From Pseudomonadota bacterium (GTDB lineage: Bacteria > Pseudomonadota > Alphaproteobacteria > Rhizobiales > JACESI01): a DNA stretch of 64,000 nucleotides. The stretch covers positions 4,134 to 68,133 of the forward strand of contig JBCDCU010000001.1 of assembly GCA_039181265.1 (NCBI GenBank), given 5' to 3'. Shown piece after piece: positions 1-64,000 of the stretch. The translations under genes were made by a program, and so were the position numbers. Under the pieces are notes generated by a model. That model was not told the DNA's origin. It ran no database searches and saw nothing but the letters and a program-made list of their open reading frames with translations. How positions within the stretch are numbered: the stretch's first letter is position 1; each line of letters starts with the position of its first letter.

Positions 1-78
1 ACGCTACTATTATTATATATAAAACAGATAGTTGTTTCGAACCTAGTGCTATGTAATATCAGGCATTGCGATGACTTT

Positions 79-98
79 TGCTTACATTATGCTTACAC
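79..98. repeat. Left copy of the 20-bp direct repeat (internally TGCTTACA-N3-TGCTTACA), candidate att or integrase-binding site
   Basis: Read directly; 19/20 identical to 30060-30079; lies 113 bp upstream of the integrase ATG. Confidence 0.5.
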
Positions 99-210
99 GA
101 AAGGGTGAGGAAAGCATCTTGTCGTTGCTGTCTTGTGTTCCCTGGCGACATGCGGAATTTTTCCCGCAAACAACCGGTGCTTTGAAACTTTAAACCTGGG
201 ATCGGATTCG

Positions 211-1479
211 ATGTCGAAATTAACCAAGCGTTTCATCGATGCGGCAAAACCGTCTGAGAAAAACAGAATTCTTTGGGATGGTGAACTCAAGGGGTTCGGT
301 GTGCAGGTTATGCCAAGTGGCGTGAAGTCGTTTGTGGTTCAATACCGGACACAGACGGGCAGGTCGCGAAGGATGACGATAGGACGCTATGGTCCACTCA
401 CCCCTGATGAAGCGCGGAAGATGGCGACAGACACGTTATCTCGCGTTCATAAAGGGCAAGATCCTGCTGGTGAAAAACAATCGCGAAAAGCGGCTCCAAG
501 AATAAGTCATCTCATGGATCGTTACATCGCGGAACATGTGACGATCCATAACGCCGAAAGTACAAGAAGAGAGGCAATCCGGCTTGTTGAGAAGGTCATA
601 AAGCCTCAACTCGGGCACATGAAGACGATTGAGGTCACGCGTGAGGATTTAACGAAGCTTCACCGAACTCTCGCTAAGACACCGCGGCAGGCAAACCATG
701 TGCTGTCGATCCTGTCTAAGGCATTCTCGCTTGCGGAAATGTGGGGACTTCGTCCAGAACTGTCCAATCCAGTGCGGCTCATAAAGCGCTACAAAGAGGA
801 ACATCGTGAAAGGTTTCTATCGGACGTTGAATTAGCTCGGCTCGGTCGAACTCTGGAAGAAGCTGAAACGAGGGGCTTACCGTGGAAGATAAAGACCGAT
901 GACAATGGCGCGAAGCATCTTCCGGCTGACGAGAGCCAACGTCGGTCTTTCGTGAATCCAATGGCTATTGCAGCAATACGGCTTCTCCTTTTTACCGGAG
1001 CCAGGCTTTCGGAGGTTATCACTTTACGTTGGGAACACGTGGATTTCGAAAATCGGATGCTCGCCCTTCCGTCGCGCAAAGGCGATGGCCGCAAGGCGCA
1101 TCCAACTAGTTCAAGCGCAATGTCGGTCGTTGAAGCTTTGCCCCGCCATATTGGTTCGCCCTACCTGTTTCCAAGAGCCAGTGATCCGGCTCATCCAATC
1201 AGCAGAGAAGTTATGGAGAGCACCTGGCAAAAGATCAGAGAGCATGCGGACCTGAAAGATGTCCGGATACACGATCTCCGTCACACGGTTGGCACCTTCG
1301 CTTCACAGGCGGGCAGTAATGCGTTCATGATCAGTCACCTGTTACGCCACAAAAACGTGACCGTCACCAATCGGTACGTCAATCCTGATGCAGATCCGAT
1401 CAGGGAGCTTTCGGAGACGATTGGGCAACGTTTGGAGAAGGGACTGAGAAATATCAATGTTGCAAAAAGTGAGAGCTAG
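211..1479 (+). CDS. int: Tyrosine recombinase, P4-type phage integrase family
   Basis: The N-terminus [39 protein letters not shown] is typical of the P4/DUF4102 integrase arm-binding domain. The C-terminal catalytic motifs are present ([25 protein letters not shown]). I take the start at ATG 211 rather than the ORF-track 133. Confidence 0.9.
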
Positions 1480-1514
1480 GTCTGCCGATCGCACTGTGGC
1501 GTGAGATTTTAACA

Positions 1515-2336
1515 ATGAACAAGCGAAAAGACGCAAACGACGGTAGCAAGTACCAGGGGATTATTGGCCTGACGGCCCGAGAAGCATTTAGTCAATTTGT
1601 TTTGGCGGATCCAAAAGTCGTGTCGAGCATCGAGCGTGCGGTTGGGATTCAAAATGATTTTTCCCTCGAGCTGAAAGATCTGGAAAAATGGTATTTCCAA
1701 GGACGGTGGCCGCTTGTTCAGGATCCGCTAGAAGCGGCAGCGCGTCGAACAGAATCAAAGGCTAGTGCTGGTGTGTTAGGCGCTCGGCTTAACGGGAAAC
1801 CGCATACGCCTGATGACATTCCGGCCAAACCAGAAGAGGTGCGAGCCTGTTATGAAGCAGTGCTCAGAAAATATGAAGAGTTGATCGATCTCTTTCGTGC
1901 GGGGAAACTGACAGTGGAAGGCTATCGTGTCAGTACGGGTGCTGCAGAGATGATTGATCCGTCCTTGTGGGGATCATCAAAACTTCGGTTGGATATCAAG
2001 GAGAACGAACTCGGTGAAGGTCGTGGGCGCCAATGGACGCCCAAATATGAGGTTTTGAAACTTTGTACAGCGATAGATCATCCGTTGGATCCGAATTCTC
2101 CGAGCCAGAGCAAAGGTGGACGCCCACAAACATATCTTTGGGATTCCGCGTTTGAATGCCTTGCAATCAGACTTGGAACAGAGGGGCTTCCTGAAACTGG
2201 AGAAAAACTTGCAGAGATGTACCTCGATGCATTCGAGGATCTGGGTAAAAATGCCGTGCCCGATATTGAGCAAGTAAAGAAGCATCTGCGGACAAAATAC
2301 GTTCGCCTCTGGAGCCGAGCAAAGGCACGAAGTTAA
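1515..2336 (+). CDS. Hypothetical protein of the mobility module
   Basis: 273-aa ORF placed between int and the AlpA-like gene on the same strand. I recognise no family. Confidence 0.5.
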   Translation: MNKRKDANDGSKYQGIIGLTAREAFSQFVLADPKVVSSIERAVGIQNDFSLELKDLEKWYFQGRWPLVQDPLEAAARRTESKASAGVLGARLNGKPHTPDDIPAKPEEVRACYEAVLRKYEELIDLFRAGKLTVEGYRVSTGAAEMIDPSLWGSSKLRLDIKENELGEGRGRQWTPKYEVLKLCTAIDHPLDPNSPSQSKGGRPQTYLWDSAFECLAIRLGTEGLPETGEKLAEMYLDAFEDLGKNAVPDIEQVKKHLRTKYVRLWSRAKARS

Positions 2337-2426
2337 AGGCAAAACCTGTTTTGCCCCCTTTTGACTGACGGAATAGCGCTCGTACTCGTAACTTCCTCCC
2401 ATCGTAGCAATCGAGAGGAAGTCATC

Positions 2427-2645
2427 ATGAATGATGTAAATCAGCGCGCCATCAACGCACTCTTAACCGAAGCTGCAGCAGCGGATTTTCTCAATGTGTC
2501 GATCCGTACCCTGCAGGCGTGGAGGGTGCGTGGCGGCGGACCGCCATATGCAAAACTGGGAAAATCGGTCCGGTATCGTCCTGGCGATCTCGAAACGTTC
2601 ATCGCCAAGAAACTGACCATGTCTACAAGCGCTAATCAGGCATAG
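2427..2645 (+). CDS. AlpA/excisionase-like helix-turn-helix DNA-binding protein
   Basis: AADFLNVSIRTLQAWRVRGGGPPYAKLGKSVRYRPGDLETFI is the typical MerR/AlpA-type HTH_17 pattern. ATG 2427 is preceded by GAGAGGAAG. Confidence 0.8.
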   Translation: MNDVNQRAINALLTEAAAADFLNVSIRTLQAWRVRGGGPPYAKLGKSVRYRPGDLETFIAKKLTMSTSANQA

Positions 2646-2716
2646 CTATGGGCAGTTCATACAAGCTATGGCCGGCTTTTGCTGCGGAGGAACACATATG
2701 ACGCGGCAATAATTTA

Positions 2717-3370
2717 TTGTTCGGGAAAACGGAGATCTCAAAATTCTTTCGACCGAAGCAGTTCTTGAGAAGAGCGCGCATATCATCGCCGGACCTTATC
2801 TGGGTCGCGGGCGCGCAATCATTGAGCGCCAGCGTCTGGCGAAACAGGAGGCGACAAATGGGGAGTAATCGACGCCCAAAAAAGAACAAAGAGCCGATCG
2901 AACAGTTTGCAATGCTGACACGCAGTGTTCTGTTCTCGGATGCCTGGATTGCTTTGTCATCCACCGCTAAGGCGCTCTATCCTTACTTACGGCTCCAATA
3001 TCGACATAAGAACAACAACAATGGCGAAATTCGTCTTTCTGTCCGCGATGCTGCGGCGCTGCTTGGCGTAGGTCGGGATACCGTCTCGCGCGCCTTCCTT
3101 GATTTGCAAGCAAAAGGGTTCATAGTCGTGACAGAGATCGCAGTTCTCGGCATTGATGGCCACGGTAGGTGCAGCGCCTTTGAGCTGACAGAGGTGCCGT
3201 TGAAAGGCGTCAAAGGACCAGGACGCATGCTTTTTAAGAATTGCGAAAAGGGCGAGGATTTTCCCGTCTCCAAGGCGGCGGCCCACAATCCGTCTGGTCG
3301 CAATAGCAAAAAACAAAATCCCGTCACCAAAAGGAAGACGCAGCGTCACCAATCTGCTGACGTTGTGTAA
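2717..3370 (+). CDS. Putative winged-helix DNA-binding protein (replication/regulatory protein of the island)
   Basis: The segment LSVRDAAALLGVGRDTVSRAFLDLQAKGFIVV is HTH-like. The start codon is uncertain, and an internal M at MGSNRR/MLTRS is possible. Confidence 0.45.
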   Translation: MFGKTEISKFFRPKQFLRRARISSPDLIWVAGAQSLSASVWRNRRRQMGSNRRPKKNKEPIEQFAMLTRSVLFSDAWIALSSTAKALYPYLRLQYRHKNNNNGEIRLSVRDAAALLGVGRDTVSRAFLDLQAKGFIVVTEIAVLGIDGHGRCSAFELTEVPLKGVKGPGRMLFKNCEKGEDFPVSKAAAHNPSGRNSKKQNPVTKRKTQRHQSADVV

Positions 3371-3410
3371 AAAGACGTCAGCAGAAGCATGACAAGGCGT
3401 CTGCAAAATA

Positions 3411-3433
3411 GGGACGAAAACGTCTCTTTTTTT
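3411..3433 (+). terminator. Rho-independent terminator closing the mobility module
   Basis: GGGACG-AAAA-CGTCTC hairpin (one G.U pair) followed by T7, 41 nt after the stop at 3370. Confidence 0.55.
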
Positions 3434-3980
3434 GTGCTGGGCGTCCTCAAAATGGTGACATCTTTATTATACCAGGCAGGCGCAGGCGCGTGCAGGGAGG
3501 CGTGCCCCCCCACAAGGCCAAAGCCGACTGTACGCGAAACCAAGGCGGCCACCATACCCCCCCAGTAGGGACCGTATTTTTGGATTCATTTGCCCACGGG
3601 CACACCGCTCCCAACGATACACCAGTAGGTCACTTTGCAAGCGATACACGGATGCACGCATGCACACGTGCACGGGTCCTTCCGGAGATCGGCCGTATAC
3701 GGGCCTTTCGCGCGGCTTTCCCTCTCCAGTCTGAGTGCTTATGAAGAGCCTAAACTTTCAAATTCGCTAAACTCCCGCTCAATCATTGTGTTGCAAAGGA
3801 GGTTAGCCGCCGTATCTAGCGTGGTTTTGGCCCTGCGGATTGGAAAACCTATACCTAGGTCAGAGTTAAGGACAAAAAAACAGAACGTGCGCGCTGATTT
3901 CACCTTTCCTTATCGCGCGCGGACGAGGTCCTGAACCTTGTATCGACCTAGGTGAAAGCGTTGTCTGTCTGAGGAGACGT

Positions 3981-4247
3981 TTAGACTCTTCTCATCAGGT
4001 TCACGATCGACCAGCCGACCACTGACGTGGCGCCAATCCAAATGACGAGGGCGGCATAATCGCTAAACATCAGAACCAAACCAATTGGCGGAACGATAAG
4101 GCATAGCCGTGACAAAAAAACAAAGAGTGATGATGAGCCTTCGGTTTTGGATTTCAGTGCACGGTGACGCTTGGGATCTGCAAAACAAAGGTAAGCCAAC
4201 CCAAGTGAACTGATCAGGACAGCGGCAAAAGAGAGCAATGCCGTCAT
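3981..4247 (-). CDS. Small integral membrane protein (3 predicted TM segments), partner of the PepSY-TM protein; DUF3325-like from memory
   Basis: 88 aa and hydrophobic. Its start overlaps the stop of the upstream PepSY gene by 4 nt. It has a paralogue at 23149-23412 (MTALLSFAAVLISSLGLAYLCFADPKRHR vs MTPVVTTVAILISVLGLSYLCYANPRRIK). Confidence 0.7.
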   Translation of the reverse strand: MTALLSFAAVLISSLGLAYLCFADPKRHRALKSKTEGSSSLFVFLSRLCLIVPPIGLVLMFSDYAALVIWIGATSVVGWSIVNLMRRV

Positions 4248-5812
4248 TCCGCAGGCTCCCCAGCAGCGATGAGCGCCCGTTTTTTCAAAAGCAGTCTACC
4301 AAGAACTACAAGACCGATTGCCACCAGGATGAAATCAATCCCGACCACAGTGAATTGTGCGTTCTCCAGCGATTCCACCCAACTCGATCCACTTGTGGCT
4401 TGTCTGATGATCGGTAAGGCAAGGCAGAGTAAACCTGCCAATGCTTGAAAAGCTGCAGTCGCGTAGGGAACGAGTAATCCAAAGGGGACGAGCAGGCACG
4501 CGGAGATTACAAACCCTGCTGGTGTCCACCAGGATGCTGTACCGTTTGAAACGGTCAGGAAATAAAAAACCGCTGTTGATAGGACGGCGAGCGGAAGTCC
4601 CCAGACCATTGTATCGATCGCTCGTCCATAGATGCGCCATGAAAGATTTTGTTCCCGCCGACGGACCCAGAGCTGCAATCCGCTAGCAACACCGAATGCC
4701 ATACCGAGGCCCAGCGCCAACCAAGAAACTCTGGACGCTAATCCTGCAAAATCACCGAAGTGTAACGGACCCATAAGGCTGAAGGCGGCAGACCCGGCTG
4801 ACGGAGCCGTCCCTAACGACGGTCTTTCGCCGACGAAAGTGCCATCCGTTCCGTTAAAGGCCAATTGCTTTCCTGTCAGGTTGCCATCTTGTGGCGGGTG
4901 AATGGTTGTTACCTCCATCTCCGTTGTCGCCCAGTGTTCAACAACGAACATCGTTGGTGTCGTCCCGGCCTGTCTTTTCGCTTCCGCCAGTATTGTATCG
5001 ATGTTTGCCCCTTTATGCGGGGACGCCTCTGCTGGTTCTTCATGTCCAACGAGTGTCTCTATCATGGCCATCTGATCGCCCTTAAAGGCAACCGTCGCAA
5101 CGACGGGTAATCCAACGGGAATGGCAAAACTGAAGAATGCACCGGTAAATCCAAGCACGATACTGAAGGGTAACATCCATGTTCCGATCAGTGCGTGGCG
5201 ATCACGCATATCGGCAAGCCTTATGAGTTTCGTAGGCGCATAGAAAATGTCCCGAAACATATGGCGGTGCATGAGGAAACCGGAGACCGCTGCAACAAGC
5301 ATGACAAGGCCGAGAACACCTGTCAGAAGCAATCCCCAGGGCTCGGGGATGTAAAGCCTCACATGGAGATCAACCAAAAAGCGTTCCAGAGCGTTGTTGG
5401 GATCTTGCGTGCGAAGGTCCGATCCAAATCCCTCTTTGACGTTCAAAACCTCGCCGGTCACCGGATTGAGATCAATGTCGACACCATAATCGTCCAGGCG
5501 CCCCACGTCCGGATTGTGCTTGTGAGTGTGGAAGAAGACCGTCAACATGCCGTCAGTTGCTTTCCATGCAGTCACTTCTTCATGGAATTCTTCGCTGACC
5601 GTCGCCGCGACTTTGCGAATATGGCCGTCGATAGGCTCGCTGAGCGTGGGGCTGAATTTTTCACCCCCTTGCGACCAAACGCCGATCTCATGGGCAAAGA
5701 CCGCGACCGCTCCTGTGAAGATCACAACATAAAGAAGAAGCCCGAGCAGAGTCCCAGACCAACCATGGATCGCAATGAGACGTTTCATACGAGATTTTGA
5801 AATCGAGACCAT
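4244..5812 (-). CDS. PepSY-associated TM-helix protein (PiuB/FoxB-like putative ferric-siderophore reductase)
   Basis: MVSISKSRMKRLIAIHGWSGTLLGLLLYVVIFTG is the family-typical N-terminus, and the protein is polytopic. It is collinear with the paralogue at 23409-24977. The start is moved to ATG 5812 by paralogue alignment. Confidence 0.85.
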   Translation of the reverse strand: MVSISKSRMKRLIAIHGWSGTLLGLLLYVVIFTGAVAVFAHEIGVWSQGGEKFSPTLSEPIDGHIRKVAATVSEEFHEEVTAWKATDGMLTVFFHTHKHNPDVGRLDDYGVDIDLNPVTGEVLNVKEGFGSDLRTQDPNNALERFLVDLHVRLYIPEPWGLLLTGVLGLVMLVAAVSGFLMHRHMFRDIFYAPTKLIRLADMRDRHALIGTWMLPFSIVLGFTGAFFSFAIPVGLPVVATVAFKGDQMAMIETLVGHEEPAEASPHKGANIDTILAEAKRQAGTTPTMFVVEHWATTEMEVTTIHPPQDGNLTGKQLAFNGTDGTFVGERPSLGTAPSAGSAAFSLMGPLHFGDFAGLASRVSWLALGLGMAFGVASGLQLWVRRREQNLSWRIYGRAIDTMVWGLPLAVLSTAVFYFLTVSNGTASWWTPAGFVISACLLVPFGLLVPYATAAFQALAGLLCLALPIIRQATSGSSWVESLENAQFTVVGIDFILVAIGLVVLGRLLLKKRALIAAGEPAE

Positions 5813-5831
5813 AATGTCGATCCTGAATATT

Positions 5832-6155
5832 TTATATGAGGGCCGAGCCGACGACTGCGGCTTCGACAAGTAAGATGAGGATGAAAACCAGCCCCGCTCT
5901 GAGCAGGTTCTCAGTGAGAATGGCGTAGAAGAAAAAGGCTGCCCATAGGGCGGGAAAAAGCAAAAGCGGAAAAACAATATGATCGATGCCGGCACTTCCC
6001 TGAGGCAGGGTGAGCGGCATGGCAGCCATAGTCAATAACGCAAGAACAATAGTTGCGGGACCTGCGAGCAACCACCTCGCAGCTAGACCTCGGTTCCACT
6101 GCCAATTCATGCGAGAGCCCGAAGAAATTGCTTCATCGATGGATTTACGTGCCAT
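5832..6155 (-). CDS. Small integral membrane protein upstream of PepSY-TM (DUF3649-like from memory)
   Basis: Hydrophobic 107-aa ORF, paralogous to 24999-25286 (RWLLAGP..MAAMPL.LPQG.AGIDH.VFPL). The start is uncertain; ATG 6110 is possible. Confidence 0.65.
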   Translation of the reverse strand: MARKSIDEAISSGSRMNWQWNRGLAARWLLAGPATIVLALLTMAAMPLTLPQGSAGIDHIVFPLLLFPALWAAFFFYAILTENLLRAGLVFILILLVEAAVVGSALI

Positions 6156-6393
6156 AACTCAACCTCGGTTGGATAAGATCTGTTTAGTCTTTTCAACAAT
6201 TGGGTGCGTATGTCATTGGCGGCACTCTTACCGTACTGCTCGCTAAAGAGCCTACACATGCCAGCGCCCTCCGACAATGATTGCGGTGCAATGAAGAATG
6301 TCGCAGGCCCCTCAGCAATTCTTTCTGTCGCTGGAACCATGGGCGAAACGGTAGGGCGCCGATAACAGAGGCTTGGTGCGGAGCAGGTCCTGA

Positions 6394-8745
6394 TCAAAAC
6401 GAGATCGTTCCGGCAACGCCAAAGGTGCGCGGTCGTCCCACAGTCACTGTGTTGTCGCCGAAATTCTCAGTGACAAACCGATTGTCCGCTACGTTATTGA
6501 TAAACCCGTCAATTCGACCAACGACCCTGTCACTGATACTGTATTCGTAGCCAGCGGCGAGGTCGACCACCACGTAGCTGTCAAGGTCTGGCACGTCTAT
6601 ATCGAGGAAGGTTGAGCCCACAAATCGCGCGTTGACTGAGGCAGAAAAACCGGAATCGGACGTATAAGAAAGGCTGCCATTTGCCGTTACTCCCGGTGCA
6701 CGAGGAAGATCAGCACCTTGCAACTCTGTGACAATTGGGCCGGCGTCGGTAATCTCCGTGTCAAGCAAGCCGAGCCCCGCACTTAGTGTCAGGCCATCCA
6801 GTAATTCAAAACTCCCGTCGAATTCCAATCCAATACCGCGGGCTTCTGGTACATTTCCGATGAGGAAGGCGCCGGGAGGATTGTCCGGTGCAGCGCCACC
6901 AACCTGAGCGTCCAAGAACCTATAATAAAAGGCACTTGCGTTCAGAGCCAGCCGGCCATCCAATTGCTGAGTTTTCACGAAAATCTCATGCTGCCTCAAG
7001 CGCTCTGAGCCAAACTCTGAAATTGCCCCACTCGGAGTGAAGATATCAAAATCAGTGCCGCCTGGACGAAACCCTTGAGAATAAGTGTATCCAATGCCGA
7101 GATTGTCATCAAAATCATATCTCAGACCGACCTTTGGAATAAAAGCGGTTTCGCTGACTGAAGTATCACTCACATTGGGCGTGGGTAAGCCAAAGGGCGT
7201 AAACGAGACGAAACGATCTCGATCGTCAATTTCGACGCGCGCGCCCGCTATGAGGGCGAGCTTGTCGGTAATGTCAAACTCCGCCTCACCAAATATACCA
7301 ATGTTGTTGATTTCAGCATCAAGAGTGAGTGGCAAGAAAGGAGTGGTATTTTCGCCTTCATCCGCCTGATTTTCAAAAGCCACACCAAACAGACCCTTTG
7401 ATAGGCGGCCAAAATCCTGAAATCTAACAAAGCCTTCCGCAACAATCGTTTCAGTGCTTTGCTCAAAATCAAAGAAGAAGTTCAGTCCAGGAGGAAAGAC
7501 AAAGGTGTTGTCGAGAAAGGCCGCTTTTGCTTCAAACACAACCCTGTCGGACAATTCATATTTGATGGATCCCGAATAAGTGCGTTGATCAATCTCCTCT
7601 AATGTCGAGTCAGGGTTGAAGGTCGACAATTCCAGCGCATCGCCTGGGGCATCAACTTCACCAGGTATGGACCGCGCAAAACTCGTCGTATCATCGACAC
7701 TGAACTTTACTTCCAAGCCAGGAATAGCCTTCGGTGTAAAGAGAACCTTGCCGCGGAACCGGCGAAATTCCTCATCCTCTGTGAAATCGGCACTTTCCGC
7801 CGACAGTCCGAAAGGGGGAGGCGCAGCAATTGGTAAAACTTCGACAAATGACTCGCCGTCTGACGCCTCTGCCGTAAAGCGTACTGCAAGTTGTTCATCG
7901 AGGATCGGTACATTGAAAAGGAGAGCCCCTCCAACGGTTCCGTCCTGATTGAAGAAGTTCAAGCGCGCTTTGCCTTCCAATTGGTTGGTCGGGTCTTTTG
8001 TCTGAACGCGCACGGCACCTGCAAAAGCGTTTCTGCCTGTGGTGGTAGCTTGCGGCCCCCGTGCAACCTCAATCGCTTCAACATCCCACACGCTGTTCAA
8101 TGAGGGGCCAGCTGTGATTGTCAGTGGTCGAGGAACCCCATCGACGATAATCGGCACTCGCGGCTGGGCACCGGTCGTAAACGAAGTTGCACCTCCAACA
8201 GGTGAACCATCAATACCTCTGATTGATGGCAAGCTACTACCTTCTTCGTTGAGGACATTCGGTATTCCTTGGATTGCTTCCCGCTGATCGAAATTTTGTG
8301 GCCGGTCAACATCATCGCTCAAAACAACAATGCTGGGCGTGATCTCCTGGAGGCTCCGCCCGATCTTTTCGCCTTCGACAATCACGACTTCATCCAGCAG
8401 AAAGTCGTTGTCCTGAGACGACCCGACGCCCTCCCGACTGTTTTCGGTTAAAGCGAAACTGCGGTCCGGGAGTTCCAGAAAAGAAAGGCCGGAGCCGGCC
8501 ACCATGGACTCTAAAGCTTCATCGACGGTCAGTTTACCCCTAACTGACTTGCTCTTCTTGCCGTGAACGAGGCGCGCATCTGCAAGGATTGCGTGTCCCG
8601 TCTCCCGACTTAATTCATCAATTGCCGCCGCAAGCGGCTGGGCTGGTACATCGATTGTTTGAGTTTCTTGTGCCTCAACCTCTACAAACCCCATTACCCC
8701 GAATGCGATGGACATTGCTGTCGCCATCAGCTTGTTTTTGAACAC
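6394..8745 (-). CDS. TonB-dependent outer-membrane transducer (FecA/FpvA-type, with N-terminal STN signalling domain), cassette 1
   Basis: Signal peptide; STN-like block IDVPAQPLAAAIDELSRETGHAI..LSFLELPDRSF; TonB-box/plug LLDEVVIVEGEKIGRSL; C-terminal GRPRTFGVAGTISF. GTG start aligned with the paralogues. Confidence 0.92.
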   Translation of the reverse strand: MFKNKLMATAMSIAFGVMGFVEVEAQETQTIDVPAQPLAAAIDELSRETGHAILADARLVHGKKSKSVRGKLTVDEALESMVAGSGLSFLELPDRSFALTENSREGVGSSQDNDFLLDEVVIVEGEKIGRSLQEITPSIVVLSDDVDRPQNFDQREAIQGIPNVLNEEGSSLPSIRGIDGSPVGGATSFTTGAQPRVPIIVDGVPRPLTITAGPSLNSVWDVEAIEVARGPQATTTGRNAFAGAVRVQTKDPTNQLEGKARLNFFNQDGTVGGALLFNVPILDEQLAVRFTAEASDGESFVEVLPIAAPPPFGLSAESADFTEDEEFRRFRGKVLFTPKAIPGLEVKFSVDDTTSFARSIPGEVDAPGDALELSTFNPDSTLEEIDQRTYSGSIKYELSDRVVFEAKAAFLDNTFVFPPGLNFFFDFEQSTETIVAEGFVRFQDFGRLSKGLFGVAFENQADEGENTTPFLPLTLDAEINNIGIFGEAEFDITDKLALIAGARVEIDDRDRFVSFTPFGLPTPNVSDTSVSETAFIPKVGLRYDFDDNLGIGYTYSQGFRPGGTDFDIFTPSGAISEFGSERLRQHEIFVKTQQLDGRLALNASAFYYRFLDAQVGGAAPDNPPGAFLIGNVPEARGIGLEFDGSFELLDGLTLSAGLGLLDTEITDAGPIVTELQGADLPRAPGVTANGSLSYTSDSGFSASVNARFVGSTFLDIDVPDLDSYVVVDLAAGYEYSISDRVVGRIDGFINNVADNRFVTENFGDNTVTVGRPRTFGVAGTISF

Positions 8746-8804
8746 GCCTTTTCCCCATTACTGTCTACGAGAGAATGCGTCTCTCATTGACCTAACAATC
8801 GGGA

Positions 8805-8840
8805 TTACGTTTTTTTCTAAAAAAAGCTGACTTTTTTTAT
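8805..8840 (-). promoter_or_regulatory. Candidate ECF-sigma-dependent promoter of the cassette-1 receptor
   Basis: The minus strand reads GATAAAAAAAGTCA-N18-CGT. The same architecture is conserved in cassettes 2 and 3, in the FecR-stop to receptor-start spacer. Confidence 0.4.
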
Positions 8841-8850
8841 CAAGTTCAGC

Positions 8851-9768
8851 TCACTGCTCAGAAACGATCGTTACAAGAGGCGAAGCAGATCGAACTTTAC
8901 CGCCAGTGGCCGCGGCAACGGCTCTGAGTGCGTCAATGGGGCTTGAGAGGTTGAAGCGGCCAGCCGCGTCTTTATTCGCAAGGTCCGCGCTTACCACGAT
9001 CACCGGGCCTGGAAGTCTGCGGTCGATCATCGCAATCACCTCCCCAAATGTCATTCCTTCCGCAAGGATCAGGTCCTCGCGCCATGCGCCGACTGCGTTA
9101 TTATCACCCTGTTCAAGACTTGGTGCTCCATCATCGGACCACCTGAATTGATCACCCGCATCCAGGCGCCAGATTCGATCGCCTATGCGAACCATTACCT
9201 CTCCCACTGAAACACCGACGAGCAGTTGATCGCCAAGCTTCGCCACCTCGAACTCCGTCCCGAGGACCTCGACTGAAACGTCATTAGCGGCAACGACAAA
9301 CGGGCGATTGTCTTCCTGAACGTTAAAGTAGACTGCACCTTGCAAGAGCGTCACATGGCGGGTATCGGCGGCGGAATTGTCAATCACAGCGGAAGATGCA
9401 TCAAGAATGGCGATGTCGCCCGACGCAAGCATGATCGACCTTGTTTCGAACCGGGTCCTTTCATCGGCAAGGAAATACAGTGAAACGGGCTGGTAGAGCA
9501 CATAGAGCAGAGCGCTCACGATGATGAACACCAAGATGGACACCGAAGGCGGCCCTTTGGGCTTGGGCTTCAGCGCGAGTTTTGCTGCCTGAACTGCCTT
9601 TGCAACCTGATTGTATGCTTCACGTTCGGCTTCTCCGCGTGCGAGAAAGGCATCCCTGTTGCGTTGAGCCTGAAAATCGTCGGGATTTTCGTCGAGCCGC
9701 TCAAAAATATACGCAGCCTCTTCAATGCGACGCGAATGGTCAGGATCTGACCCGTCCTTATCTGACAT
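8851..9768 (-). CDS. FecR-family transmembrane anti-sigma factor / signal transducer, cassette 1
   Basis: Short cytoplasmic N-domain, a single TM segment (VSILVFIIVSALLYVLY), and a periplasmic FecR-type domain. Positioned between the sigma and receptor genes. Confidence 0.88.
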   Translation of the reverse strand: MSDKDGSDPDHSRRIEEAAYIFERLDENPDDFQAQRNRDAFLARGEAEREAYNQVAKAVQAAKLALKPKPKGPPSVSILVFIIVSALLYVLYQPVSLYFLADERTRFETRSIMLASGDIAILDASSAVIDNSAADTRHVTLLQGAVYFNVQEDNRPFVVAANDVSVEVLGTEFEVAKLGDQLLVGVSVGEVMVRIGDRIWRLDAGDQFRWSDDGAPSLEQGDNNAVGAWREDLILAEGMTFGEVIAMIDRRLPGPVIVVSADLANKDAAGRFNLSSPIDALRAVAAATGGKVRSASPLVTIVSEQ

Positions 9769-9839
9769 CAGGCGTCTTCTCGGTTTTCAGTGCCATCTAC
9801 ACCTATAACAATCAGCGGCACGGAATTTTCCGAAAAAAC

Positions 9840-10319
9840 TTAACCGTTGAGGATTTTGGTGAGCTTGATCAGTGTGTCCATCACAAGACCGTGCGCCTGC
9901 GAGAGTGACATATCGAGCCGCTTGCTGATCTCCGCAAAGGTCAAACCATCAATAAACCGCATATGAAACGCCCGAACAGTGCGGTCAGGTAAGGTTTCCA
10001 GAAAGCCGACCACTCTTTTGAGCTCCTCGCGCGCAATAACAATTCGCTCAGAATCGAAATCGACATCTTCGAGAAGCTTCAGGTCCGATAAGATCCCGTC
10101 TTCCGTCTGCCGCGCTTTGAGCCAGTTCTTAGCAAGATTTGAGACGATTCTGCTGAAAATCGGTAAAGCCTTGTCGGACGGATAACTCTTATTTGCCCAA
10201 CGCAGCCAACTATCCTGAACGAGCTCTTCTGCAATTGCACGGCTTTTCACCATGCGTAAAGCAATTGCAATCAGACGTTCGCGTTCTGCTATAAAGGTTG
10301 TGAGGGCTGGATCCGCCAT
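9840..10319 (-). CDS. ECF (sigma-70 family, FecI-like) RNA polymerase sigma factor, cassette 1
   Basis: 159 aa. Region 2-like AEELVQDSWLRW and region 4 HTH LTFAEISKRLDMSLSQAH. Heads the sigma-FecR-receptor array. Confidence 0.9.
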   Translation of the reverse strand: MADPALTTFIAERERLIAIALRMVKSRAIAEELVQDSWLRWANKSYPSDKALPIFSRIVSNLAKNWLKARQTEDGILSDLKLLEDVDFDSERIVIAREELKRVVGFLETLPDRTVRAFHMRFIDGLTFAEISKRLDMSLSQAHGLVMDTLIKLTKILNG

Positions 10320-10454
10320 ATTCCCACCAATGCGACTGTAGAAGCGACAGCTACTTCGAGCGAGTCTTCAGAACGCTCGCATATCGAAACACCAAGAATA
10401 GTCTTTGGGACGATACCGGCGATTTGAGACTTCACTCTAGAAGCGGCGACACAC

Positions 10455-10480
10455 TGGCTGGCTTTTGAATTTGGCTGGCT
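10455..10480 (-). promoter_or_regulatory. Box A: TGGCTGGCT-N8-TGGCTGGCT direct repeat upstream of sigma-1
   Basis: Read directly; 136-161 nt upstream of the ATG at 10319. One of five related sites. Confidence 0.6.
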
Positions 10481-10667
10481 GGTGTCGCATTAGTGCGCGG
10501 TCGCCCGGAGTGGTCAACCCAGACGGGTTTCCGCAAAGGCTCTCTTCCCGCGACTGTGTTACCGCTGCAACATTCGTTTCGAAGGGCTCATCATGGCGCG
10601 AGATGGTTTTGTTCCTCCCCATCGTGGTGATGAGCGGGATACAACACAGAACAATCTCCCGGATTCA

Positions 10668-13001
10668 TCAAAACGAAATGGTTCCAGAAATCCCAAAAGT
10701 ACGCGGGCGCCCGACAACAAATCCCGAGCCCGTCGTGGAGGTGGTGAAGCGATTATCGGCAAGGTTTTTGATAAAACCATCTATTCGGGTGACCACGCCG
10801 TTGCTTACCTCGTGTTCATAGGCCGCTGAGACATCGACAACGACGTAGTTGTCCAATTCAGGGTCTCCGAGAAATGATGATTGCGCTCCAACAAACCTTG
10901 CGTCTAATGAAGCGGAAAAGCCAAAATCGGAGATATAGGATAGTCCGGCACTTGCTGTGATGCTCGGAGCTCTTGGCAAATCCGCGCCCTCGAATTGAGG
11001 GAGATTTGGGCCGGCATCCGTGATTTCCGTATCGAGAAGCCCTAAACCGCCGGTTAGTCTGACCCCTTCAAAAACTTCAAAACTTCCGTCCAGTTCCAGA
11101 CCAAGTCCGCGCGCTTCAGGTACATTCCCAAAGAGCTCAAGAACGCCTGCGGCGCCAGGTGTTTGAGCATCTTCGAACGTATAGAAAAAGGCGCTGCCAT
11201 TGATCGCCAAACGACTGTCAAACCATTGCGTTTTGGCAAAAATCTCGTGTTGGCGCAGGCGTTCTGAATCAAACTCGACAACAGTATTGGTGGGATCGAA
11301 AAGATCGAAATCGACACCACCCGGTCGGAAACCTTCCGAATAGGTGTATCCGATCCGCGCATCTTCGGTCAGATCATATCGCAAACCAACTTTTGGAATG
11401 AATGCTGTTTCTTCGACAAGCGTATCGCTTCCCGACCCCGCCAATGCAACAAAACGCTCGCGTTCGTCTATTTCAACACGAGCGCCGACTATCAGTGTCA
11501 AGCGCTCTAAAAGGTCAACCTCGGCTTCACCAAAGATACCGATATTCTCAATATCGGCATCCAAACTGAACGCACCTAGAAGTCCAACACCATTTGAAGC
11601 CTCGTCTTTCTGGGTTTCATAAGCAACTCCGAACAAGCCTTTCGAAAGTCTGCCAAAATCGTTCAACCTCACAAAGCCTTCTGCGGTCAACGTATCTGTG
11701 GTTTGCGTGATATCGAACAGAGGATTGCTTGGAGGAATTACAAATTCATTGTCCAGAAATGCCGCCTTGGTTTCCACAGTGATACGATCAGAAAGCTCGT
11801 AAATCACCGAGCCCGAGTAAACTGTCTGCTCGTTATCATCTACGGAGGTTGAATCAAAAAACGTCGCCAATTGGAGCAAACTCACCGGTTCGCTGACATC
11901 ACCCGGCTGAAACAACCGGACGCTCGACGAATCATCCACACTGAATTTTACAGATAGTCCAGGCACAGCATCCGGTGTGAAAAGGACTTTTCCGCGGAAG
12001 CGTCGAAATTCTTCATCCTCCACGAGATCTGCGGTTTCTGCAGACAAAGGTGGCAAAAATCCTGGCGGGAAAGACGTTGCCGCACCGGGCAGGACTTCAA
12101 CGAAGGTTTCACCGTCGGATGCTTCGGCTGTGAAGCGAACGGCAAGCTGGTCATCAACGATTGGGACATTGACTAAGAATGCACCACCAAGTGTTCCATC
12201 CTGATTGAAATAGTTGAGCCGGGCTTTAGCCTCAAATTTGTTAGTTGGGTCTTTTGTCTGAACTCGGATGGCTCCACCCAGCGCATTGCGACCTGTCGTC
12301 GTGGCCTGTGGTCCGCGCGCCACTTCTATCGCTTCGACATCCCAAACACTGTTTAAAGAAGGGGTTGCCCCGATTGTCAGCGGACGCGGAACGCCATCAA
12401 CGATAATGGGTACACGCGGTTGCGCACCAGTTGTGAACGAGTTGCCGCCAATCTGGCCCGCACTGCCGTCTATGCCGCGAATTGATGGCAGTTGGCCTCC
12501 TTCTTCATTCAAGACATTCGGTATACCTTGAATGGCCTCCCGTTGATCCAAATTCTGTGGGCGGTCAACACTGTCATCGAGAACCACGATACTGGGTGTA
12601 ATTTCCTGCAGACTTCGTCCGATTTTCTCGCCTTCGACAATCACCACTTCGTCGAGTAGGAAATCGCCATCCTGCGATGAGCCAACGCCTTGTCGCCCAC
12701 TTTCCGTCAGCGCAAAACTTCTGTCCGGGAGCTGAAGAAAAGACAAGCCGGTCCCCGCAACCATGGACATTAGAGCCTGTTTTGGCGTCAGCTGCCCTTT
12801 GACGGCACGGCTTGTTTTCCCGCGAACCAGACTGCTCTTTACGATGATGGCCCGACCGGTTTCCGCGCTGAGTTCGTTGATTGCGGCGTCTAGCGGTTGC
12901 GCCGGGACATCAATATCGCGGATTTCCTGTGCCTCAACCTTTACCGTAGCCGTGATTATCAAAGCGGCAGACAGTGCTGTCGTCATCAGCTTATTTTTCA
13001 T
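10668..13001 (-). CDS. TonB-dependent transducer with STN domain, cassette 2
   Basis: 777 aa, collinear with cassettes 1 and 3 (IDVPAQPLDAAINELSAETGRAI, LLDEVVIVEGEKIGRSLQEITPSIVVL, ...GISGTISF). Confidence 0.92.
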   Translation of the reverse strand: MKNKLMTTALSAALIITATVKVEAQEIRDIDVPAQPLDAAINELSAETGRAIIVKSSLVRGKTSRAVKGQLTPKQALMSMVAGTGLSFLQLPDRSFALTESGRQGVGSSQDGDFLLDEVVIVEGEKIGRSLQEITPSIVVLDDSVDRPQNLDQREAIQGIPNVLNEEGGQLPSIRGIDGSAGQIGGNSFTTGAQPRVPIIVDGVPRPLTIGATPSLNSVWDVEAIEVARGPQATTTGRNALGGAIRVQTKDPTNKFEAKARLNYFNQDGTLGGAFLVNVPIVDDQLAVRFTAEASDGETFVEVLPGAATSFPPGFLPPLSAETADLVEDEEFRRFRGKVLFTPDAVPGLSVKFSVDDSSSVRLFQPGDVSEPVSLLQLATFFDSTSVDDNEQTVYSGSVIYELSDRITVETKAAFLDNEFVIPPSNPLFDITQTTDTLTAEGFVRLNDFGRLSKGLFGVAYETQKDEASNGVGLLGAFSLDADIENIGIFGEAEVDLLERLTLIVGARVEIDERERFVALAGSGSDTLVEETAFIPKVGLRYDLTEDARIGYTYSEGFRPGGVDFDLFDPTNTVVEFDSERLRQHEIFAKTQWFDSRLAINGSAFFYTFEDAQTPGAAGVLELFGNVPEARGLGLELDGSFEVFEGVRLTGGLGLLDTEITDAGPNLPQFEGADLPRAPSITASAGLSYISDFGFSASLDARFVGAQSSFLGDPELDNYVVVDVSAAYEHEVSNGVVTRIDGFIKNLADNRFTTSTTGSGFVVGRPRTFGISGTISF

Positions 13002-13058
13002 CGCGCCCCATTCCCCGTTACTTGCGAAAAGACTTCTTTCACTGACTCAACGGATGGG

Positions 13059-13094
13059 GATCGAGTTTGTCCTATGAAAAATGACTTTTTTTGT
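13059..13094 (-). promoter_or_regulatory. Candidate ECF-dependent promoter of the cassette-2 receptor
   Basis: The minus strand reads GACAAAAAAAGTCA-N18-CGA. Confidence 0.4.
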
Positions 13095-13175
13095 CAGGAT
13101 TTTCCTCGTGATGGGTCAGGAAGCGAATAGGCGGATCCGCATACCCGATGAATCAGGAAGCTCGTCTCATGAGTG

Positions 13176-14093
13176 TTAGCGGTTCGAAACAAGCGTTCCG
13201 AGCGGTCCTGCCGACCTCACCGTTGCTCCGCTTGTCGCGGCAAGCGCCCTGAGCGCATCCATGGGACTGGTAAGGTTGAGGCGTCCCGAAACGCGTGTAC
13301 TCGCAAGCTCCGCGCCGATAATGATGACCGGGCCTGGAAGCCTGCGCTCAAGAACCTCAACAACTTCACCAAAGGTCATCCCATCGGCGACAAGGAAGCC
13401 TTCCCGCCATGTTGCGATCGTGTCAAAGCCAATGGCTTCAAGAATAGGATCCTCACCATCCGGCAATTGGAGGCTTTCACCGGAGCCAAGACTGAAGACA
13501 CGGCCAGCCCGTCGGACATCCACCGCCCCCTCGACCACCGCGACAAGAACCTTGTCGTCGAGCCTAGCAACCTCAAACGCCGTGCCGGTCACCTCGATAG
13601 CGGTTTCGTCTACGTCCACCACAAACCGCTTTTCGCCACTTTGGACTTCGAAAAAGGCGGCGCCTTTTAAAAGCGTCACGCGGCGAACATCCGTATCTGA
13701 TGCGTCGACCAGAGCGGTCGATGCGTCAAGATGCGTCCTATCACCGGAGGCGAGCGCTATTTGCTGCGTATCGAGGGCTGTGATTGCATCTGCACGCCAG
13801 TAAATCGAAACCGGCTCATAGGCGGCGTAGAGGGCAGTACCAGCCGCTATTGCGACAAGGATTGAGAGATAAGGCGGTTTTTTTGGTTTTGGCGTCAGCG
13901 CAAATTTCGCGGTTTTGACTGCACGCAGGACGCGTGCATAGGTCTTTCGTTCAGCCTCACCACGCGCAAGGAATGCCTCTTTTTCCCGTTGCGCCTGCAG
14001 ATCCTCGGGATCTTCGTTAAGGCGTCGAAAAATTTTGGCGGCCTCCTCGGCGCGCTGCACCTCATCCGGGTCCGGGTCATCAGGGTCGGACAT
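13176..14093 (-). CDS. FecR-family anti-sigma factor, cassette 2
   Basis: Paralogue of 8851-9768. The start is set to ATG 14093 (MSDPDDPDPDE). That reproduces the 70-72 nt sigma-FecR spacer seen in the other two cassettes. The ORF track extends to 14126. Confidence 0.85.
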   Translation of the reverse strand: MSDPDDPDPDEVQRAEEAAKIFRRLNEDPEDLQAQREKEAFLARGEAERKTYARVLRAVKTAKFALTPKPKKPPYLSILVAIAAGTALYAAYEPVSIYWRADAITALDTQQIALASGDRTHLDASTALVDASDTDVRRVTLLKGAAFFEVQSGEKRFVVDVDETAIEVTGTAFEVARLDDKVLVAVVEGAVDVRRAGRVFSLGSGESLQLPDGEDPILEAIGFDTIATWREGFLVADGMTFGEVVEVLERRLPGPVIIIGAELASTRVSGRLNLTSPMDALRALAATSGATVRSAGPLGTLVSNR

Positions 14094-14165
14094 GTTTGCC
14101 GGTTCCATTCGCCGTTCTCTTCTCACTTACATAACGAACGGGAACTGCAAATTGCCTGAAAAAAA

Positions 14166-14645
14166 TCAGTCGGTGAGGACACAGGTGATCGCAATGATGG
14201 TCTCTTCGACAAGACCGTGCGCGCGGGACCGTGACATTTCCAAACGCTTCCCGATATCCGCAAACGTGAGGCCATCGACAAAGCGCATATGAAAGGCTGC
14301 GACCGTTCTCTTCGGGAGTTTTTCAAGTGCACGCACCACGCGCGCAAGCTCCTGCCGGGCAATTAAGACCCGTTCGCTATCGAACTCAACCTCTTCAACG
14401 AGCATCAGCTCGGATAGAATCTGCTCCTCGGTTTGACGAGAGCGTGACCAGTCCAAAGCGAGGTTGGTAACGATACGTTTGAAGATTGGGAGGGCCTTCT
14501 CTGATGGGTATGCCTTTTTATCCCACCTGAGCCAGCTGTCCTGCACCAATTCCTCGGCTATTGCGCGGCTTTTCACCATACGCAGTGCAATGCCAATGAG
14601 GCGTTCTCTTTCATTGACGAAAGTCGAAAGTGCGGGATCTGCCAT
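14166..14645 (-). CDS. ECF sigma factor (FecI-like), cassette 2
   Basis: 159 aa, collinear with the other two (MADPALSTFVNERERLIGIALRMVKSRAIAEELVQDSWLRW). Confidence 0.9.
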   Translation of the reverse strand: MADPALSTFVNERERLIGIALRMVKSRAIAEELVQDSWLRWDKKAYPSEKALPIFKRIVTNLALDWSRSRQTEEQILSELMLVEEVEFDSERVLIARQELARVVRALEKLPKRTVAAFHMRFVDGLTFADIGKRLEMSRSRAHGLVEETIIAITCVLTD

Positions 14646-14774
14646 GTTTCCACCGACCAGGTTTCAAGGGCCTACTTTCTTGTACTTTCTGCCCAAACGA
14701 AGGACTCGAAATGAAGATGCGAGTGTCCTGTCCGAACCGAAAATGTGTGAAAGGGCTCCTAAGCGAGAAACTGA

Positions 14775-14801
14775 TGGCTGGCTGCGCACGCGTGGCTGGC
14801 T
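14775..14801 (-). promoter_or_regulatory. Box B: TGGCTGGCT-N9-TGGCTGGCT upstream of sigma-2
   Basis: Read directly; 130-156 nt upstream of the ATG at 14645. The palindrome CACGCGTG (14787-14794) spans the spacer and the first two bases of the second repeat. Confidence 0.6.
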
Positions 14802-15087
14802 AATGTCGGATTATACTGCGCCGATTAGTTGATTGCGGTCAACCCTGCAGTCATTATAGGTTCTCAGTACTATGAGATAGTGTTCCTTATGCAACATTCT
14901 AGAATTCCGAAAATAATCCGAGTTCTTTATTGTGCAATTACATCAGCATCGTCAGATCAATCTCATCAAGCACAGCGCGTTATATTTAATTGAACGCCCA
15001 GATTTAATATCAAGCAGATCGAAAACTTTCTGATCAAAAGATGGAGCGAATACCTCACCGCCAATCAACATTGCCCGCCCAAAAAAG

Positions 15088-16224
15088 CTAACCACGAACG
15101 CGGACTGGAATAACAAAATTCCGGCGGGCGCCAGATGGCGGTTTCGGAAAAGGGGCTGCTCGACGGACAAGATCAAGAGCAGCCTTATCCACCTCAGATG
15201 ACCCCGAACTCCTGGCAACAGAAATGCTTGAAATCCGTCCGTTCTGGGAAATGACAAATCGGATGCGTGCGGTACCCTTCCCTCCCACACGTTTCGCTCT
15301 CGTTCGCGCTATGCGTCTTTGAACTTTTCCGGGATAATTTGAGACGGCAGCATTACCGGCTTTCGCTTTGCGACGTTCGCCCTTTGCACTCTTTTCCTTA
15401 GATTTTCCGGATGTCTGACCGTCAGAAAGGCCCTTTTTTTTGTTTGCTGTCGAATTTGCGTTCTTACGGCCCTGCTTCTTTTCGGTTTTCTTCTTCTGAA
15501 CCTTCTTTTCCTGCGGCGGTTTCTTCTTGGTTGCCGCTTTCGGAGGAGCAGGTGGTTTAGGTTTAATAACTGGCGCAGGAGCAGCCTCAAGCTCAGGCAA
15601 AGGCTCAAGGCTTTCAACCGGTTCGATCGTTTCTATCGGTTCGATTTGATCTGGCGCCAATGCCGCGATTTGTTGGGGCGTCTCTACCGGTTCTGGAATG
15701 GGGGCATCCATCGGAAGAGGGCTCAACGGATCCGGTCTTGGTTGCGCTTCTGTCGGCACGGGCGGGATAGTCGACGCCTGCACAACCGGTCTCGGTTCGG
15801 CTGGTAGCTGTGCTTCAGGATTGACGGGGGGAAGGGTCTCCGTTGGCCTCAGTTGATCCATTGGCTCGGGATCTACTTCCACCATCTGTTCGATTTTTTC
15901 GTCAGTCGGCGTTTCGGTTGGCGTTTCAGTGTCTGTGACCTGTTCAAGGTCTGTATCGGGCTCCATTCGGTCGGGCTCGACCGGCTCCATTTCCGATATC
16001 TCGGCATCATCTTCAGCCACGACAGGGTCCATTGGCTCAAGCTGATCACCTTCCGCGACCATATCTTCGAAATCGTTTCCAAGCATCGCAACTTCGGTTG
16101 TCGCTCCGCCTGCGATCTCGGCTCTTTCCTCCGCCAGACTGAAGTAAACGAGAACGCCAAGATGTATGATTCCTGACGCCGCCAAGGCGAGAAGCGCTTT
16201 CGATAAAGTGCTTTGTGGCATCAC
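15088..16224 (-). CDS. tonB: TonB family energy-transducing protein
   Basis: N-terminal TM anchor, a long Pro/Glu/Lys-rich spacer, and a C-terminal TonB_C-like GTARIRFVISQNGRISSISVARSSGSSEVDKAALDLVRRAAPFPKPP. Overlaps exbD by 4 nt. Confidence 0.88.
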   Translation of the reverse strand: MMPQSTLSKALLALAASGIIHLGVLVYFSLAEERAEIAGGATTEVAMLGNDFEDMVAEGDQLEPMDPVVAEDDAEISEMEPVEPDRMEPDTDLEQVTDTETPTETPTDEKIEQMVEVDPEPMDQLRPTETLPPVNPEAQLPAEPRPVVQASTIPPVPTEAQPRPDPLSPLPMDAPIPEPVETPQQIAALAPDQIEPIETIEPVESLEPLPELEAAPAPVIKPKPPAPPKAATKKKPPQEKKVQKKKTEKKQGRKNANSTANKKKGLSDGQTSGKSKEKSAKGERRKAKAGNAAVSNYPGKVQRRIARTRAKRVGGKGTARIRFVISQNGRISSISVARSSGSSEVDKAALDLVRRAAPFPKPPSGARRNFVIPVRVRG

Positions 16225-16643
16225 AATCCCCGTTCTGTGACGACAACGACCCGAGCGGCCCCCTTCGACCGCAATTCATTGGAGAGCGCGACCAAATCAC
16301 GCGCTGGTAATTCTCTGTCCGGGACGATCCGGATGATCAGTGCGTTCTCATTTTCTTCAAAAGCACTATCGATCGCTTCGTCACGTCGAAAGGCAAGATG
16401 ATCATCGATCGTTGTGTCCGCACCACGAAAACTCAATCGCTTATCTGAGAAAATCAGCAGCGCATCCGGCGGCTCTTTGCCGTCGAGATTAGAGAGTTTG
16501 ATGAGTGACAGATCGCGATCAATCGGTGCAGCGAGCGTTCCGGCGATGAGAAAGAAAATCAGCATCAAGAATACGATGTTGATCAGCGCAATGGTTGGTT
16601 CGGCCTTTTTTCGCGGGACTTTCGATGTCAGTTTGCCTGCCAC
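16221..16643 (-). CDS. exbD: ExbD/TolR family biopolymer transport protein (second copy)
   Basis: 140 aa; the N-terminus EPTIALINIVFLMLIFFLI is typical of ExbD. Confidence 0.85.
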   Translation of the reverse strand: MAGKLTSKVPRKKAEPTIALINIVFLMLIFFLIAGTLAAPIDRDLSLIKLSNLDGKEPPDALLIFSDKRLSFRGADTTIDDHLAFRRDEAIDSAFEENENALIIRIVPDRELPARDLVALSNELRSKGAARVVVVTERGL

Positions 16644-16644
16644 G

Positions 16645-17028
16645 TTACTGCACCAAGGTTATGCGAACAGGTGCTGCACGGGTCAACGAGACCATGGTTT
16701 CGATCAGAACCTGGGAGGTTAACGTTTCGCCGATCGAGAGTATGACGATATCCGATCCCTTCTCATGCAGTTCAGCCACCTCAATCTCCGCTTCTTCCAG
16801 TGTTCTTATCTGCCCGTTGACCGTCAGAGTTTCGGCATCGCGTTTGATGAAGATGGGCGGTTCTTGCGATCTTGTCGCGCCCGCTGAACCACTGGCAGTA
16901 ACGAGATCAAGTTCGCCAAATTTCGAAAATGTCGATGACAGCATAAAAAAGAGCAGCAAGAGAAAGATGACGTCGATCAAAGACGTCATCGAGAGTGTCC
17001 TGCGCCGAAATCGCTTCTTTGCAAGCAC
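16645..17028 (-). CDS. exbD: ExbD/TolR family protein (first copy)
   Basis: 127 aa; MTSLIDVIFLLLLFFML is the ExbD signature. Confidence 0.85.
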   Translation of the reverse strand: MLAKKRFRRRTLSMTSLIDVIFLLLLFFMLSSTFSKFGELDLVTASGSAGATRSQEPPIFIKRDAETLTVNGQIRTLEEAEIEVAELHEKGSDIVILSIGETLTSQVLIETMVSLTRAAPVRITLVQ

Positions 17029-17039
17029 GCTTTCCTCCG

Positions 17040-17744
17040 CTATCGGGCCGCTAGGGCCTCTGTCGGTTCAAGTTGTCTATTGGTGCTTTGAATGGGCGCG
17101 CCAACCGGTTGAGGTCCAAGAAGGCGGCTTATGATCAATTCGGCGGCTTGCCTTTCCCGCGCAACCCGGCTCTCGAAATAGGTCAAAAAGAGCGACGTTG
17201 GCATGGCCACTGCCAAACCAACAGCCGTTGTCAGCAAGGCGACCCAGATGCCGCCGGCCAGTATTGAAGGATCAACCGCGTTTCCCGCGTTCTGCAGTTT
17301 CTGAAAGGCTTCAATCATGCCGAGAACTGTTCCAAAGAGGCCCAGGAGCGGAGCAATCTGTGCGACTGAATCGAGGATCCGAAAGCCGCGTTCAAGCTTT
17401 GAGAGGCTCTGGTCTGCTTCAACGCTGAGATAGCTTTCCAACTGATTGTCTTCAGGCTTTTGAAGCCGTTGCGCATGAAGAGCTCTCATTGCGTCATGTG
17501 CAATTCGATCACTTAGCGATTTGCGATCAGAGACTAACGCAAGCCCCTTGGATTCATGTCCCGATGCCCAATCAGCAACAGCGTTCATGGCCCGTTTATG
17601 GATGCCGACGCCTGCCATTACGAACTGAACCGCTTTGTAGAGCGCGACAGCTAGCGATATGACTGAGAGGATCAAAAGCAAGACGACAACGGGGCCGCCG
17701 AGGTCAACAATATTCCGGAATTGCTCTGTAAGCGCCGCAATCAT
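17040..17744 (-). CDS. exbB: ExbB/MotA/TolQ family proton channel
   Basis: 234 aa; APLLGLFGTVLGMIEAF and ILAGGIWVALLTTAVGL are the MotA/TolQ/ExbB core. Confidence 0.9.
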   Translation of the reverse strand: MIAALTEQFRNIVDLGGPVVVLLLILSVISLAVALYKAVQFVMAGVGIHKRAMNAVADWASGHESKGLALVSDRKSLSDRIAHDAMRALHAQRLQKPEDNQLESYLSVEADQSLSKLERGFRILDSVAQIAPLLGLFGTVLGMIEAFQKLQNAGNAVDPSILAGGIWVALLTTAVGLAVAMPTSLFLTYFESRVARERQAAELIISRLLGPQPVGAPIQSTNRQLEPTEALAAR

Positions 17745-17749
17745 GATCC

Positions 17750-18220
17750 CTATCCAATCAGTTCAAGCTTGGTTTTTGTCTCAAGTTTGAGTTCTTTTTC
17801 GCAAAGGGTTGCATCTGCTCCGGCCACTTTGCAGACTGACGTGCCGTTGATGAGGATGCGGCCCAAATCAGTGCATGCGGTCTTTGGAACAGCAAACTGG
17901 CGGACCCTCGGACGTCCATTCGGCAGTGCCTTAAAGTCAAACAGAGTCAGGCGCAAAAACGTTCCGCTTGCATCAAAGAGAACCGTCTCCAGCGACAGGC
18001 TGTCGATATCTTTGCCGGTTGTATTATTGGCTAGAAAAACCAGCCGGCACCTCTCTCCATCTTGCTGAGTTGCATTGAGCTCTATTGAGAGGCCAGAGCT
18101 TCCGGTCTCCTCGCTGTAAGCGGGCGCAAAACTCACCATACACACAAGGAGCGCCGACAAAATGGGAAGAAAAAATCGTTTGAAGGGAAGCGAACCGTTG
18201 TGTCGAATACGCGGCATCAA
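17750..18220 (-). CDS. Secreted/periplasmic hypothetical protein, first gene of the exbB-exbD-exbD-tonB operon
   Basis: 156 aa; signal-peptide-like FFLPILSALLVCMVSFAPAYS; 5-nt gap to exbB. I recognise no family. Confidence 0.6.
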   Translation of the reverse strand: MMPRIRHNGSLPFKRFFLPILSALLVCMVSFAPAYSEETGSSGLSIELNATQQDGERCRLVFLANNTTGKDIDSLSLETVLFDASGTFLRLTLFDFKALPNGRPRVRQFAVPKTACTDLGRILINGTSVCKVAGADATLCEKELKLETKTKLELIG

Positions 18221-18249
18221 TGCACTCCATTGGCGGCAGTTACATGATG

Positions 18250-18276
18250 CGGCTGGCTGGTTTTGACTGGCTGGCT
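18250..18276 (-). promoter_or_regulatory. Box C: cGGCTGGCT-N9-TGGCTGGCT upstream of the exbB/tonB operon
   Basis: Read directly; 30-56 nt upstream of the ATG at 18220. Confidence 0.6.
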
Positions 18277-18439
18277 AACATCTATTTCTGAGTTTTTCGC
18301 TCAGAATAACGAAGCCTGTCAACGTCAAAAATGGCGCAGGGCGAAACGTCTGTTGCGAAAAAACAACCACTTGGTGTGAAAGAAAGAAGGTTCATATTTT
18401 ATCTTGACTAAAAAGGTCAGCAATTAAAAGGTAGTGTAA

Positions 18440-18477
18440 AGCCAGCCGATCGGGGCGCTTTTCCCGATAGCCAGCCA
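18440..18477 (+). promoter_or_regulatory. Box E: AGCCAGCCG-N20-AGCCAGCCA (same motif, gene-sense orientation) upstream of the plus-strand receptor
   Basis: Read directly. The 20-nt spacer ATCGGGGCGCTTTTCCCGAT can form an ATCGGG/CCCGAT hairpin. The site is 84-121 nt upstream of the ATG at 18561. Confidence 0.5.
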
Positions 18478-18560
18478 ACCTCATGAGATGTGGCGCATGT
18501 GCTGGCTTTCTTTCATCAAAAAACCAGCTCTAGCGTCCGGACTGCGGAACGGAATGGGTA

Positions 18561-20873
18561 ATGGGCTGGGCAAAAACAACGGTTTCTTCACTTGCTATTA
18601 TCGCGGCTCTTTCGGGGCATGATGCGGTTGCACAGACGGCAACTGATGAAAGTGATTTTGAACTCGATCTGGTAACGATCACAACACGTCGCACTCTAGA
18701 AGATCTGCAGGATGTTCCCGGCAGTGTGACCGTTCTGACAGAGGAGAGGCTAGAGCGGTCGAACATCAACAACACTGATGATGTGATCCTCAACACGCCG
18801 GGCGTCAGCTTCACTGAAAATGCGAGCCCGTTCGATCTCAACGTTTCTATTCGCGGGATTACTGACATTGTCGGCGCGTCGGGCACCGGACCGACAAACG
18901 GTATCTTTCTGGATGGATTTCTCTTAAACCCAACGGGGGGTACAGCGTCCATAAATCCGCAGCTTGTCGATCTAGAACAGGTAGAAGTGGCTTTTGGCCC
19001 GCAGGGCACGGCATTCGGACGCGGGACACTTGGCGGCGCGATCAACTTCAGAACCAAAAAACCGACCGATGAGCTTGAATACTCTCTTGAGTTAGAGGCA
19101 GGATCCTTTGCAGACGGGCGCGGTGTCGCTGTCGCGAACTTGCCCATTTTCAAGGATGGGCTCCTCTCCACCCGGTTTGTCCTTTTCGGTGATATTTCGG
19201 ACGGCTTCATCGACTTCGCATCTTTGACTGATCCTGACTCAATCACGAGCGATAATGCTGGTGGGCGGTTCAGCCTGCGGTCGCAACCGACGGATCGCCT
19301 CACGTTCGATTTCGGCATCAATTTTGACAGGACAAATCAGGATGCTTCGTTCTCCGCAACACAGGAAAGTGTTGCAGCAGGAGATCCGATTAACGACGCA
19401 AATATAGCAGAAGGGCAAAATATCGATCGCTTGGTGACCACTGCCAACATCGTCTACGAAAGTGATCTTGGAGCGTTCAAATCTAATACCGGGTTTCTCG
19501 ATACGGATATCTTTTCCGATCTATCTGATACCGATAACACGTCCGTTGATTTCCTTACGGGAACCTCTGTTTCCAGCGAGCAGTCAATTTCTCAGGAGTT
19601 TCGATTTGAAAGCGATGAATTCTCTCTTCCAGAGGGGCTTGGTAAGATCTCGTTCAATATCGGGACCAGTTTCAGCTTCAGCGAGGACGAACTTGATTCG
19701 GCAACTTTACCAGGTACAGAGACGCTGTCCGCTTTTACGGGCGGGTTGCCATTTCTTACCCAAGTCGGGTTTTTGGCTGCGGCAGGTCTTCTTGATCCAA
19801 CGACACCTTTGCCTCTTCTGCCAGGCGAGGTTGCTGATGCGCTGGCCACATCGCCCGAAGAACTCGGAGCACTAGAAACAGTCTCATCCACGAGCGTCAA
19901 CAATTTCGGGGTTTTCGGAGATATTCGCTTCCGGCCGATCGACAAGCTGGAACTTGCCGTTGGAGCGCGTTTCCACCGTGACTCTGTGACTGTTGAGTCA
20001 ACAACGGCGTTATCTGGCGTTTTCGCTATTCCCACTCTTGGCTTTACGGCATCGGACTTCGCATCGACAGAGGTCTTCACGGCGGTCACACCGAATGCGT
20101 CGATCAAATATGATTGGACCGACGACTTCTCGACTTATGTCTCGTTTTCGACAGGATATCGCCCGGGCGGGGTATTCGCTTCGTCGGTTAGCATCGATGC
20201 GTTTGATGAGGAACGGGTGCGGTCCATCGAGGGCGGATTCAAGTCTACATGGTTCGATAACCGTCTGCTCGTCAACGCAAGCGGCTATTTCATCGACTAT
20301 GAGGATATCCAAGTCGCGATTATTGAAGCAGTTAGTACGCCAAGCGGAACCATCGCGGTGACAACTGTCGACAACGCCGCTGCTGCTCGCAGTATTGGTT
20401 CGGAAATCAATATCACTGCGTTACCATTCGATGGATTGCGCTTTGATGCCGGTATCGGCGTGAACTTCGCGACCTTCACCGACTTTACCGACTCTCCTTT
20501 TGGAGACCTCACTGGTACACGGCTGCCGAACGCGCCCGTCAACACTTTCTCTCTCGTAGCAGATTATGAACACCCGGAACCGGTCTTCAAAGACCTCAAA
20601 GCCTTTGTGCGGGCCGAATACAATTTCCGAACCGAATTCGCAAATTTGTTGGACCCATCTTTGATTACGTTCGACGGCTTCGATGTTGCGAATTTCCGCG
20701 CAGGGCTAAGAGGGGAGAATATGTCCATTACGGCCTTCGTCGAAAACGCGTTCAACGAAGTCTACACGACCGGATCGACGTCTCTCCTTGCTGCCGGTTT
20801 CCTCGGTGCTGATGTTGCGGTCGATGTAGGACCAACGCGCCGTTTCGGCGTTGTCGGGAGCATCAAATTCTAG
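18561..20873 (+). CDS. TonB-dependent outer-membrane receptor (no STN signalling domain)
   Basis: 770 aa. Signal peptide; TonB box/plug ELDLVTITTRR..VPGSVTVL; a barrel ending RRFGVVGSIKF. Confidence 0.9.
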   Translation: MGWAKTTVSSLAIIAALSGHDAVAQTATDESDFELDLVTITTRRTLEDLQDVPGSVTVLTEERLERSNINNTDDVILNTPGVSFTENASPFDLNVSIRGITDIVGASGTGPTNGIFLDGFLLNPTGGTASINPQLVDLEQVEVAFGPQGTAFGRGTLGGAINFRTKKPTDELEYSLELEAGSFADGRGVAVANLPIFKDGLLSTRFVLFGDISDGFIDFASLTDPDSITSDNAGGRFSLRSQPTDRLTFDFGINFDRTNQDASFSATQESVAAGDPINDANIAEGQNIDRLVTTANIVYESDLGAFKSNTGFLDTDIFSDLSDTDNTSVDFLTGTSVSSEQSISQEFRFESDEFSLPEGLGKISFNIGTSFSFSEDELDSATLPGTETLSAFTGGLPFLTQVGFLAAAGLLDPTTPLPLLPGEVADALATSPEELGALETVSSTSVNNFGVFGDIRFRPIDKLELAVGARFHRDSVTVESTTALSGVFAIPTLGFTASDFASTEVFTAVTPNASIKYDWTDDFSTYVSFSTGYRPGGVFASSVSIDAFDEERVRSIEGGFKSTWFDNRLLVNASGYFIDYEDIQVAIIEAVSTPSGTIAVTTVDNAAAARSIGSEINITALPFDGLRFDAGIGVNFATFTDFTDSPFGDLTGTRLPNAPVNTFSLVADYEHPEPVFKDLKAFVRAEYNFRTEFANLLDPSLITFDGFDVANFRAGLRGENMSITAFVENAFNEVYTTGSTSLLAAGFLGADVAVDVGPTRRFGVVGSIKF

Positions 20874-20880
20874 AGGCACT

Positions 20881-21219
20881 ATGATCGCTATCATCCTGAC
20901 ATCTGTTCTTCTTCTGGCTGCGTTTTCAGCGTTCGTCTATGCCGCCCGGCGCGCCGGTAAAACGACTGCAAACACGATCAACGTACTGTCAGGTCTGAGC
21001 GGACGATTAGTCGGCTCAGGTTTGTTATTCGCAAGCCTTCTGCCGGTCGTCTCAATCTTCGGACTCGAGATCGGATTACCAATCTGGTTGGGCCTTGCGA
21101 CGGTCAGTGCTGTCTGTGTTCTTTGGGTTGGGGTGAGGCGCAACCTCTTTATTGTCATGCTGGGAATTTTTCCGGTCGCATCGAGCGCATTTTGCTCAGG
21201 TGCGGCTTTTGCCTGCTGA
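20881..21219 (+). CDS. Small integral membrane protein
   Basis: Hydrophobic ORF of about 112 aa directly after the receptor stop. ATG 20881 is preceded by GAGG. Confidence 0.55.
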   Translation: MIAIILTSVLLLAAFSAFVYAARRAGKTTANTINVLSGLSGRLVGSGLLFASLLPVVSIFGLEIGLPIWLGLATVSAVCVLWVGVRRNLFIVMLGIFPVASSAFCSGAAFAC

Positions 21220-21257
21220 CCGATGATGATCGAACATGAAACTCTAGAGGAACATTT

Positions 21258-21512
21258 TTGCTGCGCTTACTTTGCATTTTGATCATTTCTGCGATTGCGA
21301 CGATCCTGCTGGCGTCTGCGGTGATCATTCACCTTCCTTTTGATCGCGGTGACACGCTGATCTGGTCGGGATTGATGGTGCCGATCATATGGGCTTGCCT
21401 GGTCGTCTTTGCCTACTGGTACGACCGGGCGTGGCGAGGTTTCGCGGTCCTCGGCGCGGTGACTGCTGTTTCCGCACTCCTTATTGTTTTTCGAGATAGC
21501 GGAGGCACTTGA
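21258..21512 (+). CDS. Small integral membrane protein (TTG start)
   Basis: 84 aa with 3 hydrophobic segments; GAGGAA lies 6 nt upstream; the end overlaps the PepSY gene start by 4 nt. Confidence 0.55.
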   Translation: MLRLLCILIISAIATILLASAVIIHLPFDRGDTLIWSGLMVPIIWACLVVFAYWYDRAWRGFAVLGAVTAVSALLIVFRDSGGT

Positions 21513-23059
21513 GAATGAATCGTGACCGGCTGAAGCGGCTATACCACCTCCATTCTCTCATCGGCATAGCCTTCGGCTGGATGGTTTTCGTCGTCGTCTT
21601 TTCCGGCATCCCGGCTCTATTCTACGAAGAAATGAAAACCTGGGAGGATCCGGCCAACCGCATCGTATTGCAGCAGGAGCCAATCGAACTTCTACCGCTT
21701 CTCGAAAACCTCATTGAGGAAGAGGCGAAGGGCAAAGAGATCGAGTCGATTTTCTCTTTGCTCCCGACGGCAATGCACCCCTTCTACGAACTGCGTTTAC
21801 GGGCCGAGGATCCTCAGACAGGAGATCATATTGAGCTCGTTCGGAAATGGAATCCGAACGATGGCATGCCGATTGCCGAACGGGGTGAAGGGTTCTCGAC
21901 CTGGCTCACCGACTTCCACCGAAACTTTATGATCGAAGGGACGGTCGGACGGGCCCTTGTCGGATTAGTCGGTGTTTTTCTGCTGATCTCGGTGGTGACC
22001 GGCGTTCTTACGCACCGGAAAATGATCGCTGAAATGTTCACATGGCGCTTGGATCGGTCGGTCCGTCTGAAATGGCAGGATACCCATAAAATTCTTGGTC
22101 TCTGGGGGCTCCCTTACGCAGCGATGATCGCCTTTACCGGTGCGTTCCTCGGTCTTCTTGTGATCATGCTGCCAGCGACAGCTTTGTTGGTTTTCAACGG
22201 TGACCGTGAAGCCATTGGGGATGCGTTAAGTGGGCCACCAGTGGTTGAGACCGGGGTCATGTCCGAGATGCATTTGTTTAATCCGCTTCGTGAGCGCGCG
22301 GCCGAAGCGGTCGGCCGTATGCCGGAACGGCTCACTATTCAAAGATGGGGTGATGAAAGCGCTCACTATGTGTTCCTTTATAAGATCGAAGGCCATTTGC
22401 TGCGCTATGGAAGTTATGTGGTCAGCGGTTCTTCAGGAGACTTTATCGAAAACCGTCTGACACAAGGCCCTGGGGCTGCCTGGCGGGTGGTCTCATCAAT
22501 CACGCCGCTCCATTACGCCACCTATGGCGGCATATGGCTTAAGGTTCTTTATGCGGTTCTTGCCGTTGGGCTTTGTGTTGTGATTGCGACTGGTTCAATG
22601 ATGTGGCTTGAACGGCGCCTGCACGGAAATGAAGGAAGATGGTCGAACACGACCTACAGGATACTGGGTCATCTGACGACCGGAATTATGACTGGGGTAA
22701 TTCTGACGTCTGCAGCACTCTTTCATGTCGATACCGTCATTTCCGTAGACCCGGAAAATCGATTGTTCTGGATCGGTGTGAGTTATTTTTCCATCTGGAT
22801 CCTCGCGATTGGTTACACGCTCCTGCGGCGCAATGATTATCGCGCCTGCCGGGAAATCCTTGCTGCATCGGCCTTGTTTCTCGTTGCGATACCGTTGTCG
22901 AATGCAGTGTTTAAAGGGGCGGCGGTGTCCCATGTATATGCGCCGGAACATGCGTTCGTTTGGGGCGTCGATCTTGCCGGTATTGTTCTTGGTATTCTTA
23001 TGATCGTGGTGACTTTCTATCTGCCTCGAAAGCGGATGGTCGGCATGAAATCGGCCTAA
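21509..23059 (+). CDS. PepSY-associated TM-helix protein (PiuB-like)
   Basis: LKRLYHLHSLIGIAFGWMVFVVVFSGIPALF is the family-typical N-terminus; polytopic, 516 aa. Confidence 0.85.
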   Translation: MRMNRDRLKRLYHLHSLIGIAFGWMVFVVVFSGIPALFYEEMKTWEDPANRIVLQQEPIELLPLLENLIEEEAKGKEIESIFSLLPTAMHPFYELRLRAEDPQTGDHIELVRKWNPNDGMPIAERGEGFSTWLTDFHRNFMIEGTVGRALVGLVGVFLLISVVTGVLTHRKMIAEMFTWRLDRSVRLKWQDTHKILGLWGLPYAAMIAFTGAFLGLLVIMLPATALLVFNGDREAIGDALSGPPVVETGVMSEMHLFNPLRERAAEAVGRMPERLTIQRWGDESAHYVFLYKIEGHLLRYGSYVVSGSSGDFIENRLTQGPGAAWRVVSSITPLHYATYGGIWLKVLYAVLAVGLCVVIATGSMMWLERRLHGNEGRWSNTTYRILGHLTTGIMTGVILTSAALFHVDTVISVDPENRLFWIGVSYFSIWILAIGYTLLRRNDYRACREILAASALFLVAIPLSNAVFKGAAVSHVYAPEHAFVWGVDLAGIVLGILMIVVTFYLPRKRMVGMKSA

Positions 23060-23148
23060 TCAAACAACACAACATGCGCAGGAGCGCGTTACGCACCCTT
23101 TCCTGTGACAGGGATCGGGGCCAGTCGAAACATGAAGCAACCATTTGT

Positions 23149-23412
23149 TCAAATGGCTGACATGATTCTTGTCACCGACCATCCGATGACCAGGATTGCT
23201 CCGATCCAGATCGCGAATGCTGCAATGTTGTGAAAGACGAGTGCGAGTGCCAAAGGGGGCAGTACCAGGCAGCATACCGAAATCCAGGAAAGGAGGGTGG
23301 ATGCGCTTGTTTCAGATTGATGGCGCTTAATGCGCCTTGGATTGGCGTAACAGAGGTAACTAAGCCCCAGCACGCTGATGAGGATTGCGACAGTGGTCAC
23401 AACTGGGGTCAT
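23149..23412 (-). CDS. Small integral membrane protein, paralogue of 3981-4247
   Basis: The start is set at ATG 23412 by paralogue alignment. It makes a 4-nt overlap with the PepSY stop, as in cassette 1. Confidence 0.7.
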   Translation of the reverse strand: MTPVVTTVAILISVLGLSYLCYANPRRIKRHQSETSASTLLSWISVCCLVLPPLALALVFHNIAAFAIWIGAILVIGWSVTRIMSAI

Positions 23413-24977
23413 TCGGCCGGTTTCCCTGCGGTTTTGCGTGGCATCCAATTTTGAAAAGTCTTGGTAAGTAGGGTCAAGCCGCAGAGTATCAGTATGGCAT
23501 CTGCTGCAATCACGGTGAGCTGAACATTCTGGATCAGTGTTATCCAATCCGCGCCCGTTATGGATTGCCTAAGAATTGGCAATGATATGCAGAGCGCGAT
23601 AGTCAGACTTCGCATCAATGAACCCGCTGAGCGGAAGGACAAGCCAACCGGGATAAGGATCAAGGCGGTGATGACAAATCCGGCGGGCGTCCAGAACGAC
23701 GCTGAGCCGCTCGGTATGCTCACAAAATACGACAACGCACTGACAAGCATACAGATCGGCAGCCCCCATATCAGGGTATCAATTGCCCTTTCGTAGATGA
23801 GCCATCCTTGGCTATCTGCCCGACGGCGCACCCAGAATTGCAGTCCGCTTGCAACCGTATAGGCCATGCCAAGGCCGAGGGCGAACCAGATAATCTTCGA
23901 TGCCAATCCGGAGAAATCACCGAAGTGCAAAGGACCCATGAGGTCGATCGCTGCGGAACCAAGTGAAGGGCTTGTGCCGAACGACGGTATCTGGCCAATA
24001 AACGAACCGTCCATGCCATTGAAGGCCAATTGTTGACCCGTCAAATCGCCGTCCTGCGGGTTGTGCAATGTTATCAGCTCCATGGCAGATGTGCCCCAGT
24101 TCTCGATGGTGAGCAGGGTGGGAGCAGTTTTGATCCGCGCTGTTGCATCCTGAAGGACGGTATCAATGCTCACGCCATGATGCGGTGTGGTCTCGCTGGC
24201 ATGCTCATGCCCGACGAGGGTCTCCATCATCGCCATTTGATCACCCTTAAACGCAACGGTGGCGACGACCGGCAGACCGATTGATTCCGCGAAACTGAAG
24301 AAGGCGCCGGTAAATCCAAGCACAAGGCTGAACGGCAACAACCATGTACTGACCAGCGTATGGCGATCGCGCATATCAACGAGCCTACGGAGCGTTTTTG
24401 GCGCGTAGAAGATGTCCCGGAACATATGACGATGCATCAAGAAGCCTGAGACAGATGCAGCAAGCACGAGGAGACCGAGAACGCCGGTAAGGATCAGGCC
24501 CCAGGGTTCCGGAATATAGAGCCGCACATGCAGATCAATCAGGAAACGCTCCAATGCATTGCTCGGATCAGCATTCCTTAACCAGGAGCCAAAGCCTTCC
24601 TTTCGTGCCAGCGTTTCGCCGGTTTCCGGATTGAGGTCGATATCGACACCATAATCGTCTATCTGCCCCGTCTCCGGATTCTGTTTGTGGGTATGGAAGA
24701 AGACGGTCAGCGTTCCGTCTGTTCCCTTCCAGATGCTGATCTCCCCATAAAACTCTTGATCAACAGTCGCTGCGACTTTGCGAATATAGGCATCGATCGG
24801 CTCGGTGAGTGTGGCGCTGTATTTCTCTCCACCTTGAGACCACAGGCCAATCTCATGAGCAAAAACGGCAACGGCCCCGGTGACGATCACAACGTATAGG
24901 AGAAGCCCCAGAATCGTGCCCGACCAACCATGGATCGCTACCAGACGTTTCATGCGTGATTGTGAGATCGCGACCAT
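23409..24977 (-). CDS. PepSY-associated TM-helix protein, cassette 3
   Basis: Collinear with 4244-5812 (MVAISQSRMKRLVAIHGWSGTILGLLLYVVIVTG). ATG 24977 is preceded by GGAGAA. Confidence 0.87.
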   Translation of the reverse strand: MVAISQSRMKRLVAIHGWSGTILGLLLYVVIVTGAVAVFAHEIGLWSQGGEKYSATLTEPIDAYIRKVAATVDQEFYGEISIWKGTDGTLTVFFHTHKQNPETGQIDDYGVDIDLNPETGETLARKEGFGSWLRNADPSNALERFLIDLHVRLYIPEPWGLILTGVLGLLVLAASVSGFLMHRHMFRDIFYAPKTLRRLVDMRDRHTLVSTWLLPFSLVLGFTGAFFSFAESIGLPVVATVAFKGDQMAMMETLVGHEHASETTPHHGVSIDTVLQDATARIKTAPTLLTIENWGTSAMELITLHNPQDGDLTGQQLAFNGMDGSFIGQIPSFGTSPSLGSAAIDLMGPLHFGDFSGLASKIIWFALGLGMAYTVASGLQFWVRRRADSQGWLIYERAIDTLIWGLPICMLVSALSYFVSIPSGSASFWTPAGFVITALILIPVGLSFRSAGSLMRSLTIALCISLPILRQSITGADWITLIQNVQLTVIAADAILILCGLTLLTKTFQNWMPRKTAGKPAE

Positions 24978-24998
24978 CTGCTTCTCCAAGCCGTGGTT

Positions 24999-25286
24999 TC
25001 AAGAAAGCGCCAGACCAATGACAGCGGCATTGAAAACGAAAAGGACCGCCAGAATGGCGGTTGCCCGAACCATGTTTTCTTCAAGAACAACGTAAAAGAA
25101 AATAACGGCCCAGATTGCTGGAAGCAGGATCAGTGGGAAGACGAGATGGTCGATCCCGGCGTTGCCTTGTGGCAAAAACAACGGCATCGCAGCCATCGTC
25201 GCGACTGACAAAATGACCGCACCAGGACCCGCAAGGAGCCACCGCATCACCCCGTTTCTATTCCCTCGCCCTGTCTTACCCATCAC
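24999..25286 (-). CDS. Small integral membrane protein, paralogue of 5832-6155
   Basis: 95 aa, hydrophobic, with conserved blocks shared with the cassette-1 copy. Confidence 0.65.
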   Translation of the reverse strand: MMGKTGRGNRNGVMRWLLAGPGAVILSVATMAAMPLFLPQGNAGIDHLVFPLILLPAIWAVIFFYVVLEENMVRATAILAVLFVFNAAVIGLALS

Positions 25287-25434
25287 ACCATCCTTGTAAG
25301 CTCACTCTCGCTGGGCATCTTTGTTCCGCAGCATAGAAGTCTGACATCATGATCCATTCCAAATGTCCGCGGACGGGCATTCCCTTAACTTTGCGATACC
25401 GGTCAGGTTGGAACCGTGAATCAGCAGCCACGTT

Positions 25435-27759
25435 CTAAAATGACAGAGTACCGGATATCCCGAAGGTACGCGGGCGACCGACGACGACAAAGCCTTCTGC
25501 AAAATCAGCCGTGATGTAACGATTATCAGCAACGTTGTTGATGAACCCGTCGATCCGGCCCACCACCCGGTCATTGATTTTGTGCTCATAGCCCGCAGCA
25601 AGATCGACGACGACATAGCTATCCAACGCCCCTTCACCCAAGTCATCGACGATTGAGCCTACGAAGCGTGCGTTGACAGATGCGGAAAGGCCAAAATCGG
25701 ATACATAGGAAAGACCGCCATTTGCCGTGACGCCCGGCGCATCGGGGAGGTCCGCGCCAAGGGACGCCGCAGCTACTCCGACAGTACCCGTGACATCTGT
25801 GATCTCAGTGTTAAGCAAGCCGAGGCCGGCACTTAAGATCAAGCCGTCCAGGATCTCAAAGCTGCCATCAAGTTCCAGGCCGAAACCGCGGGCTTCCGGA
25901 ATATTTCCGACGAGGCCGAATAAAGAGGAAGCCTCGGATTCCGGCGCCGCCCCAACGACTTGAGCATCCATTAGTGTGTAGTAAAAGGCACTGGCATTCA
26001 GAAGTAATCTGCCATCCAGTTGCTCCGTCTTGACGAAAACTTCATGCTGATTCAGGCGCTCTGAATCAAATTCGACGACTAGTCCCGTCGGATCAAAGAA
26101 ATCAAAATCGACGCCACCTGGACGAAAGCCCTGGGAATAGGTGTACCCAACGCCGAGATCATCATTGACGTCATATCTGAGACCGACTTTTGGAATAAAC
26201 GCCGTTTCACTGATAGATGTATCGGTTCCAACTCCGGCAAAGGCGAATGAACGATCACGACTGTCAATCTCAACGCGTGCACCCGCTATGAGGGTCAGTT
26301 TGTCAGTGATGTCGAATTCAGCCTCTCCGAAGATACCGATATTTTTGATGTCGCCATCAACGTCGATCGCCAGGAACGTATCGTTGACGGCATCATCGAC
26401 CTGGTTTTCATAGGCGACACCGAACAGGCCCTTGGAAAATCGGCCGAGGTCTTTGAACGTCACGAAACCTTCGGCTGTGACGGTTTCGGTGCTTTGTTCA
26501 AGATCAAAAAGGTCACTCAGCCCCGGCGGAAATCGGAAGGTGTTGTCCAGAAAAGCTGCTCTGCCTTCAACGGTGATACGGTCCGACACCTCGTACTTGA
26601 CCGAGCCCGAATAAACGGTTTGATCGTTCTCTTCAAACTCCGGGCTAAGGAGAAAACTCGACCGTACCAACGGATCGCCAGGGGCGTCGACGATACCGGG
26701 CGTTTCAAGCCCGGAACTGGATGTATTGTCGACAGTGAACTTCAATTCCAGTCCGGGCACGGCTTCCGGTGTGAAGAGCACTTTGCCGCGAAAACGGCGG
26801 AATTCTTCATCCTCGATGACGTCAACCGCTTCTGCTGAAACGTCCCCTCCGAGCGCGAACGGCAAAACTTCGACAAAGGATTCGCCATCAGACGCCTCAG
26901 CCGTGAAACGAACAGCGAGTTGGTCATCAACGATCGGCACGTTGAGAAGGAAAGCGCCACCAATGGTCCCATCCTGATTGAAATAGTTTATGCGTGCTTT
27001 GCCCTCCAATTCGTTGGTCGGATCTTTTGTCTGGATGCGAACGGCCCCGGCAAGAGCATTTCGGCCGGTTGTCGTTGCTTGCGGACCACGCGCGACCTCA
27101 ATTGCTTCGACATCCCAAACGCTCGCTAGTGAGGGTACGGCGCTGCCTACCAAAGGCCGTGGCACGCCATCAATAATAACGGGTACACGCGGTTGAGACC
27201 CTGTCGAAAGCGCTGGCCCACCTATGATGTTCGTTCCTTGGACACCCCTGATCGATGGGAGAGAGTCTCCCTCCTCATTGAGAACGTTCGGAATACCTTG
27301 AATGGCTTCGCGTACGTCAAAGTTTTTCGGTGTGTCAGCTTCCTCCCCGAGAACCACAATACTCGGAGTTACTTCTTGCAGGCTTCGACCAATTTTCTCG
27401 CCCTCGACAATGACAACTTCATCGAGCAGGACGTCCCCATCCTGCGAAGACGCGGCCTCGGTTAGCGTGAATGTGCGATCTGGGAGTTCAACAATGGAGA
27501 GGCCGGAACCTTCAACCATCAATTGCAGCGCCTGGTAGGTTGTTAACTCGCCTGCAACCGCGCGACTGGTCTTACCAAGCGTCAGGCGCCGACTGCCAAT
27601 AATCGCTCGGCCGGTTTCAGAACTCAATTCACTGATTGCATTGTTGAGCGGTTGCGCGGGGACGTCGATTGGTTGCGTGTCTTGCGAGAGCCCCTGTGCG
27701 GTTCCCATTATCACCAGACTCAATGACATCGTTGTTGTCATCAGCGTATTTCTAAACAT
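25435..27759 (-). CDS. TonB-dependent transducer with STN domain, cassette 3
   Basis: 774 aa, collinear with cassettes 1 and 2 (IDVPAQPLNNAISELSSETGRAI, LLDEVVIVEGEKIGRSLQEVTPSIVVL, ..GISGTLSF). Confidence 0.92.
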   Translation of the reverse strand: MFRNTLMTTTMSLSLVIMGTAQGLSQDTQPIDVPAQPLNNAISELSSETGRAIIGSRRLTLGKTSRAVAGELTTYQALQLMVEGSGLSIVELPDRTFTLTEAASSQDGDVLLDEVVIVEGEKIGRSLQEVTPSIVVLGEEADTPKNFDVREAIQGIPNVLNEEGDSLPSIRGVQGTNIIGGPALSTGSQPRVPVIIDGVPRPLVGSAVPSLASVWDVEAIEVARGPQATTTGRNALAGAVRIQTKDPTNELEGKARINYFNQDGTIGGAFLLNVPIVDDQLAVRFTAEASDGESFVEVLPFALGGDVSAEAVDVIEDEEFRRFRGKVLFTPEAVPGLELKFTVDNTSSSGLETPGIVDAPGDPLVRSSFLLSPEFEENDQTVYSGSVKYEVSDRITVEGRAAFLDNTFRFPPGLSDLFDLEQSTETVTAEGFVTFKDLGRFSKGLFGVAYENQVDDAVNDTFLAIDVDGDIKNIGIFGEAEFDITDKLTLIAGARVEIDSRDRSFAFAGVGTDTSISETAFIPKVGLRYDVNDDLGVGYTYSQGFRPGGVDFDFFDPTGLVVEFDSERLNQHEVFVKTEQLDGRLLLNASAFYYTLMDAQVVGAAPESEASSLFGLVGNIPEARGFGLELDGSFEILDGLILSAGLGLLNTEITDVTGTVGVAAASLGADLPDAPGVTANGGLSYVSDFGLSASVNARFVGSIVDDLGEGALDSYVVVDLAAGYEHKINDRVVGRIDGFINNVADNRYITADFAEGFVVVGRPRTFGISGTLSF

Positions 27760-27819
27760 GCCCCAAACCCTTGCTGATTTTGTGAAAATGACTGCTTTTC
27801 ACTGAGTCAACGTTCGAGA

Positions 27820-27855
27820 CATTCGAATGTGTTGCTAAAAATTGATTTTTTTTCT
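27820..27855 (-). promoter_or_regulatory. Candidate ECF-dependent promoter of the cassette-3 receptor
   Basis: The minus strand reads GAGAAAAAAAATCA-N17-CGA. Confidence 0.4.
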
Positions 27856-27918
27856 CAAGTTTGAGAATTCCGCGGCACAAGTGCGGAGCATACCGGCGTA
27901 AAACAGGTAAGGTTGGTG

Positions 27919-28836
27919 TTAGTTGTTCCTCACAATTGTTATGATCGGCGACGCTGACGTGACAGTAGCACCGCTGCCAAGTGCCAGGGCCTCAAGGGCG
28001 CCAAGCGGATTTCCAAGGTCCAAGCGACCATCAAATTCCTCGTTGGCAAGGTCTTTATCAAGAATAATCACAGGCCCCGGAATGCGCCGATCAAGGATTT
28101 CGACCACCTCTTGAAACGACATGCCATCGGTCACGATGAGACCGTCCCGCCATGTTGCCATATCCGTAATTGGCAGATTCTCGATAATGGGCTCTAGACC
28201 ATCCCGGTATCGGAGCTGGTCCCCGGCCTCAAGGCGCACAGCTTTGTTGTGAACGACAACATCCACGGTTCCCTTTGCAACAGAGACCACGAGCTGGTCT
28301 TCGAATCTCGTCACTTCGAATTCTGTGCCCACCACCTCAACGATGACGTCATCAATCCGAACACGGAACGGTTGGGATTGTCGTTCTACCTGAAAATACA
28401 CTGCTCCTCTAAGAAGCGAGACTTGACGTCGAATGTCGTTGGTTTGATCTATTATCGCGCTGGAGGCATCGAGCGTGATGGTATCGCCGGACAGAAGGTC
28501 AACCGTTCTAATTTCGCCAGCGGTGATGTGATCCGCGCGCAGATACACTGAGATCGGCTCGAACATCATATAAAGGAAACCGCCCAGTATAACCGCCAAT
28601 AGAATGGAAACACGCGGCGGGCCTTTGGGTTTTCGGCCAAGCGCTTTTGACGCAAGGCTAACACCTTTGAGTAATCGGGCGTAGGTGTCGCGTTCAGCGT
28701 CGCCTCTGGCGAGAAAGGCGTCGCGGTCGCGTTGCGCCTGAAGGTCGTTCGGGTCATCTTCGAGGCGTTGATGAATATCGGCCGCTTCAATCGCCCGCTT
28801 AAACTCTTCTGGATCCAGGTCATCTTGATCCGCCAT
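27919..28836 (-). CDS. FecR-family anti-sigma factor, cassette 3
   Basis: 305 aa, collinear with the other two FecR-like proteins. Confidence 0.88.
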   Translation of the reverse strand: MADQDDLDPEEFKRAIEAADIHQRLEDDPNDLQAQRDRDAFLARGDAERDTYARLLKGVSLASKALGRKPKGPPRVSILLAVILGGFLYMMFEPISVYLRADHITAGEIRTVDLLSGDTITLDASSAIIDQTNDIRRQVSLLRGAVYFQVERQSQPFRVRIDDVIVEVVGTEFEVTRFEDQLVVSVAKGTVDVVVHNKAVRLEAGDQLRYRDGLEPIIENLPITDMATWRDGLIVTDGMSFQEVVEILDRRIPGPVIILDKDLANEEFDGRLDLGNPLGALEALALGSGATVTSASPIITIVRNN

Positions 28837-28906
28837 TAATTCCGGCCCCGATCTTCAACGTCTTTTACCTGGGTAACGTAAAGCGCGGCGAAATGTTTTG
28901 CGAAAA

Positions 28907-29386
28907 TCAGTCTTTGAGTACGCAGGTCACAACAGCGAGTGCATGTTTTACAAGGCCATGTGCCCGAAAACGAGAGAGATTTAGTCGCGTCCCGATTTCA
29001 GTGAATGTCAGGCCGTCCACCAGGCGAAGCCGGAATGCGGTAACGGTTTTCTCAGGCAGGCTTTCGAGGACTCTGACGACGCGAAGAAGCTCCTGGCGGG
29101 CAATGACAATGCGCTCCGAGTCGACATCAACATCTTCATAAAGCTTCAAATCAAATAGAATTTGTTCTTCCGTCCGGTTTGAACGGGTCCAGTCTTTTGC
29201 AAGGTTCGATACAATGCGCCGGAAAATCGGAAGCGCTTTGTCGGATGGGTAGTTCTTATGCGCCCAGCGCAGCCAGCTGTCTTGAACAAGCTCTTCAGCA
29301 ACGGCTCTGCTACGGACTACTCGAAGGGCGACCGAGATCAGTACCTCTCGTTCTTTGATAAAAGTTGTAAGGGCTGGATCTGCCAT
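28907..29386 (-). CDS. ECF sigma factor (FecI-like), cassette 3
   Basis: 159 aa; MADPALTTFIKEREVLISVALRVVRSRAVAEELVQDSWLRW. Confidence 0.9.
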   Translation of the reverse strand: MADPALTTFIKEREVLISVALRVVRSRAVAEELVQDSWLRWAHKNYPSDKALPIFRRIVSNLAKDWTRSNRTEEQILFDLKLYEDVDVDSERIVIARQELLRVVRVLESLPEKTVTAFRLRLVDGLTFTEIGTRLNLSRFRAHGLVKHALAVVTCVLKD

Positions 29387-29513
29387 CTACTCGCCACCAC
29401 TCTTTTAAGATCGACAGGTCTTTGCTGTTTTCCGGCTTCCCTGGTCTTTCATTGGCATGGTCGTTTCCAATGATACGGAAAGCAGCGTGTCGCTCTTGAA
29501 GATGTTTTTCGAT

Positions 29514-29540
29514 TGGCTGGCTTCGCATGCGTGGCTGGCT
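29514..29540 (-). promoter_or_regulatory. Box D: TGGCTGGCT-N9-TGGCTGGCT upstream of sigma-3
   Basis: Read directly; 128-154 nt upstream of the ATG at 29386. The spacer contains the palindrome CGCATGCG. Confidence 0.6.
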
Positions 29541-30059
29541 GGTTCTTTTTAGTTTAGCTTTCAAGCGCGAATGGCCGTCAAGGTCTCGGCGTGGTGACAC
29601 CGGCAGCTATCGGAACCACTGTGGTTTCAATGCAACACTTTCCTATGCGGCAAATGGGCTTCGCTACTGCCAACCCTTAGATTGCGGGTTTCGAAACTCA
29701 TCGGTTCAGAAACCTTCGCGTTCTTTTCCAGATTCGAGACGCCTCTGGCGCTGATGATAAGGCGCAGGCAAGCTGGTTACGGCTCTTGGTGGAAGAAGGT
29801 TTCTACGGGTGGGAAACGCGGTTACTAGGGGAATCGGAAACGAACAGGTTCTGTCACAGTGAAAAAAGCGGTTCAGCGTGTCTCTGCCTCACGGTTCAAT
29901 GCCTCAACAAGTACTGATTTGGCGTGGATATGAGCGCCTATCCAACCGTTTTTGGTATCTATGCGGCTTTTATGGAAATTCCCGCCTTTAAGCTGGCCGC
30001 ACCCGGAAAATCAGCCCGATGCATTTTGGTGGGGCTACAATCGACGAAAAGGACGGCAA

Positions 30060-30079
30060 TGCTTACATAATGCTTACAC
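30060..30079. repeat. Right copy of the 20-bp direct repeat
   Basis: TGCTTACATAATGCTTACAC, 19/20 identical to 79-98, and 47 bp from the tRNA 3' end. Confidence 0.5.
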
Positions 30080-30125
30080 AAGCATATTATTTATCGCACT
30101 ATGATTTCTAAGTTTTTTAAATCAT

Positions 30126-30202
30126 TGGTGACCCCGACAGGATTCGAACCTGTGACCTACGGATTAGGAATCCGTCGCTCTATCCTGCTGAGCTACGGGG
30201 CC
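30126..30202 (-). tRNA. tRNA-Arg (anticodon CCT)
   Basis: The reverse complement is GGCCCCGTAGCTCAGCAGGATAGAGCGACGGATTCCTAATCCGTAGGTCACAGGTTCGAATCCTGTCGGGGTCACCA. It has a 7-bp acceptor stem (one G.U pair), a D-arm AGCTCAG..., an anticodon stem ACGGA/TCCGT with loop TTCCTAA, a T-loop GGTTCGAATCC and an encoded CCA. Confidence 0.93.
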
Positions 30203-30312
30203 ATTGCCTGACTGGTTTAGCCAATCTCGCAGGACGATGCCACCCGATTGTTCGCGCCCGCCCTGTCTTCTCCAAACCCAACGGGCGGATGGAAGAGCGA
30301 CGAAAAGGCGAA

Positions 30313-31347
30313 CTAGCAAATGCGCGGGAGTTGCTCCCCGACCAGCATGTCGACAATGCGCCGGCCGCCAACAACGGTGCGCATCGTTACCCGACCCGGT
30401 TGGCCGTCATGGGCCCTCCCGATGATCGTCGCATTCTCACCTTCAGGCATTGAACGCATCGCAGTAAGCGCAGCCTCCGCCTCACCTTCCGGAACGAAGA
30501 GCACGAGCGTTCCTTCATTCGCGAGATAAAGTGGATCAAGACCGAGGATTTCGCACATACCCTTCACTTCCGGTCGAAGCGGCAGCGAGGCTTCGTCAAT
30601 TTCAATTCCGACGCCTGCGGCCTCGGCCATTTCATTGAGTGCAGAGGCAAGGCCACCGCGTGTCGCGTCACGTGCAGCACGGGTGCCGGGAGCAGCTCCA
30701 ATGACGGCTTCCATCAAATGCCCGAGCCCCTGACAATCTGAGAGGATTTCCGTTGTCAGCGACATGTCGCCCCGCGCTGCGAGGATCGCCGTGCCGTGAT
30801 CCCCGAGAACGCCGTTGACGATCGCGACATCGCCGGGCTGGATGGTCTCGGCAGCAAGGTTCCTGTCTGGCGGAATGACGCCGATGCCGGAGGTCGTCAC
30901 AAAGACCTTATCCGCCATGCCGCGGCCAACGACCTTGGTATCGCCGGTCACGATCCGCACACCGGCCTTGTCCGCTTCCGCCTTCATCGATGCGACCAGC
31001 CTTTTTAAAAGCTCAATTTCAGTACCTTCTTCAATGATAAAGGCAGCAGACAGCCAAAGCGGCTTCGCCCCGCCAACAGCGAGATCATTGACGGTTCCGC
31101 ATACAGCGATCTTGCCAATGTCGCCGCCTGGAAATTCGACCGGATCAACCACGAAACTATCGGTTGTAAAAGCCAGTCTCGCCCCGTCAACCTGCAATGC
31201 TTCTTCGGTGAGGCGCGCCTGATCCTCCATGCTGTCCGGTTCGAACACGGCGGTAAACACCGTATCGATCAGATCCCGCATTGCTTTTCCGCCACCGCCA
31301 TGCGCAAGCGTCACGGTCTTGCGCTGCGGCCTGTGCATCATATTCAT
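30313..31347 (-). CDS. hypE: Hydrogenase maturation protein HypE (carbamoyl dehydratase)
   Basis: AIR-synthase-like fold motifs and a C-terminal ...GEQLPRIC. ATG 31347 makes an ATGA overlap with the hypD stop. Confidence 0.93.
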   Translation of the reverse strand: MNMMHRPQRKTVTLAHGGGGKAMRDLIDTVFTAVFEPDSMEDQARLTEEALQVDGARLAFTTDSFVVDPVEFPGGDIGKIAVCGTVNDLAVGGAKPLWLSAAFIIEEGTEIELLKRLVASMKAEADKAGVRIVTGDTKVVGRGMADKVFVTTSGIGVIPPDRNLAAETIQPGDVAIVNGVLGDHGTAILAARGDMSLTTEILSDCQGLGHLMEAVIGAAPGTRAARDATRGGLASALNEMAEAAGVGIEIDEASLPLRPEVKGMCEILGLDPLYLANEGTLVLFVPEGEAEAALTAMRSMPEGENATIIGRAHDGQPGRVTMRTVVGGRRIVDMLVGEQLPRIC

Positions 31348-32486
31348 TCTGCAGCCTCCATCGCCCGCGCGCCGCCATATTGATAATAGGCAGCACAAGC
31401 ACCTTCAGAGGACACCATGAGCGCGCCAAGCGGCATTTCCGGCGTACATCCGGTGCCGAATTGTGGGCAGTCGACAGGCTTGCAGCGCCCGGCCATCACG
31501 AGACCGCAGGCACAGCCTTCCGGCTCTTCGACATGCCGCGGCCCAGCCGCGTAGCCAACACCGAATTTCTCTTCAGCATCGAACGCTTTATAGTGCGGGC
31601 GGATCCTGAGGCCGCTCTTGTCGATTTCGCCAAGACCCCGCCATTCGAAACTCGGGCGTTGCTCATAGACGTCTTCAATCGCCGCAAGCGAAACGGGATT
31701 ACCATGTTCCGGCACGACCCGCCCATACTGGTTTTCGATCTCGGCACGTCCATCGCGGATTTGCTCAATCACCATCAGAACGGACTGCAAAAGGTCGATC
31801 GGTTCGAAGCCCGACACAACGAGCGGCTTTCCGTAATCGTCGGCGATAAAGTCGTAAGGATGCGTTCCGATCACCATCGAGACATGGCCGGGCCCAACAA
31901 ACCCGTCGAGCACCATATGCGGATCATCAAGAAGAACCTTGATCGGCGGCGGCACGGTGATGTGGTTGCAGAACACGGAAAAATTCGTGAGACCCTCGCG
32001 GGCAGCCTGTTGGATTGAGAGCGCTGTCGAGGGCGTTGTCGTCTCAAATCCCAAACCGAAGAACACGACTTCATGGTGAGGATTGCGTCGCGCGATCTCA
32101 AGCGCATCAAGTGGCGAATAGACCATGCGGATATCGGCTCCATCCGCTTTCGCCTGCATCAGCGATTTTCTAGTTCCCGGAACGCGCATCGCATCACCGA
32201 ATGTAGTGAAGATGACTTCAGTTATCTCCGCGATCTCGACGCATTCGTCGACCCGGCTCATCGGCAGAACGCAAACCGGACAGCCGGGACCGTGGATGAA
32301 TTCGAGCTCCGGCGGAAGCATCTTATCAAGCCCATAGCGGAAGATCGCATGGGTATGGCCGCCGCAAATCTCCATAATGCGGATGGTCGTGCTGCCAGAA
32401 GGCCGGGTCTCTTTTAGGACCTCTCCGATACGGGAAATCAGCGCCGACGCGGCTTTCGGGTCCCGGAATTCTTCGACATATCTCAT
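31344..32486 (-). CDS. hypD: Hydrogenase maturation protein HypD
   Basis: MRYVEEFRDP..., ICGGHTH, GPGCPVCV and a C-terminal Cys-rich segment. Confidence 0.95.
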   Translation of the reverse strand: MRYVEEFRDPKAASALISRIGEVLKETRPSGSTTIRIMEICGGHTHAIFRYGLDKMLPPELEFIHGPGCPVCVLPMSRVDECVEIAEITEVIFTTFGDAMRVPGTRKSLMQAKADGADIRMVYSPLDALEIARRNPHHEVVFFGLGFETTTPSTALSIQQAAREGLTNFSVFCNHITVPPPIKVLLDDPHMVLDGFVGPGHVSMVIGTHPYDFIADDYGKPLVVSGFEPIDLLQSVLMVIEQIRDGRAEIENQYGRVVPEHGNPVSLAAIEDVYEQRPSFEWRGLGEIDKSGLRIRPHYKAFDAEEKFGVGYAAGPRHVEEPEGCACGLVMAGRCKPVDCPQFGTGCTPEMPLGALMVSSEGACAAYYQYGGARAMEAAE

Positions 32487-32773
32487 GACACTCCCTCCAG
32501 TGCAGCCTCTCCGGCTGCCATCGCCTCCAGCGTTTCCTGGGCTTCACCGAGCCCCTTAAGGGCCTCCAGTGTTTTGGCGGCCTCCTCTTCATCGATGAGG
32601 CTCATGGCAAAACCCACATGAATGAGCGTCCACTTGCCGACGAGATCTTCAAGCGAACCATCGGCAACCGGTGCAACATTGACCTCCCGTCGCACACCCG
32701 AAACATCCGCCATCACCATCATTCGTTCAGCATTCGTCACTTCGACGATCTGACCAGGGATTCCCAGACACAT
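32483..32773 (-). CDS. hypC: Hydrogenase assembly chaperone HypC
   Basis: MCLGIPGQIVEV N-terminus, 96 aa. Confidence 0.93.
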   Translation of the reverse strand: MCLGIPGQIVEVTNAERMMVMADVSGVRREVNVAPVADGSLEDLVGKWTLIHVGFAMSLIDEEEAAKTLEALKGLGEAQETLEAMAAGEAALEGVS

Positions 32774-32776
32774 GAT

Positions 32777-34255
32777 TCAAGCCTCCTCTTGCTGGTTGGA
32801 TTTGCACGGTTCGGCAATTCCATAGCGCTCAACCTTGGCCCTGAGACCGACCCGGCTGAGGCCGAGTTCGTCCGCAGCACGGCTCTTGTTCCATTTCAGA
32901 CGGGTGAGCGTTTCGCGCAAAATGCGCATTTCGATTTCTTCGACACGGTCTTTGAGAGTGCCGTTTGCACTCAACACGCTGTCAACGGCATGGTCGGCGG
33001 GTTCCGGTCCGGGAACCGCCTGCAGAATGTGACGTGAGATCAGTTCCGGGCCAAGGACGCGATCCTGCGAAAAGATCAGCATCCGGACGATTTCGTTCTC
33101 AAGTTCGCGCAGATTGCCCGGCCAGTCATATCCTTCGAGAAACCGGATCGCGTCGTCGGAGAGACCATGCACGGGCTTGCTGTGGGCCGCCGATGCATTG
33201 AAGAGCATGTCCTGTGCAAGGATTTCTATGTCGCCCTTTCGCTCACGCAACGGCGGAACTTCCAGTGTCGCACGGGCCATAGCGTAATAAAGATCGGACC
33301 GGTACCCGTTCTCGGCGACCTTTGCCCGAAGGTTCTGGCTCGAACCGGTGATAAGACGAACATCGGTTTGCTGTTCTTCGTGGCCGCCAAGCGGAAGAAA
33401 ACGACCCTCCGTGGCGGCACGCAGCAGCGCCAATTGGATACGTGGCGATAATTCGTCAACACCGTTTATGAAGAGCGTTCCCCGGTCTGCCTTGTGTAAT
33501 AATCCGCGTTTGTTGGTCGGCACACCCGGTAAGGTTCCACGACGCGCGCCGAAGAGCTCGATCTCCAGAATGGTGTCGTCGACCCCGACACAATTGATTT
33601 CATAAAAGGGGCGGTCTGAACGCAATGATCCGTTGTGGATCGCACGCGCAATGGCGCTTTTTCCGGTGCCGGATTCGCCGACGATCAGAACCGGCACATC
33701 GAAACTCGCAAACTGCCGGGCTTGGGCGATCACCGCATTGATTGGAGAATTTGGCGTGCGCAGTACGTTTTCAAAACCGAGCCCTTCACGAAGGGCCTTA
33801 CGCTGATCTTCGAGCTTGGCTTCCGCACCACGCGATAAATACCGCATTTCAAGCGACATGCGTTCGTGGTCCCGGTTGAGCCGGAAAAGGTCACTCGCAT
33901 TCTTTGCCGTCATCACGAGATGATCTGGATGACAGGGTTTTGTCAGAAGCTGATAGATCCCAGCGTCATTGATCGCGGTGATCATGTCATCAGGTTCGGT
34001 ATAATCGGTCAGCATGATGCGCACTGTTTCCGGCCAGCGCTCCCCCACCTCATTCAGGAGTTCGACCCCGCCGCGGTCAGGCATCGATTGATCGCAGAAA
34101 ACAGCCTGAACGAAATTATCCTGCATGAGGCTGAGCGCTTCGTCGGTCGTCGATGCAAGCAGGCATTCAAAATCACTCTCAAGCGCCCCACGCATTGTGT
34201 TCAGGGAGTTTTCGTCATCAACGAGCAGGAGTGTGGGGCGGGGATCAGACATCAC
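32777..34255 (-). CDS. hupR: NtrC-family response regulator HupR/HoxA (receiver + AAA+ sigma-54-interaction domain + Fis-type HTH)
   Basis: Receiver LLLVDDE...VFCDQSMP; Walker A GESGTGKS; a GAFTGA-region variant; C-terminal HTH NKSRAADELGLSRVGLRAKVERYGI. It sits between hypB and hypC, as in Rhodobacter capsulatus. Confidence 0.88.
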   Translation of the reverse strand: MMSDPRPTLLLVDDENSLNTMRGALESDFECLLASTTDEALSLMQDNFVQAVFCDQSMPDRGGVELLNEVGERWPETVRIMLTDYTEPDDMITAINDAGIYQLLTKPCHPDHLVMTAKNASDLFRLNRDHERMSLEMRYLSRGAEAKLEDQRKALREGLGFENVLRTPNSPINAVIAQARQFASFDVPVLIVGESGTGKSAIARAIHNGSLRSDRPFYEINCVGVDDTILEIELFGARRGTLPGVPTNKRGLLHKADRGTLFINGVDELSPRIQLALLRAATEGRFLPLGGHEEQQTDVRLITGSSQNLRAKVAENGYRSDLYYAMARATLEVPPLRERKGDIEILAQDMLFNASAAHSKPVHGLSDDAIRFLEGYDWPGNLRELENEIVRMLIFSQDRVLGPELISRHILQAVPGPEPADHAVDSVLSANGTLKDRVEEIEMRILRETLTRLKWNKSRAADELGLSRVGLRAKVERYGIAEPCKSNQQEEA

Positions 34256-35107
34256 TCACTCCGCCGCGACCTGACGGGTTTTCCGATCGAGGGAATTCTT
34301 CAGCCAGTTCAACCAGTCATCCATACCTTCGCCGGTTCTCGCTGACACGCGGATGATTTCGATGCCAGGGTTCACCCGGCGCAAATTGGCTTCATAAAGA
34401 TCAAGATCGACGTCGCAATGCGGCGCGAGATCGACCTTGTTCAACAAGGCAATCCGGGACACCGTGAACATATCCGGGTATTTCAACGGCTTATCCTCCC
34501 CCTCAGTAATTGAGAGGATCGCAACCTTGCAGTCTTCGCCGAGATCGAAACTGGCCGGACAGACCAGATTGCCGACATTTTCGATGAAAAGAAACGCACC
34601 GGATTGAAGGTCAAGACGCTCCATGGCATGGCCGACCATATGACCGTCCAGATGGCAGCCTTTACCGGTATTGACCTGAATAGCGGATGCACCGGTGGCG
34701 CGAATGCGCTCCGCATCATTTGCCGTCTGCTGATCGCCTTCAATGACAGCAAGCGGCCAATCGCCGAGCATCTCAATGGTCTTGCAAAGAAGGGACGTTT
34801 TTCCTGACCCCGGCGACGACACCATGTTGATTGCAAAAACACCGAGAGCGTCCAACGCCTTGCGGTTTGCATCCGCATAGTGATCGTTCTTGGCCAGAAT
34901 ATCGGTCTCAATTTCTATCAGGCGTTCCTGGCTCATCCCGGCAACTTCGACGCCTGCTGCTCCCATGCCGAAATGCAGATCAGTGGAACCGTGGTGATGA
35001 TGATCCCCATGCTCATGGGTATGGCCATGCCGGTGCGGGTGGTGGGAATGGTGATGATGTTTATCGCCTTCAATAGAAGCGCCATCGCAACCGCAAACCG
35101 TGCACAT
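34256..35107 (-). CDS. hypB: Hydrogenase nickel-incorporation GTPase HypB
   Basis: N-terminal MCTVCGC and a His-rich tract [24 protein letters not shown]; P-loop SSPGSGKT; NKVDL. Confidence 0.95.
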
Positions 35108-35448
35108 CAGAGAACCTCCATGTCTTTAATTCGCATTTCATCACCGGCGGTTGGCATCAATCGGCCGCCACCGCACGAGGGACAGGGCGCGAGCCTGTCG
35201 TCGATCTCGACTTCTTTAGAACAATCGAAACACATGGCTTTGCCCGGTAAATCGACCATTTCGAGCCGTGCGCCCTCGGCGACGCCGCCGCGCATCACGA
35301 CGTCAAAAGCAAACTGCAAAGCCGGTTTTTCGACGCTGGCAAACCGCCCGATTTCGACCCGGACCATCTTGACCGCGTTAAAACCATTGCTGCGGGCATG
35401 ATCGTCGATGATCTCGCGGATCCCTTCGCAAAGTGACATTTCATGCAT
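35107..35448 (-). CDS. hypA: Hydrogenase nickel-insertion protein HypA
   Basis: [11 protein letters not shown]-terminus and the zinc motif CFDC...CPSCG. The start is set at ATG 35448. Confidence 0.92.
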
Positions 35449-36325
35449 CCTGCGTTCCTCCCAATCGGACCGGAACACACGGATCGAGGATATCCATCAG
35501 CAAACCGGCAAGATGTCTGCGCGCTTCAGGAAGTGCTGCGAGCGATTGTTCAAGAAGCCCACCAGTCGCAAGCAAATGATCAGTCGGAACCATCCGTTTT
35601 AGATGTTTGACCCGCCCCCTTTCCGTGACGGCGCGGATGGCGCTCAGACCACGCGCGACCGGCACGACGGCAAATCCGGGCGCAACCAGACGCGGTTCAG
35701 GAACGTGACCGAGAAGAATTGCGTGAAGATCGATCGCCCGTGCACTGACACGCCAGAATGGACCGCGACCGTAGCTGGCTTCTATGAAACGCAGGACCGG
35801 GTGGTCCTCGTGACGCGCCGCGACGCTGTTTTCAAGCGGTGAGAGCGACAGGATAGAACACGCATTCACCAATAGCATTGGAGGCGGTGACGCGTCGTAT
35901 GGATGAAATCTAGCGCGGATTTCAGAAAGAACTGGGGCGATCCCATGCCTGCTTTCGAGGAAAGCATTAAACGCTAAGGGGTGATCCAGAACGTCTGCGT
36001 CACCGAAAAGAGCATCAACGAGAGCGTCCGAATTGTTGCGGGGAAAGGGGACAAGGTCGATGCCCAATCGACCCGGCAGCATGATCGCAAGGCGAAGAAC
36101 ATGTTCATCCCGTATCTCTTCTCCAACCCCATGATCTTTCTCAACCGGCAATCCCAGCGCCATTCGGATCGCGACCGACTGCGCCTTGCGGCATAAATTG
36201 AAGAGCCGCGGCAAAATCTCCGCCGCCTCCTCGACAGGCTTTCCGCATAAAAGCCCCGCAACCGGGAAGGGTTCAGGTTTGATGACCTGAATACCGGTGT
36301 TTGATGTGGCGGGGCGGTCCAGCAT
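35441..36325 (-). CDS. hupK: HupK/HoxV-type hydrogenase assembly scaffold (large-subunit-like)
   Basis: 294 aa at the hupK position between hupJ and hypA, with [10 protein letters not shown] resembling the N-terminal large-subunit motif. The call is mainly positional. Confidence 0.65.
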
Positions 36326-36331
36326 GGCGCA

Positions 36332-37144
36332 TCACTCTCCGGCAAGCCCGGCCGAGATGACCTGACGCCGTGAGGGAGTCTCTGGAAGCGAGAGCGATGG
36401 CTCACCACGTTCGGCAGCGGCGGCCTCTTCAAGCCTTTGTTCCTCGGCAGCAATTTCTGCTTCACGGGCTGCACGGATATCGACATTCCGATCGGTCTCG
36501 GCACGGTTCCGTTCATCAAAGAGCGCCACCATAATGGACTCAGCGACCTCGACCGCTTGAGCCTGGCTGTTGAACTCACCCATCATTGAAAAAAGCGAAC
36601 AGGCTTTGTAGCCGCCAACCATCTCGCGTTTGTTGTGAATGAATTCGTAGTTCCCTGACGGGAAAGCCATGATCTCTTTCTCGCCCGTCACCAGATGGGA
36701 CCATTCGTCGAGATCTTTGGAAAGCTGGATCAGATTCATGAACCATGGGCTGATCAGAACACCAAGCGGCCGCCCCTCATGCATTTTGAAGCCAACCGCC
36801 TGGACGCGCAGCGCCTTGTTGACGAGCGGAACATCGCGCATCTGGCCGTGCCAGATTTCAACGAAATCCGCCTCAAGTGCCCGCGTTCGCTCGGCGATTT
36901 CCGCCGCCTCCAATACCGCGTTGGAACCGGGGTCCTCTAGAACAAGGAACTGCTCTTTCGGGGCATCGCAATTCGGGCATTTCCAGTCTTCCGGCAAATG
37001 CAGGAATGGTGTACCGGGCAGGACCTGACGTGTCTCATCGCCTTCGGCCGGATCATAGGGTGTCCAGCAGATCTTGCATTCCATGATCGCCTGCAGACTG
37101 ATCTTGTCGTTCGCACCAAGAAAGGATCCTTCGAAGCCACTCAT
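36332..37144 (-). CDS. hupJ: HupJ: rubredoxin domain fused to a HupJ/HyaE2-like domain
   Basis: Rubredoxin CKICWTPYDP...WKCPNCDAPKEQF at the N-terminus, followed by about 200 aa. Confidence 0.8.
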   Translation of the reverse strand: MSGFEGSFLGANDKISLQAIMECKICWTPYDPAEGDETRQVLPGTPFLHLPEDWKCPNCDAPKEQFLVLEDPGSNAVLEAAEIAERTRALEADFVEIWHGQMRDVPLVNKALRVQAVGFKMHEGRPLGVLISPWFMNLIQLSKDLDEWSHLVTGEKEIMAFPSGNYEFIHNKREMVGGYKACSLFSMMGEFNSQAQAVEVAESIMVALFDERNRAETDRNVDIRAAREAEIAAEEQRLEEAAAAERGEPSLSLPETPSRRQVISAGLAGE

Positions 37145-37980
37145 TGGATCACCTCCAGGACTTCAAGAAGCCGTTTCCCGCTGTCGGCCAGATCCTCAGA
37201 CGCTGCAATCGCGACTTCCGGGATTTCGCAAACCTCATAGGTATCAAGGATCAGCGTATCCATTGAGTTGAAGAACTGAACCCGCCAAACATAGGGGACA
37301 GCCGTTGCGGCAACGCGGCAATTGCCGTATCCGCGCGACAGGATTTCGACCGATCCCTTGCCGAGCGTCAGATCGAGCCACTCAAGATCCTGTTCAGTAT
37401 GCGGCAACAACGATAAATTGACCGTATGCATTTCGGCTTTCGGATCGAAGTTTTCAGACCGGTCGAACAATTCGACGACGATGGACGGCGCATTCACAAC
37501 GCCCGGTAATGTTTCCGCCGAGGGGCCGGCAGGCTCATTTCGCACGTCAACCGCGCGCTTTAAGGCGAGTTCCGGCACGGGGCCGACTTCGATGACATCA
37601 CGGTCCGCCGCACTCATAACCCAGACGCCGGCGAATACGCTTTCCTGAACAGCAACAGCAGGAATGCCATGAAGGCGCATTGCGACTTCGCCTTCCCCCA
37701 TCGTCTCTGCGATCAGTTTGCGGTTTGCCTCGTCAAGATGCGACAGATCGAATTGCCGATTGCCGCCCTCAGGGTCTCCGGCAGCCTCCGCGATCTCGCG
37801 GAGAAGGGCTAAAGCCGGATTGAGCGATGCATCAATTTCGACGTCAGGAATTTGCGCCTGGAATGTGCGCATATCCTGGGGCATCGGCATATATTCAAGT
37901 TCGCCGCCTTCCACGTCTGACGGCTGGGAACCGGGTCCAAATCCTGCCGGTGGTAAACCAAAATGACCAACCATGTTCAC
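37141..37980 (-). CDS. hupH: HupH/HyaF family hydrogenase expression protein
   Basis: 279 aa at the hupH position, overlapping hupJ by 4 nt. The call rests on family resemblance from memory plus synteny. Confidence 0.75.
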   Translation of the reverse strand: MNMVGHFGLPPAGFGPGSQPSDVEGGELEYMPMPQDMRTFQAQIPDVEIDASLNPALALLREIAEAAGDPEGGNRQFDLSHLDEANRKLIAETMGEGEVAMRLHGIPAVAVQESVFAGVWVMSAADRDVIEVGPVPELALKRAVDVRNEPAGPSAETLPGVVNAPSIVVELFDRSENFDPKAEMHTVNLSLLPHTEQDLEWLDLTLGKGSVEILSRGYGNCRVAATAVPYVWRVQFFNSMDTLILDTYEVCEIPEVAIAASEDLADSGKRLLEVLEVIQ

Positions 37981-37986
37981 TCCTCC

Positions 37987-38373
37987 CTATTCTGCTGCTT
38001 CGCACGGCTGAGCAAGGATGTGAGTGATCCGTGCCATGTACTCATCCCAATCCCGGACTTTCGGAATCCCGACCTGAAACGCGCCGCTTCTGAAGAAGAT
38101 AATCGACGGGGTTTTCAGAACGCCTGTGTCCTCCCGCAAGCGGGTCTCGATCTCATTTCCAGCGATCGCGCAGTCAAACTTGCGCTGAAACGCCATCCTG
38201 AGTTCGGGAAGAATGATTGCGACGTCCGCCGATTCCAGGTTGCGTGCCGGGTCTCCCGGAACGAAGACAGCGTGCCATCCAGGGCGCTCTGTGAAGGCGG
38301 TCAACGCCTCTTCATCAGCGAGCAACGGCCAGCCGAGTTCGTCATTCAATCGTGTAATAAGTGGGTGATTCAT
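37987..38373 (-). CDS. hupG: HupG/HyaE family (thioredoxin-like) hydrogenase chaperone
   Basis: 128 aa at the position between hupF and hupH. Confidence 0.72.
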   Translation of the reverse strand: MNHPLITRLNDELGWPLLADEEALTAFTERPGWHAVFVPGDPARNLESADVAIILPELRMAFQRKFDCAIAGNEIETRLREDTGVLKTPSIIFFRSGAFQVGIPKVRDWDEYMARITHILAQPCEAAE

Positions 38374-38690
38374 CCTTTGATTTCTCCCTTTTCAAAGGCT
38401 GCCTGAAGATGGGGCGGCAGTTGGGGTGGACGGCTCTCAAGATCCGCGAAGGCATCGCCGAGTTCGCCGCCGCCCATCAGCGACCGCAAACCATCAAGGG
38501 CGGATTTGATCTTGATCGCCTCATCTTCACCGACGACTTCCCGCGCCGCGCCGAGAAATGTGAGAACCCAGGTACCGGGTTCAAGCGGGCCGGTCAGCGA
38601 GAGATCAATGACTTCGACATCGTCGCCATTCATCGCCTCGGCAATCACGCCGTTACTGGCAAGAATCTGCATTGGAATTCCGACACACAT
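38370..38690 (-). CDS. hupF: HupF, HypC-like chaperone specific for the large subunit
   Basis: MCVGIPMQI N-terminus, 106 aa. Confidence 0.85.
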   Translation of the reverse strand: MCVGIPMQILASNGVIAEAMNGDDVEVIDLSLTGPLEPGTWVLTFLGAAREVVGEDEAIKIKSALDGLRSLMGGGELGDAFADLESRPPQLPPHLQAAFEKGEIKG

Positions 38691-38693
38691 GGC

Positions 38694-39302
38694 TCACGCC
38701 TCGGCCGGAAAGAAGCGCTCATCACCGATGCGGCAAGCTTCCTGTGCGCTGGGACGCCCGTTTTCATAGGCGCTGCGCTTGATGGAAGGATCTGCCAGAA
38801 GGCTGTGGTCGCCCTGCCCCGGTGTCGCTTCGAATCCCCATTCGGCCATGCGGGCCAATGCAATCTCGACGGCAGGATCGATCTGGTTTGCGACGACGTC
38901 GCGCAGGCCGCCGCCATAATCTTCGAGTTCCTCAGGCTGGCAACCGATCAGGAGGAGCGTTTCCGGGCAATATCCCATGAGTTGCGAAGTCGCGATGACG
39001 TCCTGAAAACCCGTCTGATGCAGACTCATTTTCTTGACGCCCATAAACTGCGGGACGTCCTCGTTCTCGACCACCTTCAAGGTGCCGGGCTCAAGACCAT
39101 AGTCAATCGCATCGAAGACGACGAGGATATCAGCTTCTTCCATGAAGGGGAGCAGATAGAGGCCCTGCGTGCCTCCGTCGAGGAGCCGGACGGTGTCATC
39201 GAACTGCCAGTTTTCGGCCAGACGTTCAACACACCGGACCCCAAAGCCTTCATCGGCCCATAGGACGTTTCCGATTCCCAAAACAAGCAGTCGTGTTGCC
39301 AT
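38694..39302 (-). CDS. hupD: Hydrogenase maturation endopeptidase HupD/HyaD
   Basis: LLVLGIGNVLWADEGFGVRCVERL and FDAIDYGLEPGTL are typical of the HyaD/HybD protease family. Confidence 0.92.
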   Translation of the reverse strand: MATRLLVLGIGNVLWADEGFGVRCVERLAENWQFDDTVRLLDGGTQGLYLLPFMEEADILVVFDAIDYGLEPGTLKVVENEDVPQFMGVKKMSLHQTGFQDVIATSQLMGYCPETLLLIGCQPEELEDYGGGLRDVVANQIDPAVEIALARMAEWGFEATPGQGDHSLLADPSIKRSAYENGRPSAQEACRIGDERFFPAEA

Positions 39303-39524
39303 TTTCTCCCCCCCGAGAGCCAGTCGGCCTGAATGTTTGCTTGCCAGTTTTTGAAATAACCAGCAGCTAACTTTCTACTTCGGGCGAAGAAGATGAATTT
39401 GATTTGTCTCAAATCAAAATTTATCGTTGTTTTTCAGAAAATTACACGAAGAATGATTAATTATTAGGCAATAAAGATGGAAAGCAAGTAACCACGTCTT
39501 ATGAGTAATACTTACGTCTAACGC

Positions 39525-39555
39525 AAAAAAGCGGACACCTTGGCGTCCGCTTTTT
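39525..39555 (-). terminator. Rho-independent (bidirectional-looking) terminator after hupC
   Basis: A6-GCGGAC-N8-GTCCGC-T5. On the minus strand the hairpin is followed by T6, beginning 27 nt after the hupC stop. Confidence 0.7.
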
Positions 39556-39581
39556 CATTTTTATTACTTACACAAGAATAC

Positions 39582-40322
39582 TTAGTCTGGACGGTCATCC
39601 TTAAATGTTCGGTGACCCGAAATCATCGTCGAGACAATAGACTGGCGGCTCATGATATCTTCACGGATCGCCACATAGATATGAACGATCATGAAAACAA
39701 CGATCCACCACATGCCCAGATGATGCAGCGTGTGAAGGATTTGCGGATTGTTTCCAGTGAGCGTGAACACCCATCCGAAGAGCGCGTAGAGCGTGCTATC
39801 CGTGCCTTGGCCTTCCGCATAAAGCGCCATGCCTGAGATGATCATAAAGCTGATCCCGATGGTGATGAAGAAGAACATCGCCAACTGGGCAAGCGGGTTG
39901 TGGCCGACATATTTTTTCGGCTCACTGGACATGAACAGATACCATTTGACCTCATGCAAAACCTCTGCCCAGTAATCCCCCCGCCAGAACGGGAAGTAGA
40001 ACAATTGCCGTGCATGGTGGTTTCCAGCGAAAGCCCAGTAGATCCTTCCAAGGAAACCGATCGTCAAAATCCAACCGGCCGCGAAATGAGCAAACCGGAT
40101 GTAGCCGAACACAAATTGGTCCGTCGCTTCACCGATCTGCATGGAAGGAAGCGGTGAGCCGATAAAATAGCCGGTTACGCACAAGACCAGGATCGCTGCC
40201 GCATTGACCCAGTGCCATATGCGAAGCGGGGCCTCATAGACATAAACCTGAGTCTGGCGTGACGAATGCGCGATATCATCGGGATCCGCATCCGTTCCTG
40301 CAAGAGGAGAAATATCCCTCAT
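39582..40322 (-). CDS. hupC: [NiFe]-hydrogenase b-type cytochrome subunit HupC/HyaC
   Basis: 246 aa with 4 TM segments; RIWHWVNA and HxxxMW motifs typical of HyaC. Confidence 0.92.
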   Translation of the reverse strand: MRDISPLAGTDADPDDIAHSSRQTQVYVYEAPLRIWHWVNAAAILVLCVTGYFIGSPLPSMQIGEATDQFVFGYIRFAHFAAGWILTIGFLGRIYWAFAGNHHARQLFYFPFWRGDYWAEVLHEVKWYLFMSSEPKKYVGHNPLAQLAMFFFITIGISFMIISGMALYAEGQGTDSTLYALFGWVFTLTGNNPQILHTLHHLGMWWIVVFMIVHIYVAIREDIMSRQSIVSTMISGHRTFKDDRPD

Positions 40323-40543
40323 TGTTTCATCCTCCCTTTGTTATGGTCACGGGAGGAGCGCATCCACGAAACAAGACCGCCGACCGCAAAGGCACCCGCA
40401 AGAAAGACAACAACCAGTAGGGCAAGATGATCGGCCTGGGTGACCCAGTGCATGACGCCTTCGTGGTGGGCAGCCTCGTGTCCGGGATGCGCCGATGCAG
40501 TTCCGGAGCTGAGGACCAGCGCAGTGAAAAGCGTTTTTTTCAT
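40319..40543 (-). CDS. 74-aa exported His-rich single-TM protein (HupE N-terminus-like), translationally coupled to hupC
   Basis: Signal peptide MKKTLFTALVLSSGTASA, then HPGHEAAHHEGVMHWVTQADHLALLVVVFLAGAFAVGG. Its stop overlaps the hupC start as ATGA, and its start is 10 nt after the hupL stop. Confidence 0.6.
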   Translation of the reverse strand: MKKTLFTALVLSSGTASAHPGHEAAHHEGVMHWVTQADHLALLVVVFLAGAFAVGGLVSWMRSSRDHNKGRMKQ

Positions 40544-40553
40544 TGTCTCCTCC

Positions 40554-42350
40554 TTAGCGCACTTTGACGCGCGTCAGTTCCTCGCCATCAGGCGACATGA
40601 CGTGTGTGGAACAGGCAAGGCACGGGTCGAAACTATGAAGCGTCCGAAGAATCTCGACCGGCTCGTCGGGCCGCTCCATCTTCGTATTCATCAGGCTTGC
40701 TTCAAACGCACCGATGTTACCGGCCACATCGCGAGGAGAGCCGTTCCAGGTTGTCGGGACAACGCATTGGTAGTTGTCAATGCGGCCGTCCTTGACCTTG
40801 ATCCAGTGACCAAGAGCGCCACGAGGAGCCTCGGTCATACCGACACCCTTGGCCTCTTTCGGCCAGGATGACGGATCCCATTTCTCGATGTTGGCTGTGC
40901 TCTCGTCGCCATTCTTGATGTTGGTCACGAGCTTGTTGAAGAAGTACTTCTGCAAGCGTGCACAATATTCGGATTCGAGCGCACGGGCAGCGGTTCGGCC
41001 GAGGGTTGAGAACAGCGCCGAAACCGGCAGATCCATGGTGCGAAGGAGCCCCTCAACCTGGTTCTTGATGTCCTCATGGCCGGACGCATAACCAATGATG
41101 TAGCGAGCGAGCGGCCCGACTTCCATCGCATGGCCTTTCCAGCGTGGAGCCTTGATCCATGAGTATTTTGCGGCCTCATCGAGTTCCTCGATATTGGTCC
41201 GGGTTCCCTTTGCGTTGGGGCCAAGCACGTAATTCGGATCGGTGACACCATCCCAGGGATGAAGACCTTTGCCCGGCTCGCCGTACTCATACCAGGAGTG
41301 ATCGACGAATTCCTGGACCTGTTCCGAATCGCGCGGATCAACTTCATGGACCTCATTGAGGTTTCCGTTGATGATGGCGCCACGCGGCAGGTGCAACTGC
41401 CCCGCTGAGAAGTCATTGGCGTGTTCAGGAATATCACCATAGGCGAGGACCGACTTGCCGGATAGACCGCCACCATAAAGCCAGTCTTTATAAAAGCCGC
41501 CGATCGCGACGAGGTCCGGAATATAGACGTTGTTCACGAACTCGGTGCAAATATCGATGATCGAGCTCACATGATTGAGCACAGTCATGTTGATGGCGCC
41601 AACCCCACCGGTTGAGTGGACGTTAATCGGGCATGGCACCCCACCCACGAGCCAGTTCGGATGCGGGTTTTTGCCGCCGAAGATCGTATGGATCTTGACG
41701 ATCTCTTTTTGGAGATCCAACGCTTCGAGATAGTGCGTTGTCGCCATGAGATCGGCTTCCGGCGGAAGCTTGTATGCCGGGTTATCCCAGTAGCCGTTCT
41801 TGAAGGGCCCTAATTGTCCGGATTCAACAAAACTCTTGAGCCGGTTTTGAACGTCCCGGAAATACCCAGGCGATGACAGCGGATGTCTCGGCGACACACT
41901 TTGCTGCAATTCGCTGGTCGCTTTCGGATCGGCACGCAGTGCATTCACCGGATTGACCCAGTCGAGCGCATGAAGGTGATAGAAATGGACGACGTGATCG
42001 TGGATCTGCAGGTTGAGCTGCATGATATTCCGGATCGAGTTAGCATTGTCCGGGATCATAATTCCGAGCGCGTCTTCAACCGCGCGCACAGAAGTAAGGG
42101 CGTGGGTTCCGGTACACACACCGCAGATCCGTTCCGTAAAGGCCCAGGCATCGCGCGGATCGCGGCCTTTGAGGATCACTTCCAATCCCCGCCACATCGT
42201 GCCGGTCGAAACGGCGTTGCGAATGACGCCTTCGTCGTCGACATTCACCTCACACCGCATATGACCTTCGATACGGGTGACAGGGTCAACAACAATCCGG
42301 CGACCTGACTTATCAAGATCAAAGCCGTTTGGAGTAGGAGTAATTGTCAT
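40554..42350 (-). CDS. hupL: Uptake [NiFe]-hydrogenase large subunit
   Basis: RIEGH, the N-terminal [12 protein letters not shown], and the C-terminal [10 protein letters not shown] plus a cleavable extension. Confidence 0.97.
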
Positions 42351-42353
42351 GGC

Positions 42354-43478
42354 CTATGCCTCCTCTTTGCTCTGCGAGGACTGCGCTTTGCTCTGCGCGG
42401 ATTTCAACGCCGAGACTGCAGCGTGAATGGCCGCGGCACCGCCGACGACACCAGCTGCGGCCATGCCGACCTGGTCGGCATTCGCTTCAACGCCGAATTG
42501 AGTCAGATCGGTGACGCGGTTGTAGAAGCTGCCCTGATCCCAGAAACCATCTTCAGAACACCCGATACAGCCGTGGCCTGCCTGGATCGGGAACGACGTC
42601 CCGGAGTTCCAGCGGATGGTCGAGCAGGCATTGTAAGTGGTCGGGCCCTTACAGCCCATTTTGTAGAGGCAGTACCCTTTACGGGCGTTGTCATCATCCC
42701 AGGCTTCGACAAACTGACCGGCATCGAAGTGCGGACGGCGATAGCATTTGTCGTGAATACGCTGGCCGTAGAACATCGCCGGACGCCCCTGGCGGTCAAG
42801 CTCGGGAAGGCGGTCGAAGGTCAGCATATAGGTAATGACGCCGGTCATCACTTCTGCAATCGGCGGGCAGCCCGGCACCTTGATGATCGGTTTATCGGTA
42901 ATCACCTTATGAACCGGCGTGGCCTGGGTCGGGTTTGGCTTCGCTGCCTGAACACAACCGTATGATGCACAAGCACCCCAGGCGATCACCGCCTTGGCGT
43001 CCTTCGCAGCGTGGCGTAATTGTTCAACGAAGGGTTTTCCGCCGACAATGCAGAACATACCATCTTCGTTAAGCGGCGGGTTGCCCTCAACGGCGAGGAT
43101 GTAATTGCCTTTGTACTTCTCGATCGTCTCTTCAAGAGCGGCTTCCGCGGCATGGCCTGCGGCTGCCATCAGCGTGTGTTGATAATCAAGACTGATCATC
43201 GACAACACGACGTCTTTTGCGAGCGGGTGGGCACCACGGATGAAGCTCTCACTGCAGCAGGTGCATTCAAGTCCATTGACCCAGATGACTGGCGTGCGTG
43301 GCTTGGTTTCCATCGCGTGGGCAATCTTTGGCACCATTGCCGGGCTCAGGCCCAGCGCAGCTGCTGTCAAAGAACAATATTTCATGAGACTGCGCCGGGT
43401 AATTCCCTGGCGCCGCATCACGTCATAGAAGGTTTCGATCTGGCTCAAAGCATGCCCTCCATCATGACCGGGTTCCAT
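42354..43478 (-). CDS. hupS: Uptake [NiFe]-hydrogenase small subunit (Tat-exported)
   Basis: [30 protein letters not shown] is a Tat signal, followed by Fe-S cluster Cys motifs. The start is ambiguous: ATG 43478, or TTG 43448 with GGAGGG 6 nt upstream. Confidence 0.95.
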
Positions 43479-43557
43479 TCGGGTACAGCAAACACTCCCC
43501 CTCAATTGTAAGGCTAAGGGCGTGGCAATATCGCTTCAAAGGAAAGACGCACATGGA

Positions 43558-43578
43558 TTGCAGAGATTTTTTCTGCAA
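43558..43578. promoter_or_regulatory. Inverted repeat TTGCAGA-N7-TCTGCAA in the hupS upstream region
   Basis: Read directly; 80-130 nt upstream of the candidate hupS starts. Confidence 0.35.
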
Positions 43579-43661
43579 ATATATCAGATGCTTGTAGAGA
43601 ATTCTGGCAATTGCACGCGGTTGTGAACGGCAGGCGAGCAACCGGTTTCCAGCAAGACCGG

Positions 43662-45911
43662 TTAGCTACTTTCCAAGCCTTGCAATGCCCTTGCACCCGC
43701 AATCAGAGCTTGTCCCAATGCGAGGCCGCCGTCATTGGCAGGTGTTTTTGTGTGGATCAAAACCGGGATATCCGCGAGCGATTTTACAGTCTCCCGGAGA
43801 AGCAGAGCGTTCTGAAAACATCCCCCGGAAAGGGCGACGGCTTCAGCCTCGCCATCTTCAATGAGCTTGCGTGCGTGATAGGCGAATGCCCTGGCAAGAC
43901 CCTTGTGGAACTGACCGGAGATCTGGCCTTTTGACAGACCGGAGACGATCCCGGCTTTCACAAAATGGAAGAGCGGATCGGTGTCGATTTCCTGCCCGTC
44001 CCACGCGAACTCGAACTCCGGTTCTCCTGTTGGTTCAGCCAGAGCTTCTAATCGCATCGCAGCCTCGCCTTCAAAACTCTGCGCCATCGGGCAAAGGCCG
44101 AGACAGGCTGCAACAGCATCAAAGAGCCGCCCGGCGCTTGAGGACAGAGGCGAGTTTATAGCCTTGGATGCCGCCTGACGGGCCATCGTCAAAGGTGCAT
44201 CAGGAAAGAGTGCTTCGGACCATTCGCTCAAACCTGCCGCGTCGAGCCGGACGAGCGCATTGCGCCAAGGTTCTGCTTGCGCTCTGTCACCGCCGATGAG
44301 AGGGGCTGGCTTCAACCAGGCTCGACGTTCGAAACCGGTATAATCGCCAAGCAGCACCTCACCACCCCAAACGGTGCCGTCCGGGCCAAGGCCCAAACCG
44401 TCCAGAATAATCCCGGCAACCTTGCCACCATTCATCGGCCACGCATTCTCTCCAAGACAGGAAGCAAGATGCGCATGGTGATGTTGCACCAGTTGTAGGG
44501 AGAGGCCTTGCGCTTCAGCCCTTTCCGATCCATGGCGTGATGCCTGGAAATCAGGATGAAGGTCAATCGCGACAATGTCCGGTTTGTGATCGAAGAGATC
44601 GGCATAATCCGCGTCAGCCTGATAGAAAGCCTCGAGCGTCAAGGCTTCATCCAGTTCGCCGAGATGGTGCCCGAGCAAAGCCTGGCCGTTCTTCACAAGA
44701 CAGATCGCTGCTTTCATTTGCCCGCCATACCCAACGACCTGAGGCGCGTCCTCAAAACCCGGAGGGAGCGGAAGGGTCCCCGGAACACGTCCCCGTGCTC
44801 GACGCAGCACCATAGGACCCTGTGGCGTGACCCGTTCGACGCTGTCATCAAGGCGCCGCGCGATATCGCGGTTGTGCATGACGAAAGCATCGGCAAAGTC
44901 AGAGAGCGTTTCCAAGGCTTCCTGATTGCTGACCGCCAAAGGCTCACCGGAGAGATTTCCGGATGTCATCACCAATGGGCCGCCAAAAGCATCCATAAGC
45001 AGGTGGTGCAGGGGCGTGTAGGGCAGCATCCAACCCAAAGTGTTTTGTCCCGGGGCAACGGTATCGGGCAGTAGAGCATTCGCTTTTTCAAGAAGCACGA
45101 TAGGCGCTGCCGGATCGCTTAAGAGCGCGACTTCTTCGTCCGAAGCGCGCGCATAACGCCCGATAATGTCGAGCGTTCCCATGAGCGCGAAAGGTTTTGC
45201 CGGACGACGCTTGCGCGTTCTCAAGAGGTCAACTGCGTCTTGATTAAGCGCATCGCAAGCAAGATGAAATCCGCCAAGCCCCTTGATTGCAAGGATTTCC
45301 CCCGCACTGAGCCGAGCTGCTGCCTCATCGATCGCATCACCGCCCTTTGATGGTTCGATCCAAAGGCGCGGACCACAAACCGGACAGGCAACCGGCTGAG
45401 CATGAAACCGCCGGTCGCCGGGATCGGCATATTCGGACGCGCAGGCACTGCACATTTCGAAAGGCGCCATGGTGGTCTGCGCGCGATCGTAGGGAAGACC
45501 GCGCAATATCGTGAAGCGCGGCCCGCAATGCGTGCAATTTGCAAACGCATAACGATACCGCCGGTCATTGGGATCGCGGATCTCCGAAAGACAATCGGCG
45601 CATGTTGCCGCATCGGGAGTGACACGGGTCTCGGAGCCCGTTCCTTCCGACTGAACAATCTCGAAAGTCTCAGGGGGCGAAAAGTCAAACGCGTCACTTT
45701 CTATCGCGTCAATGCGCGACAGCGGCGGCGCTTCTTTCCTGATCGCAGTTTCGAAGGCACCGATTTCTTCTCCAGAAACGCGGATCAGCACGCCTTCCGG
45801 GTCATTGAGAACATCGCCTTTCAGCCCGAAGCGCTTGGCAAGTTGCCAAATGAACGGGCGAAAACCAACGCCCTGCACCTGCCCGCGCACCCTGATCCGG
45901 CGGCCCCGCAC
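43662..45911 (-). CDS. hypF: Carbamoyltransferase HypF
   Basis: Acylphosphatase domain VRGQVQGVGFRPF, two CxxC-x18-CxxC zinc fingers, and YrdC-like and Kae1-like domains; 749 aa. Confidence 0.96.
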   Translation of the reverse strand: MRGRRIRVRGQVQGVGFRPFIWQLAKRFGLKGDVLNDPEGVLIRVSGEEIGAFETAIRKEAPPLSRIDAIESDAFDFSPPETFEIVQSEGTGSETRVTPDAATCADCLSEIRDPNDRRYRYAFANCTHCGPRFTILRGLPYDRAQTTMAPFEMCSACASEYADPGDRRFHAQPVACPVCGPRLWIEPSKGGDAIDEAAARLSAGEILAIKGLGGFHLACDALNQDAVDLLRTRKRRPAKPFALMGTLDIIGRYARASDEEVALLSDPAAPIVLLEKANALLPDTVAPGQNTLGWMLPYTPLHHLLMDAFGGPLVMTSGNLSGEPLAVSNQEALETLSDFADAFVMHNRDIARRLDDSVERVTPQGPMVLRRARGRVPGTLPLPPGFEDAPQVVGYGGQMKAAICLVKNGQALLGHHLGELDEALTLEAFYQADADYADLFDHKPDIVAIDLHPDFQASRHGSERAEAQGLSLQLVQHHHAHLASCLGENAWPMNGGKVAGIILDGLGLGPDGTVWGGEVLLGDYTGFERRAWLKPAPLIGGDRAQAEPWRNALVRLDAAGLSEWSEALFPDAPLTMARQAASKAINSPLSSSAGRLFDAVAACLGLCPMAQSFEGEAAMRLEALAEPTGEPEFEFAWDGQEIDTDPLFHFVKAGIVSGLSKGQISGQFHKGLARAFAYHARKLIEDGEAEAVALSGGCFQNALLLRETVKSLADIPVLIHTKTPANDGGLALGQALIAGARALQGLESS

Positions 45912-46093
45912 TAATGCGCCCCAACCGTGTGAGAGGGTATGACCGCAAGCGCGGCAGCACGGAAAAAATCAGGCATTGACGTCAATCGCTTCCATTTCAA
46001 GGAAAGCCTAGCAGATGGAATCATGTCACGGAACCGGCGGGAAAAGACCCAACGGTTGAACAGGCTGTGCCTGCGATCTTGAACACGTCACGT

Positions 46094-46122
46094 GAAAAGA
46101 CCGGCCTTGATTAGGCCGGTCT
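46094..46122 (-). terminator. Rho-independent terminator of the lplT-aas fusion gene
   Basis: AGACCGGCC-N7-GGCCGGTCT (perfect 9-bp stem), followed on the minus strand by TTTT, 26 nt after the stop. Confidence 0.8.
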
Positions 46123-46147
46123 TGTCATTTCCATAGATCGTTCAGGC

Positions 46148-49100
46148 TTAAGCAGCAGCCTCTTCCGCCGACGGCTCGGCTTTCACTGAAGATGTGCCCA
46201 TCAAATCAGCCGCAAGCCGGTTGGCACCGCCAATGTCGAGTTTACCGGTTCCAAGAAGCGGGATCGCATCAACGCCGAACACGGTCTTCGGCACCATAAT
46301 CTCGCCGATACCCTTCGACTTTGCGAAAGTGAGCAATGCCTTTGCGTTGATCGCATCATCGTTGCCTTCACAAAGAAGCACGATCTGTTCGCCCTTCTTT
46401 TCATGCGGCAGGGCAACTGCACAGCAGGGTGTTTCCGGCCAGAGCTCGTTCGCAAGGCTTTCAACGGCGGTCAAAGAGACCATTTCACCACCGATCTTCG
46501 CGAAACGCTTGACGCGTCCTTTGATCGTGATGAAGCCCTTGTCATCGATGCTCACGATGTCTCCCGTGTCGTGCCATCCATCAACGGGCGGTTGAATGAC
46601 GCCAGGATTATCCACTTTGAGATATCCCATCATCACGTTCGGCCCGGTGACATGAAGACGGCCACCGTCCTCAACACCTGTCACAGGCTCAAGACGCGCT
46701 TCCATACCTGGCAGAAGGCGACCGACCGTGCCCGGCACATTGGCAAGCGGCGTGTTGATGGAAAGAACGGGAGCGGTTTCCGTCGTTCCGTAACCTTCCA
46801 GAACCCGTAGACCGAATTTCTCCGACCAGACCTGACGGGTCTCGGGGCGGACACGCTCCGCACCGGCAAACACATAGCGCAGAGAATAAAAATCGTAGGC
46901 GTGGGCCATACGCGCATATCCGCTCAGGAACGTGTCCGTGCCGAACATAACGGTCGCGTTCGTATCGTAGGCAATCTCAGGCACGATCCGATAGTGAAGC
47001 GGCGACGGATAAAGGAAGGTCGGCACACCACTCAGCAGCGGCAGAAGCGTTCCAGCCGTCAAGCCGAAAGAGTGGAACATCGGCAATGCGTTCAACACCT
47101 TGTCTTTCGGTGAGAAATCAATCACCGACGAGACCTGATTGCGGTTTGCCTGAATGTTGGCGTGGCTCAGAACAACCCCTTTCGGAAGCCCCTCGGAGCC
47201 AGATGTGAAAAGCACGACCGCTTTATCTTCCGGCTTGGCCGAACCGCCAGCCTGCATCCGGAAGGCAAGCTTCGGAAACTTCGCTTTGACGAAGCCGCGA
47301 ACCTTGTCGAAGGTCGAGATCTCTTCGCGGATGTCTTCCAGGTAGACCACCTCTGCCATTTCACCGACAGCTTCGATCAGGGCATCGAGCTTTCCAAGGT
47401 CCACAAAGCGCCGGGATGTGAAGACCGATTTGATCTCAGCGGCAGTGATTGCGGCCTGAATGCCCGCACGACCAGCGGTAAAGTTCAGCATTGCGGGTGT
47501 GAACCCGTAAGCCTGGCATGCAAAGAAGCTCACAACGCAGCCGTTCGAATTCGGCAGAAGAAGTCCGACCGTATCGCCAGCCTTTGCATGTTTCGTCATC
47601 TTGGCACCGAGGATGAACGATCCCGCAATGATCCGATCATAGGAAATCGGAGTGCGTTCCATATCCTCAAGGACCGCGGGCGTGCCGAAGGTGGTTTTCG
47701 CGTCGATCAGGCTTTCAAAAAGCGTGGTCCGAGGCCGCTTCGTATCGAAGACCATTTGAGCCATCACTTCATGAAGCGCTGAGGCAGCAGCGGCTCGTTT
47801 CTTGCGCCCAACGAGGCCCTCCGGAATGCTGATTTCCTGCTTTTCAAGGACCGTCAGCGTGATCTCGGGAAACCACTTCGTCGGAAGTTTGTCGTTGAGG
47901 TAAGACACTTTCGAGAATTGCGCGCCTTCGATATGGATCGGGATCAACGGTGCACCGGCTTTCTCGGCAATCATCGCCGGACCATCATAGACCTTCATGA
48001 GCGCGCCCGTGCGTGTCAGGCGGCCTTCAGGGAAGATGATCAGGCGGCGTTTTTCATCACGCACCTGTTTCACCATTTTGCGCACCGAAAGCGGGCTTGT
48101 CGGATCAACAGTGACGAGATCGAAGAACAGGAAGGCCGGGCGCACCCACCATGCTTTGGCGATCTGGGTATTGATCGCAAAGGCTGGACGTCCAGGCAGA
48201 AGGCATCCGAGCAAGACCGCATCGAGATAGGATACGTGGTTGGCGATAACGACGGCAGGCGCGTTTGGATCACCATATCCTTCAAGGTTCTTCACGCGCG
48301 CTTTGAAAAGCGTGCGCAGGAGCGACGCACCGACGGATTTAATCACTTCGGATGCGAGTTTCACGAAGAGATATCCAGCAAGGACAATCGAAAGAGCGGC
48401 AAAACCGAACAATAAAGCCGGGAACTCGAACCCGATCGCGAGCAACCCAGTCGCTGCGAGACTCACAGCAACCATCAGAAGCGAGTTCAGGATGTTGCTT
48501 CCCGCAATCGCGGTTGAGCGGTTTTCGTCTTCGGTCACCGTCTGGAAGATCGCATAGAGCGGTACGGTGAAAACTGCGCCGAAGAAAGCAACGGCAACCA
48601 TGTCAAACAGGATTCGAACCCTATCAAAGGACGCTAGGAGATCGGTCACACCAACAGCGGAGACAGGTGGTGTATAGGCCTGCAGCGCAAAACCGAAATC
48701 TGCGAGGAATACCGCCATACCAAGCACACCAAATGGGACGTGCCGTGGTGAGATGTCACCTTTGAGGAGCTTTGAGATCGCAAAGGTTCCCAAGCCAATC
48801 CCGATAACAAACGCCGCGACAAGGATGTTTGCTGCGTTGGCCGTAAGATTGAGCATATCCTTCGCAACGCCCGGAAGCGTGCTGATGACCACAAGACCAA
48901 TCGCCCAGAACCAAGCAATTGCAAGCGTCGTTTGCAGAAGGGTCCGATTGGCGAGGACCGCTTTGACGGCTGTGATCGAACTCGTCACCGGGTTTTTGGA
49001 AAGCGTCACGCCGTCCTTCAGGAAAGAAGGGATAGACGGCAGTCGCAAGCTCGAAACATAGCTGAGAGCTGAACCGGCGATCAGAAGACCTGCCAACACA

Positions 49101-49624
49101 CCAGTGTGACCGTTGCCGGCGAGATACCCACCGACGAGAAGACCAAGCAGGATCGCAATGAAAGTCGAGCTTTCGAAGAGTGCGTTAGCTGAAACCAAAT
49201 GCTTGCGCGCCAACATCTGCGGCAGAATAGAATACTTCGCCGGACCGAAGACCGTCGATTGCACCGCGTAAAGGAAAAGGGTCAACAAGAGCAGAGGGCC
49301 CGATTGCGTGAAGAGCGCACCGGTTGCAAGGACCGCGAGGCCGATTTCGACCAGACGTGTCCGCTGGACGATCGTTGCTTTGTCGTATTGATCGTTGAGC
49401 GCACCCGAGACACCGGAAAACATGAGAAACGGTGCGATATAGATGATCGCTCCAAGCATCAGGGCAATATCGGTGGAGAGCCCGAACAGAGACAGTCCGC
49501 CGAAAGCCACCAGGAAGGAGAATGCGCTCTTCAAGGTGTTGTCGGTGAATGCACCCAGGAATTGTGTGATGAAGAGCGGGAAGAACGTTTTGTCTTTGAA
49601 GAGTTCGTTACGCGGCAAAAACAT
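46148..49624 (-). CDS. Triple-fusion lysophospholipid transporter (MFS, LplT-like) / acyltransferase (PlsC-type) / acyl-ACP synthetase (Aas-like)
   Basis: N-terminal MFS domain with about 12 TM segments; H(X)4D box NHVSYLD; AMP-binding LFTSGSEGLPKGVVLSH. ATG 49624 is preceded by AAGGA. Confidence 0.88.
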   Translation of the reverse strand: MFLPRNELFKDKTFFPLFITQFLGAFTDNTLKSAFSFLVAFGGLSLFGLSTDIALMLGAIIYIAPFLMFSGVSGALNDQYDKATIVQRTRLVEIGLAVLATGALFTQSGPLLLLTLFLYAVQSTVFGPAKYSILPQMLARKHLVSANALFESSTFIAILLGLLVGGYLAGNGHTGVLAGLLIAGSALSYVSSLRLPSIPSFLKDGVTLSKNPVTSSITAVKAVLANRTLLQTTLAIAWFWAIGLVVISTLPGVAKDMLNLTANAANILVAAFVIGIGLGTFAISKLLKGDISPRHVPFGVLGMAVFLADFGFALQAYTPPVSAVGVTDLLASFDRVRILFDMVAVAFFGAVFTVPLYAIFQTVTEDENRSTAIAGSNILNSLLMVAVSLAATGLLAIGFEFPALLFGFAALSIVLAGYLFVKLASEVIKSVGASLLRTLFKARVKNLEGYGDPNAPAVVIANHVSYLDAVLLGCLLPGRPAFAINTQIAKAWWVRPAFLFFDLVTVDPTSPLSVRKMVKQVRDEKRRLIIFPEGRLTRTGALMKVYDGPAMIAEKAGAPLIPIHIEGAQFSKVSYLNDKLPTKWFPEITLTVLEKQEISIPEGLVGRKKRAAAASALHEVMAQMVFDTKRPRTTLFESLIDAKTTFGTPAVLEDMERTPISYDRIIAGSFILGAKMTKHAKAGDTVGLLLPNSNGCVVSFFACQAYGFTPAMLNFTAGRAGIQAAITAAEIKSVFTSRRFVDLGKLDALIEAVGEMAEVVYLEDIREEISTFDKVRGFVKAKFPKLAFRMQAGGSAKPEDKAVVLFTSGSEGLPKGVVLSHANIQANRNQVSSVIDFSPKDKVLNALPMFHSFGLTAGTLLPLLSGVPTFLYPSPLHYRIVPEIAYDTNATVMFGTDTFLSGYARMAHAYDFYSLRYVFAGAERVRPETRQVWSEKFGLRVLEGYGTTETAPVLSINTPLANVPGTVGRLLPGMEARLEPVTGVEDGGRLHVTGPNVMMGYLKVDNPGVIQPPVDGWHDTGDIVSIDDKGFITIKGRVKRFAKIGGEMVSLTAVESLANELWPETPCCAVALPHEKKGEQIVLLCEGNDDAINAKALLTFAKSKGIGEIMVPKTVFGVDAIPLLGTGKLDIGGANRLAADLMGTSSVKAEPSAEEAAA

Positions 49625-49692
49625 AATCTTTTCCTTTCGAAAGAAAGGAGGTCGATACTCTTCAATAAAAGAAGATATCGACCTCTTAACTA

Positions 49693-49974
49693 TCAAGCGG
49701 CCTCTTTACGGCCAATATCCATCAATAATTTTTCGGTTTTGGCATCCTCGATCCTATGGACAAGACGTTTAGATTCTTGTTCATCGCGGATCGTTTTTGT
49801 GACGGTAATTGCAGACTGAACAATCATAAGTGTTGCCATGGTTAAGAACCCCTTAGTTGCGAGATCAAGCGGCAAGAAGAAGATTCCAATTCCCATCATC
49901 GCCATCGATATTCCGAAATTTGCGATCGTGAATGATTTCCAGGCTGCAGTATTTTGAATATTTGATTCAGTCAT
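49693..49974 (-). CDS. YiaA/YiaB two-helix membrane protein family
   Basis: 93 aa; FTIANFGISMAMMGIGIFFLPLDLATKGFLTMATLMIVQSAITVTKTIRDEQE. Confidence 0.7.
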   Translation of the reverse strand: MTESNIQNTAAWKSFTIANFGISMAMMGIGIFFLPLDLATKGFLTMATLMIVQSAITVTKTIRDEQESKRLVHRIEDAKTEKLLMDIGRKEAA

Positions 49975-50008
49975 TTTCTTTCTCCGTTACTGGTTTGAGG
50001 TGGTATTG

Positions 50009-50698
50009 CTATTTTTCAGAAGCAGTTAGTCTTGATTTCAGACGAGCGAGCACGTCTTCCGCACTTGTCTTGATCGCCGGACCACACCCGGCTTCGGCGA
50101 GTTTTTCAGCGACCTTTTCCGGGTCGGCGGATTGCGAGAATGTGTTGAGGGCATCCTCGGTCGCATCGATATGTTGCTGGCGTGCTCTGAGGCGGTTGAG
50201 TGTTTCTTCCGCTTCCACGAGGGTGCTGAGCCCGGAGCCGGGGACGTCCTGACGAATACGGTGCGCCTTATCGGTTGCGGTCGCAATCCGTTGACCCCGC
50301 CGCAGGTCCTTAAGACGCGTTTCAGCCGTCAGCACGTTTGTCCGCAGGCGCTGTATTTCCTTCGAAAAAGTGGCTTGAGCTTCTTCGCTGTCCTTTAGCT
50401 CGGTCTCGAGGGTTGCGATCGTCTCTGCTGCTTCCTCCGCAAGGTCGGATTTTTCGGCTTCCAACGCCGCGATCGCTCGCGTCTCCAGATCCTCGACCTG
50501 TTTACGCATTCGTTCGCAGTGCGCTTTTTCCTGTTCGTTATGGGCGATCGCGACCGCGACAGCCTTCCGAGCAGCTTCTACAGCTTTCGCAGCATCGCGC
50601 ATTTGCTGTTGAAGAATGAGCAGCGCATGTCGGTCGGTAATCTCTTCGGCGGCGTTGTGACTGGCCGCTCGAAATAGCGTGAATAATTGTTTGAACAT
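50009..50698 (-). CDS. PspA/IM30 family membrane-stress protein
   Basis: Long coiled coil with a family-like N-terminus MFKQLFTLFRA...LILQQQMRDA and LAEEAA. ATG 50698 is preceded by GGAG. Confidence 0.78.
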   Translation of the reverse strand: MFKQLFTLFRAASHNAAEEITDRHALLILQQQMRDAAKAVEAARKAVAVAIAHNEQEKAHCERMRKQVEDLETRAIAALEAEKSDLAEEAAETIATLETELKDSEEAQATFSKEIQRLRTNVLTAETRLKDLRRGQRIATATDKAHRIRQDVPGSGLSTLVEAEETLNRLRARQQHIDATEDALNTFSQSADPEKVAEKLAEAGCGPAIKTSAEDVLARLKSRLTASEK

Positions 50699-50714
50699 TG
50701 CCGATACTCCATTT

Positions 50715-50729
50715 GTGAACATTGTTCAC
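50715..50729. promoter_or_regulatory. Operator-like palindrome GTGAACA-T-TGTTCAC
   Basis: Perfect 7-1-7 inverted repeat in the pspA-like/tetR divergent spacer. Confidence 0.6.
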
Positions 50730-50769
50730 GATTGAATTTACGCAGATCCTCGCTATAGTCAAGAAGAAA

Positions 50770-50784
50770 ATGAACAATGTTCAC
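50770..50784. promoter_or_regulatory. Second operator-like palindrome aTGAACA-A-TGTTCAc
   Basis: 6-1-6 inverted repeat with the same half-site, 20 nt upstream of the tetR ATG. Confidence 0.6.
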
Positions 50785-50803
50785 GAAATGAAGGCGTTGG
50801 TTA

Positions 50804-51385
50804 ATGGCAGGAAAACGGGAAGCGCTTCGGCAGGATCTGACAAACCGTTTGATCGAGGCGGCCACAAACAGGATCATCACGTCCGGACTGAACGCGCTGC
50901 GAGCGCGGCAGATCGCGGAGGATGCGAAGTGTGCGCTTGGAACGATCTACAAGTGCTTTGCGGATTTCGACGACCTGATATTGCACGTGAATTCAAGAAC
51001 TCTTGCCGCCCTTGGTGCGGCGCTCAAAAAAGCAATGTCCGAGAGTGGTGAAGGCGAAACACCACTTGAAATCCTCGCTGTCGCTTATATGCGCTTTGCG
51101 AAGGAGAACACGCATCTGTGGGCCGCGCTCTTCGAACACCGGATGCCGCAGAATGTCCCTGTTCCCGATTGGCATCTCGAAGAGCATTCCGCCTTGTTCG
51201 ATAACCTGTCGAGCATCATTTCCGGAAGCTCAGAGGGGCTTTCAGCTGAGGAGGCGAATGTGCGCGCCCGCACTTATTTCTCGGCAATCCACGGTATTGT
51301 CTCAATTAGCCTTCAGGACCGTTTTGTCGGCGTCCCTCTGGAAAGGCTGGAGGACGAAGTGCGCACATTTGCACGCGCGCTTTGA
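50804..51385 (+). CDS. TetR/AcrR family transcriptional regulator
   Basis: N-terminal HTH LRARQIAEDAKCALGTIYKCFADFDDL; 193 aa. Confidence 0.88.
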   Translation: MAGKREALRQDLTNRLIEAATNRIITSGLNALRARQIAEDAKCALGTIYKCFADFDDLILHVNSRTLAALGAALKKAMSESGEGETPLEILAVAYMRFAKENTHLWAALFEHRMPQNVPVPDWHLEEHSALFDNLSSIISGSSEGLSAEEANVRARTYFSAIHGIVSISLQDRFVGVPLERLEDEVRTFARAL

Positions 51386-51426
51386 CCCTTCCCCGTAACC
51401 GCTATTGAACCAGCACCTGAACGCCC

Positions 51427-53076
51427 ATGTCACCCATCAAGCGAAGTCTCCTTGCGGTTGCATTCATCGTCTTTCTCGCAGCAAGCGCCGCATGGTTCTT
51501 TTCAGTCCACGAAACCCCTTCGCTCACCAGAGCAAGCAATATTGACGCGCTGGAAGGACCGGAACTCGGCGCCGCCGAATTTGAGGGCGCCTCCTTTGGC
51601 GGCATCAGCATGACGGCCCTTGAGACCCATGCTGTTCCATGGCGGCTTGTCGCGGCCGCCCTCATTCTTGATGAGAAAGCGGACAATCCAGACGCCGAGG
51701 TTTCACGAGAAACACTCAATAGCATTCTTGCTCGGTTTGGCTTTTTGGTTGGGGCGACACCCGTTAATCGGCCCTCCATTATCACACCGTCGGAGAGCGT
51801 CCTTCCACTTGGATTCACATACGGAGATCTCGCTCCAATTGGCGGAGCGAACGTGTTCGTCGCCAATCTTGGATGTGCCGCCTGCCATGCCGGGGTCACT
51901 TATGATGAAAACGGTCGACCGCAACCGGATCGGGCCTGGCTGGGCATGCCGAACACGTCGATTAATCTCGAAGCCTATGTCACATCGGTTTTCGAAGCAC
52001 TCGTCAGGCAAGCCGACAATACGGAAACGTTTCTTGCCACCGTTGGCGATCTCTTCCCGGAATTGCATGTCAGTGAAGCCCTCACTCTGCGCTTCTTTGT
52101 GCTTCCAATTGTAAAAGATCGACTGGCAGAGTTGTCGGAAGCACGCGCTCCCCTGCCCTTTCCAAATGGTGTTCCAGGAAGCACGAACGGTGTCGCGGCC
52201 CTCAAATGGGCATTCGGAACACCGCTTCTTGAAGGTGGCCCGAACGATAACGGTATCGTATCGATCCCCGATCTCGGCCACCGGTCATGGCGGACAAGCC
52301 TTCTTGCTGACAGCGCCTACGCACCGACGGGAAAACCACGCCAGCGCCAAATCAGGAAAAGCGACATTTCTGAAGGCCACCTTAGCGATCTCGCCGCGAT
52401 CACGACATTCTTCACCGTACCAAGTATGGGCGTTGACTCCGGCACGGCAATTCATCATCTCGACAAGGCAACGGCGATTTTCGACTTTATCGAGAACGCT
52501 TACGCGCCGCAGGCGTTTCCGGGCACAATCGACAGTGTAGCCGCACAACGCGGCGCCCGTATCTACAACGAAAATTGTTCGGAATGCCACGGCACCTACG
52601 AATGGCAGGGTGAGCGACCGGTCCTTGCGCTTTTCCCAAACTGGCTAGGTGATGTCGGAACCGATCCGCTTCGCGCGAGGACTTTCACTCAGGACCTAGC
52701 AGACGCGATTGGAGAAACATCGCACAAGAACGTCCTGAGCGCCGTCTCGACCGGTAAATATGCGGCACCACCGCTTACCGGTGCCTGGGCATCTGCGCCT
52801 TATCTTCACAACGGATCTGTTCCGACCATCACCGCGCTCCTCAGCCCGGATCTGCGACCCACCCGCTTTCAGGTGGGTGGTCATTCGCTCGACTTTCAAA
52901 ATCTCGGTATTGCACTTCGAAACGGTGGCGGTTTCCCGGAAGACTACAAACCGTTTTCAGAACCTGTTTGGTTTGACACATCGATTACGGGCCATGGCAA
53001 CGATGGTCATGAGTTCGGAAGCGAATTGAGCGATGACGAAAAACGCGACCTCATCGAATTCCTGAAGCTCTTGTAA
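51427..53076 (+). CDS. Secreted di-haem c-type cytochrome (peroxidase-like, family uncertain)
   Basis: N-terminal TM/signal segment; two CxxCH motifs (LGCAACHAG, NCSECHGTY); a C-terminal EKRDLIEFLKLL reminiscent of the CCP/MauG-like C-terminus. Confidence 0.65.
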   Translation: MSPIKRSLLAVAFIVFLAASAAWFFSVHETPSLTRASNIDALEGPELGAAEFEGASFGGISMTALETHAVPWRLVAAALILDEKADNPDAEVSRETLNSILARFGFLVGATPVNRPSIITPSESVLPLGFTYGDLAPIGGANVFVANLGCAACHAGVTYDENGRPQPDRAWLGMPNTSINLEAYVTSVFEALVRQADNTETFLATVGDLFPELHVSEALTLRFFVLPIVKDRLAELSEARAPLPFPNGVPGSTNGVAALKWAFGTPLLEGGPNDNGIVSIPDLGHRSWRTSLLADSAYAPTGKPRQRQIRKSDISEGHLSDLAAITTFFTVPSMGVDSGTAIHHLDKATAIFDFIENAYAPQAFPGTIDSVAAQRGARIYNENCSECHGTYEWQGERPVLALFPNWLGDVGTDPLRARTFTQDLADAIGETSHKNVLSAVSTGKYAAPPLTGAWASAPYLHNGSVPTITALLSPDLRPTRFQVGGHSLDFQNLGIALRNGGGFPEDYKPFSEPVWFDTSITGHGNDGHEFGSELSDDEKRDLIEFLKLL

Positions 53077-53082
53077 TTTGCT

Positions 53083-54087
53083 TCACACAGCATCCGGGAT
53101 GATGATCTCCTCAACCGGCAGGCGCGCCCTCGCCGCAGCTTCGTCTCTTGCCACATCACTTACAAGCGGCTTTCCGAAAACGAAGGCCGTCAGAAGTTTT
53201 CGATCGTTGGAAAGACCGGCTTTCTTGTGAAGGACCGCACACGTCTCGGCATCGTCGGTCAGTGCTGCGACGACCTGCGAAGAAAAACCAGCTTTCTCGA
53301 TTTCGAGCCAATGGCGATAAAAGTGCCTGCCGCTTTCAAGCGGTGTTTCCTCGACTGGTCTGTGCACAAGTAGGAACCCAGCAGCGCGGGAATATCGCTT
53401 CGCCTCCGATACTAAAAAACCGGCGAGCCCGAGCTTGTGCAAGACACCAAAGGTCCGGCCAAGGACGAAAAAAGCGGCAAGGGCTTCAAACCCGCTCATA
53501 TGCATTGCTTTGGCATTGAGGCCATCGCGGGACCAGTGCGGATGAACGGGCTTAAACCGCATCCATGACACGAGCTCTTCCCGAAAATCAGCATCAGCCA
53601 TAAATCTCAGGCTCGCACCATCGGCGAGGCGACCAATCTGCCGGACGTCGTCATTACCCGCAAAGATCGCGCAGGACGATCCGCCAAGGGAAACAGCCCG
53701 CTCACGATCTTCATCAGTCGCTCGTTCAAAAGGTCCGCGCCAGGAACGGCGACTTTCGACAAAAGCTGCGAGAGCGTCAACCTCGCCGCCGGGGCTGAAG
53801 TGCAAGGCACCAAGGTGTTGATATGCACCGCTCTCTGAAACAGTCTTTTCAGCCTCAAATCGCGTCGAGAACCCTTGCCGCGATGCCGCGATCGCTGCGC
53901 CCTCGAGACAGGCACCGGCGCTGATCATTACATCGCGGTCTGTCGGGTCGCCATGCGGAAGGCGAACGCTACGGTCCCGCATGAGGATAAGGCGATCGTC
54001 ATCGAACACCCATCTAACCGGCTGTATATTGTGGACGCTCGGCGCAAGACTGGCTTCTTCAACAATCGTTTTGAGATCGGGTTTCAT
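53083..54087 (-). CDS. Acg-type (tandem) nitroreductase-family FMN oxidoreductase
   Basis: EASLAPSVHNIQPVRW near the N-terminus; about 334 aa. ATG 54087 lies 1 nt after the upstream stop. Confidence 0.65.
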   Translation of the reverse strand: MKPDLKTIVEEASLAPSVHNIQPVRWVFDDDRLILMRDRSVRLPHGDPTDRDVMISAGACLEGAAIAASRQGFSTRFEAEKTVSESGAYQHLGALHFSPGGEVDALAAFVESRRSWRGPFERATDEDRERAVSLGGSSCAIFAGNDDVRQIGRLADGASLRFMADADFREELVSWMRFKPVHPHWSRDGLNAKAMHMSGFEALAAFFVLGRTFGVLHKLGLAGFLVSEAKRYSRAAGFLLVHRPVEETPLESGRHFYRHWLEIEKAGFSSQVVAALTDDAETCAVLHKKAGLSNDRKLLTAFVFGKPLVSDVARDEAAARARLPVEEIIIPDAV

Positions 54088-54088
54088 C

Positions 54089-55177
54089 TCACAGCACCTT
54101 TTTGAAGAGGTGCAGACGATGAAGAGGCTTTGCTCCGAGCTTTTCCGCCTGGCGCAGGCTTGCCGCATTGATATCGGCAATCCACGTTAAACCGAGCTCC
54201 CGATACCCGGCGGTACGGAGCGCTTTAAGCGTCCGGTCGAGCATTGCACCCATAATGCCGCGCCCATGGCATTTTCGGGCCACCGAATAAAATATGATCA
54301 CCGCACGCTTCCGGTTCAGCCGATAGCGTAAATAGTGAAAGGGTGTCAGAAGTCCGAAACGGGATTTCGTCGCCCGCAAAAAGCCATTGAGATCAGGAAT
54401 GCAGATCACGACACCAACCGGTTCATTGTCGCACAGAAGGACACTGGAAAGCCGCGGATCCAGGATCGTCATCATCTCACCCGCCTGAAAGACAAACTCT
54501 TCCTTTGATAGCGCTACGAACATCGGATTGTCGGCAAAGCCATCATTAAGCACGAGCCGCGCATCCTCCATGCGCGCCGGAAAGCTTTTCTTTTCGATGG
54601 GTGTAAACGAATAGGAGGCGTTCGACGGCAATGTCTTTTCGGTGAGTTTCGCACTGGCAAGATCAAGCGAGAATGTTGTCATCGGGAAGTATGCTTCAAA
54701 CCCGTTTGCTTCCAGAAGGCGCGGAATATGAGGTGGATTCTGCACCATATCCGTAAAGCCATGATGATCGAAACCATCAGTCTGAACGCCGCATTGCTGC
54801 ATCGCCGTCAGATTGAAATTCCCGCATAGCGTGTCGAAGCCGCCCGCTCTCGCCCATTGGGATGCCGCCTCAAGCAAAGCCCCTGCGACCTCTCCATTGT
54901 CTTCACAATCGAAGAAACCGAAGCTTGCCTGATTGGTCTTGTGCAAAGCGTTCGAGGCCGCGTGATTGTGGACCACGATCCGACCCGCCGGACGACCATT
55001 TCTAATTGCGGTGAAATACGTGAAATCATCCTCGGAGGGGAAAAGCGGGTTCACGCCCGCCGAGAGCATGCGCTTAAGGTCGGATCGCATCGGAGAGACA
55101 TAGGCATCACTCGAAGGATAAACGGCGAATGGAACCTCAAAGAAATCGTCAAAACTTCGCTCTCTGATTTCGACCAT
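54089..55177 (-). CDS. GNAT-family acyltransferase-like protein (long form, about 360 aa)
   Basis: C-terminal GNAT core VARKCHGRGIMGAMLDRTLKALRTAGYRELGLTWI. Confidence 0.6.
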   Translation of the reverse strand: MVEIRERSFDDFFEVPFAVYPSSDAYVSPMRSDLKRMLSAGVNPLFPSEDDFTYFTAIRNGRPAGRIVVHNHAASNALHKTNQASFGFFDCEDNGEVAGALLEAASQWARAGGFDTLCGNFNLTAMQQCGVQTDGFDHHGFTDMVQNPPHIPRLLEANGFEAYFPMTTFSLDLASAKLTEKTLPSNASYSFTPIEKKSFPARMEDARLVLNDGFADNPMFVALSKEEFVFQAGEMMTILDPRLSSVLLCDNEPVGVVICIPDLNGFLRATKSRFGLLTPFHYLRYRLNRKRAVIIFYSVARKCHGRGIMGAMLDRTLKALRTAGYRELGLTWIADINAASLRQAEKLGAKPLHRLHLFKKVL

Positions 55178-56370
55178 CAGACCGCCTCCGCTTTCGACAT
55201 GATGTGAGAAAGGCGCTGGACGACCGCGAGTTCAAGTTCCGCTCCAGGCGCGTTCGCAATCGATGGCAAACTCAAGAGAACGATCCTCAGCGGATCTTCA
55301 GAGGCAAGCATCGCATGGGTCGCCCCATACCGTTCGAAGAGCCAGGCAAGTTCCTCGTCAAGCAGTTCATCTTTTAGATCAGTCCGGTCGCCGGCCCTTA
55401 TGATCCTTTTTGTCTGCAGATGCGTCTTAAGACCCGCGCCGAAGTCAGCAAGATCTGCTTCCTCCAGAATGAGTGCGCCGGAGACCAACGGATGATCCTG
55501 AAGACCGGTCAGAAACTCAATATGAGATTGCGGTGATGAATGCGCGATGTAGGAGAGGAGGGTCGCCCGCTCCCCTTCCCGTTGCAGGGATCGTGCTTCT
55601 GTGAAGACCTGAAGAAGGAGCCCGGTACACAAAATGATCGCCGCCGCTTGAATGGATTGTGGGAGGGTCAGCTCCGCCAGAAAGGAGATCGCACCCACCG
55701 CAACACCGACGCTGACCGCAATGAGAGCAAAGTTCCCAAGAATATGAAATGTGTTGGTGCGAAGCCGATCAACGCTGAGCGACAGCCAACATAGAAACAG
55801 GATCGCGACCCCGGAAAGACGAACAGGTGAATCGATCAGCGCGCTTCTGAAATCGGTGATCGCGAAGGGAATGATGAGAAGGAGCGACCAGGCAAGCCGG
55901 TCGATGATGCGGTTCTCCGCCACAGTAAGATCGGAACGATCCCGGCCAATCACCCAGACCCCGATCAGGATAATCGAACCGATCTGGAAGGCGAGAAGAC
56001 CTTGCCAGAGGGCCGGATCATCAAACAGCGGTGCAAATGGCGCGAAAAGAGTGAAAAACGCCACACCTGCAACGATGCCGATTTTTAAGAGACGATGCGC
56101 ATGGCGCCGCATCAGACCTTCGCAGAGGATGAGCATGGCAAGCGGTATGAGCGCTGCCGCGATCACGTTGATCACGACAAAAAGTGCGTAACCGGTCGTC
56201 CAGAACAACACGCGCGATGCGAGCATGGCGACGAGGATGGAAATCGCAAAACTATAGCGCTGTGCGATCCACGGCATCCGGCTGGAACGCTTGATGCTCA
56301 TGCGAAGGATGAGCAGACCCGCAATCGCTGCAATAGAGACGAAACTGTCCGCAACCAGCGTCGCACCCAT
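55177..56370 (-). CDS. Polytopic membrane protein (about 7-8 TM segments) with a C-terminal soluble domain, uncharacterised
   Basis: Hydrophobicity pattern in 397 aa. Overlaps the downstream gene by 1 nt. Confidence 0.6.
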   Translation of the reverse strand: MGATLVADSFVSIAAIAGLLILRMSIKRSSRMPWIAQRYSFAISILVAMLASRVLFWTTGYALFVVINVIAAALIPLAMLILCEGLMRRHAHRLLKIGIVAGVAFFTLFAPFAPLFDDPALWQGLLAFQIGSIILIGVWVIGRDRSDLTVAENRIIDRLAWSLLLIIPFAITDFRSALIDSPVRLSGVAILFLCWLSLSVDRLRTNTFHILGNFALIAVSVGVAVGAISFLAELTLPQSIQAAAIILCTGLLLQVFTEARSLQREGERATLLSYIAHSSPQSHIEFLTGLQDHPLVSGALILEEADLADFGAGLKTHLQTKRIIRAGDRTDLKDELLDEELAWLFERYGATHAMLASEDPLRIVLLSLPSIANAPGAELELAVVQRLSHIMSKAEAV

Positions 56371-56373
56371 TGC

Positions 56374-57249
56374 TCAGCCCGCCATCATATTTTTCAAAAA
56401 ACGCCGGACGAAAGGGCGTGCGATCGCCGTGATGATTGCATTTTGCGGCCGCTCAACACGTCCCTTATAGGGATTGAAGAACCACCCGCGATAATCGGCA
56501 CCGTGGGGTCTCCCGAGAACTCCGTTGATTGCCTCATAGGCCATCAGCATACCTGTGGTCAGCACCATCGGAGCAAACGACATACGACTGCGCTTTCCGG
56601 CCGCCACCTCTCCGGCGAGATCAAGATCAATGTAATGGCGCGATGAAGAATGAAGGATCACATGCTCGGCTTCGCGCAGGAACGCTTCACTCCGTTTCTC
56701 GTCATCCAGCTGGTTCCACTCGGTTCCGAGCGTCGGATAGTTGAGCCGCTCTTCCGGGGACGGGTCAGCCGGGCTCGTCACGTAGATAGAAGGGAGCGGC
56801 GAAGCATAGGCATCGATCACCGCTTTCTTTAAACTCCGGGCAGTGCGGTAAAGAAGGAGCGACGCCCCGAGATCGTCAGTTCCGTTGACAACGATGGCGC
56901 TCTGATCGATCGCGGCACTGACATGATCAGGCCATTCGGAGCGAAAGACCGTAATCTCGATGTCGGGATTGATCGTGCGACAGATCTCGGCCGTTGCTTC
57001 TGCCTTATGCTTGCCAATCGTCTCGGCGAAAGCAAATGCCTGACGATTGAGATTCGAGATTTCGAATTCGTCGATATCGGCAAGGATCAAATGACCGATT
57101 CCGGCACGCGCGAGCGCAAAAACACTGGCGCCGCCCATACCCCCGGTCCCGCATACGAAAACACAGGAATTGCGAAGAGTTTGCTGTTCGATCTGCGTGA
57201 CAAAACCCAGATTGCGTGTCGTGAATTCTTCATAGGTGAATGCGGTCAT
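56374..57249 (-). CDS. ThiF/HesA/MoeB-family E1-like adenylyltransferase
   Basis: Rossmann/ATP motif VFVCGTGGMGGASVFALARAGIGHLILADIDEFEISNLNRQ. Confidence 0.82.
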   Translation of the reverse strand: MTAFTYEEFTTRNLGFVTQIEQQTLRNSCVFVCGTGGMGGASVFALARAGIGHLILADIDEFEISNLNRQAFAFAETIGKHKAEATAEICRTINPDIEITVFRSEWPDHVSAAIDQSAIVVNGTDDLGASLLLYRTARSLKKAVIDAYASPLPSIYVTSPADPSPEERLNYPTLGTEWNQLDDEKRSEAFLREAEHVILHSSSRHYIDLDLAGEVAAGKRSRMSFAPMVLTTGMLMAYEAINGVLGRPHGADYRGWFFNPYKGRVERPQNAIITAIARPFVRRFLKNMMAG

Positions 57250-58196
57250 GAGGATCGTCCCCGCAGGTCGCCCCAGGATCGGGAGGCGTCAAACCAATAG
57301 ACAACAGGAAGCGCAATGCGCTGCAAGAAAACGAAAGCGCCCGCAAAGAGCAAGGTCAGGAATGAACCGGGCGGGACAGATTTCTGCAAATACGTCCGTG
57401 CCGCATTGAGGTCGATTTCACCAAGCTGCAGCACGTCATCACCACGCTCATAATCAAGGGCGTCATCGCAAAACCGATTGTAGATCTCGTCCCTGTGTTT
57501 CTGGGCTTCATCAAAGCTTTTTTTCAAATCATCTGATCCACCGGTATAGGCATTGGTGATCACGAAACGATCCTCATCAAATCCGGCATCGGAACCAACA
57601 CCGAAAACATGCCGGTGATCGCGCATGATTCGTCTGGCAAGAAGAAGATGCGTGAGACTGAGCCGATTGCGGTCCTCCGGCACCGGATAAACATTCGAAA
57701 ATGTTTCTGACACCATTCCAACAACAGCGGGCACCTGAGTGACATTGGATATCCAGACGGGACGGAAACCGTTACGCACAAAGATCAGGATGCAGGTTAA
57801 ACCATAAAGAACCCAGGAAAGCCCACGCGAGCGGACATTCGGATCGACCATAACCAATCCGAGGTGAAGCACGGTTTTCGGTTCCTGTCCGTACTCAACC
57901 TTCATGACAGCAAGAGCATTGAACGCGACCGGCTGACCGGTTTCGCGATCATGAACAAGTGTGATGACGGTGCGCTCCAGCGCCTCCTTATCTTCGGAAA
58001 AGACGCCATAGGTTAAAGCGCCCCGTGCGATCGTTTTCGACGCGACATCAATGAGATCTTGCCGAAGGGCCGCAAGATCCGCTTTATCCATCCAGAGGGC
58101 TGGCCGCTCAAGAATCCGCGTTTCAAACCCGTCAGAGGTATTGAAGCGGAGATCCATATGATCTTTGGATAAGGATTGTCTCAGCGCAGCAAACAT
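57246..58196 (-). CDS. Uncharacterised protein with a GNAT-like core and a C-terminal hydrophobic segment
   Basis: VLHLGLVMVDPNVRSRGLSWVLYG resembles GNAT motif A. Overlaps the ThiF-like gene by 4 nt. Confidence 0.5.
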   Translation of the reverse strand: MFAALRQSLSKDHMDLRFNTSDGFETRILERPALWMDKADLAALRQDLIDVASKTIARGALTYGVFSEDKEALERTVITLVHDRETGQPVAFNALAVMKVEYGQEPKTVLHLGLVMVDPNVRSRGLSWVLYGLTCILIFVRNGFRPVWISNVTQVPAVVGMVSETFSNVYPVPEDRNRLSLTHLLLARRIMRDHRHVFGVGSDAGFDEDRFVITNAYTGGSDDLKKSFDEAQKHRDEIYNRFCDDALDYERGDDVLQLGEIDLNAARTYLQKSVPPGSFLTLLFAGAFVFLQRIALPVVYWFDASRSWGDLRGRSS

Positions 58197-58336
58197 TTGT
58201 CTGGTTTAAAAGAGTTTTGTTGCGGATCGGTAAAATCGACCTTGCCGGATTACCGGCAAACGCAGCCCGGTCCTAATCAACATATTGCAGACCAAACACA
58301 GGCGCCGATACTCTCTAGTGGACGGCAATAGAAGCA

Positions 58337-58711
58337 ATGGAGGTCAGAGTGGAAAAAGTGACAGGCATTGGTGGCGTTTTCTTCAGATCGGAAAATCCTG
58401 AAGCGCTCGCCAAATGGTACGAAGAAGCGCTCGGTGTCGACATCCAAGGAACGATCTGGATGCAGTCGGCTGGTCCGACGGTCTTCATGCCTTTTGCCAA
58501 AGATACCGAATACTTTGATCGGCCGGAACAGCAATGGATGATCAATTTCCGCGTGGCAGACCTCGATGCCATGATCGCTCAGTTAGAGGCACGCGGCATC
58601 GACGTCATTACCAATCCGGAATGGGATTCAGTCGCCGGTAGATTTGCGCGGATCCATGACCCCGAGGGCAATCCAATTGAGTTATGGGAACCGGCGCAAC
58701 AAGCTCCCTGA
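58337..58711 (+). CDS. VOC (glyoxalase/bleomycin-resistance/dioxygenase) family protein
   Basis: 124 aa; VTGIGGVFFRSENPEALAKWYEEALGV ... DPEGNPIELWE. Confidence 0.8.
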   Translation: MEVRVEKVTGIGGVFFRSENPEALAKWYEEALGVDIQGTIWMQSAGPTVFMPFAKDTEYFDRPEQQWMINFRVADLDAMIAQLEARGIDVITNPEWDSVAGRFARIHDPEGNPIELWEPAQQAP

Positions 58712-58764
58712 CAGAAAAGAAAAAGAAGGCTGCGAGTACACAGCCTTCTCAGGTATTCAGAATA

Positions 58765-60165
58765 TCAAACGGCCTTCCGTAAGGCCTCGTCGGCGCGGAT
58801 GCGAATATCTTCAAATGCCTGATGCGACAGGAGATCCCCGTTTCTGAAAACAGGTTGGAGGAGATCTTCCTCGTCTGATACCTCATCAAGCCGTTTTGCC
58901 TTCAACGTCCCGTTGACTGCAACAACAGCCTGACGTCCCGCTTTCGATGCCTTTGCCGGGTCCGTCGCGGGCCGCTTCGCAACATCCTGCCAGGTTCCGT
59001 CCGCAATCTTCATCGCATTCGCCTTCATCGCAAATCGCAATGTGTCGCGATTGACGTGCTGGAGCAGTCCGCCACCCATGCCGAACGCAATATTGTCGAT
59101 GGACCATCCTTCATCCACCAACTGCGTCACGAGTTTCTCAATCGTCTCGACGGTCATGCCGTCACCTTGAATGACGCGCACGGCATCATTGAGCACCCGA
59201 TATCCTTTCGCGTTCTCACGCCCGCCATAGTGGTTCCAAAGCTTTTCAATAACCCTGATCGGTGTTGTAACCGGGTCTCCGGAATCGGGTCGAACCACCA
59301 GAGTTCCGCCTTTTGCCAGAACCCGTTCGCGAAGTTTTCCGCCCCACAATTGGTCGACTGCATGGTCGAGATCATAGCTGTCGGAAACCACCGCAACGAG
59401 GCTCCCTTCACCGCCAAACTCATCGATCATGTTGGTATAAGCATCCGCCTCGCGGGACGCCCCCCAACTGGTCATCGTTGAATGCTCTGCCGCGGGGATA
59501 GAAAAGCCTGGCATGTCAGCATCGTAAAAGTCGATTGCCGCGTTAAGCGCCTCCATTGTGTCAGTGCCTGCAAAATTGACCAGATGCGCCATGCCACCAA
59601 GTGCGGCACTTTCAGCCGATGAAACGCCCCGCGCACCGAAATCATGAAGCTTGAATTGTATCTGACCATCCGGATCTTCACTGGTTTGAACTAGCCCTTT
59701 GTAGATCACCTCTTTGCAACGAAGAGACAGCGTCGCGACTGTCGATGGATACCAGACCGCGCGAAGCAGTGCCGTCTCGATAAAAGTCGAGAGCCAGGGT
59801 AATCGCTCATCGGTGTTCTCCACCTGGACAAGCGGCACACCGTTTGGAACAAGCATTCCCTCAGGAAGGGCTTTTATCTCGAGTGGCAATAGACCGGAAT
59901 GCTCGCTGAGAATGATCTGCCAGCCCTCGTCGTTGAACGGCACACCATGACGGCGGCAAAGCTCCCTCGCCTCATCTATATTTTCGAGGGTGATCGGTTG
60001 ACTGAGCGATGCTTTCCAAAAGGCCTGCAGGCCGAAGAAGAGGACGCCGTTCGAAAAGTCGTTCTCCCGCGCCTCGATATACGCTGAAATGCGCGTCGCT
60101 TCTGGCGGATATTGCCGGAAATGGGATTGCTTATAGCTATCCGTTGCAAGAATCGGATTTGTCAT
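58765..60165 (-). CDS. nadV: Nicotinamide phosphoribosyltransferase
   Basis: NPILATDSYKQSHFRQYP N-terminus, 466 aa. Confidence 0.88.
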   Translation of the reverse strand: MTNPILATDSYKQSHFRQYPPEATRISAYIEARENDFSNGVLFFGLQAFWKASLSQPITLENIDEARELCRRHGVPFNDEGWQIILSEHSGLLPLEIKALPEGMLVPNGVPLVQVENTDERLPWLSTFIETALLRAVWYPSTVATLSLRCKEVIYKGLVQTSEDPDGQIQFKLHDFGARGVSSAESAALGGMAHLVNFAGTDTMEALNAAIDFYDADMPGFSIPAAEHSTMTSWGASREADAYTNMIDEFGGEGSLVAVVSDSYDLDHAVDQLWGGKLRERVLAKGGTLVVRPDSGDPVTTPIRVIEKLWNHYGGRENAKGYRVLNDAVRVIQGDGMTVETIEKLVTQLVDEGWSIDNIAFGMGGGLLQHVNRDTLRFAMKANAMKIADGTWQDVAKRPATDPAKASKAGRQAVVAVNGTLKAKRLDEVSDEEDLLQPVFRNGDLLSHQAFEDIRIRADEALRKAV

Positions 60166-60222
60166 TGTGAACTCCTCACGTGACGGTTGGTTTTTGACCG
60201 CAGGGCTCCCCTGCGATCGACT

Positions 60223-61287
60223 TCAAAGGTCAGCCATCACATGAATGATTGACCAATGATCTTCAAAAAACTGTTCGGGTCTCAAATCCCCGAGGCGGTA
60301 CCAATGGGCAGTCTTAGCGTCGTCGCCTCCCTTCACAGAAAACAGCTTTCTTCGCTCAGGAAGGCGAAAGAGGTAAGCGTGTGTGATGATCCGTCCACGC
60401 AAAGACCGGTTCGGCTGATCGAAAACCCGGGTTCTCGTATCGTCGATAAAGGAGGCCAGCATAGCTGGAGGGATCTCGCCCTTATGGTCGCTGATCGCCG
60501 TCTCTTCTTTGAGTTCTCGGACCGCCGCATCCCTTATTGTTTCACCAGGATCGAGAAACCCTCCCGGAAGGGCCAACAGCCCCTTGCCGGGCAAATTTCC
60601 CCGCTCAACGAGGAGAATATGGCCAGACTGAATGACAACGGCATCTGCCGTTACAAACGGGCCGCGGCCCCATTCCTGCGGATAGGCACGAAGATATTCG
60701 GCTTCCTCAAGCAGCCCCCGGAACGCATTCGTCATTTTGAAGGCATCAAGCCATTCGCAGACACCTTCTGACAGAACCGAATTCGAAATGACCGGGATGC
60801 GCTGAAAGTATGTCTCACGGATATCGGTCGAAGAGAACGTCCCGTGCTGGCTGCCGATCTGGATATTGTCCCACTCCGGAAAGAGCTTCAGATAATAGCT
60901 GGACTTGTCCTTGCCATAGCCGGTCAACGCGGTTCTGACATCTTTCAGGCCATGAAGGACAACACCGGAATTGTTGTGCAGATCGAGGATGGTCGCATTA
61001 ACGCATCTTTGAACCTCAGCACACCAGGCCGTATCGGAATAGGGATGATCGGCAATCGGACGAAGAATAATACGGCCGGTTGCGATCTCATGCTTGAAGA
61101 CTTTGTTGAAGATCTCGACCCGCTCTTCAAAAGTGAACGGATTGCGGGGATCAGGCGCACAATGGGCTGATCCAACGAGAATAATCAGCTTCTCCACTTG
61201 CTCAAGCGCAGAGCGGATTACGGCTTCATGCCCGATATGAAGGGGTTGGAAACGGCCAACGAAAACGCCGTAGTGATAGTCTGACAT
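60223..61287 (-). CDS. nadM: Bifunctional NMN adenylyltransferase / Nudix hydrolase
   Basis: GVFVGRFQPLHIGHEAVI nucleotidyltransferase motif, and the Nudix box GGFLDPGETIRDAAVRELKEET. ATG 61287 is preceded by GGAG. Confidence 0.87.
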   Translation of the reverse strand: MSDYHYGVFVGRFQPLHIGHEAVIRSALEQVEKLIILVGSAHCAPDPRNPFTFEERVEIFNKVFKHEIATGRIILRPIADHPYSDTAWCAEVQRCVNATILDLHNNSGVVLHGLKDVRTALTGYGKDKSSYYLKLFPEWDNIQIGSQHGTFSSTDIRETYFQRIPVISNSVLSEGVCEWLDAFKMTNAFRGLLEEAEYLRAYPQEWGRGPFVTADAVVIQSGHILLVERGNLPGKGLLALPGGFLDPGETIRDAAVRELKEETAISDHKGEIPPAMLASFIDDTRTRVFDQPNRSLRGRIITHAYLFRLPERRKLFSVKGGDDAKTAHWYRLGDLRPEQFFEDHWSIIHVMADL

Positions 61288-61460
61288 TCGATACTCCATC
61301 GAAATTCTGTGGTGCACCGAACTCCTCGGTGCAAGCTTAAGGTAAGCGTTCAGGCAGGCCTTGCACAAGGCGTTTTCACCGATACCAGCGAAACTTGGTT
61401 AAGGCATTGTATCTCTTTCGAACACAAGCATACGCTAAGGCAATCACCCGCTGCTGCGCG

Positions 61461-62309
61461 TTAATTGAGGACATTCATAAGCGCCTGAATTTTCGGAGAC
61501 CGGACGCCGCGTCGCCAGATCAGGTAAGTTCTGAGCTTATTCTGGCCCTCGGGTAACGGATGCGCACTGACCTTGTCGCGTTCCGGGAAGGCGGCAAGCA
61601 CGCTCTCCGGCATAAGGGCGATACCCATTCCAGCAACAACCGATCCGAACATCGCATGGTAGGAACCAAGTTCGATTGTTTTAGAAGGGATATCGTCGCG
61701 CGCCTGATACCAGGCTTCCAACTGACGGCGGTGCGGACAACCGTTTTCGAAAACGATAATCGTATCCGGGCTCGGTGATTGATCGTCAATTCGCGGGTAA
61801 TCGCGTGGAGCGATCAGGACAAGACTTTCTTCAAAAGCAAGTGCACTGTCGAAGCGTGCTTCAGCGATAGGTTCCGCGATCAAGGCCGCTTCCAATTCAC
61901 CCGCCATGACAGCCGTTGAGAGTTGCCGGGGGTTCCCGGTCCGAAGTTTTAAATCCACTTCGGGATAACGTTGGTAAAACCGCGTGAGCGGACTTGGGAG
62001 TCGAACGGCAGCCGTACTTTCCATAGCGCCGAGACTGAATTCGCCACGCGGTACATCGTCACGTAACGCTGCTTTCGCTTCCGCGGCAAGTGCCAACAGA
62101 CGCTCGGCATAACCCAACAGGACGCGCCCATCCGGCGAAATCAGCATTTTCTTACCTTCACGCAAAAACAGGTCTACACCGAGTTCCTGCTCAAGCTGTT
62201 TAATGCGCGCGGTAATGCTCGATTGCACCCTTCCGAGCTTTTCGGACGCACGGGTAATCCCGCCTTCCGATACAACAGCGCGAAACACTTCAAGGTCACG
62301 TAAATCCAT
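61461..62309 (-). CDS. LysR family transcriptional regulator
   Basis: N-terminal HTH MDLRDLEVFRAVVSEGGITRASEKLGRVQSSITARIKQLE. Confidence 0.9.
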   Translation of the reverse strand: MDLRDLEVFRAVVSEGGITRASEKLGRVQSSITARIKQLEQELGVDLFLREGKKMLISPDGRVLLGYAERLLALAAEAKAALRDDVPRGEFSLGAMESTAAVRLPSPLTRFYQRYPEVDLKLRTGNPRQLSTAVMAGELEAALIAEPIAEARFDSALAFEESLVLIAPRDYPRIDDQSPSPDTIIVFENGCPHRRQLEAWYQARDDIPSKTIELGSYHAMFGSVVAGMGIALMPESVLAAFPERDKVSAHPLPEGQNKLRTYLIWRRGVRSPKIQALMNVLN

Positions 62310-62422
62310 ATTCGAAAAATCCGAACATTTTGATCTCTATTATTCATTTTACGAGAAAAACCCCGTGCCGTAAACCATCGCATCAGGGCCGCGACCTGCG
62401 GCCTGCCAAACGCGAAAGGAGA

Positions 62423-62623
62423 ATGGATATGTTCGGACAACGATTAAAACGGATGTATTTCGGTGGCCGGAATTCAACCGTGTCACGGCAGCGCTCGGGA
62501 AGAAAGCGGGCAATGCAACGGGCGCTGCTCGGGCTAGACGATCACTTATTGCGGGATATCGGCATCACCCGATCAGAAATCACTTCTGAGAGGGCCAGCC
62601 AATTTCTTGATAATGACGAATAA
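62423..62623 (+). CDS. DUF1127 domain small protein
   Basis: LLGLDDHLLRDIGITRSEI motif. ATG 62423 is preceded by AAGGAG. Confidence 0.75.
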   Translation: MDMFGQRLKRMYFGGRNSTVSRQRSGRKRAMQRALLGLDDHLLRDIGITRSEITSERASQFLDNDE

Positions 62624-62635
62624 GGAGCAGGGGCA

Positions 62636-63073
62636 GTGATTGACCTTCCCACAGACACAATCGCAACCCTGCGAGAGAGTTGGCTTATGATCGAACCACA
62701 CGGTATAGACGTGGCTTCGATCTTTTATCAGCGCCTGTTCGATACCGACCCGTCGTTGAAGGCTCTCTTCGCGAGTACGGACATGGCAATGCAGAACGAA
62801 AAGCTGATTGGTGCCATTGCCGCCGTAATGGACGCTTTAGATGATCTCTCTGCTGTCGTCCCGGTACTTGAAAAACTAGGGCGCCATCACGCTGAATTTG
62901 GAGTGACACGGGTTCACTACGACCTGGTCGGATCAGCACTGATTTGGACTTTCGCCGGGGTCCTAAAGCACGCGTTCACGTCAAAAGTTAGAAGCGCTTG
63001 GACCCTTGCATATGGTCTCGTCGCGGGAGTCATGGCGAATGCCGGAGAACCGGTAGAAAGGTCGGTTGCCTGA
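62636..63073 (+). CDS. Single-domain globin-like protein
   Basis: LRESWLMIEPHGIDVASIFYQRLFDTDPSLKALF...LGRHHAEFGV..HYDLVGSALIWTF matches the globin fold pattern. GTG start with AAGGAG 8 nt upstream. Confidence 0.7.
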   Translation: MIDLPTDTIATLRESWLMIEPHGIDVASIFYQRLFDTDPSLKALFASTDMAMQNEKLIGAIAAVMDALDDLSAVVPVLEKLGRHHAEFGVTRVHYDLVGSALIWTFAGVLKHAFTSKVRSAWTLAYGLVAGVMANAGEPVERSVA

Positions 63074-63118
63074 ATTGGAACCTATGAATGCGAACACCAA
63101 CGGTACCGGAAGGGGAAG

Positions 63119-63619
63119 TTAGTCCTTCCGGCTGCCACCTGAAAACTGATCATAAACGCTCGGATCGAACGTCAATCCACCTTTCCCGGGTCCATTGTCT
63201 GGATCAAGCACCGCTTCGGATTCGGCTTCAAGACCTGCATGAAAGTTCAGTTCAATCAGGATGCCGTTCGGGTCGTAGACGAAGATCTGCCAAAGCGCCA
63301 TGTCCGGTACTGCGCGCTCCCTGAACGCTAGTCCAAAATGCGACAAACGTTCCTTCATGGTTTGAAAGCCCGCAGCCCCAAGAGCGATGTGATCCACTGC
63401 GCCGGTTCCGTTCAGACCATTCGGATCTTCATCGATACTGATGAAGTGGAAGATCGCTTCCTGACTCGAGGTCCTGGGGCGCATCCAGAAACCCGGAAAC
63501 TTGAAGGGCGGCCGAGGAGCATCCTCAAATCCGAGAACGTCACGATAAAACCCCGCAGTTTCCACAGGCCGCGCGGTCTTCACTGCAATATGTGCGAGAC
63601 CGGAGATACTGATCGTCAT
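63119..63619 (-). CDS. VOC/glyoxalase family protein
   Basis: LAHIAVKTARPVETAGFYRDVLGF ... YDPNGILIELN. Confidence 0.78.
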   Translation of the reverse strand: MTISISGLAHIAVKTARPVETAGFYRDVLGFEDAPRPPFKFPGFWMRPRTSSQEAIFHFISIDEDPNGLNGTGAVDHIALGAAGFQTMKERLSHFGLAFRERAVPDMALWQIFVYDPNGILIELNFHAGLEAESEAVLDPDNGPGKGGLTFDPSVYDQFSGGSRKD

Positions 63620-63631
63620 GGAAAATCCTCC

Positions 63632-64000
63632 TCATGCCGCAAGGCGACGCCGCATAATTGAGCTTTCAAGTAATTCCTCCGTCAGGAATTCAACAAAGAT
63701 ATCCGCTGCACGATTGCGCCGTTTTGGAGAAAAGGCATGAAGTTCCATCGAAGGCAAAGCATCGAACCCTGCGGGCGGATCAAGCCGTTCGAGATCGTCA
63801 GGAACCGCGCTTACCGGAAGAACGGAAACGCCAAGTCCAGCTCGGAGTCCCTCATGAACACCCGAAATACTCTCAGATTGCAGACTGACGGTCCAAGGTC
63901 GGTTCTGACGCTCAAGAGCATCGATAGCCGCCCGGCGAAAACGGCACGGCAGCGGGAGTGTCACCAAAGAGATAGTGCCTCCATCTGAGAGACCGTCACC
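63632..64000 (-). CDS. LysR-family regulator, C-terminal substrate-binding part (gene runs off the window end)
   Basis: GLGVSVLPVSAVPDDLERL ... FVEFLTEEL is typical of a LysR C-terminus. The frame is open to the window edge. Confidence 0.7.
   Translation of the reverse strand, partial: GDGLSDGGTISLVTLPLPCRFRRAAIDALERQNRPWTVSLQSESISGVHEGLRAGLGVSVLPVSAVPDDLERLDPPAGFDALPSMELHAFSPKRRNRAADIFVEFLTEELLESSIMRRRLAA

Follow-up and report, generated by a model that had tools for sequence, protein, structure and literature searches.

Three paralogous FecIRA/FoxIRAB-type signalling cassettes with probable triplication of receptor bodies and regrafting of signalling halves

Many FecIR-type systems per genome are common. 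The closest described relatives of the locus studied here are FoxI-FoxR-FoxA-FoxB of Pseudomonas aeruginosa, a ferrioxamine cell-surface signalling (CSS) system with a PepSY_TM reductase, the ferric citrate system FecI-FecR-FecA of Escherichia coli, and hiuABC of Caulobacter crescentus, whose FoxB-like PepSY_TM protein has been proposed to form a reductase complex with a small membrane partner (PMC12424826). PepSY_TM proteins beside TBDTs also serve copper uptake (PMC12914433). In the Pseudomonas PupBA chimera (PupB/PupA), an N-terminal signalling domain moved to another barrel still signals, as found experimentally (PMC9249621).

We analysed a window of 64,000 nucleotides (the whole stretch of DNA) from an uncultured marine host lineage that is probably alphaproteobacterial. 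We consider it likely that the window holds three paralogous FecIRA / FoxIRA(B)-type CSS systems, whose receptor bodies were triplicated and whose signalling halves were regrafted.

Gene content of the cassettes and their surroundings

An earlier note on this DNA described three collinear minus-strand cassettes, and the corresponding open reading frames (ORFs) were found:

3981-4247, minus: smallB1, 88-aa membrane protein, last in the cassette-1 unit (ORF; homologous to smallB3)
4244-5812, minus: PepSY_TM protein 1 (PepSY1), 522 aa, FoxB-like putative inner-membrane ferric-siderophore reductase (PF03929)
5832-6155, minus: smallA1, 107-aa membrane protein (homologous to smallA3)
6394-8745, minus: TonB-dependent transducer 1, 783 aa, STN, TonB box, plug and 22-strand barrel (Pfam, AF2, Foldseek)
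8851-9768, minus: FecR-like sigma regulator 1, 305 aa (PF04773; Gly-Thr at residues 170-171)
9840-10319, minus: ECF sigma factor 1, 159 aa (Sigma70_r2 and r4 over Pfam cut-offs)
10668-13001, minus: TonB-dependent transducer 2, 777 aa (ORF, paralogue identity; identical to P0003)
13176-14093, minus: FecR-like sigma regulator 2, 305 aa from ATG 14093 (Pfam, paralogue identity, Gly-Thr motif)
14166-14645, minus: ECF sigma factor 2, 159 aa (ORF, paralogue identity)
23149-23412, minus: smallB3, 87 aa (homology to smallB1)
23409-24977, minus: PepSY_TM protein 3 (PepSY3; homology to PepSY1; sister orthologue 93% identical)
24999-25286, minus: smallA3, 95 aa (homology to smallA1)
25435-27759, minus: TonB-dependent transducer 3, 774 aa (Pfam, paralogue identity; identical to P0002)
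27919-28836, minus: FecR-like sigma regulator 3, 305 aa (ORF, paralogue identity, Gly-Thr motif)
28907-29386, minus: ECF sigma factor 3, 159 aa (ORF, paralogue identity)

All three cassettes thus encode a 159-aa ECF sigma factor matched by Pfam Sigma70_r2/r4, a 305-aa protein with the FecR domain PF04773, and a 774-783-aa transducer with STN, Plug and barrel, although the Pfam STN match is only borderline (29.2 vs 28.4 bits in transducer 1; none at E <= 0.01 in transducer 3). Cassettes 1 and 3 run on, as had been described, into a module of small protein, PepSY_TM protein and small protein, with PF03929 found in both PepSY genes (161 bits in PepSY1). Cassette 2 lacks the module and ends 348 nt before sigma 1; this spacer contains the sigma-1 upstream elements. 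The identical peptide blocks quoted earlier are present in all three transducers, and a repeat search returned triplicated blocks that are 63-78% identical and spaced as expected.

The start of FecR2 is most likely ATG 14093 (305 aa) rather than GTG 14126, judging from homology between the copies. The same homology sets PepSY1 at 522 aa, not the 583-aa ORF from 5995, as well as the limits of PepSY3, and makes smallB3 87 aa instead of a 132-aa ORF. No Pfam or NCBIfam family was matched by smallB1; its homologues come after the PepSY genes of Pelagibius and Nisaea and of further loci, and smallA1 homologues are kept upstream of PepSY genes in other taxa.

Between the cassettes lie an energiser operon, matched by NCBIfam and Pfam, and a fourth module without a sigma/FecR pair, matched by Pfam; a tRNA gene lies past cassette 3:

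15088-18220, minus: energiser operon
17750-18220, minus: 156-aa protein
17040-17744, minus: ExbB
16645-17028, minus: first ExbD
16221-16643, minus: second ExbD
15088-16224, minus: TonB
18561-23059, plus: fourth module
18561-20873, plus: TBDT4, no STN (Pfam)
20851-21219, plus: DUF3325-like small protein
21258-21512, plus: small protein
21509-23059, plus: PepSY_TM4 (Pfam)
30126-30202, minus: tRNA-Arg(CCT), right-hand limit of sister synteny (ARAGORN, Rfam)

In the sister genome the energiser operon is annotated as MotA_ExbB, two ExbD and TonB_C. The body of TBDT4 is only 27% identical to that of TBDT1. Homology with the sister genome stops within the tRNA-Arg(CCT) gene.

Two kinds of conserved element were found upstream of the genes:

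10457-10482, minus: AGCCAGCCA-N8-AGCCAGCCA direct repeat before sigma 1, operator or leader element
14777-14799, minus: AGCCAGCCA direct repeat before sigma 2
18252-18274, minus: AGCCAGCCA-type direct repeat before the p156-exbB-tonB operon
29516-29542, minus: AGCCAGCCA direct repeat before sigma 3
8807-8837, minus: conserved block AAAAAAGTCA-N18-CGT before transducer 1, candidate sigma-dependent promoter
13061-13091, minus: conserved block before transducer 2
27823-27852, minus: conserved block before transducer 3

The direct repeat has four matches in the window (0.03 expected), before the three sigma genes and the exbB-tonB operon, and is invariant across eight aligned upstream regions. The AAAAAAGTCA-N18-CGT block has three (0.07 expected), one per transducer. 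It is also kept in the sister and in the related locus L006; as a candidate promoter it has a 'CG' that is not kept in the sister's cassette 2, and -35/-10 hexamers are not assignable. No Fur or Irr box scored over background, so gene content is the only basis on which iron control is assumed.

Receptor loops, ligand class and age

The AF2 model of transducer 1 (pLDDT 86.9) is a 22-strand barrel with FoxA, FpvA and FyuA as its best Foldseek matches. A profile search of the PDB gave FyuA, FoxA, FpvA and FecA, together with the isolated signalling domains of FecA, PupB, PupA and HasR. The receptor family is divergent, with TIGR01783 at 142 bits against a cut-off of 223 bits, and no NCBIfam siderophore-receptor equivalog was reached. 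This last result and the missing Fur box would fit a substrate other than a ferric siderophore, such as copper complexes, haem or another metallophore, with the PepSY_TM proteins acting in copper handling, as would the finding that PepSY_TM genes stand after CrtA-type copper TBDTs in >75% of loci (PMC12914433). However, OprC matches are far weaker than those of the siderophore receptors in both sequence and fold, the copper systems are under CruR and not a sigma/FecR pair (PMC12914433), and FoxB is the only solved relative of PepSY1 (7ABW, E = 2e-6), and their His motifs align. A non-siderophore substrate is therefore unlikely in our estimate, and ferric siderophores are the predicted ligand class.

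Divergence of the receptors is concentrated in the extracellular loops, as the earlier note proposed. Paralogue identity is 49% in these loops, 73% in the strands and 78% in the plug (loops vs strands, Fisher p = 3e-7), and no indel lies outside the extracellular loops, the linker and a single plug loop. Between orthologues the same loops are 85% conserved. Most likely, the three systems sense different ligands. The corresponding proposal for FecR, a focus of divergence in the N-terminal sigma-binding part, did not hold: the FecR paralogues diverge over their whole length and that part is the best conserved (59-65%, vs 35-46% for the periplasmic part). The Gly-Thr motif, whose role in FecR has been described (PMC9249621), is invariant in 11 FecR proteins.

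Pairwise amino-acid identity between paralogues is 68-71% for sigma, 67-70% for the transducers and 48-52% for FecR; it is 66% between PepSY1 and PepSY3, 54% between smallA1 and smallA3, and 45% between smallB1 and smallB3. Nucleotide identity of the cassette copies is ~66-73%. One reading, that of the earlier note, is a recent triplication under diversifying selection, in which the 6.3-kb units are active substrates for homologous recombination, by which the intervening 13 kb could be lost or multiplied. The six-gene units are indeed collinear and in the same orientation, and divergence is loop-focused. In contrast, synonymous sites between paralogues are saturated (pS 0.73-0.84), whereas dS between sister-species orthologues is 0.2-1.2, and all three cassettes and the genes between them occur in the same order in the sister-species MAG, each with an orthologue; the triplication is older than the split from the sister species. 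Orthologue pairs have an omega of 0.03-0.2, i.e. purifying selection on every pair, with no sign of positive selection at the whole-gene level. Recombination between the 6.3-kb repeats is implausible because the copies are old, HSPs show only 69-72% identity and the two units share no exact match above 17 nt (among the cassette copies the longest is 17-20 nt). We consider a recent triplication extremely unlikely. Judged from these sequence comparisons, the cassettes are old, individually maintained paralogues.

Separate histories of signalling half and receptor body

In the lineage, the family to which the trio belongs has at least eight cassettes. Trees were built by neighbour-joining only. 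The plug and barrel of the three transducers form one clade at 100% bootstrap, in which each trio body pairs with its own sister orthologue; the three bodies and the Pelagibius receptor together also form a clade at 100%. PepSY1 and PepSY3 pair as nearest relatives, again at 100%. This agrees with the duplication within the lineage favoured earlier over independent acquisition, and the receptor bodies appear to have been triplicated in the order (2,(1,3)). In the tree of STN and linker, all cassettes of the lineage form one clade at 100%, with Pelagibius outside. With loci L004-L006 included, the sigma and FecR trees take a star-like shape, have low bootstrap and do not group the trio. Neither the wider cassette family nor the conflicting phylogenies of the two halves were noticed in the earlier note.

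Could the three cassettes have been gained independently by horizontal transfer from different donors? The GC content of the iron region (0.51-0.53) is below that of the right flank (0.56-0.58), the region lies between an integrase-bearing segment and the tRNA-Arg gene with flanks unlike those of the sister, and the sigma and FecR trees leave the trio ungrouped. The body clade, the PepSY pair and the single STN clade all speak against separate donors, and for a truncated tRNA fragment in the sister, a separate insertion into that genome is the better explanation. We therefore regard independent transfer as very improbable.

In one sister receptor, L004a, this STN is fused at the TonB box to an unrelated, TBDT4-type body. 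As far as '...DGDVLLDEV' it matches transducer 3 with 100% identity, but past the TonB box this falls to 16%, while its identity to TBDT4 rises from 29% before the TonB box to 68% after it. The conflict might instead be a rate artefact, with cassettes duplicated whole and STN and FecR evolving fast in Pelagibius and slowly elsewhere. Low bootstrap in the sigma and FecR trees and the STN and linker alignment of 100 columns only would allow this, as would the conflict within the trio, where the plug favours (1,2) and the barrel (1,3), mostly due to cassette-3 autapomorphies. However, the conflicting nodes each have 100% bootstrap, the switch in L004a is abrupt, and TBDT4 has no STN domain. Such an artefact is quite improbable. 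The history of the signalling half (sigma, FecR, STN and the linker up to the TonB box) differs from that of the receptor body: the signalling half would belong to a separately expanding family, which recombination at the TonB box has putatively linked to three or more kinds of receptor body.

Predicted signalling scheme and comparison with known systems

The steps below are modelled on the established FecIRA / FoxIRA scheme. A common upstream signal would turn on each sigma-FecR operon, probably via the AGCCAGCCA repeat and TGTTGCA elements. The FecR-like regulator is predicted to cross the inner membrane and to hold the ECF sigma factor with its N-terminus, with the conserved Gly-Thr bond as putative self-cleavage site, while its C-terminal domain would touch the STN domain of its own transducer. 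The cognate ferric (xeno)siderophore on the extracellular loops, together with TonB at the TonB box, would pass the signal to FecR, which would then be degraded, and the sigma factor could start transcription of the transducer gene from the conserved block that directly precedes it. Transcripts of cassettes 1 and 3 probably run on into the genes for the FoxB-like PepSY_TM reductase and for the pair of small membrane proteins that go with it. A single TonB-ExbB-ExbD2 set, encoded between the cassettes, may power all receptors.

With the Fox system the cassettes share the order of ECF sigma, FecR-type Gly-Thr regulator, STN transducer and PepSY_TM protein. FoxA is the best structural match of transducer 1, yet sequence identity is ~17%, and PepSY1 is longer than FoxB (522 vs 382 aa). 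Unlike in the Fox system, the PepSY gene lies between two conserved small membrane proteins, a Fur box was not found and the sigma factor, at 159 aa, is short. The three-component signalling logic is common to E. coli Fec, as are the FecR Pfam domain and the profile matches to FecA and its signalling domain, but the reductase module stands in place of the downstream FecBCDE ABC transporter. The conserved tryptophans that have been reported in FecR and PupR (PMC9249621) are absent from the FecR N-terminal domain here. In hiuABC, as here, the genes for a PepSY_TM protein and a small membrane partner come after the receptor gene; however, hiuABC is Fur-regulated and without a sigma/FecR pair, and here two small partners lie on either side of the PepSY gene.

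The cassettes are ordinary FecIRA/FoxIRAB-type systems with one unusual point, the signalling part grafted onto unrelated bodies. Compared with the PupBA chimera, the swap here is natural: it took place in a single lineage, among a family of eight or more cassettes, and its junction can be seen at the TonB box.

Gene content of the cassettes

The gene content in the earlier note was described accurately: every open reading frame it named was found on the minus strand at the positions it gave, with the three cassettes at 6394-10319, 10668-14645 and 25435-29386, and the long identical peptide blocks it quoted occur in all three transducers. Its evolutionary reading was borne out in part, that is for the focus of divergence in the transducer loops and not for recombination or the FecR N-terminus.

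According to Pfam, the 159-aa proteins contain Sigma70_r2 and Sigma70_r4 (28.1 and 29.3 bits for sigma 1, cut-offs 24 and 24.1), the ~305-aa proteins FecR (PF04773, E = 1e-14 to 4e-15), and the 774-783-aa proteins STN, Plug and TonB_dep_Rec_b-barrel, with the STN of transducer 1 at 29.2 bits (cut-off 28.4). PepSY_TM proteins (PF03929, 161-176 bits) are encoded downstream of cassettes 1 and 3, and also in a fourth module on the plus strand. Neither Pfam nor NCBIfam has a family for the small membrane proteins on either side of PepSY, smallA and smallB. A megablast search of plasmids with cassettes 1-2 found nothing.

Features with refined starts, and genes within the 13 kb separating the two 6.3-kb units (a cassette plus its smallA-PepSY-smallB module):
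13176-14093, minus: FecR2, start refined by homology between copies
4244-5812, minus: PepSY1, start refined by homology between copies
23409-24977, minus: PepSY3, start refined by homology between copies
23149-23412, minus: smallB3, start refined by homology between copies
15088-18220, minus: p156 (a 156-aa protein), ExbB, two ExbD and TonB, within the 13 kb
within the same 13 kb, plus: the receptor TBDT4 (without STN), two small membrane proteins and the fourth PepSY_TM protein

The TonB (15088-16224) is long, 378 aa, with an extended spacer rich in Pro, Glu and Lys. p156 (17750-18220) adjoins ExbB also in Pelagibius and several MAGs; it belongs to no Pfam or NCBIfam family and matches DUF3157 below threshold only. 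One small membrane protein of the fourth module is weakly, sub-threshold, DUF3325-like.

Among solved structures, FoxB (7ABW) is the one relative of PepSY1. When the two are aligned with phmmer, IHGW, AHEI, DLHVRL and PLHFGD of PepSY1 lie opposite LHRY, HHEI, EFHHNL and PIHGG of FoxB, and the PepSY proteins show a PepSY_TM architecture with predicted haem-ligating histidines. Homologues of smallA and smallB flank PepSY genes at loci L006, L014, L023, L028, L040, L054, L076 and L077 on other contigs. The entire sigma-FecR-transducer-smallA-PepSY-smallB unit recurs in Nisaea (L077) and, in tandem, at L054, while in Pelagibius (L014) the six-gene unit has different or unrecognised regulators. The unit often adjoins p156-ExbB-ExbD (L014, L023, L040, L076).

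Age of the copies and boundaries of the region

Pairwise amino-acid identity between copies is 68-71% for sigma, 48-52% for FecR and 67-70% for the transducer; between copies 1 and 3 it is 66% for PepSY, 54% for smallA and 45% for smallB. Nucleotide identity among copies is about 66-73%, and synonymous differences between these paralogues are saturated (proportion 0.73-0.84). Transducer 1 has a 93% identical orthologue in a sister MAG (GCA_039180865.1, isolate P01_G01_bin.29), after which its relatives, in Pelagibius and other MAGs, fall to at most 50% identity. The sister contig is collinear with 3982-30173 of the window at 80-93% nucleotide identity, and it carries orthologues of all three cassettes (sigma 93-97%, FecR 87-92%, transducer 82-93% identical). 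The triplication is therefore older than the split of the two species, and the proposal of a recent duplication does not hold.

Because of the saturated synonymous sites, dN/dS per segment between paralogues was given up, and we used the orthologue omega and the contrast of paralogue with orthologue identity in its place. Across the sigma, FecR, transducer, PepSY and energiser genes, every comparison of window and sister gives an omega of 0.03-0.2, at dS values of 0.16-1.5. Purifying selection thus keeps each of the three cassettes, and none is decaying. Orthologue dS is uneven, about 1.1-1.5 for transducer 2 (10668-13001), p156 (17750-18220) and TBDT4 (18561-20873) and 0.2-0.7 for their neighbours. 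This pattern suggests that, since the two species separated, some parts of the region have undergone exchange with other lineages.

It had also been proposed that recombination between the 6.3-kb units adds or removes the 13 kb between them. The longest exact match between the units is 17 nt, and blastn HSPs are 69-72% identical. Matches this short, together with a gene order that is kept in the sister, make such gain or loss unlikely. Two segments are cleanly absent from the sister, 4876-6250 (smallA1 and about the N-terminal 60% of PepSY1) and 20964-23168 (the whole small-protein and PepSY_TM4 module). The only intact PepSY module in the sister is thus that of cassette 3, which suggests that the reductase modules are partly interchangeable.

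Synteny with the sister stops inside tRNA-Arg(CCT), 30126-30202, the only Rfam match in window 1-32000. With a GC content of 0.51-0.53, the iron region is poorer in GC than the right flank (0.56-0.58). The left flank contains the following genes:
133-1479: P4-type integrase
within 1-3981: 273-aa protein without assigned function
2717-3370: Crp/MarR-like HTH protein

The sister has MFS, Lactamase_B, sulphur-transport and Sox genes on the left instead. One possible reading is that the iron region is a tRNA-integrated island, but the window lacks a further tRNA 3' end and has its integrase at the end far from the tRNA. In the sister only 49 nt of the tRNA, at its 3' side, are left, and unrelated DNA begins right after them; this fragment fits an insertion in the sister genome and resembles the att remnant that some other element would leave on inserting there. 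To the right of the tRNA, 30313-35107 holds [NiFe]-hydrogenase maturation genes (HypE-like AIR synthase family, HypD, HypB/CobW-like) and, at 32777-34255, a sigma-54-dependent response regulator.

Divergence of the copies and exchange of receptor bodies

To locate the differences, transducer 1 was modelled with AlphaFold2 from a 53-sequence alignment (pLDDT 86.9, pTM 0.82). In the model, residues 29-101 fold into an STN domain with two beta-alpha-beta repeats and residues 103-123 form a disordered linker; a plug and a 22-strand barrel follow. Structurally the model comes closest to FoxA, FpvA and FyuA, in agreement with a PDB-sequence profile search, and the transducer profile matches the isolated signalling domains of FecA, PupB, PupA and HasR (E 1e-9 to 1e-11). 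Connections in the model were classed by length, the long ones as extracellular loops, the short as periplasmic turns.

Identity by region between paralogues (window cassettes) and between orthologues (window and sister); for the FecR and sigma regions, conservation between orthologues is 80-97%.
Extracellular loops: paralogues 49%, orthologues 85%
Barrel strands: paralogues 73%, orthologues 90.5%
Plug: paralogues 78%, orthologues 91.5%
STN: paralogues 65%, orthologues 95%
FecR N-terminal sigma-binding part: paralogues 59-65%
FecR periplasmic domain: paralogues 46%
FecR linker: paralogues 35%
FecR C-terminal domain: paralogues 54%
Sigma-2: paralogues 77%
Sigma-4: paralogues 60%

As the earlier note had expected, transducer divergence is focused in the loops, 49% identity against 73% in the strands. 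Positions identical in all three transducers are rarer in loops (Fisher p = 2.6e-7), and all indels fall in L2, L5, L6, L8, L9, L11, the linker or one plug loop. Loops that are divergent between paralogues and constrained within orthologue pairs fit different ligands. The loops are the least constrained part in any such receptor, so their divergence is no proof of positive selection.

FecR had been thought to diverge mainly in its N-terminal sigma-binding part; we find that it diverges over its whole length and that the N-terminus is conserved best. The contact surfaces are sigma-4, the periplasmic part of FecR and STN; between orthologues they are 94-96% identical, and between paralogues 60-65%, with 46% for the FecR periplasmic domain in the list above. 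The alignment of FecR shows a hydrophobic stretch at residues ~75-98, as expected of a regulator with a cytoplasmic N-terminus, a single TM segment and a periplasmic FecR domain, and a 'GTxFEV' motif that is invariant in 11 of 11 proteins, with Gly-Thr at residues 170-171 of FecR1. Gly-Thr is the self-cleavage site in FecR and FoxR (PMC9249621), and the window FecR proteins carry a predicted self-cleavage site of this kind. For the STN-binding, secretin/TonB-like domain expected at the C-terminus of such a regulator, the single match is to PF21304 T3S_SPI-1_N0 at 19.5 bits, below the cut-off of 27.

The sister contains at least five more sigma and FecR cassettes of the same family, two in tandem at L004, two in tandem at L005, and L006. 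In trees of plug and barrel the three window transducers form one clade (100% bootstrap) in the order (2,(1,3)), with the Pelagibius receptor as neighbour (100%) and the L004-L006 receptors outside. In the tree of STN and linker all cassettes of the lineage group in a single clade (100%), away from the Pelagibius STN. The trees of sigma and FecR have a star-like shape, in which the trio does not separate from L004-L006 as a monophyletic group.

Identity of the window transducers within the trio, to L004-L006 and to Pelagibius.
STN: within trio 62-69%, to L004-L006 55-70%, to Pelagibius ~30%
Plug: within trio 76-85%, to L004-L006 49-55%, to Pelagibius 60-67%
Barrel: within trio 64-70%, to L004-L006 42-48%, to Pelagibius 53-56%

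The receptor of one L004 cassette (L004a) shares 100% identity with transducer 3 in the final 20 linker columns of the alignment ('...AASSQDGDVLLDEV'); right after the TonB box it is 68% identical to TBDT4 and 16% to transducer 3. TBDT4 has no STN according to Pfam, and its body is 27% identical to that of transducer 1. From the switch in L004a and the conflicting trees we infer at least one recombination event, and probably several, between signalling half and receptor body at the TonB box.

At L054 (MAG P01_H01_bin.100, 1678-14300) two complete six-gene units (sigma-FecR-TBDT-smallA-PepSY-smallB) form a direct tandem. Compared with the window, identity is 49-59% for their sigma factors and only 29% for their receptors; judged by these identities, L054 is a further case of signalling and receptor halves diverging independently.

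A mosaic inside the trio was considered separately. Sigma, FecR, STN and plug favour 1+2, barrel and PepSY favour 1+3, and the raw site patterns differ (chi-square p = 3e-5). Polarised with outgroups, the pattern is mostly cassette-3 autapomorphy (derived sites in the plug 5, 2 and 0), and it is therefore only a weak hint.

Upstream elements and relation to known systems

A direct repeat, AGCCAGCCA-N5-9-AGCCAGCC(A), has four matches in the window compared with 0.03 expected:
10457-10482, 14777-14799 and 29516-29542, minus: operator/leader position of the three sigma operons
18252-18274, minus: operator/leader position of the p156-exbB-tonB operon

The repeat directly follows two hexamers, TTGAC(C/G) and an AT-rich -10-like one, and it is also found ahead of the L004 sigma genes. 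About 95 nt further upstream of the sigma genes, TGTTGCA-N8-CAC is invariant. Over 260 nt, the leader of sigma 3 and those of the two L004 cassettes share 70-79% identity, whereas synonymous sites in the adjoining genes are saturated, so the leaders are under constraint. The best Fur box agrees at 10-12 of 19 positions, as in random 350-nt windows (mean 10.7, maximum 14), and a scan for the Irr ICE box gave nothing above background. Both elements differ from the consensus sequences of Fur and Irr, the two regulators that the scans covered. A repeat common to the sigma and TonB energiser operons points to an uncharacterised top-level iron-uptake regulator in these marine bacteria.

A second block, AAAAAA(G/A)TCA-N17/18-CG(T/A), has three matches in the window compared with 0.07 expected, one in each FecR-transducer spacer. 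It is present in the sister orthologues and L006; the strict regular expression does not find it in L004, L005, L054, L077 or L031. We regard it as a likely candidate for the sigma-dependent promoter region, although no -35 and -10 hexamers could be made out in it. A generic sigma-70 and terminator scan gave no excess over shuffled sequence. Downstream of the block, the transducer leaders (8746-8806, 13002-13060, 27760-27822, minus) have in common a GTTGA(G/C)TCAGTGA-like stretch and, after it, a short hairpin whose stem sequence varies by cassette with the pairing kept (GAGAGA...TCTCTC vs GAAAGA...TCTTTTC).

It is quite possible, though we stop short of calling it probable, that sigma, FecR and STN/linker up to the TonB box are a portable unit, copied at least eight times and grafted by TonB-box recombination onto at least three unrelated kinds of body, and that all copies and the dedicated exbB-tonB operon are under one non-Fur master regulator recognising the AGCCAGCCA direct repeat at the transcription start region.

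The three cassettes are predicted cell-surface signalling systems of the well-known FecIRA/FoxIRAB type, old, separately maintained and sharing one TonB energiser. Several FecIR-type systems per genome are routine, so the triplication by itself adds little. What is worth keeping is the natural grafting of the signalling module, and the repeat ahead of all sigma operons and the energiser operon. The lineage would be a clean natural case, with a precise TonB-box junction, of the way in which new siderophore-sensing circuits arise: a sigma/FecR/STN module that already exists is joined to another receptor body, after which the contact surfaces diverge. The paralogous cassettes also offer a defined set of near-cognate partners for testing the insulation of parallel signalling pathways.

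In systems of the FecIRA type the sigma/regulator operon is Fur-repressed, whereas here the AGCCAGCCA repeat takes the operator position instead. For the PepSY module, a tested precedent is Caulobacter hiuABC, in which a FoxB-like PepSY protein works together with a receptor and a small membrane partner (PMC12424826); the likeness is one of gene arrangement, in that a small membrane protein is encoded beside PepSY and conserved along with it. Copper receptors, too, are accompanied by PepSY_TM proteins (PMC12914433), and for this reason the metal handled by the window systems is not certain. In the literature, loci with a CrtA-type copper receptor and PepSY_TM are characterised by control through a CruR upstream ORF, in contrast to the sigma/FecR pair of the window, and by a receptor copper site rich in Cys, Met and His. 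Chimeras of PupB and PupA show that such grafts can work (PMC9249621); the PupBA chimera is an experiment, and the TonB-box grafts of this lineage would be its natural counterpart.

Follow-up and report, generated by a model that had tools for sequence, protein, structure and literature searches.

The window analysed here, a 64-kb stretch of DNA from a MAG of an uncultured alphaproteobacterium, contains an iron region with three clusters on the minus strand, each consisting of genes for a sigma factor of 159 aa, FecR and a receptor (TBDR). The clusters are paralogues, with protein identities of 68-71%. An earlier note on this DNA had described three ECF sigma genes and an exbB-exbD-exbD-tonB operon in an alphaproteobacterial host; the host assignment was confirmed, and the gene context was borne out by Pfam:

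9840-10319, minus strand: FecI-type ECF sigma gene 1 (Pfam), followed by FecR (8851-9768) and an STN-domain TBDR (6394-8745)
14166-14645, minus strand: ECF sigma gene 2 (Pfam), followed by FecR (13176-14126) and a TBDR (10668-13001)
28907-29386, minus strand: ECF sigma gene 3 (Pfam), followed by FecR (27919-28836) and a TBDR (25435-27759)
15088-18220, minus strand: operon for a 156-aa hypothetical protein, ExbB, ExbD, ExbD and TonB (Pfam)
18561-23059, plus strand: operon for a siderophore-type TBDR, a DUF3325-like protein, a small membrane ORF and PepSY_TM (Pfam and NCBIfam)

The receptors of the window are of the siderophore type and not of the heme type (Pfam/NCBIfam). The region also displays an integrase gene (133-1479), a tRNA-Arg gene (30126-30202) and a lower G+C content, and looks like an acquired island.

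The earlier note had placed four direct-repeat boxes, A to D, in front of the regulatory and energy-transduction operons only. All four were recovered by a pattern search of the window, in which boxes A, B and D are exact copies of TGGCTGGCT-N-TGGCTGGCT on the plus strand and box C is a near-exact one (cGGCTGGCT-N9-TGGCTGGCT). The exact pair pattern had no match in 100 dinucleotide-preserving shuffles of the window, giving a chance expectation of 0 compared to the 3 exact boxes. A fifth box, E, had been overlooked; it precedes the TBDR operon, and the restriction to regulatory and energy-transduction operons therefore fell, while the four assignments stood. With box E added to boxes A to D, there is thus a box at every primary promoter of the iron region. 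The five boxes, which we describe as HmuP-responsive element (HPRE) pairs, are as follows, with distances given to the start codon:

10455-10480, minus strand: box A, AGCCAGCCA-N8-AGCCAGCCA, exact match, 135 nt 5' of ECF sigma gene 1, kept at the orthologous site 14172-14197 of locus L121
14775-14801, minus strand: box B, AGCCAGCCA-cgcgtgcgc-AGCCAGCCA, exact match, 129 nt 5' of ECF sigma gene 2
29514-29540, minus strand: box D, AGCCAGCCA-cgcatgcga-AGCCAGCCA, exact match, 127 nt 5' of ECF sigma gene 3
18250-18276, minus strand: box C, AGCCAGCCA-gtcaaaacc-AGCCAGCCG, 29 nt 5' of the first gene of the exbB-exbD-exbD-tonB operon
18440-18477, plus strand: box E, AGCCAGCCG-N20-AGCCAGCCA, ending 84 nt 5' of the TBDR gene (18561-20873, plus strand) of the TBDR-PepSY_TM operon

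All five boxes are intergenic, within the non-coding share of the window (roughly 10%), and the shared orientation reported for the first four extends to the fifth, the coding strand of the downstream gene reading AGCCAGCCA in each case. The palindromes CACGCGTG in box B and CGCATGCG in box D are as previously described, and the spacer of box E forms the palindrome ATCGGG-N8-CCCGAT. No copies of the box were found in the coding DNA of the window or in the 34 kb that lie beyond the iron region. Nor does the box occur in the three FecR-to-TBDR intergenic regions, which share another conserved motif, different from the box.

Footprinting of orthologous promoters agreed with the proposal in the earlier note that the box is an oriented, conserved cis-regulatory element of iron-uptake operons. 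The repeats were kept and the flanks had diverged at all orthologous sites of a sister MAG locus (L121) and in two additional sigma clusters (L122). The ortholog of box B (L121 9841-9867) retained both repeats and almost the same spacer between diverged flanks, that of box E (L121 6223-6261) had exact repeats and a spacer of 21 nt, and that of box C was degenerate (TGCCAGCCA-N9-AGCAAGCCA), while the two L122 clusters bear a pair of the box D type, AGCCAGCCA-cgcatgcga-AGCCAGCTA. When the three sigma upstream regions were aligned, the repeats and TTGAC were the sole conserved blocks. Across 24 non-identical regions upstream of sigma homologues of 38-53% identity, GCCAG occurred between positions -115 and -35 on the coding strand in 27 instances versus 1 on the other strand, often directly 3' of CTATAT, with a density in this stretch of 14.1 per kb versus about 1 per kb elsewhere. 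Distant sigma homologues thus retain, 5' of the gene, a GCCAG element that is degenerate and strand-specific.

A TTGAC hexamer is located 30-40 nt before the start of each of the five boxes, and plausible -10 hexamers lie 7-11 nt before the boxes, the exb promoter having no convincing one. The predicted promoter elements are:

10488-10517, minus strand: sigma gene 1, predicted sigma-70 promoter TTGACC-N18-CTAATG, its -10 hexamer 7 nt from box A (11 promoters in an anchored comparison)
14813-14842, minus strand: sigma gene 2, predicted promoter TTGACC-N18-CAGTAT, its -10 hexamer 11 nt from box B (promoter comparison)
29552-29581, minus strand: sigma gene 3, predicted promoter TTGACG-N18-CTAAAC, its -10 hexamer 11 nt from box D (promoter comparison)
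18286-18322, minus strand: putative exb promoter region, with TTGACA at 18317-18322 and, after it, the perfect palindrome TTCTGAG-N7-CTCAGAA at 18286-18306, just 5' of box C and kept in L121
18404-18419, plus strand: putative TBDR promoter region, TTGACT overlapped by TGACT-N5-GGTCA, a TGA-N9-TCA palindrome (promoter comparison)

The -10 hexamers in the L122 paralogues of sigma promoter 3 read CTAGAT and CTACAT, and a consensus promoter scan of 18200-18580 detected no promoter. Since the boxes lie 3' of the -10 hexamers of predicted sigma-70-type promoters, they are predicted to be transcribed as the start of the leader, the transcription start sites being predictions as well. Such a position at the 5' end of the predicted leader suits an RNA element, although from the sequence it might also be that of a roadblock operator; folding of the leaders gave no significant structure involving the repeats, and no RNA mechanism was visible from the folds. 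The exb palindrome includes TGA-N9-TCA and may be a repressor operator separate from box C. Palindromes of this kind are limited to the exb and TBDR promoters, where they could be the repressor sites, and the L121 counterpart of the one in the TBDR promoter is perfect (TGACTGAaTCAGTCA).

The box had been said to match no known operator. In sequence, it is the HPRE direct repeat known from heme-receptor mRNA leaders. As quoted in PMC9131926 and PMC9241770, the AGCCAGCC direct repeat was described as the HPRE in the leader (5'UTR) of shmR in Ensifer meliloti by Amarelle, Koziol and Fabiano in 2019 (Biometals 32:273) and predicted 5' of heme receptors in alpha- and betaproteobacteria, in which PMC9241770 calls this direct repeat widespread. 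The HPRE of C. violaceum chuR reads AGCCAGCCgacAGCCAGCCAGCG / CCCGCAAGCCAGCCGACAGCCAGCCAGCG, and that of the siderophore receptor gene vbuA contains GCCAGCCAGACG (PMC9131926). The consensus applied here combines the quotations in the citing papers with the loci inspected in this analysis. The core (A)GCCAGCC(A) is common to our boxes and those of shmR, chuR and vbuA, which likewise have two direct sense-strand copies between promoter and start codon; the boxes and shmR are, moreover, both alphaproteobacterial and both tied to TonB-dependent iron uptake.

The same motif is physically linked to hemP elsewhere. Chelatococcus sp. CO-6 has GCCAGCCAGCC-N18-AGCCAGCCAGCC, in receptor orientation, between the annotated hemP and the gene for a TonB-dependent heme receptor, and in Phyllobacterium zundukense GCCAGCCAGC is located about 30 nt 5' of the heme receptor ATG and opposite hemP, in a receptor operon that runs on into tonB. 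A genome scan with the exact pattern gave 120 loci; in three of these, from unrelated MAGs (L054, L023 and L068), a Pfam-confirmed hemP ORF adjoins the box, which in L054 is followed by a TBDR gene. The novelty lies in the targets: genes for fecI-type ECF sigma factors, the exbB-exbD-exbD-tonB operon and an operon with a siderophore-type receptor. One target is a TBDR gene, as in the known receptor leaders, but the other four are not receptor genes, and the receptors are of the siderophore type with PepSY_TM partners rather than of the heme type. The canonical examples inspected lie about 20-60 nt from the start codon, compared to 127-135 nt for the sigma boxes, which appear to lie at the extreme 5' end of the leader and have no hemP nearby.

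Genes for FecI-type sigma factors and tonB operons are classically under the control of Fur, or of Irr and RirA in alphaproteobacteria. The box occupies the same circuit position, the primary sigma promoter that gates the whole surface-signalling cascade. However, it bears no resemblance to the Fur, ICE or IRO sequences or to the Iron-Rhodo box, in agreement with the earlier note, and it is a direct repeat and no palindrome, is placed 3' of the -10 hexamer and probably acts positively, not as a repressor site. The suggestion that an iron-responsive repressor uses the box as its operator is at odds with the positive action of the HPRE, on which HemP/HmuP is reported to work post-transcriptionally through the 5'UTR or as a transcriptional activator, depending on the species (PMC9131926, PMC9241770).

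The trans factor expected for an HPRE is a member of the HemP/HmuP/ChuP family of small heme-binding regulators (Pfam PF10636), whose gene adjoins this repeat in Chelatococcus, Phyllobacterium, L054, L023 and L068. Unlike in these genomes, searches of the 64-kb window, the orthologous loci (20 kb) and the 80 metagenome loci of the sigma family yielded no hemP, and the best match of a five-sequence HemP HMM to the window had E = 1. The mechanism of the family is disputed between transcriptional co-activation and post-transcriptional activation, and the S. maltophilia member is a repressor (PMC9131926, PMC9241770, PMC12772443).

We consider it unlikely, although not negligibly so, that the box is a DNA operator, both repeats of which would be bound as double-stranded DNA, around +1 to +30, by an uncharacterised regulator that obstructs or modulates RNA polymerase according to iron. 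In each of the five promoters the predicted transcription start lies within or directly beside the repeats, a classic repressor position, the sigma promoters at A, B and D have no other recognisable iron operator, the spacers of B- and D-type boxes are conserved DNA palindromes, and action of HemP/HmuP at the DNA level has been reported in B. japonicum and B. multivorans (PMC9131926, PMC9241770). On the other hand, a positive element dependent on HmuP is already known with this motif and is hemP-linked in unrelated genomes, ChuP did not bind motif-carrying DNA (PMC9131926), and no candidate regulator gene adjoins any of the >100 loci inspected. The repeat period varies, with 11 nt in C. violaceum, 17-18 nt at most sites and 29-30 nt in Chelatococcus and at box E, which does not suggest a rigid, helix-phase-dependent DNA dimer site.

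Action at the RNA level by other means and independent of HemP-family proteins, as the target of a trans-acting sRNA or, for example, as a C/A-rich tract for Rho loading or S1 binding, seems to us quite improbable. It would fit an element that is strictly strand-specific, located in the predicted leader, C/A-rich and by prediction largely unpaired, with no hemP gene nearby, and GCTGGCTTT at 18501-18509, 3' of box E, is a 9-nt exact complement that can pair with the first repeat. Yet the window has no candidate for a complementary transcript bearing UGGCUGGCU, an Rfam search of it gave tRNA only, and the linkage to hemP in other genomes speaks for a protein factor. Rho loading would in addition make the site a negative element, whereas chuR and vbuA, which bear the HPRE, have lower transcript levels in a chuP mutant (PMC9131926). 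That the boxes are non-functional, being left over from paralogous duplication or belonging to a dispersed REP-like repeat, and travelled with the sigma-FecR-TBDR cassettes when these were copied, is largely refuted by the conservation data and is the faintest of prospects, despite the paralogy of the clusters and the island-like look of the region: the alignment upstream of the sigma genes conserves only the repeats and TTGAC, the genes behind boxes C and E are unrelated, the orientation is the same at all five sites, and the repeats persist in the sister MAG and, with the 27:1 strand bias, in degenerate form in distant homologues. The absence of copies from coding DNA and the other 34 kb likewise disagrees with the REP/BIME-like repeat considered in the earlier note.

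The box is most likely a positive, HemP/HmuP-dependent leader element. We think it probable that each box is an HPRE pair in the leader, acted on by a HemP/HmuP-family protein or a functional equivalent. The pair would lie directly 3' of a sigma-70-type promoter (TTGAC-N18-CTAnAT-like) and form the first ~30-45 nt of the transcribed leaders of five operons, the three for fecI-type ECF sigma and anti-sigma factors, exbB-exbD-exbD-tonB and TBDR-PepSY_TM. A small protein of this family encoded outside the window, or its equivalent, would act on the repeats and raise expression, most likely via the nascent or mature leader RNA, for instance by protection of the 5' end. The analysis establishes what the motif is, its strand and position, its conservation and its physical linkage to hemP elsewhere; that it acts at the RNA level, in which direction it regulates and which trans factor serves it in this organism are inferred. 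There are precedents for wider targets in a siderophore TBDR under ChuP control (PMC9131926) and in the S. maltophilia operon containing exbB2-exbD2-tonB2, which requires HemP (PMC12772443). Counting against a role for HemP are the S. maltophilia ECF sigma gene hemI, which is unaffected by it (PMC12772443), and the siderophore-type receptors of the window, with which the classical heme link is absent. If the proposed reading is true, cell-surface signalling cascades in their entirety, together with the Ton energy system, would be under a positive control that is used elsewhere for heme receptors.

The pattern TGGCTGGCT-N(7-11)-TGGCTGGCT occurred exactly three times in the window, each time upstream of a FecI-type ECF sigma gene, and had no matches across 100 dinucleotide-preserving shuffles. 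A one-mismatch search for the 9-mer recovered two further pairs, one upstream of the exbB-exbD-exbD-tonB operon (box C) and one, on the opposite strand, upstream of an operon for a TonB-dependent receptor (TBDR) and a PepSY_TM protein (box E). The earlier note had described four boxes; all four were thus confirmed as a real repeat, while the fifth, box E, had been missed.

10455-10480: box A, exact pair, upstream of a sigma gene
14775-14801: box B, exact pair, upstream of a sigma gene
29514-29540: box D, exact pair, upstream of a sigma gene
18250-18276: box C, upstream of the exb operon
18440-18448 and 18469-18477: box E, + strand reading AGCCAGCCG-N20-AGCCAGCCA, ending 84 nt upstream of the TBDR gene (18561-20873)

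Nine of the ten half-sites in these boxes were AGCCAGCCA or differed from it at a single base, and each of the five boxes was a pair of direct repeats, with AGCCAGCCA on the coding strand of the gene that follows. All five fell within non-coding DNA, which makes up approximately 10% of the window, with spacers of 8, 9 and 20 nt, and no copies were found outside the iron region in the remaining 34 kb of the window. When the regions 5' of the three sigma genes were aligned, block conservation was confined to the pair of 9-mers and a TTGAC hexamer.

The sigma genes belong to three paralogous clusters that encode a sigma factor (159 aa), FecR and a TBDR with an STN domain, the sigma proteins being 68-71% identical to each other. 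The products of the exb operon are a hypothetical protein of 156 aa, ExbB, two ExbD proteins and TonB, and the iron region also contains the TBDR-PepSY_TM operon (all Pfam assignments). The first gene of the exb operon (17750-18220, - strand), the best match of which was to DUF3157 at a non-significant E = 0.003, is found in the same position in L121, a locus of a sister MAG. The receptors scored best against the siderophore-receptor subfamily, and their partners are PepSY_TM proteins. The nearest named relatives of the Aas protein were from Pelagibius (59-60% identity), Kaistia, Inquilinus and Kiloniellaceae, and the organism is therefore an alphaproteobacterium. The iron region is delimited by the following features.

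133-1479, + strand: tyrosine integrase with an Arm-DNA-binding domain, at the left edge
30126-30202, - strand: tRNA-Arg(CCT), at the right edge
30313-45911, - strand: complete [NiFe]-hydrogenase cluster directly beyond the tRNA, with the small and large subunits, cytochrome b, HupH, HybE-rubredoxin and HypA, B, C, D, E and F
32777-34255: sigma-54 response regulator within the hydrogenase cluster

The G+C content is 51-53% in the iron region (1-30000) as compared to 55-57% in the adjoining hydrogenase cluster, and the entire iron-uptake region may be a genomic island. No att repeat matching the tRNA-Arg 3' end was found inside the window. An integrase remnant is also located upstream of a sigma cluster in L122, another locus of the sister MAG.

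[quoted passage not shown] The HPRE of chuR in C. violaceum, predicted by Amarelle et al. (2019), is quoted as CCCGCAAGCCAGCCGACAGCCAGCCAGCG (PMC9131926), and a second HPRE, GCCAGCCAGACG..., is located upstream of the siderophore receptor gene vbuA (PMC9131926). Both genes need ChuP, a member of the HemP family, for full transcript levels, and binding of ChuP to DNA was not seen (PMC9131926). Taking a consensus from such secondary quotations and from the loci compared here, we found the HPRE core GCCAGCC / AGCCAGCC(A) in the window boxes, nine of the ten half-sites of which match the core of both the published chuR element and the hemP-receptor repeats of Chelatococcus. As for other HPREs, the copies are direct and on the sense strand (five of five boxes) and the host is an alphaproteobacterium, as judged from the Aas relatives. 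The main departure from the HPRE family is in the targets, which are three ECF sigma genes, the exb-tonB operon and one siderophore-type TBDR; none of the boxes precedes a gene for a TonB-dependent heme receptor. The known targets of HemP/HmuP are essentially heme receptors.

In Chelatococcus sp. CO-6, GCCAGCCAGCC-N18-AGCCAGCCAGCC is located between an annotated hemP and a heme receptor gene in the orientation of the receptor, and in Phyllobacterium zundukense GCCAGCCAGC is found about 30 nt before the ATG of the heme receptor, opposite hemP, with the receptor operon continuing into tonB. Two copies of a variant repeat, CCAGCAAGCC, are present in the heme-receptor leader of Paracoccus alcaliphilus (L214, about 1320-1350). 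A Paracoccus denitrificans locus with three repeats (L106) was dropped as a reference, its downstream genes not being clearly iron-related. The heme-receptor leaders of the Rhodobacterales loci L214 and L216 (Ketogulonicigenium) contain CCAGCAAGCC or AGCAAGC instead of GCCAGCC, and this variant matches the AGCAAGCCA half-site of the degenerate box C in L121. Because of this agreement, position 4 of the 9-mer seems, from the sequences compared, to tolerate a change from C to A.

A genome scan with the exact pattern gave at least 120 loci, and the window's own genome was not among the matches listed. Most of the matches listed are inside long open reading frames across many phyla and look like chance occurrences, and three loci among them have a hemP open reading frame, confirmed by PF10636, beside the box. 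One of these has the box followed by a TBDR gene (L054), while the other two, L023 (1225-1492) and L068 (738-1053), are from Planctomycetota MAGs in which an HPRE pair lies beside hemP, whereas the HPRE is described only for alpha- and betaproteobacteria in the literature consulted. In a Pirellulaceae MAG (L013, 4830-4896), an HPRE pair directly follows a Fur-box-like palindrome, ATTGAGAATGATTCTCAAT. A full-text literature search for the 9-mer matched primers and eukaryotic sequences only. The idea in the earlier note that the box matches no known operator is thus superseded by the chuR quotation and the hemP-linked loci: the motif is the HPRE direct repeat, already described, and the novelty is in its targets and lineage. 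The note was nevertheless right that the box is unlike the Fur, Irr and RirA operators, since the Fur box, the Irr ICE and the RirA IRO are palindromes (GATAATGATAATCATTATC, TTTAGAA-N3-TTCTAAA and TGA-N9-TCA, respectively) with no similarity to this C/A-rich direct repeat.

The sigma family of the window is rare, with 45 matches that were all from uncultured "Pseudomonadota" MAGs or metagenomes. Footprinting of orthologous promoters, as the earlier note had proposed, located the box at all orthologous sites of the sister MAG GCA_039180865.1 (sigma 97% identical), in which the flanks and some of the spacers have diverged, and a second contig of that MAG contains two further sigma clusters, both with the box. 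Upstream of sigma homologues at 56-60% identity the exact motif was lost, but AGCCA(A)GCC...AGCCAG-type repeats were still located directly 5' of the gene. Scanning metagenomes brought in 80 loci from the sigma family, and motifs were counted 5' of the closest homologues (38-53% identity), in 24 regions of which no two were identical. From position -115 to -35 these contained 27 GCCAG on the coding strand versus 1 on the reverse strand, a density of 14.1 per kb as compared to about 1 per kb further upstream, and GCCAG often came immediately after CTATAT. Being kept in the sister MAG and, in degenerate form, across homologues, the element is by sequence comparison an old and strand-specific feature of the leaders in this sigma family.

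The spacers of boxes of the B and D type read CGC(G/A)TGCG(A/C), a near-palindrome that is kept across paralogues and in both MAGs while the flanks diverge. Boxes A, C and E have spacers unrelated to it.

14784-14792 and 29523-29531: window
9850-9858: L121
5245-5253 and 9844-9852: L122

The promoters were compared at 11 sites from the window and the sister MAG, anchored on the first repeat, and the distance from TTGAC to the start of the box was 30-40 nt at all of them. In the sigma promoters, the predicted -10 hexamer (CTAATG, CAGTAT, CTAAAC, CTAGAT or CTACAT) is located 18 nt past TTGAC and 7-11 nt before the box and fits the alphaproteobacterial -10 consensus, which is CTATAT-like; boxes A, B and D are thereby preceded by predicted promoters of the TTGAC-N18-CTAnAT-like type. 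The predicted -10 hexamers of the promoters of boxes C and E are weak, and a simple consensus scan found no promoter in the DNA that separates the exb operon from the TBDR gene. Since the boxes follow TTGAC and a -10-like hexamer, the repeats would, by prediction, make up the initial stretch of the leader transcript. Next to boxes C and E, and separate from them, are two palindromes in which TGA-N9-TCA occurs.

18286-18306, - strand: TTCTGAG-N7-CTCAGAA, between the -35 hexamer and box C
18405-18419, + strand: TGACT-N5-GGTCA, which overlaps the TBDR promoter's -35 hexamer

L121 has kept both, the one on the TBDR side being perfect there (TGACTGAaTCAGTCA), and they are possible repressor operators, RirA-IRO-like or of another type, that are distinct from the HPRE. 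Another motif, (T/C)TGAnAAAAAAA(G/A)TCAnnTTTTT, recurs between FecR and TBDR genes in all three clusters as well as in the L121 orthologues, and is probably the promoter for the cognate ECF sigma factors; the AGCCAGCCA box is absent from all three of these regions in the window.

8828-8838, - strand: FecR-to-TBDR motif
13082-13092, - strand: FecR-to-TBDR motif
27843-27853, - strand: FecR-to-TBDR motif

The best-supported reading of these sequences is that the boxes represent HPRE pairs, carried by the leaders of five iron-uptake operons, on which a HemP/HmuP-type factor would act to raise expression. Searches with a regular expression and an HMM identified no hemP gene in the window, the orthologous 20-kb loci or the metagenome loci, and the best window match to a five-sequence HemP HMM had E = 1 (64 kb of the MAG covered). 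There is precedent for a non-heme target in the control of vbuA by ChuP (PMC9131926). In S. maltophilia, an operon with exbB2-exbD2-tonB2 among its genes depends on HemP (PMC12772443), and the ECF sigma gene hemI of this species is HemP-independent (PMC12772443). The operon of P. zundukense is a further precedent for a target that contains tonB.

A mode of action at the RNA level is favoured since the boxes are located 3' of where the -10 hexamers are predicted, conservation holds strictly on one strand, the repeats allow a variable period (11, 17-18 or 29-30 nt at the sites verified) and work on C. violaceum (PMC9131926) and E. meliloti agrees. Against it are the lack of a distinctive structure in the leader folds and the action at the DNA level that other laboratories have reported for the HemP/HmuP family (PMC9131926, PMC9241770). 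Folding of the five leaders gave no shared or significant structure; leader A alone folded better than shuffles (z = -2.8), with the repeats outside that structure. To our knowledge, HemP/HmuP has no recognisable nucleic-acid-binding domain. In the leader of box E, GCTGGCTTT (18501-18509, + strand), 24 nt 3' of the box, is perfectly complementary over 9 nt to the first repeat and its 5' flank (AAAGCCAGC) and pairs with the first repeat in the predicted fold, a pairing that could represent an HPRE-sequestering stem. L121 has GGCTGG at the equivalent position.

Compared with control through an HPRE pair, it is unlikely that the boxes are repressor operators at +1, and less likely still that they are sRNA targets or some other RNA feature. 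A duplication relic or a REP-like repeat is effectively excluded, being contradicted by the conservation and orientation data: REP/BIME-like repeats are palindromic, have many copies and are located mostly at 3' ends of genes, whereas here there are only five copies, all 5' of genes and all sense. A generic repeat of this kind, which the earlier note had considered, would be scattered with no promoter or orientation bias; both biases were present, and the window had no copies outside the iron region. We also rejected a sigma-54 promoter (TGGCAC-N5-TTGCW), for which the spacing does not fit and TGGC is on the strand opposite to that of each downstream gene, and an OmpR/PhoB-type repeat and an ECF -35/-10 pair were ruled out by orientation, spacing or copy distribution. 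A broader version of the HPRE reading is possible, if rather doubtful, namely that the HPRE is a general tag of the iron-uptake regulon in an uncultured marine alphaproteobacterial lineage. It would there take the place of a classical repressor operator in the primary promoters that drive several fecI-type sigma genes and the Ton system, and a HemP-type or unknown factor at the 5' end of the leader RNA would gate surface signalling.

HemP/HmuP and the HPRE are a poorly understood pair, and laboratories are split on whether the action is on DNA or RNA. Here, a single 20-kb region contains five independent and strongly conserved HPRE pairs at a fixed place just past the predicted promoter, preceding regulators and an energy-transducing complex rather than heme receptors; we found no report of HPREs 5' of fecI-type sigma genes in the literature consulted. 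For annotation, the lesson is that a seemingly orphan motif was assignable to a described but little-known element. If the pairs are functional, their natural spacing variants would help to decode how the HPRE is read, and HemP/HPRE would form the uppermost level of a hierarchy, above ECF surface signalling. If the general-tag reading is true, the family-wide element in sigma leaders and the hemP-linked HPREs of Planctomycetota would imply that control by HemP/HPRE extends to far more targets and taxa than the role so far described at heme receptors.

Follow-up and report, generated by a model that had tools for sequence, protein, structure and literature searches.

Organization of the operon

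What does a tightly packed operon encode that combines two GNAT-fold proteins, a ThiF-like adenylating enzyme, a polytopic membrane protein and a nitroreductase-superfamily flavoenzyme? An earlier note on the 64,000-nucleotide stretch of DNA analysed here (the window) suspected small-molecule or peptide modification and assigned the combination to no described system. The genes concerned and their neighbours, the last four of which were identified with Pfam/NCBIfam, are as follows.

57246–58196, minus strand: g1, GNAT fold, 316 aa
56374–57249, minus strand: g2, stand-alone ThiF/E1-like adenylating enzyme, 291 aa
55177–56370, minus strand: g3, polytopic membrane protein, 397 aa
54089–55177, minus strand: g4, tandem-repeat GNAT, 362 aa
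53083–54087, minus strand: g5, FDO-type (Acg-like) nitroreductase-superfamily flavoenzyme, 334 aa from ATG
51427–53076, plus strand: di-haem cytochrome c of the CCP/MauG/RoxA superfamily, 549 aa, predicted to be periplasmic
50804–51385, plus strand: TetR_C_33 regulator
50009–50722, minus strand: PspA
49693–49974, minus strand: YiaAB
46148–49696, minus strand: LplT–Aas fusion

All five ORFs of g1–g5 are present on the minus strand at the coordinates first noted, and the junctions, with overlaps or gaps of at most 4 nt, were confirmed exactly as −4 (ATGA overlap), +3 (gap), −1 (overlap) and +1 nt (gap). The longest ORF of g5 begins with TTG at 54180 and comprises 365 aa; the ATG start is favoured because the orthologues are 298–335 aa long and the gene call in a 94% identical MAG agrees with it. 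GGAGG/GGGG-like elements lie 5′ of the internal starts, and the operon is bounded on one side by the convergent cytochrome gene, the stop of which is 7 nt away, and on the other by a small divergent gene (58337–58711, plus strand). The proposal of a single translationally coupled unit is borne out, the arrangement being conserved across genomes, and the earlier domain calls all hold (ThiF for g2, GNAT for g4, Acg type for g5, GNAT-like with a hydrophobic tail for g1, and membrane plus soluble C-terminal part for g3).

Conservation and nested modules

The census comprised 67 species-level alphaproteobacterial loci, with g1 in all of them by construction. In every locus g1 is followed by g3; the ThiF and FDO genes (g2 and g5) join this pair in 50 loci, g4 joins in 36, each of which has g2 and g5, and the cytochrome joins in 21, always with g2–g5 and immediately downstream in convergent orientation, giving a nested co-occurrence of 67 > 50 > 36 > 21. 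At least 36 of the 67 genomes share one gene order; they belong to Rhodobacterales, Hyphomicrobiales and Sphingomonadales, and the sequences flanking the genes are otherwise unrelated. The gene set, as directly observed, is conserved, and chance adjacency, which the earlier note had considered, does not account for it. The true invariant core of the operon is g1 and g3, not ThiF; g4 is an accessory module confined to loci with ThiF and FDO, and the cytochrome is an accessory sixth member. In 14 of the 67 genomes g1 and g3 occur without ThiF or FDO nearby, so the core function needs no oxazolone chemistry. The cytochrome gene travelling with the operon, the tandem nature of g4 and the g1–g3 core had been overlooked in the earlier reading.

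Structural and sequence features of the encoded proteins

Profile searches assigned no Pfam or NCBIfam family to g1, and its family members, with relatives in at least 592 species genomes, gave marginal generic GNAT matches only and none to FeeM or Acetyltransf_5. The AF2 model of g1 (pLDDT 83.6) yielded 58 Foldseek matches in the PDB, exclusively GNATs (NatD, 1.5e-6), and FeeM was absent from the top 50. A hydrophobic/amphipathic helix is located at the C-terminus (about residues 273–302). This unannotated GNAT-fold family is proposed to supply the primary N-acyltransferase; fatty-acid-activating genes abut g1 in some loci, with a FadD-like gene in one (L001) and, in Bosea, with a same-strand aas gene that ends 4–5 nt ahead of g1.

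Its obligate partner g3 belongs to an orphan family, with about eight TM helices and a 140 aa soluble cytoplasmic tail according to hydropathy analysis. The cytoplasmic loops are conserved and rich in Arg, His and Glu, the invariant residues being R38, R53, E84, H90, K96, R143, N153 and R158. A search for relatives gave no PDB match and no credible Pfam relative; the 79 homologues (245–426 aa, mostly about 400 aa) are all annotated as hypothetical and include no fusions. An exporter, flippase or membrane scaffold is proposed, as a guess.

The adenylating enzyme g2 matches ThiF (PF00899, 1.3e-33), and the motifs of its ATP site (GxGGxGG, D, SNLNRQ, K and NGTDD) line up with E. coli ThiF and show 100% conservation across the family; the ATP/Mg site, with the Asp that corresponds to TrzS D217, is intact and invariant. 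None of its three Cys residues lies within a CxxC zinc site, and the Rossmann fold begins at about residue 20. Its top NCBIfam model is PRK08223 (116.6 bits, below the cut-off of 266), which the ThiF halves of ThiF–FDO fusions match above the cut-off; classical ThiF/MoeB models give 85–90 bits, about equal to the scores against individual fusion proteins. Both g2 and g5 match the fused ThiF–FDO models PRK07877 (the 'Rv1355c family', i.e. TrzS) and PRK14851. In the set of 150 50%-cluster representatives closest to g2, the examined multidomain relatives comprise PilZ–FeeM–ThiF, Acetyltransf_5–ThiF, ThiF–PlsC, ThiF–methyltransferase, FDO–ThiF and ThiF–TM–cytochrome (one fusion, P0249) architectures, with six ThiF–FDO fusions. 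Except for two tandem ThiF–ThiF fusions, every one of them pairs ThiF with N-acyl-amino-acid chemistry, the partners of the nearest including FeeM- or OlsB-type N-acyl amino acid synthases, FDOs and lipid acyltransferases. In one locus (L090), a ThiF of the g2 family (325 bits) and an FDO of the g5 family (231 bits) adjoin an NAS-like protein (FeeM, 3.9e-5; TIGR03694, 1.8e-5) in place of g1 and g3.

For g5 the best model is that of the Acg/Rv3131 family of FMN oxidoreductases (NF047509, 8e-42, 143.8 bits against a cut-off of 199), with Acg (2YMV) as its PDB match; the M. tuberculosis members of this family (FDO-B) have no link to oxazolones. Matches were also found to the FDO halves of PRK07877 (9e-15) and PRK14851, and the g5 family HMM spans the whole FDO domain of ThiF–FDO fusions, scoring up to 86 bits. 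Conservation covers APSxHNxQP and RxxWRG, and the FMN motifs are intact, whereas TrzS R540 is not kept (RRSWRGPF versus RRTDRIRY). The enzyme g5 is proposed to be an O2-dependent Cα/Cβ desaturase.

In g4 a GNAT domain (PF00583, 2e-8) is detected in the C-terminal half only, with no match to FeeM or Acetyltransf_5 in profile searches. Its AF2 model (pLDDT 89.3) matches the tandem GNAT MAB_4324 (5e-16, TM 0.65) and also GlcN N-acetyltransferase, a clavulanate tandem GNAT and MshD.

The cytochrome has an N-terminal signal/anchor and two CxxCH motifs, matches the RoxA-like family PF21419 (4.6e-19) and has RoxA (4B2N) as its sole PDB match; it scores 148.6 bits against the di-haem peroxidase model NF040606 (cut-off 150) and falls far below the RoxA/B/C cut-offs. 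The block beyond it (46148–51385), from the LplT–Aas fusion to the TetR-type regulator, is found no more than 10 kb from g1 in 15–17 of the 67 loci, in three different arrangements, and possibly represents acyl-donor supply or a membrane-stress context.

Proposed pathway and alternatives

The combination of an acyltransferase with a ThiF-like cyclase plus an Acg-type FDO nitroreductase is the hallmark of pathways from N-acyl-amino acids to oxazolones or dehydro-amino acids (OxzAB, TyzABC and TrzAS). The profile searches place this trio in a characterized pathway type, where the earlier note had made no assignment. Its suggestion that small molecules are modified by an E1-like enzyme together with a nitroreductase-fold flavoenzyme and acyltransferases is supported. 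With slightly better than even confidence, we consider the operon to encode a membrane-associated lipoamino-acid pathway of the oxazolone/N-acyl-dehydro-amino-acid kind, in its most elaborate form. This reading is based on the matches of g2 and g5 to the fused models, the multidomain relatives of g2, the NAS-like pairing in L090, the intact ATP/Mg site, the GNAT folds of g1 and g4, the nested co-occurrence and the fatty-acid-activating genes abutting g1.

In the predicted route, g1, with its C-terminal helix as an anchor in the inner membrane, would N-acylate an amino acid from fatty acyl-CoA or acyl-ACP. By homology to TyzC and TrzS, g5 (FMN, O2) would then desaturate Cα/Cβ to give an unsaturated oxazolone or, once the ring has opened, an N-acyl-dehydro-amino acid. 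More speculatively, g4 might tailor the desaturated product by a second acylation or move the activated azlactone acyl group onto an amine or hydroxyl acceptor, g3 might take up the anionic lipid on its cytoplasmic side, which is rich in Arg and His, and flip or export it, and the periplasmic cytochrome might oxidatively modify the exported product; what is suggested here for g3, g4 and the cytochrome is guesswork. Several points count against the oxazolone-type pathway: the FeeM/AHL-synthase-type acyltransferase of characterized systems is missing, 14 genomes hold g1 and g3 with no ThiF or FDO nearby, g2 falls below the PRK08223 cut-off and scores about equally against classical ThiF/MoeB models and individual fusion proteins, and g5 appears closest to Acg/Rv3131, with TrzS R540 not kept.

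An unlikely but by no means negligible alternative is that the target of acylation by g1 is the amine group on an existing carboxylate-bearing membrane lipid or lysolipid (for example serine- or ornithine-containing) presented by g3, with ThiF and FDO activating and desaturating the head group in situ within an envelope repair or stress response and with no free N-acyl amino acid as metabolite. The invariant core of a membrane-anchored GNAT and a polytopic membrane protein would fit this, as would the recurrent, sometimes operonic link to LplT–Aas (lysophospholipid re-acylation), PspA, YiaAB and a FadR-like TetR, the ThiF–PlsC/OlsA-like fusion among the g2 relatives and the tie of the M. tuberculosis tyz genes to oxidative-stress resistance. 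However, the closest ThiF fusions carry soluble FeeM/OlsB-type synthases producing free N-acyl amino acids, every characterized ThiF/FDO pair has free N-acyl aromatic amino acids as its substrates, and the Aas link is limited to roughly one locus in four, chiefly in Hyphomicrobiales, and may therefore in part reflect synteny.

Modification of a ribosomal peptide or nucleotide-peptide, by an azol(in)e-type cyclodehydratase/dehydrogenase or a microcin C-like MccB and GNAT, is very improbable. Nitroreductase-fold dehydrogenases and GNAT immunity enzymes do occur in such systems, and g2 resembles PaaA (5.5e-10) and MccB (6e-9) through the shared E1 core. However, g2 has no RRE or peptide-clamp N-domain, its Rossmann fold starting at about residue 20, and g5 is of the FDO/Acg type and not the SagB type. 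The absence of YcaO noted earlier holds among the neighbours, as does that of a precursor peptide: the small-ORF search found no conserved short ORF, the junctions leave no space for one, and the only small intergenic ORF (58206–58337) sits in a region not conserved between loci. Of the earlier azole-peptide analogy, the logic of cyclodehydration followed by FMN-dependent dehydrogenation was right and the peptide part is not supported; nor is the microcin C analogy, given the same absences of precursor, YcaO and clamp domain.

Least probable of all is a protein-directed E1-like system (sulfur-carrier activation, ubiquitin-like conjugation or an anti-phage module): g2 matches ThiF, MoeB and Cap2 E1–E2 models through its adenylation core, but it has no zinc site and no rhodanese, E2 or JAB partner, no GG-ending ThiS/MoaD-like ORF lies within 35 kb, as the earlier note had also found, and PADLOC matches the E1 core alone (at most 57 bits) and nothing in the other five proteins.

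Comparison with known oxazolone-type systems

The oxazolone-type pathway that we favour belongs to a lipid chemistry discovered only in 2021–2025, and the operon builds on two uncharacterized core proteins (g1 and g3) with extra modules not seen in described systems; relative to these, the tandem GNAT, the cytochrome and the recurrent link to the Aas/PspA block are new. The two-domain fold of g4 resembles MshD mycothiol synthase, MAB_4324 and the clavulanate-pathway GNAT (TM about 0.6–0.65, identity only 10–15%), and in MshD, as in g4, the acyl-CoA motif is detectable in the C-terminal half alone; we know of no oxazolone cluster described with a tandem GNAT. A pair of CxxCH motifs, a signal sequence and a RoxA-like cytochrome c domain relate the cytochrome to the di-haem cytochrome c peroxidase/MauG/MbnH/RoxA superfamily, whose roles include periplasmic oxidative tailoring (MauG, MbnH) and C=C cleavage (RoxA); to our knowledge, none of its members acts on lipoamino acids.

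For TrzS, OxzB and TyzB/C, oxazolone synthetase activity has been proven biochemically, and they work with an adjacent N-acyltransferase (PMC12856293, PMC10404671, bioRxiv 10.1101/2020.06.11.147165). OxzAB, from Pseudoalteromonas rubra and some 56 proteobacteria, and TrzAS (M. tuberculosis Rv1356c–Rv1355c) contain the same two catalytic domains as g2 and g5, with an acyltransferase gene immediately upstream, as here. They are two-gene operons with fused ThiF–FDO, whereas here five or six genes are present and ThiF and FDO are separated by two others, and the resemblance is distant (23% identity between g5 and the best FDO domain of a fusion). Split NAS, ThiF and nitroreductase clusters, predicted for N-acyl-dehydrotyrosines (PMC12479983), are tightly packed, sometimes with a tailoring methyltransferase, and share the split genes with the operon; they carry a canonical NAS (FeeM/NasY) and lack a conserved membrane protein as well as a tandem GNAT and a cytochrome. 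Their observed products are open-chain N-acyl-dehydrotyrosines, so the oxazolone can be an intermediate and not the end product.

Going by published descriptions, TyzABC (M. tuberculosis Rv2336–Rv2338c, N-acyl tyrazolone; PMC10404671) has separate clustered genes for N-acyltransferase, ThiF-like ATP-dependent cyclase and FDO, as here. TyzA, of about 320 aa and first annotated as hypothetical, is similar in this respect to g1, although it is structurally nearest to FeeM and AHL synthases, whereas g1 represents another GNAT family with a membrane helix. While tyzA is divergent from tyzBC and the system has no tandem GNAT, g3-type membrane protein or periplasmic cytochrome, the operon has all three and g1–g5 are translationally coupled throughout. 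The Tyz FDO is a stand-alone monomeric Acg-like nitroreductase-fold desaturase, as g5 also stands alone, and where a neighbouring membrane protein, MmpL9, is suspected in export of the Tyz product, the operon has g3.

Operon layout and boundaries

The five minus-strand genes described in the earlier note, designated here g1 to g5 in order, were reproduced exactly by a six-frame ORF list, and the junctions reported there (a 4-nt ATGA overlap, a 3-nt gap, a 1-nt overlap and a 1-nt gap) were all found.

Genes of the operon and its surroundings (coordinates, strand, description; g1 to g5 from the six-frame ORF list)
46148-51385: block of a TetR_C_33 regulator (+), PspA (-), YiaAB (-) and LplT-Aas (-), adjoining the operon
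51427-53076, +: di-haem cytochrome c, 549 aa, with an N-terminal hydrophobic anchor/signal and two CxxCH motifs
53083-54087 (ATG start), -: g5, Acg-like nitroreductase-superfamily flavoenzyme (FDO), 334 aa
54089-55177, -: g4, predicted tandem GNAT, 362 aa
55177-56370, -: g3, membrane protein, 397 aa
56374-57249, -: g2, E1-like adenylating enzyme (ThiF), 291 aa
57246-58196, -: g1, predicted GNAT, 316 aa
58337-58711, +: VOC/glyoxalase-like gene, 124 aa, divergent, with a 140-nt upstream region in common with g1
58765-60165, -: NAMPT-like nicotinamide phosphoribosyltransferase, NAD salvage pair
60223-61368, -: NadM-type adenylyltransferase-Nudix fusion, NAD salvage pair
61461-62309, -: LysR regulator, after the NAD salvage pair

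Elements resembling GGAGG or GGGG precede the internal starts of the operon. The longest g5 ORF begins with TTG at 54180, which would create an overlap of 92 nt with g4; the ATG is the better start, because orthologues are 298-335 aa long and a MAG that is 94% identical has this gene called at 334 aa. Downstream, the stop codon of a convergent gene lies 7 nt from that of g5, and upstream of g1 there is the small divergent VOC/glyoxalase-like gene, followed by the NAMPT gene with a strong terminator. With a convergent gene on the 3' side, a divergent gene on the 5' side and tight junctions throughout, the five genes make up a single unit with clear boundaries. The VOC/glyoxalase-like gene was not found in the census loci described below, and a 43-aa ORF (58206-58337, -) in the region between it and g1 looks spurious. 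The NAD salvage pair is syntenic in a 94%-identical MAG (L004) and lies outside the conserved set.

Conservation and modularity

Six contexts were found via homologues of g1 or g4 (Pacificoceanicola, a Rhizobium plasmid, two MAGs, a Rhizobiaceae chromosome and Sphingomonas spermidinifaciens), and the convergent di-haem cytochrome c gene is also present in five of them. The gene order is the same in all six and the flanks are unrelated, so that the gene-neighbourhood check proposed earlier came out in favour of a set that co-occurs across genomes. In a scan of one genome per species, relatives of the g1 family were present in at least 592 species genomes, and the best 80 of these loci are all from Alphaproteobacteria (80/80). 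Gene content was counted by tblastn at the 67 loci having at least 7 kb downstream of g1.

Gene content of the 67 census loci
g1-g2-g3-g4-g5 and convergent cytochrome: 21
g1-g2-g3-g4-g5: 15
g1-g2-g3-g5: 14
g1-g3 only: 14
g1-g3-g5: 2
g1-g2-g3: 1

From these counts g1 and g3 are an invariant core (67/67), the ThiF enzyme and the FDO, together in one operon, are an add-on (50/67), g4 is confined to loci having both of these (36/67, the loci with all five genes) and the cytochrome is confined to loci having g4 (21/67); the system is therefore a nested series. At the loci with g1 and g3 only, no further neighbour was conserved across genera.

On the 1.09-Mb plasmid of Rhizobium sp. 32-5/1, a copy of the operon that may be decaying has its FDO gene broken into pieces of 231 aa and 73 aa (L002/L027, 12155-13077) and a shortened g3 (356 aa).

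The ThiF and FDO enzymes

The family assignments made from the sequence alone hold for both enzymes: g2 matches ThiF (PF00899, 1.3e-33) and g5 is an Acg-type FDO (NF047509, 8e-42; PDB entry 2YMV, Acg, 6e-7). As shown by alignment with E. coli ThiF, g2 keeps the GxGGxG loop, the ribose Asp, SNLNRQ, the Lys and the Asp of 'DCTDN' ('NGTDD' in g2), and the adenylation-site residues are 100% conserved in 61 orthologues; judged by these residues, its ATP/Mg2+ adenylation site is intact. The Asp of the (C/G)TD(N/D) motif corresponds to D217 of TrzS (Rv1355c), a fused ThiF-FDO protein. A CxxC zinc motif was not found in g2, which scores far below all cut-offs of the ThiF and MoeB equivalog models. Its best NCBIfam match is PRK08223 (116.6 bits, under the cut-off of 266), a cut-off that is passed by the ThiF halves of the fusions P0327, P0372, P0374 and P0382 and of the reversed fusion P0367; the scores of g2 against the fusions (about 90-117 bits) are similar to its ThiF/MoeB model scores.

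Both enzymes independently match opposite halves of the fused NCBIfam models PRK07877 ('Rv1355c family protein') and PRK14851, g5 matching the FDO halves at 9e-15 and 2e-13, respectively. The g5 family HMM spans the entire FDO domain of ThiF-FDO fusions, two of them at 86 (the highest) and 78 bits; the single g5 sequence gives 32 bits against Acg 2YMV, a value that is not strictly comparable with these profile scores. The best model of g5 is the Acg/Rv3131 family, the M. tuberculosis members of which are without an oxazolone link. Acg, Rv3127 and Rv3131 make up the FDO-B subgroup, whereas FDO-A is oxazolone-linked, and R540 of TrzS is not conserved in g5.

When 1.84 billion 50%-cluster representatives were searched exhaustively with g2, 46 matched below 1e-30. 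Architectures were assigned to the multidomain proteins within the best 150 matches, among which there are many fusions to N-acyl amino acid synthases (NAS) and to FDOs.

Multidomain relatives of g2
P0327, P0371, P0372, P0374, P0381, P0382: ThiF-FDO
P0367: FDO-ThiF
P0359: PilZ-FeeM-ThiF (FeeM, N-acyl amino acid synthase family)
P0352: Acetyltransf_5-ThiF, source name 'N-acyl amino acid synthase of PEP-CTERM/exosortase system'
P0287: ThiF-PlsC/OlsA-type acyltransferase
P0335: ThiF-methyltransferase
P0249: ThiF-TM helix-RoxA-like di-haem cytochrome
P0261, P0263: tandem ThiF-ThiF, 588 and 640 aa, with two full ThiF domains each, among the closest relatives

At one locus, L090, a g2-family ThiF (325 bits to the g2 profile) and a g5-family FDO (231 bits) stand beside an NAS-like protein, one region of which has weak matches to FeeM (3.9e-5), Acetyltransf_5 (0.007) and TIGR03694 (1.8e-5); g1 and g3 were not found there. 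As far as sequence relationships can tell, the fusions of the g2 relatives, the g5 HMM on the fusion FDO domains and L090 place the g2/g5 module in N-acyl-amino-acid chemistry.

In a separate locus, L089 (5530-10043), three PilZ-FeeM genes lie in a row, the third being also fused to ThiF (P0359), which points to N-acyl amino acid synthases that respond to c-di-GMP and are coupled to ThiF chemistry. The NAS-like domain of L090 is fused to a cyclic-nucleotide-binding domain (1294-2511), which makes it the second acyltransferase in clusters of this kind to carry a second-messenger domain; its gene overlaps the g2-family ThiF gene by 1 nt, and the FDO gene is divergent and nearby.

The acyltransferases and the membrane protein

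No Pfam or NCBIfam family was found for g1. Its AlphaFold2 model (pLDDT 83.6) predicts a GNAT α/β fold and, after it, a long C-terminal helix of which residues 273-291 are hydrophobic, and a Foldseek search of the PDB gave 58 matches at E ≤ 1e-3, the 50 listed all being GNAT-fold acyltransferases (50/50). The strand HLGLVMVDP is followed by R-S-R-G-L-S, in near-invariant columns, as the GNAT motif Q/R-x-x-G-x-G/A (β4-α3, acyl-CoA pyrophosphate-binding). The g4 model (pLDDT 89.3) has two consecutive GNAT domains in a single chain, making g4 a predicted tandem-repeat GNAT; Foldseek retrieved 7Q3A (5e-16, TM 0.64-0.69) as well as 5KF1, 2WPW and MshD, and the TM score is about 0.65 to MAB_4324, GlcN N-acetyltransferase, the clavulanate tandem GNAT and MshD. 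By profile comparison g1 and g4 are unrelated. Neither PF21926 (FeeM) nor PF13444 matched any of the 47 g1-family or 50 g4-family members, and FeeM and BjaI are absent from the top 50 Foldseek matches of g1, which are NatD-like and other GNATs. The operon has acyltransferases, but none is FeeM/AHL-synthase-like (the OxzA/TyzA/TrzA/NasY type). Since 14 genomes have the ThiF and FDO genes without g4, g1 is the better candidate for the acyltransferase feeding these enzymes.

The g3 protein has about eight transmembrane helices and a 140-aa soluble tail, and its loops on the predicted cytoplasmic side are conserved and rich in Arg, His and Glu. Its family profile gave no match in the PDB, and in Pfam no more than three marginal 7TMR-DISM matches came from the 31 members. 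The detectable homologues are all annotated 'hypothetical' (79/79), with no Pfam domain and no fusions, and nearly all are of about 400 aa. One of them, P0451 (298 aa, 40% identical), is filed under Nymphon striatum, a sea spider; the most likely source is a contaminating bacterium or a contig from a symbiont in that assembly.

The convergent cytochrome and the Aas/PspA block

The product of 51427-53076 contains a RoxA-like cytochrome c domain (PF21419, 4.6e-19; 68.1 bits versus a threshold of 26.7, which is passed), lies just below the cut-off of 150 for NF040606 'di-haem cytochrome c peroxidase' with 148.6 bits and falls far below the cut-offs of the RoxA/B/C models; RoxA is its sole PDB relative. 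In the metagenomic protein P0249, a hydrophobic linker connects a g2-like ThiF (44% identical) with a cytochrome homologous to this one (36% identical), and its contig encodes a 379-aa GNAT, a 305-aa protein and then P0249, the last junction being a 4-nt overlap. Because P0249 is a singleton, it is supportive of a ThiF-cytochrome link rather than decisive.

The TetR_C_33/PspA/YiaAB/LplT-Aas block is no more than 10 kb away from g1 at 15-17 of the 67 loci, in three arrangements; its LplT-Aas protein is a fusion of LplT, acyltransferase and acyl-ACP synthetase (Aas) of 1182 aa (PRK06814, 1411 bits). In Bosea, the aas stop codon lies 4-5 nt ahead of g1 on the same strand, so that pspA-yiaAB-aas-g1-g2-g3-g4-g5 form one co-directional array, and in Pacificoceanicola a FadD-like acyl-CoA synthetase gene is immediately 5' of g1. 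Both neighbours, Aas and FadD-like, are fatty-acid-activating, which fits a fatty-acyl-dependent g1, and the PspA/Aas association suggests an envelope-lipid role. A TetR_C_33-type gene also occurs near the cluster at L008 (14164-14757), at the end of L002 and at L004 (14773-15354), and persists even without PspA and Aas (for example in Sphingomonas); its product is a candidate dedicated regulator.

Proposed mechanism and alternatives

By homology, we lean slightly towards a core mechanism in which g1 would N-acylate an amino acid at the membrane, g2 would adenylate the carboxylate and then close the oxazolone ring, and g5 would introduce the Cα-Cβ double bond. For the remaining roles we can only guess, within the limits set by topology and nested co-occurrence: g4 may tailor the product, g3 may handle or export an anionic lipid and the periplasmic cytochrome may oxidise the product. 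Because unsaturated oxazolones are activated azlactones, g4 might take the oxazolone as its acyl donor. A wider reading, which is improbable as a whole, joins these elements: g1-g3 would be an unrecognised lipoamino-acid synthase/exporter, the unsaturated oxazolone would serve as an azlactone donor instead of being the final product and would be coupled by g4 to a second acceptor, and the conjugate would be exported and oxidised in the periplasm by the RoxA-like enzyme. If this were true, the g4 coupling would be an ATP-driven, non-ribosomal formation of an amide or ester bond, and a new class of envelope lipids would be tied to the Aas/PspA membrane-stress response. The main rival to the N-acylation-oxazolone mechanism, in which a carboxylate-bearing membrane lipid would be remodelled in situ, is likewise unlikely.

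Other system types were rejected. The earlier note had drawn analogies to azole-peptide and MccB systems, and these fail on defining features: there is no YcaO among the neighbours, as the note had itself observed, and no conserved small ORF, and g2 aligns to MccB across the E1 core only, with no N-terminal extension. Sulfur-carrier activation of the ThiF/MoeB kind is set aside by the lack of the CxxC motif in g2 and of any ORF of 45-130 aa with a terminal GG within 35 kb, in agreement with the earlier note, which had seen no ThiS/MoaD gene. An E1-E2 (Cap2/Bil-type) anti-phage system was dismissed, as PADLOC matches residues 20-150 of g2 only, at 57 bits or less, and none of the other proteins.

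Comparison with known oxazolone pathways

The earlier note could not place the combination in a described system, which is no longer true of the trio of ThiF, FDO and acyltransferase. TrzS and the acyltransferase TrzA convert tryptophan to N-acyl tryptazolones (PMC12856293), the same pathway logic had already been worked out for OxzAB of Pseudoalteromonas rubra (bioRxiv 10.1101/2020.06.11.147165), and M. tuberculosis has it in three separate genes, tyzA, tyzB and tyzC (PMC10404671). The three pathways run alike: the N-acyl amino acid supplied by an N-acyltransferase undergoes ATP-dependent cyclisation by the ThiF enzyme and O2-dependent desaturation by the FDO (bioRxiv 10.1101/2020.06.11.147165, PMC10404671, PMC12856293).

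So far, the characterised oxazolone and N-acyl-dehydro-amino-acid lipids come only from mycolic-acid bacteria and a few gammaproteobacteria, and the operon would carry oxazolone chemistry to hundreds of Alphaproteobacteria of ecological importance, including roseobacters, rhizobia, Bosea/Bradyrhizobium and sphingomonads. The series from g1 and g3 to ThiF/FDO, the tandem GNAT and the periplasmic cytochrome is a natural dissection in which the function of each step is testable, the Aas/PspA link leads to a concrete physiological hypothesis of envelope lipid stress, and a first working role, albeit putative, is proposed for two sizeable unannotated families, g1 and g3. The literature searched contains no description of the tandem GNAT, the di-haem cytochrome or the Aas/PspA association. 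Unlike OxzAB, TyzABC and TrzAS, the operon has acyltransferases of another type and an invariant core of two unannotated families; the type of pathway is already known, and the operon is not a plain member of it.
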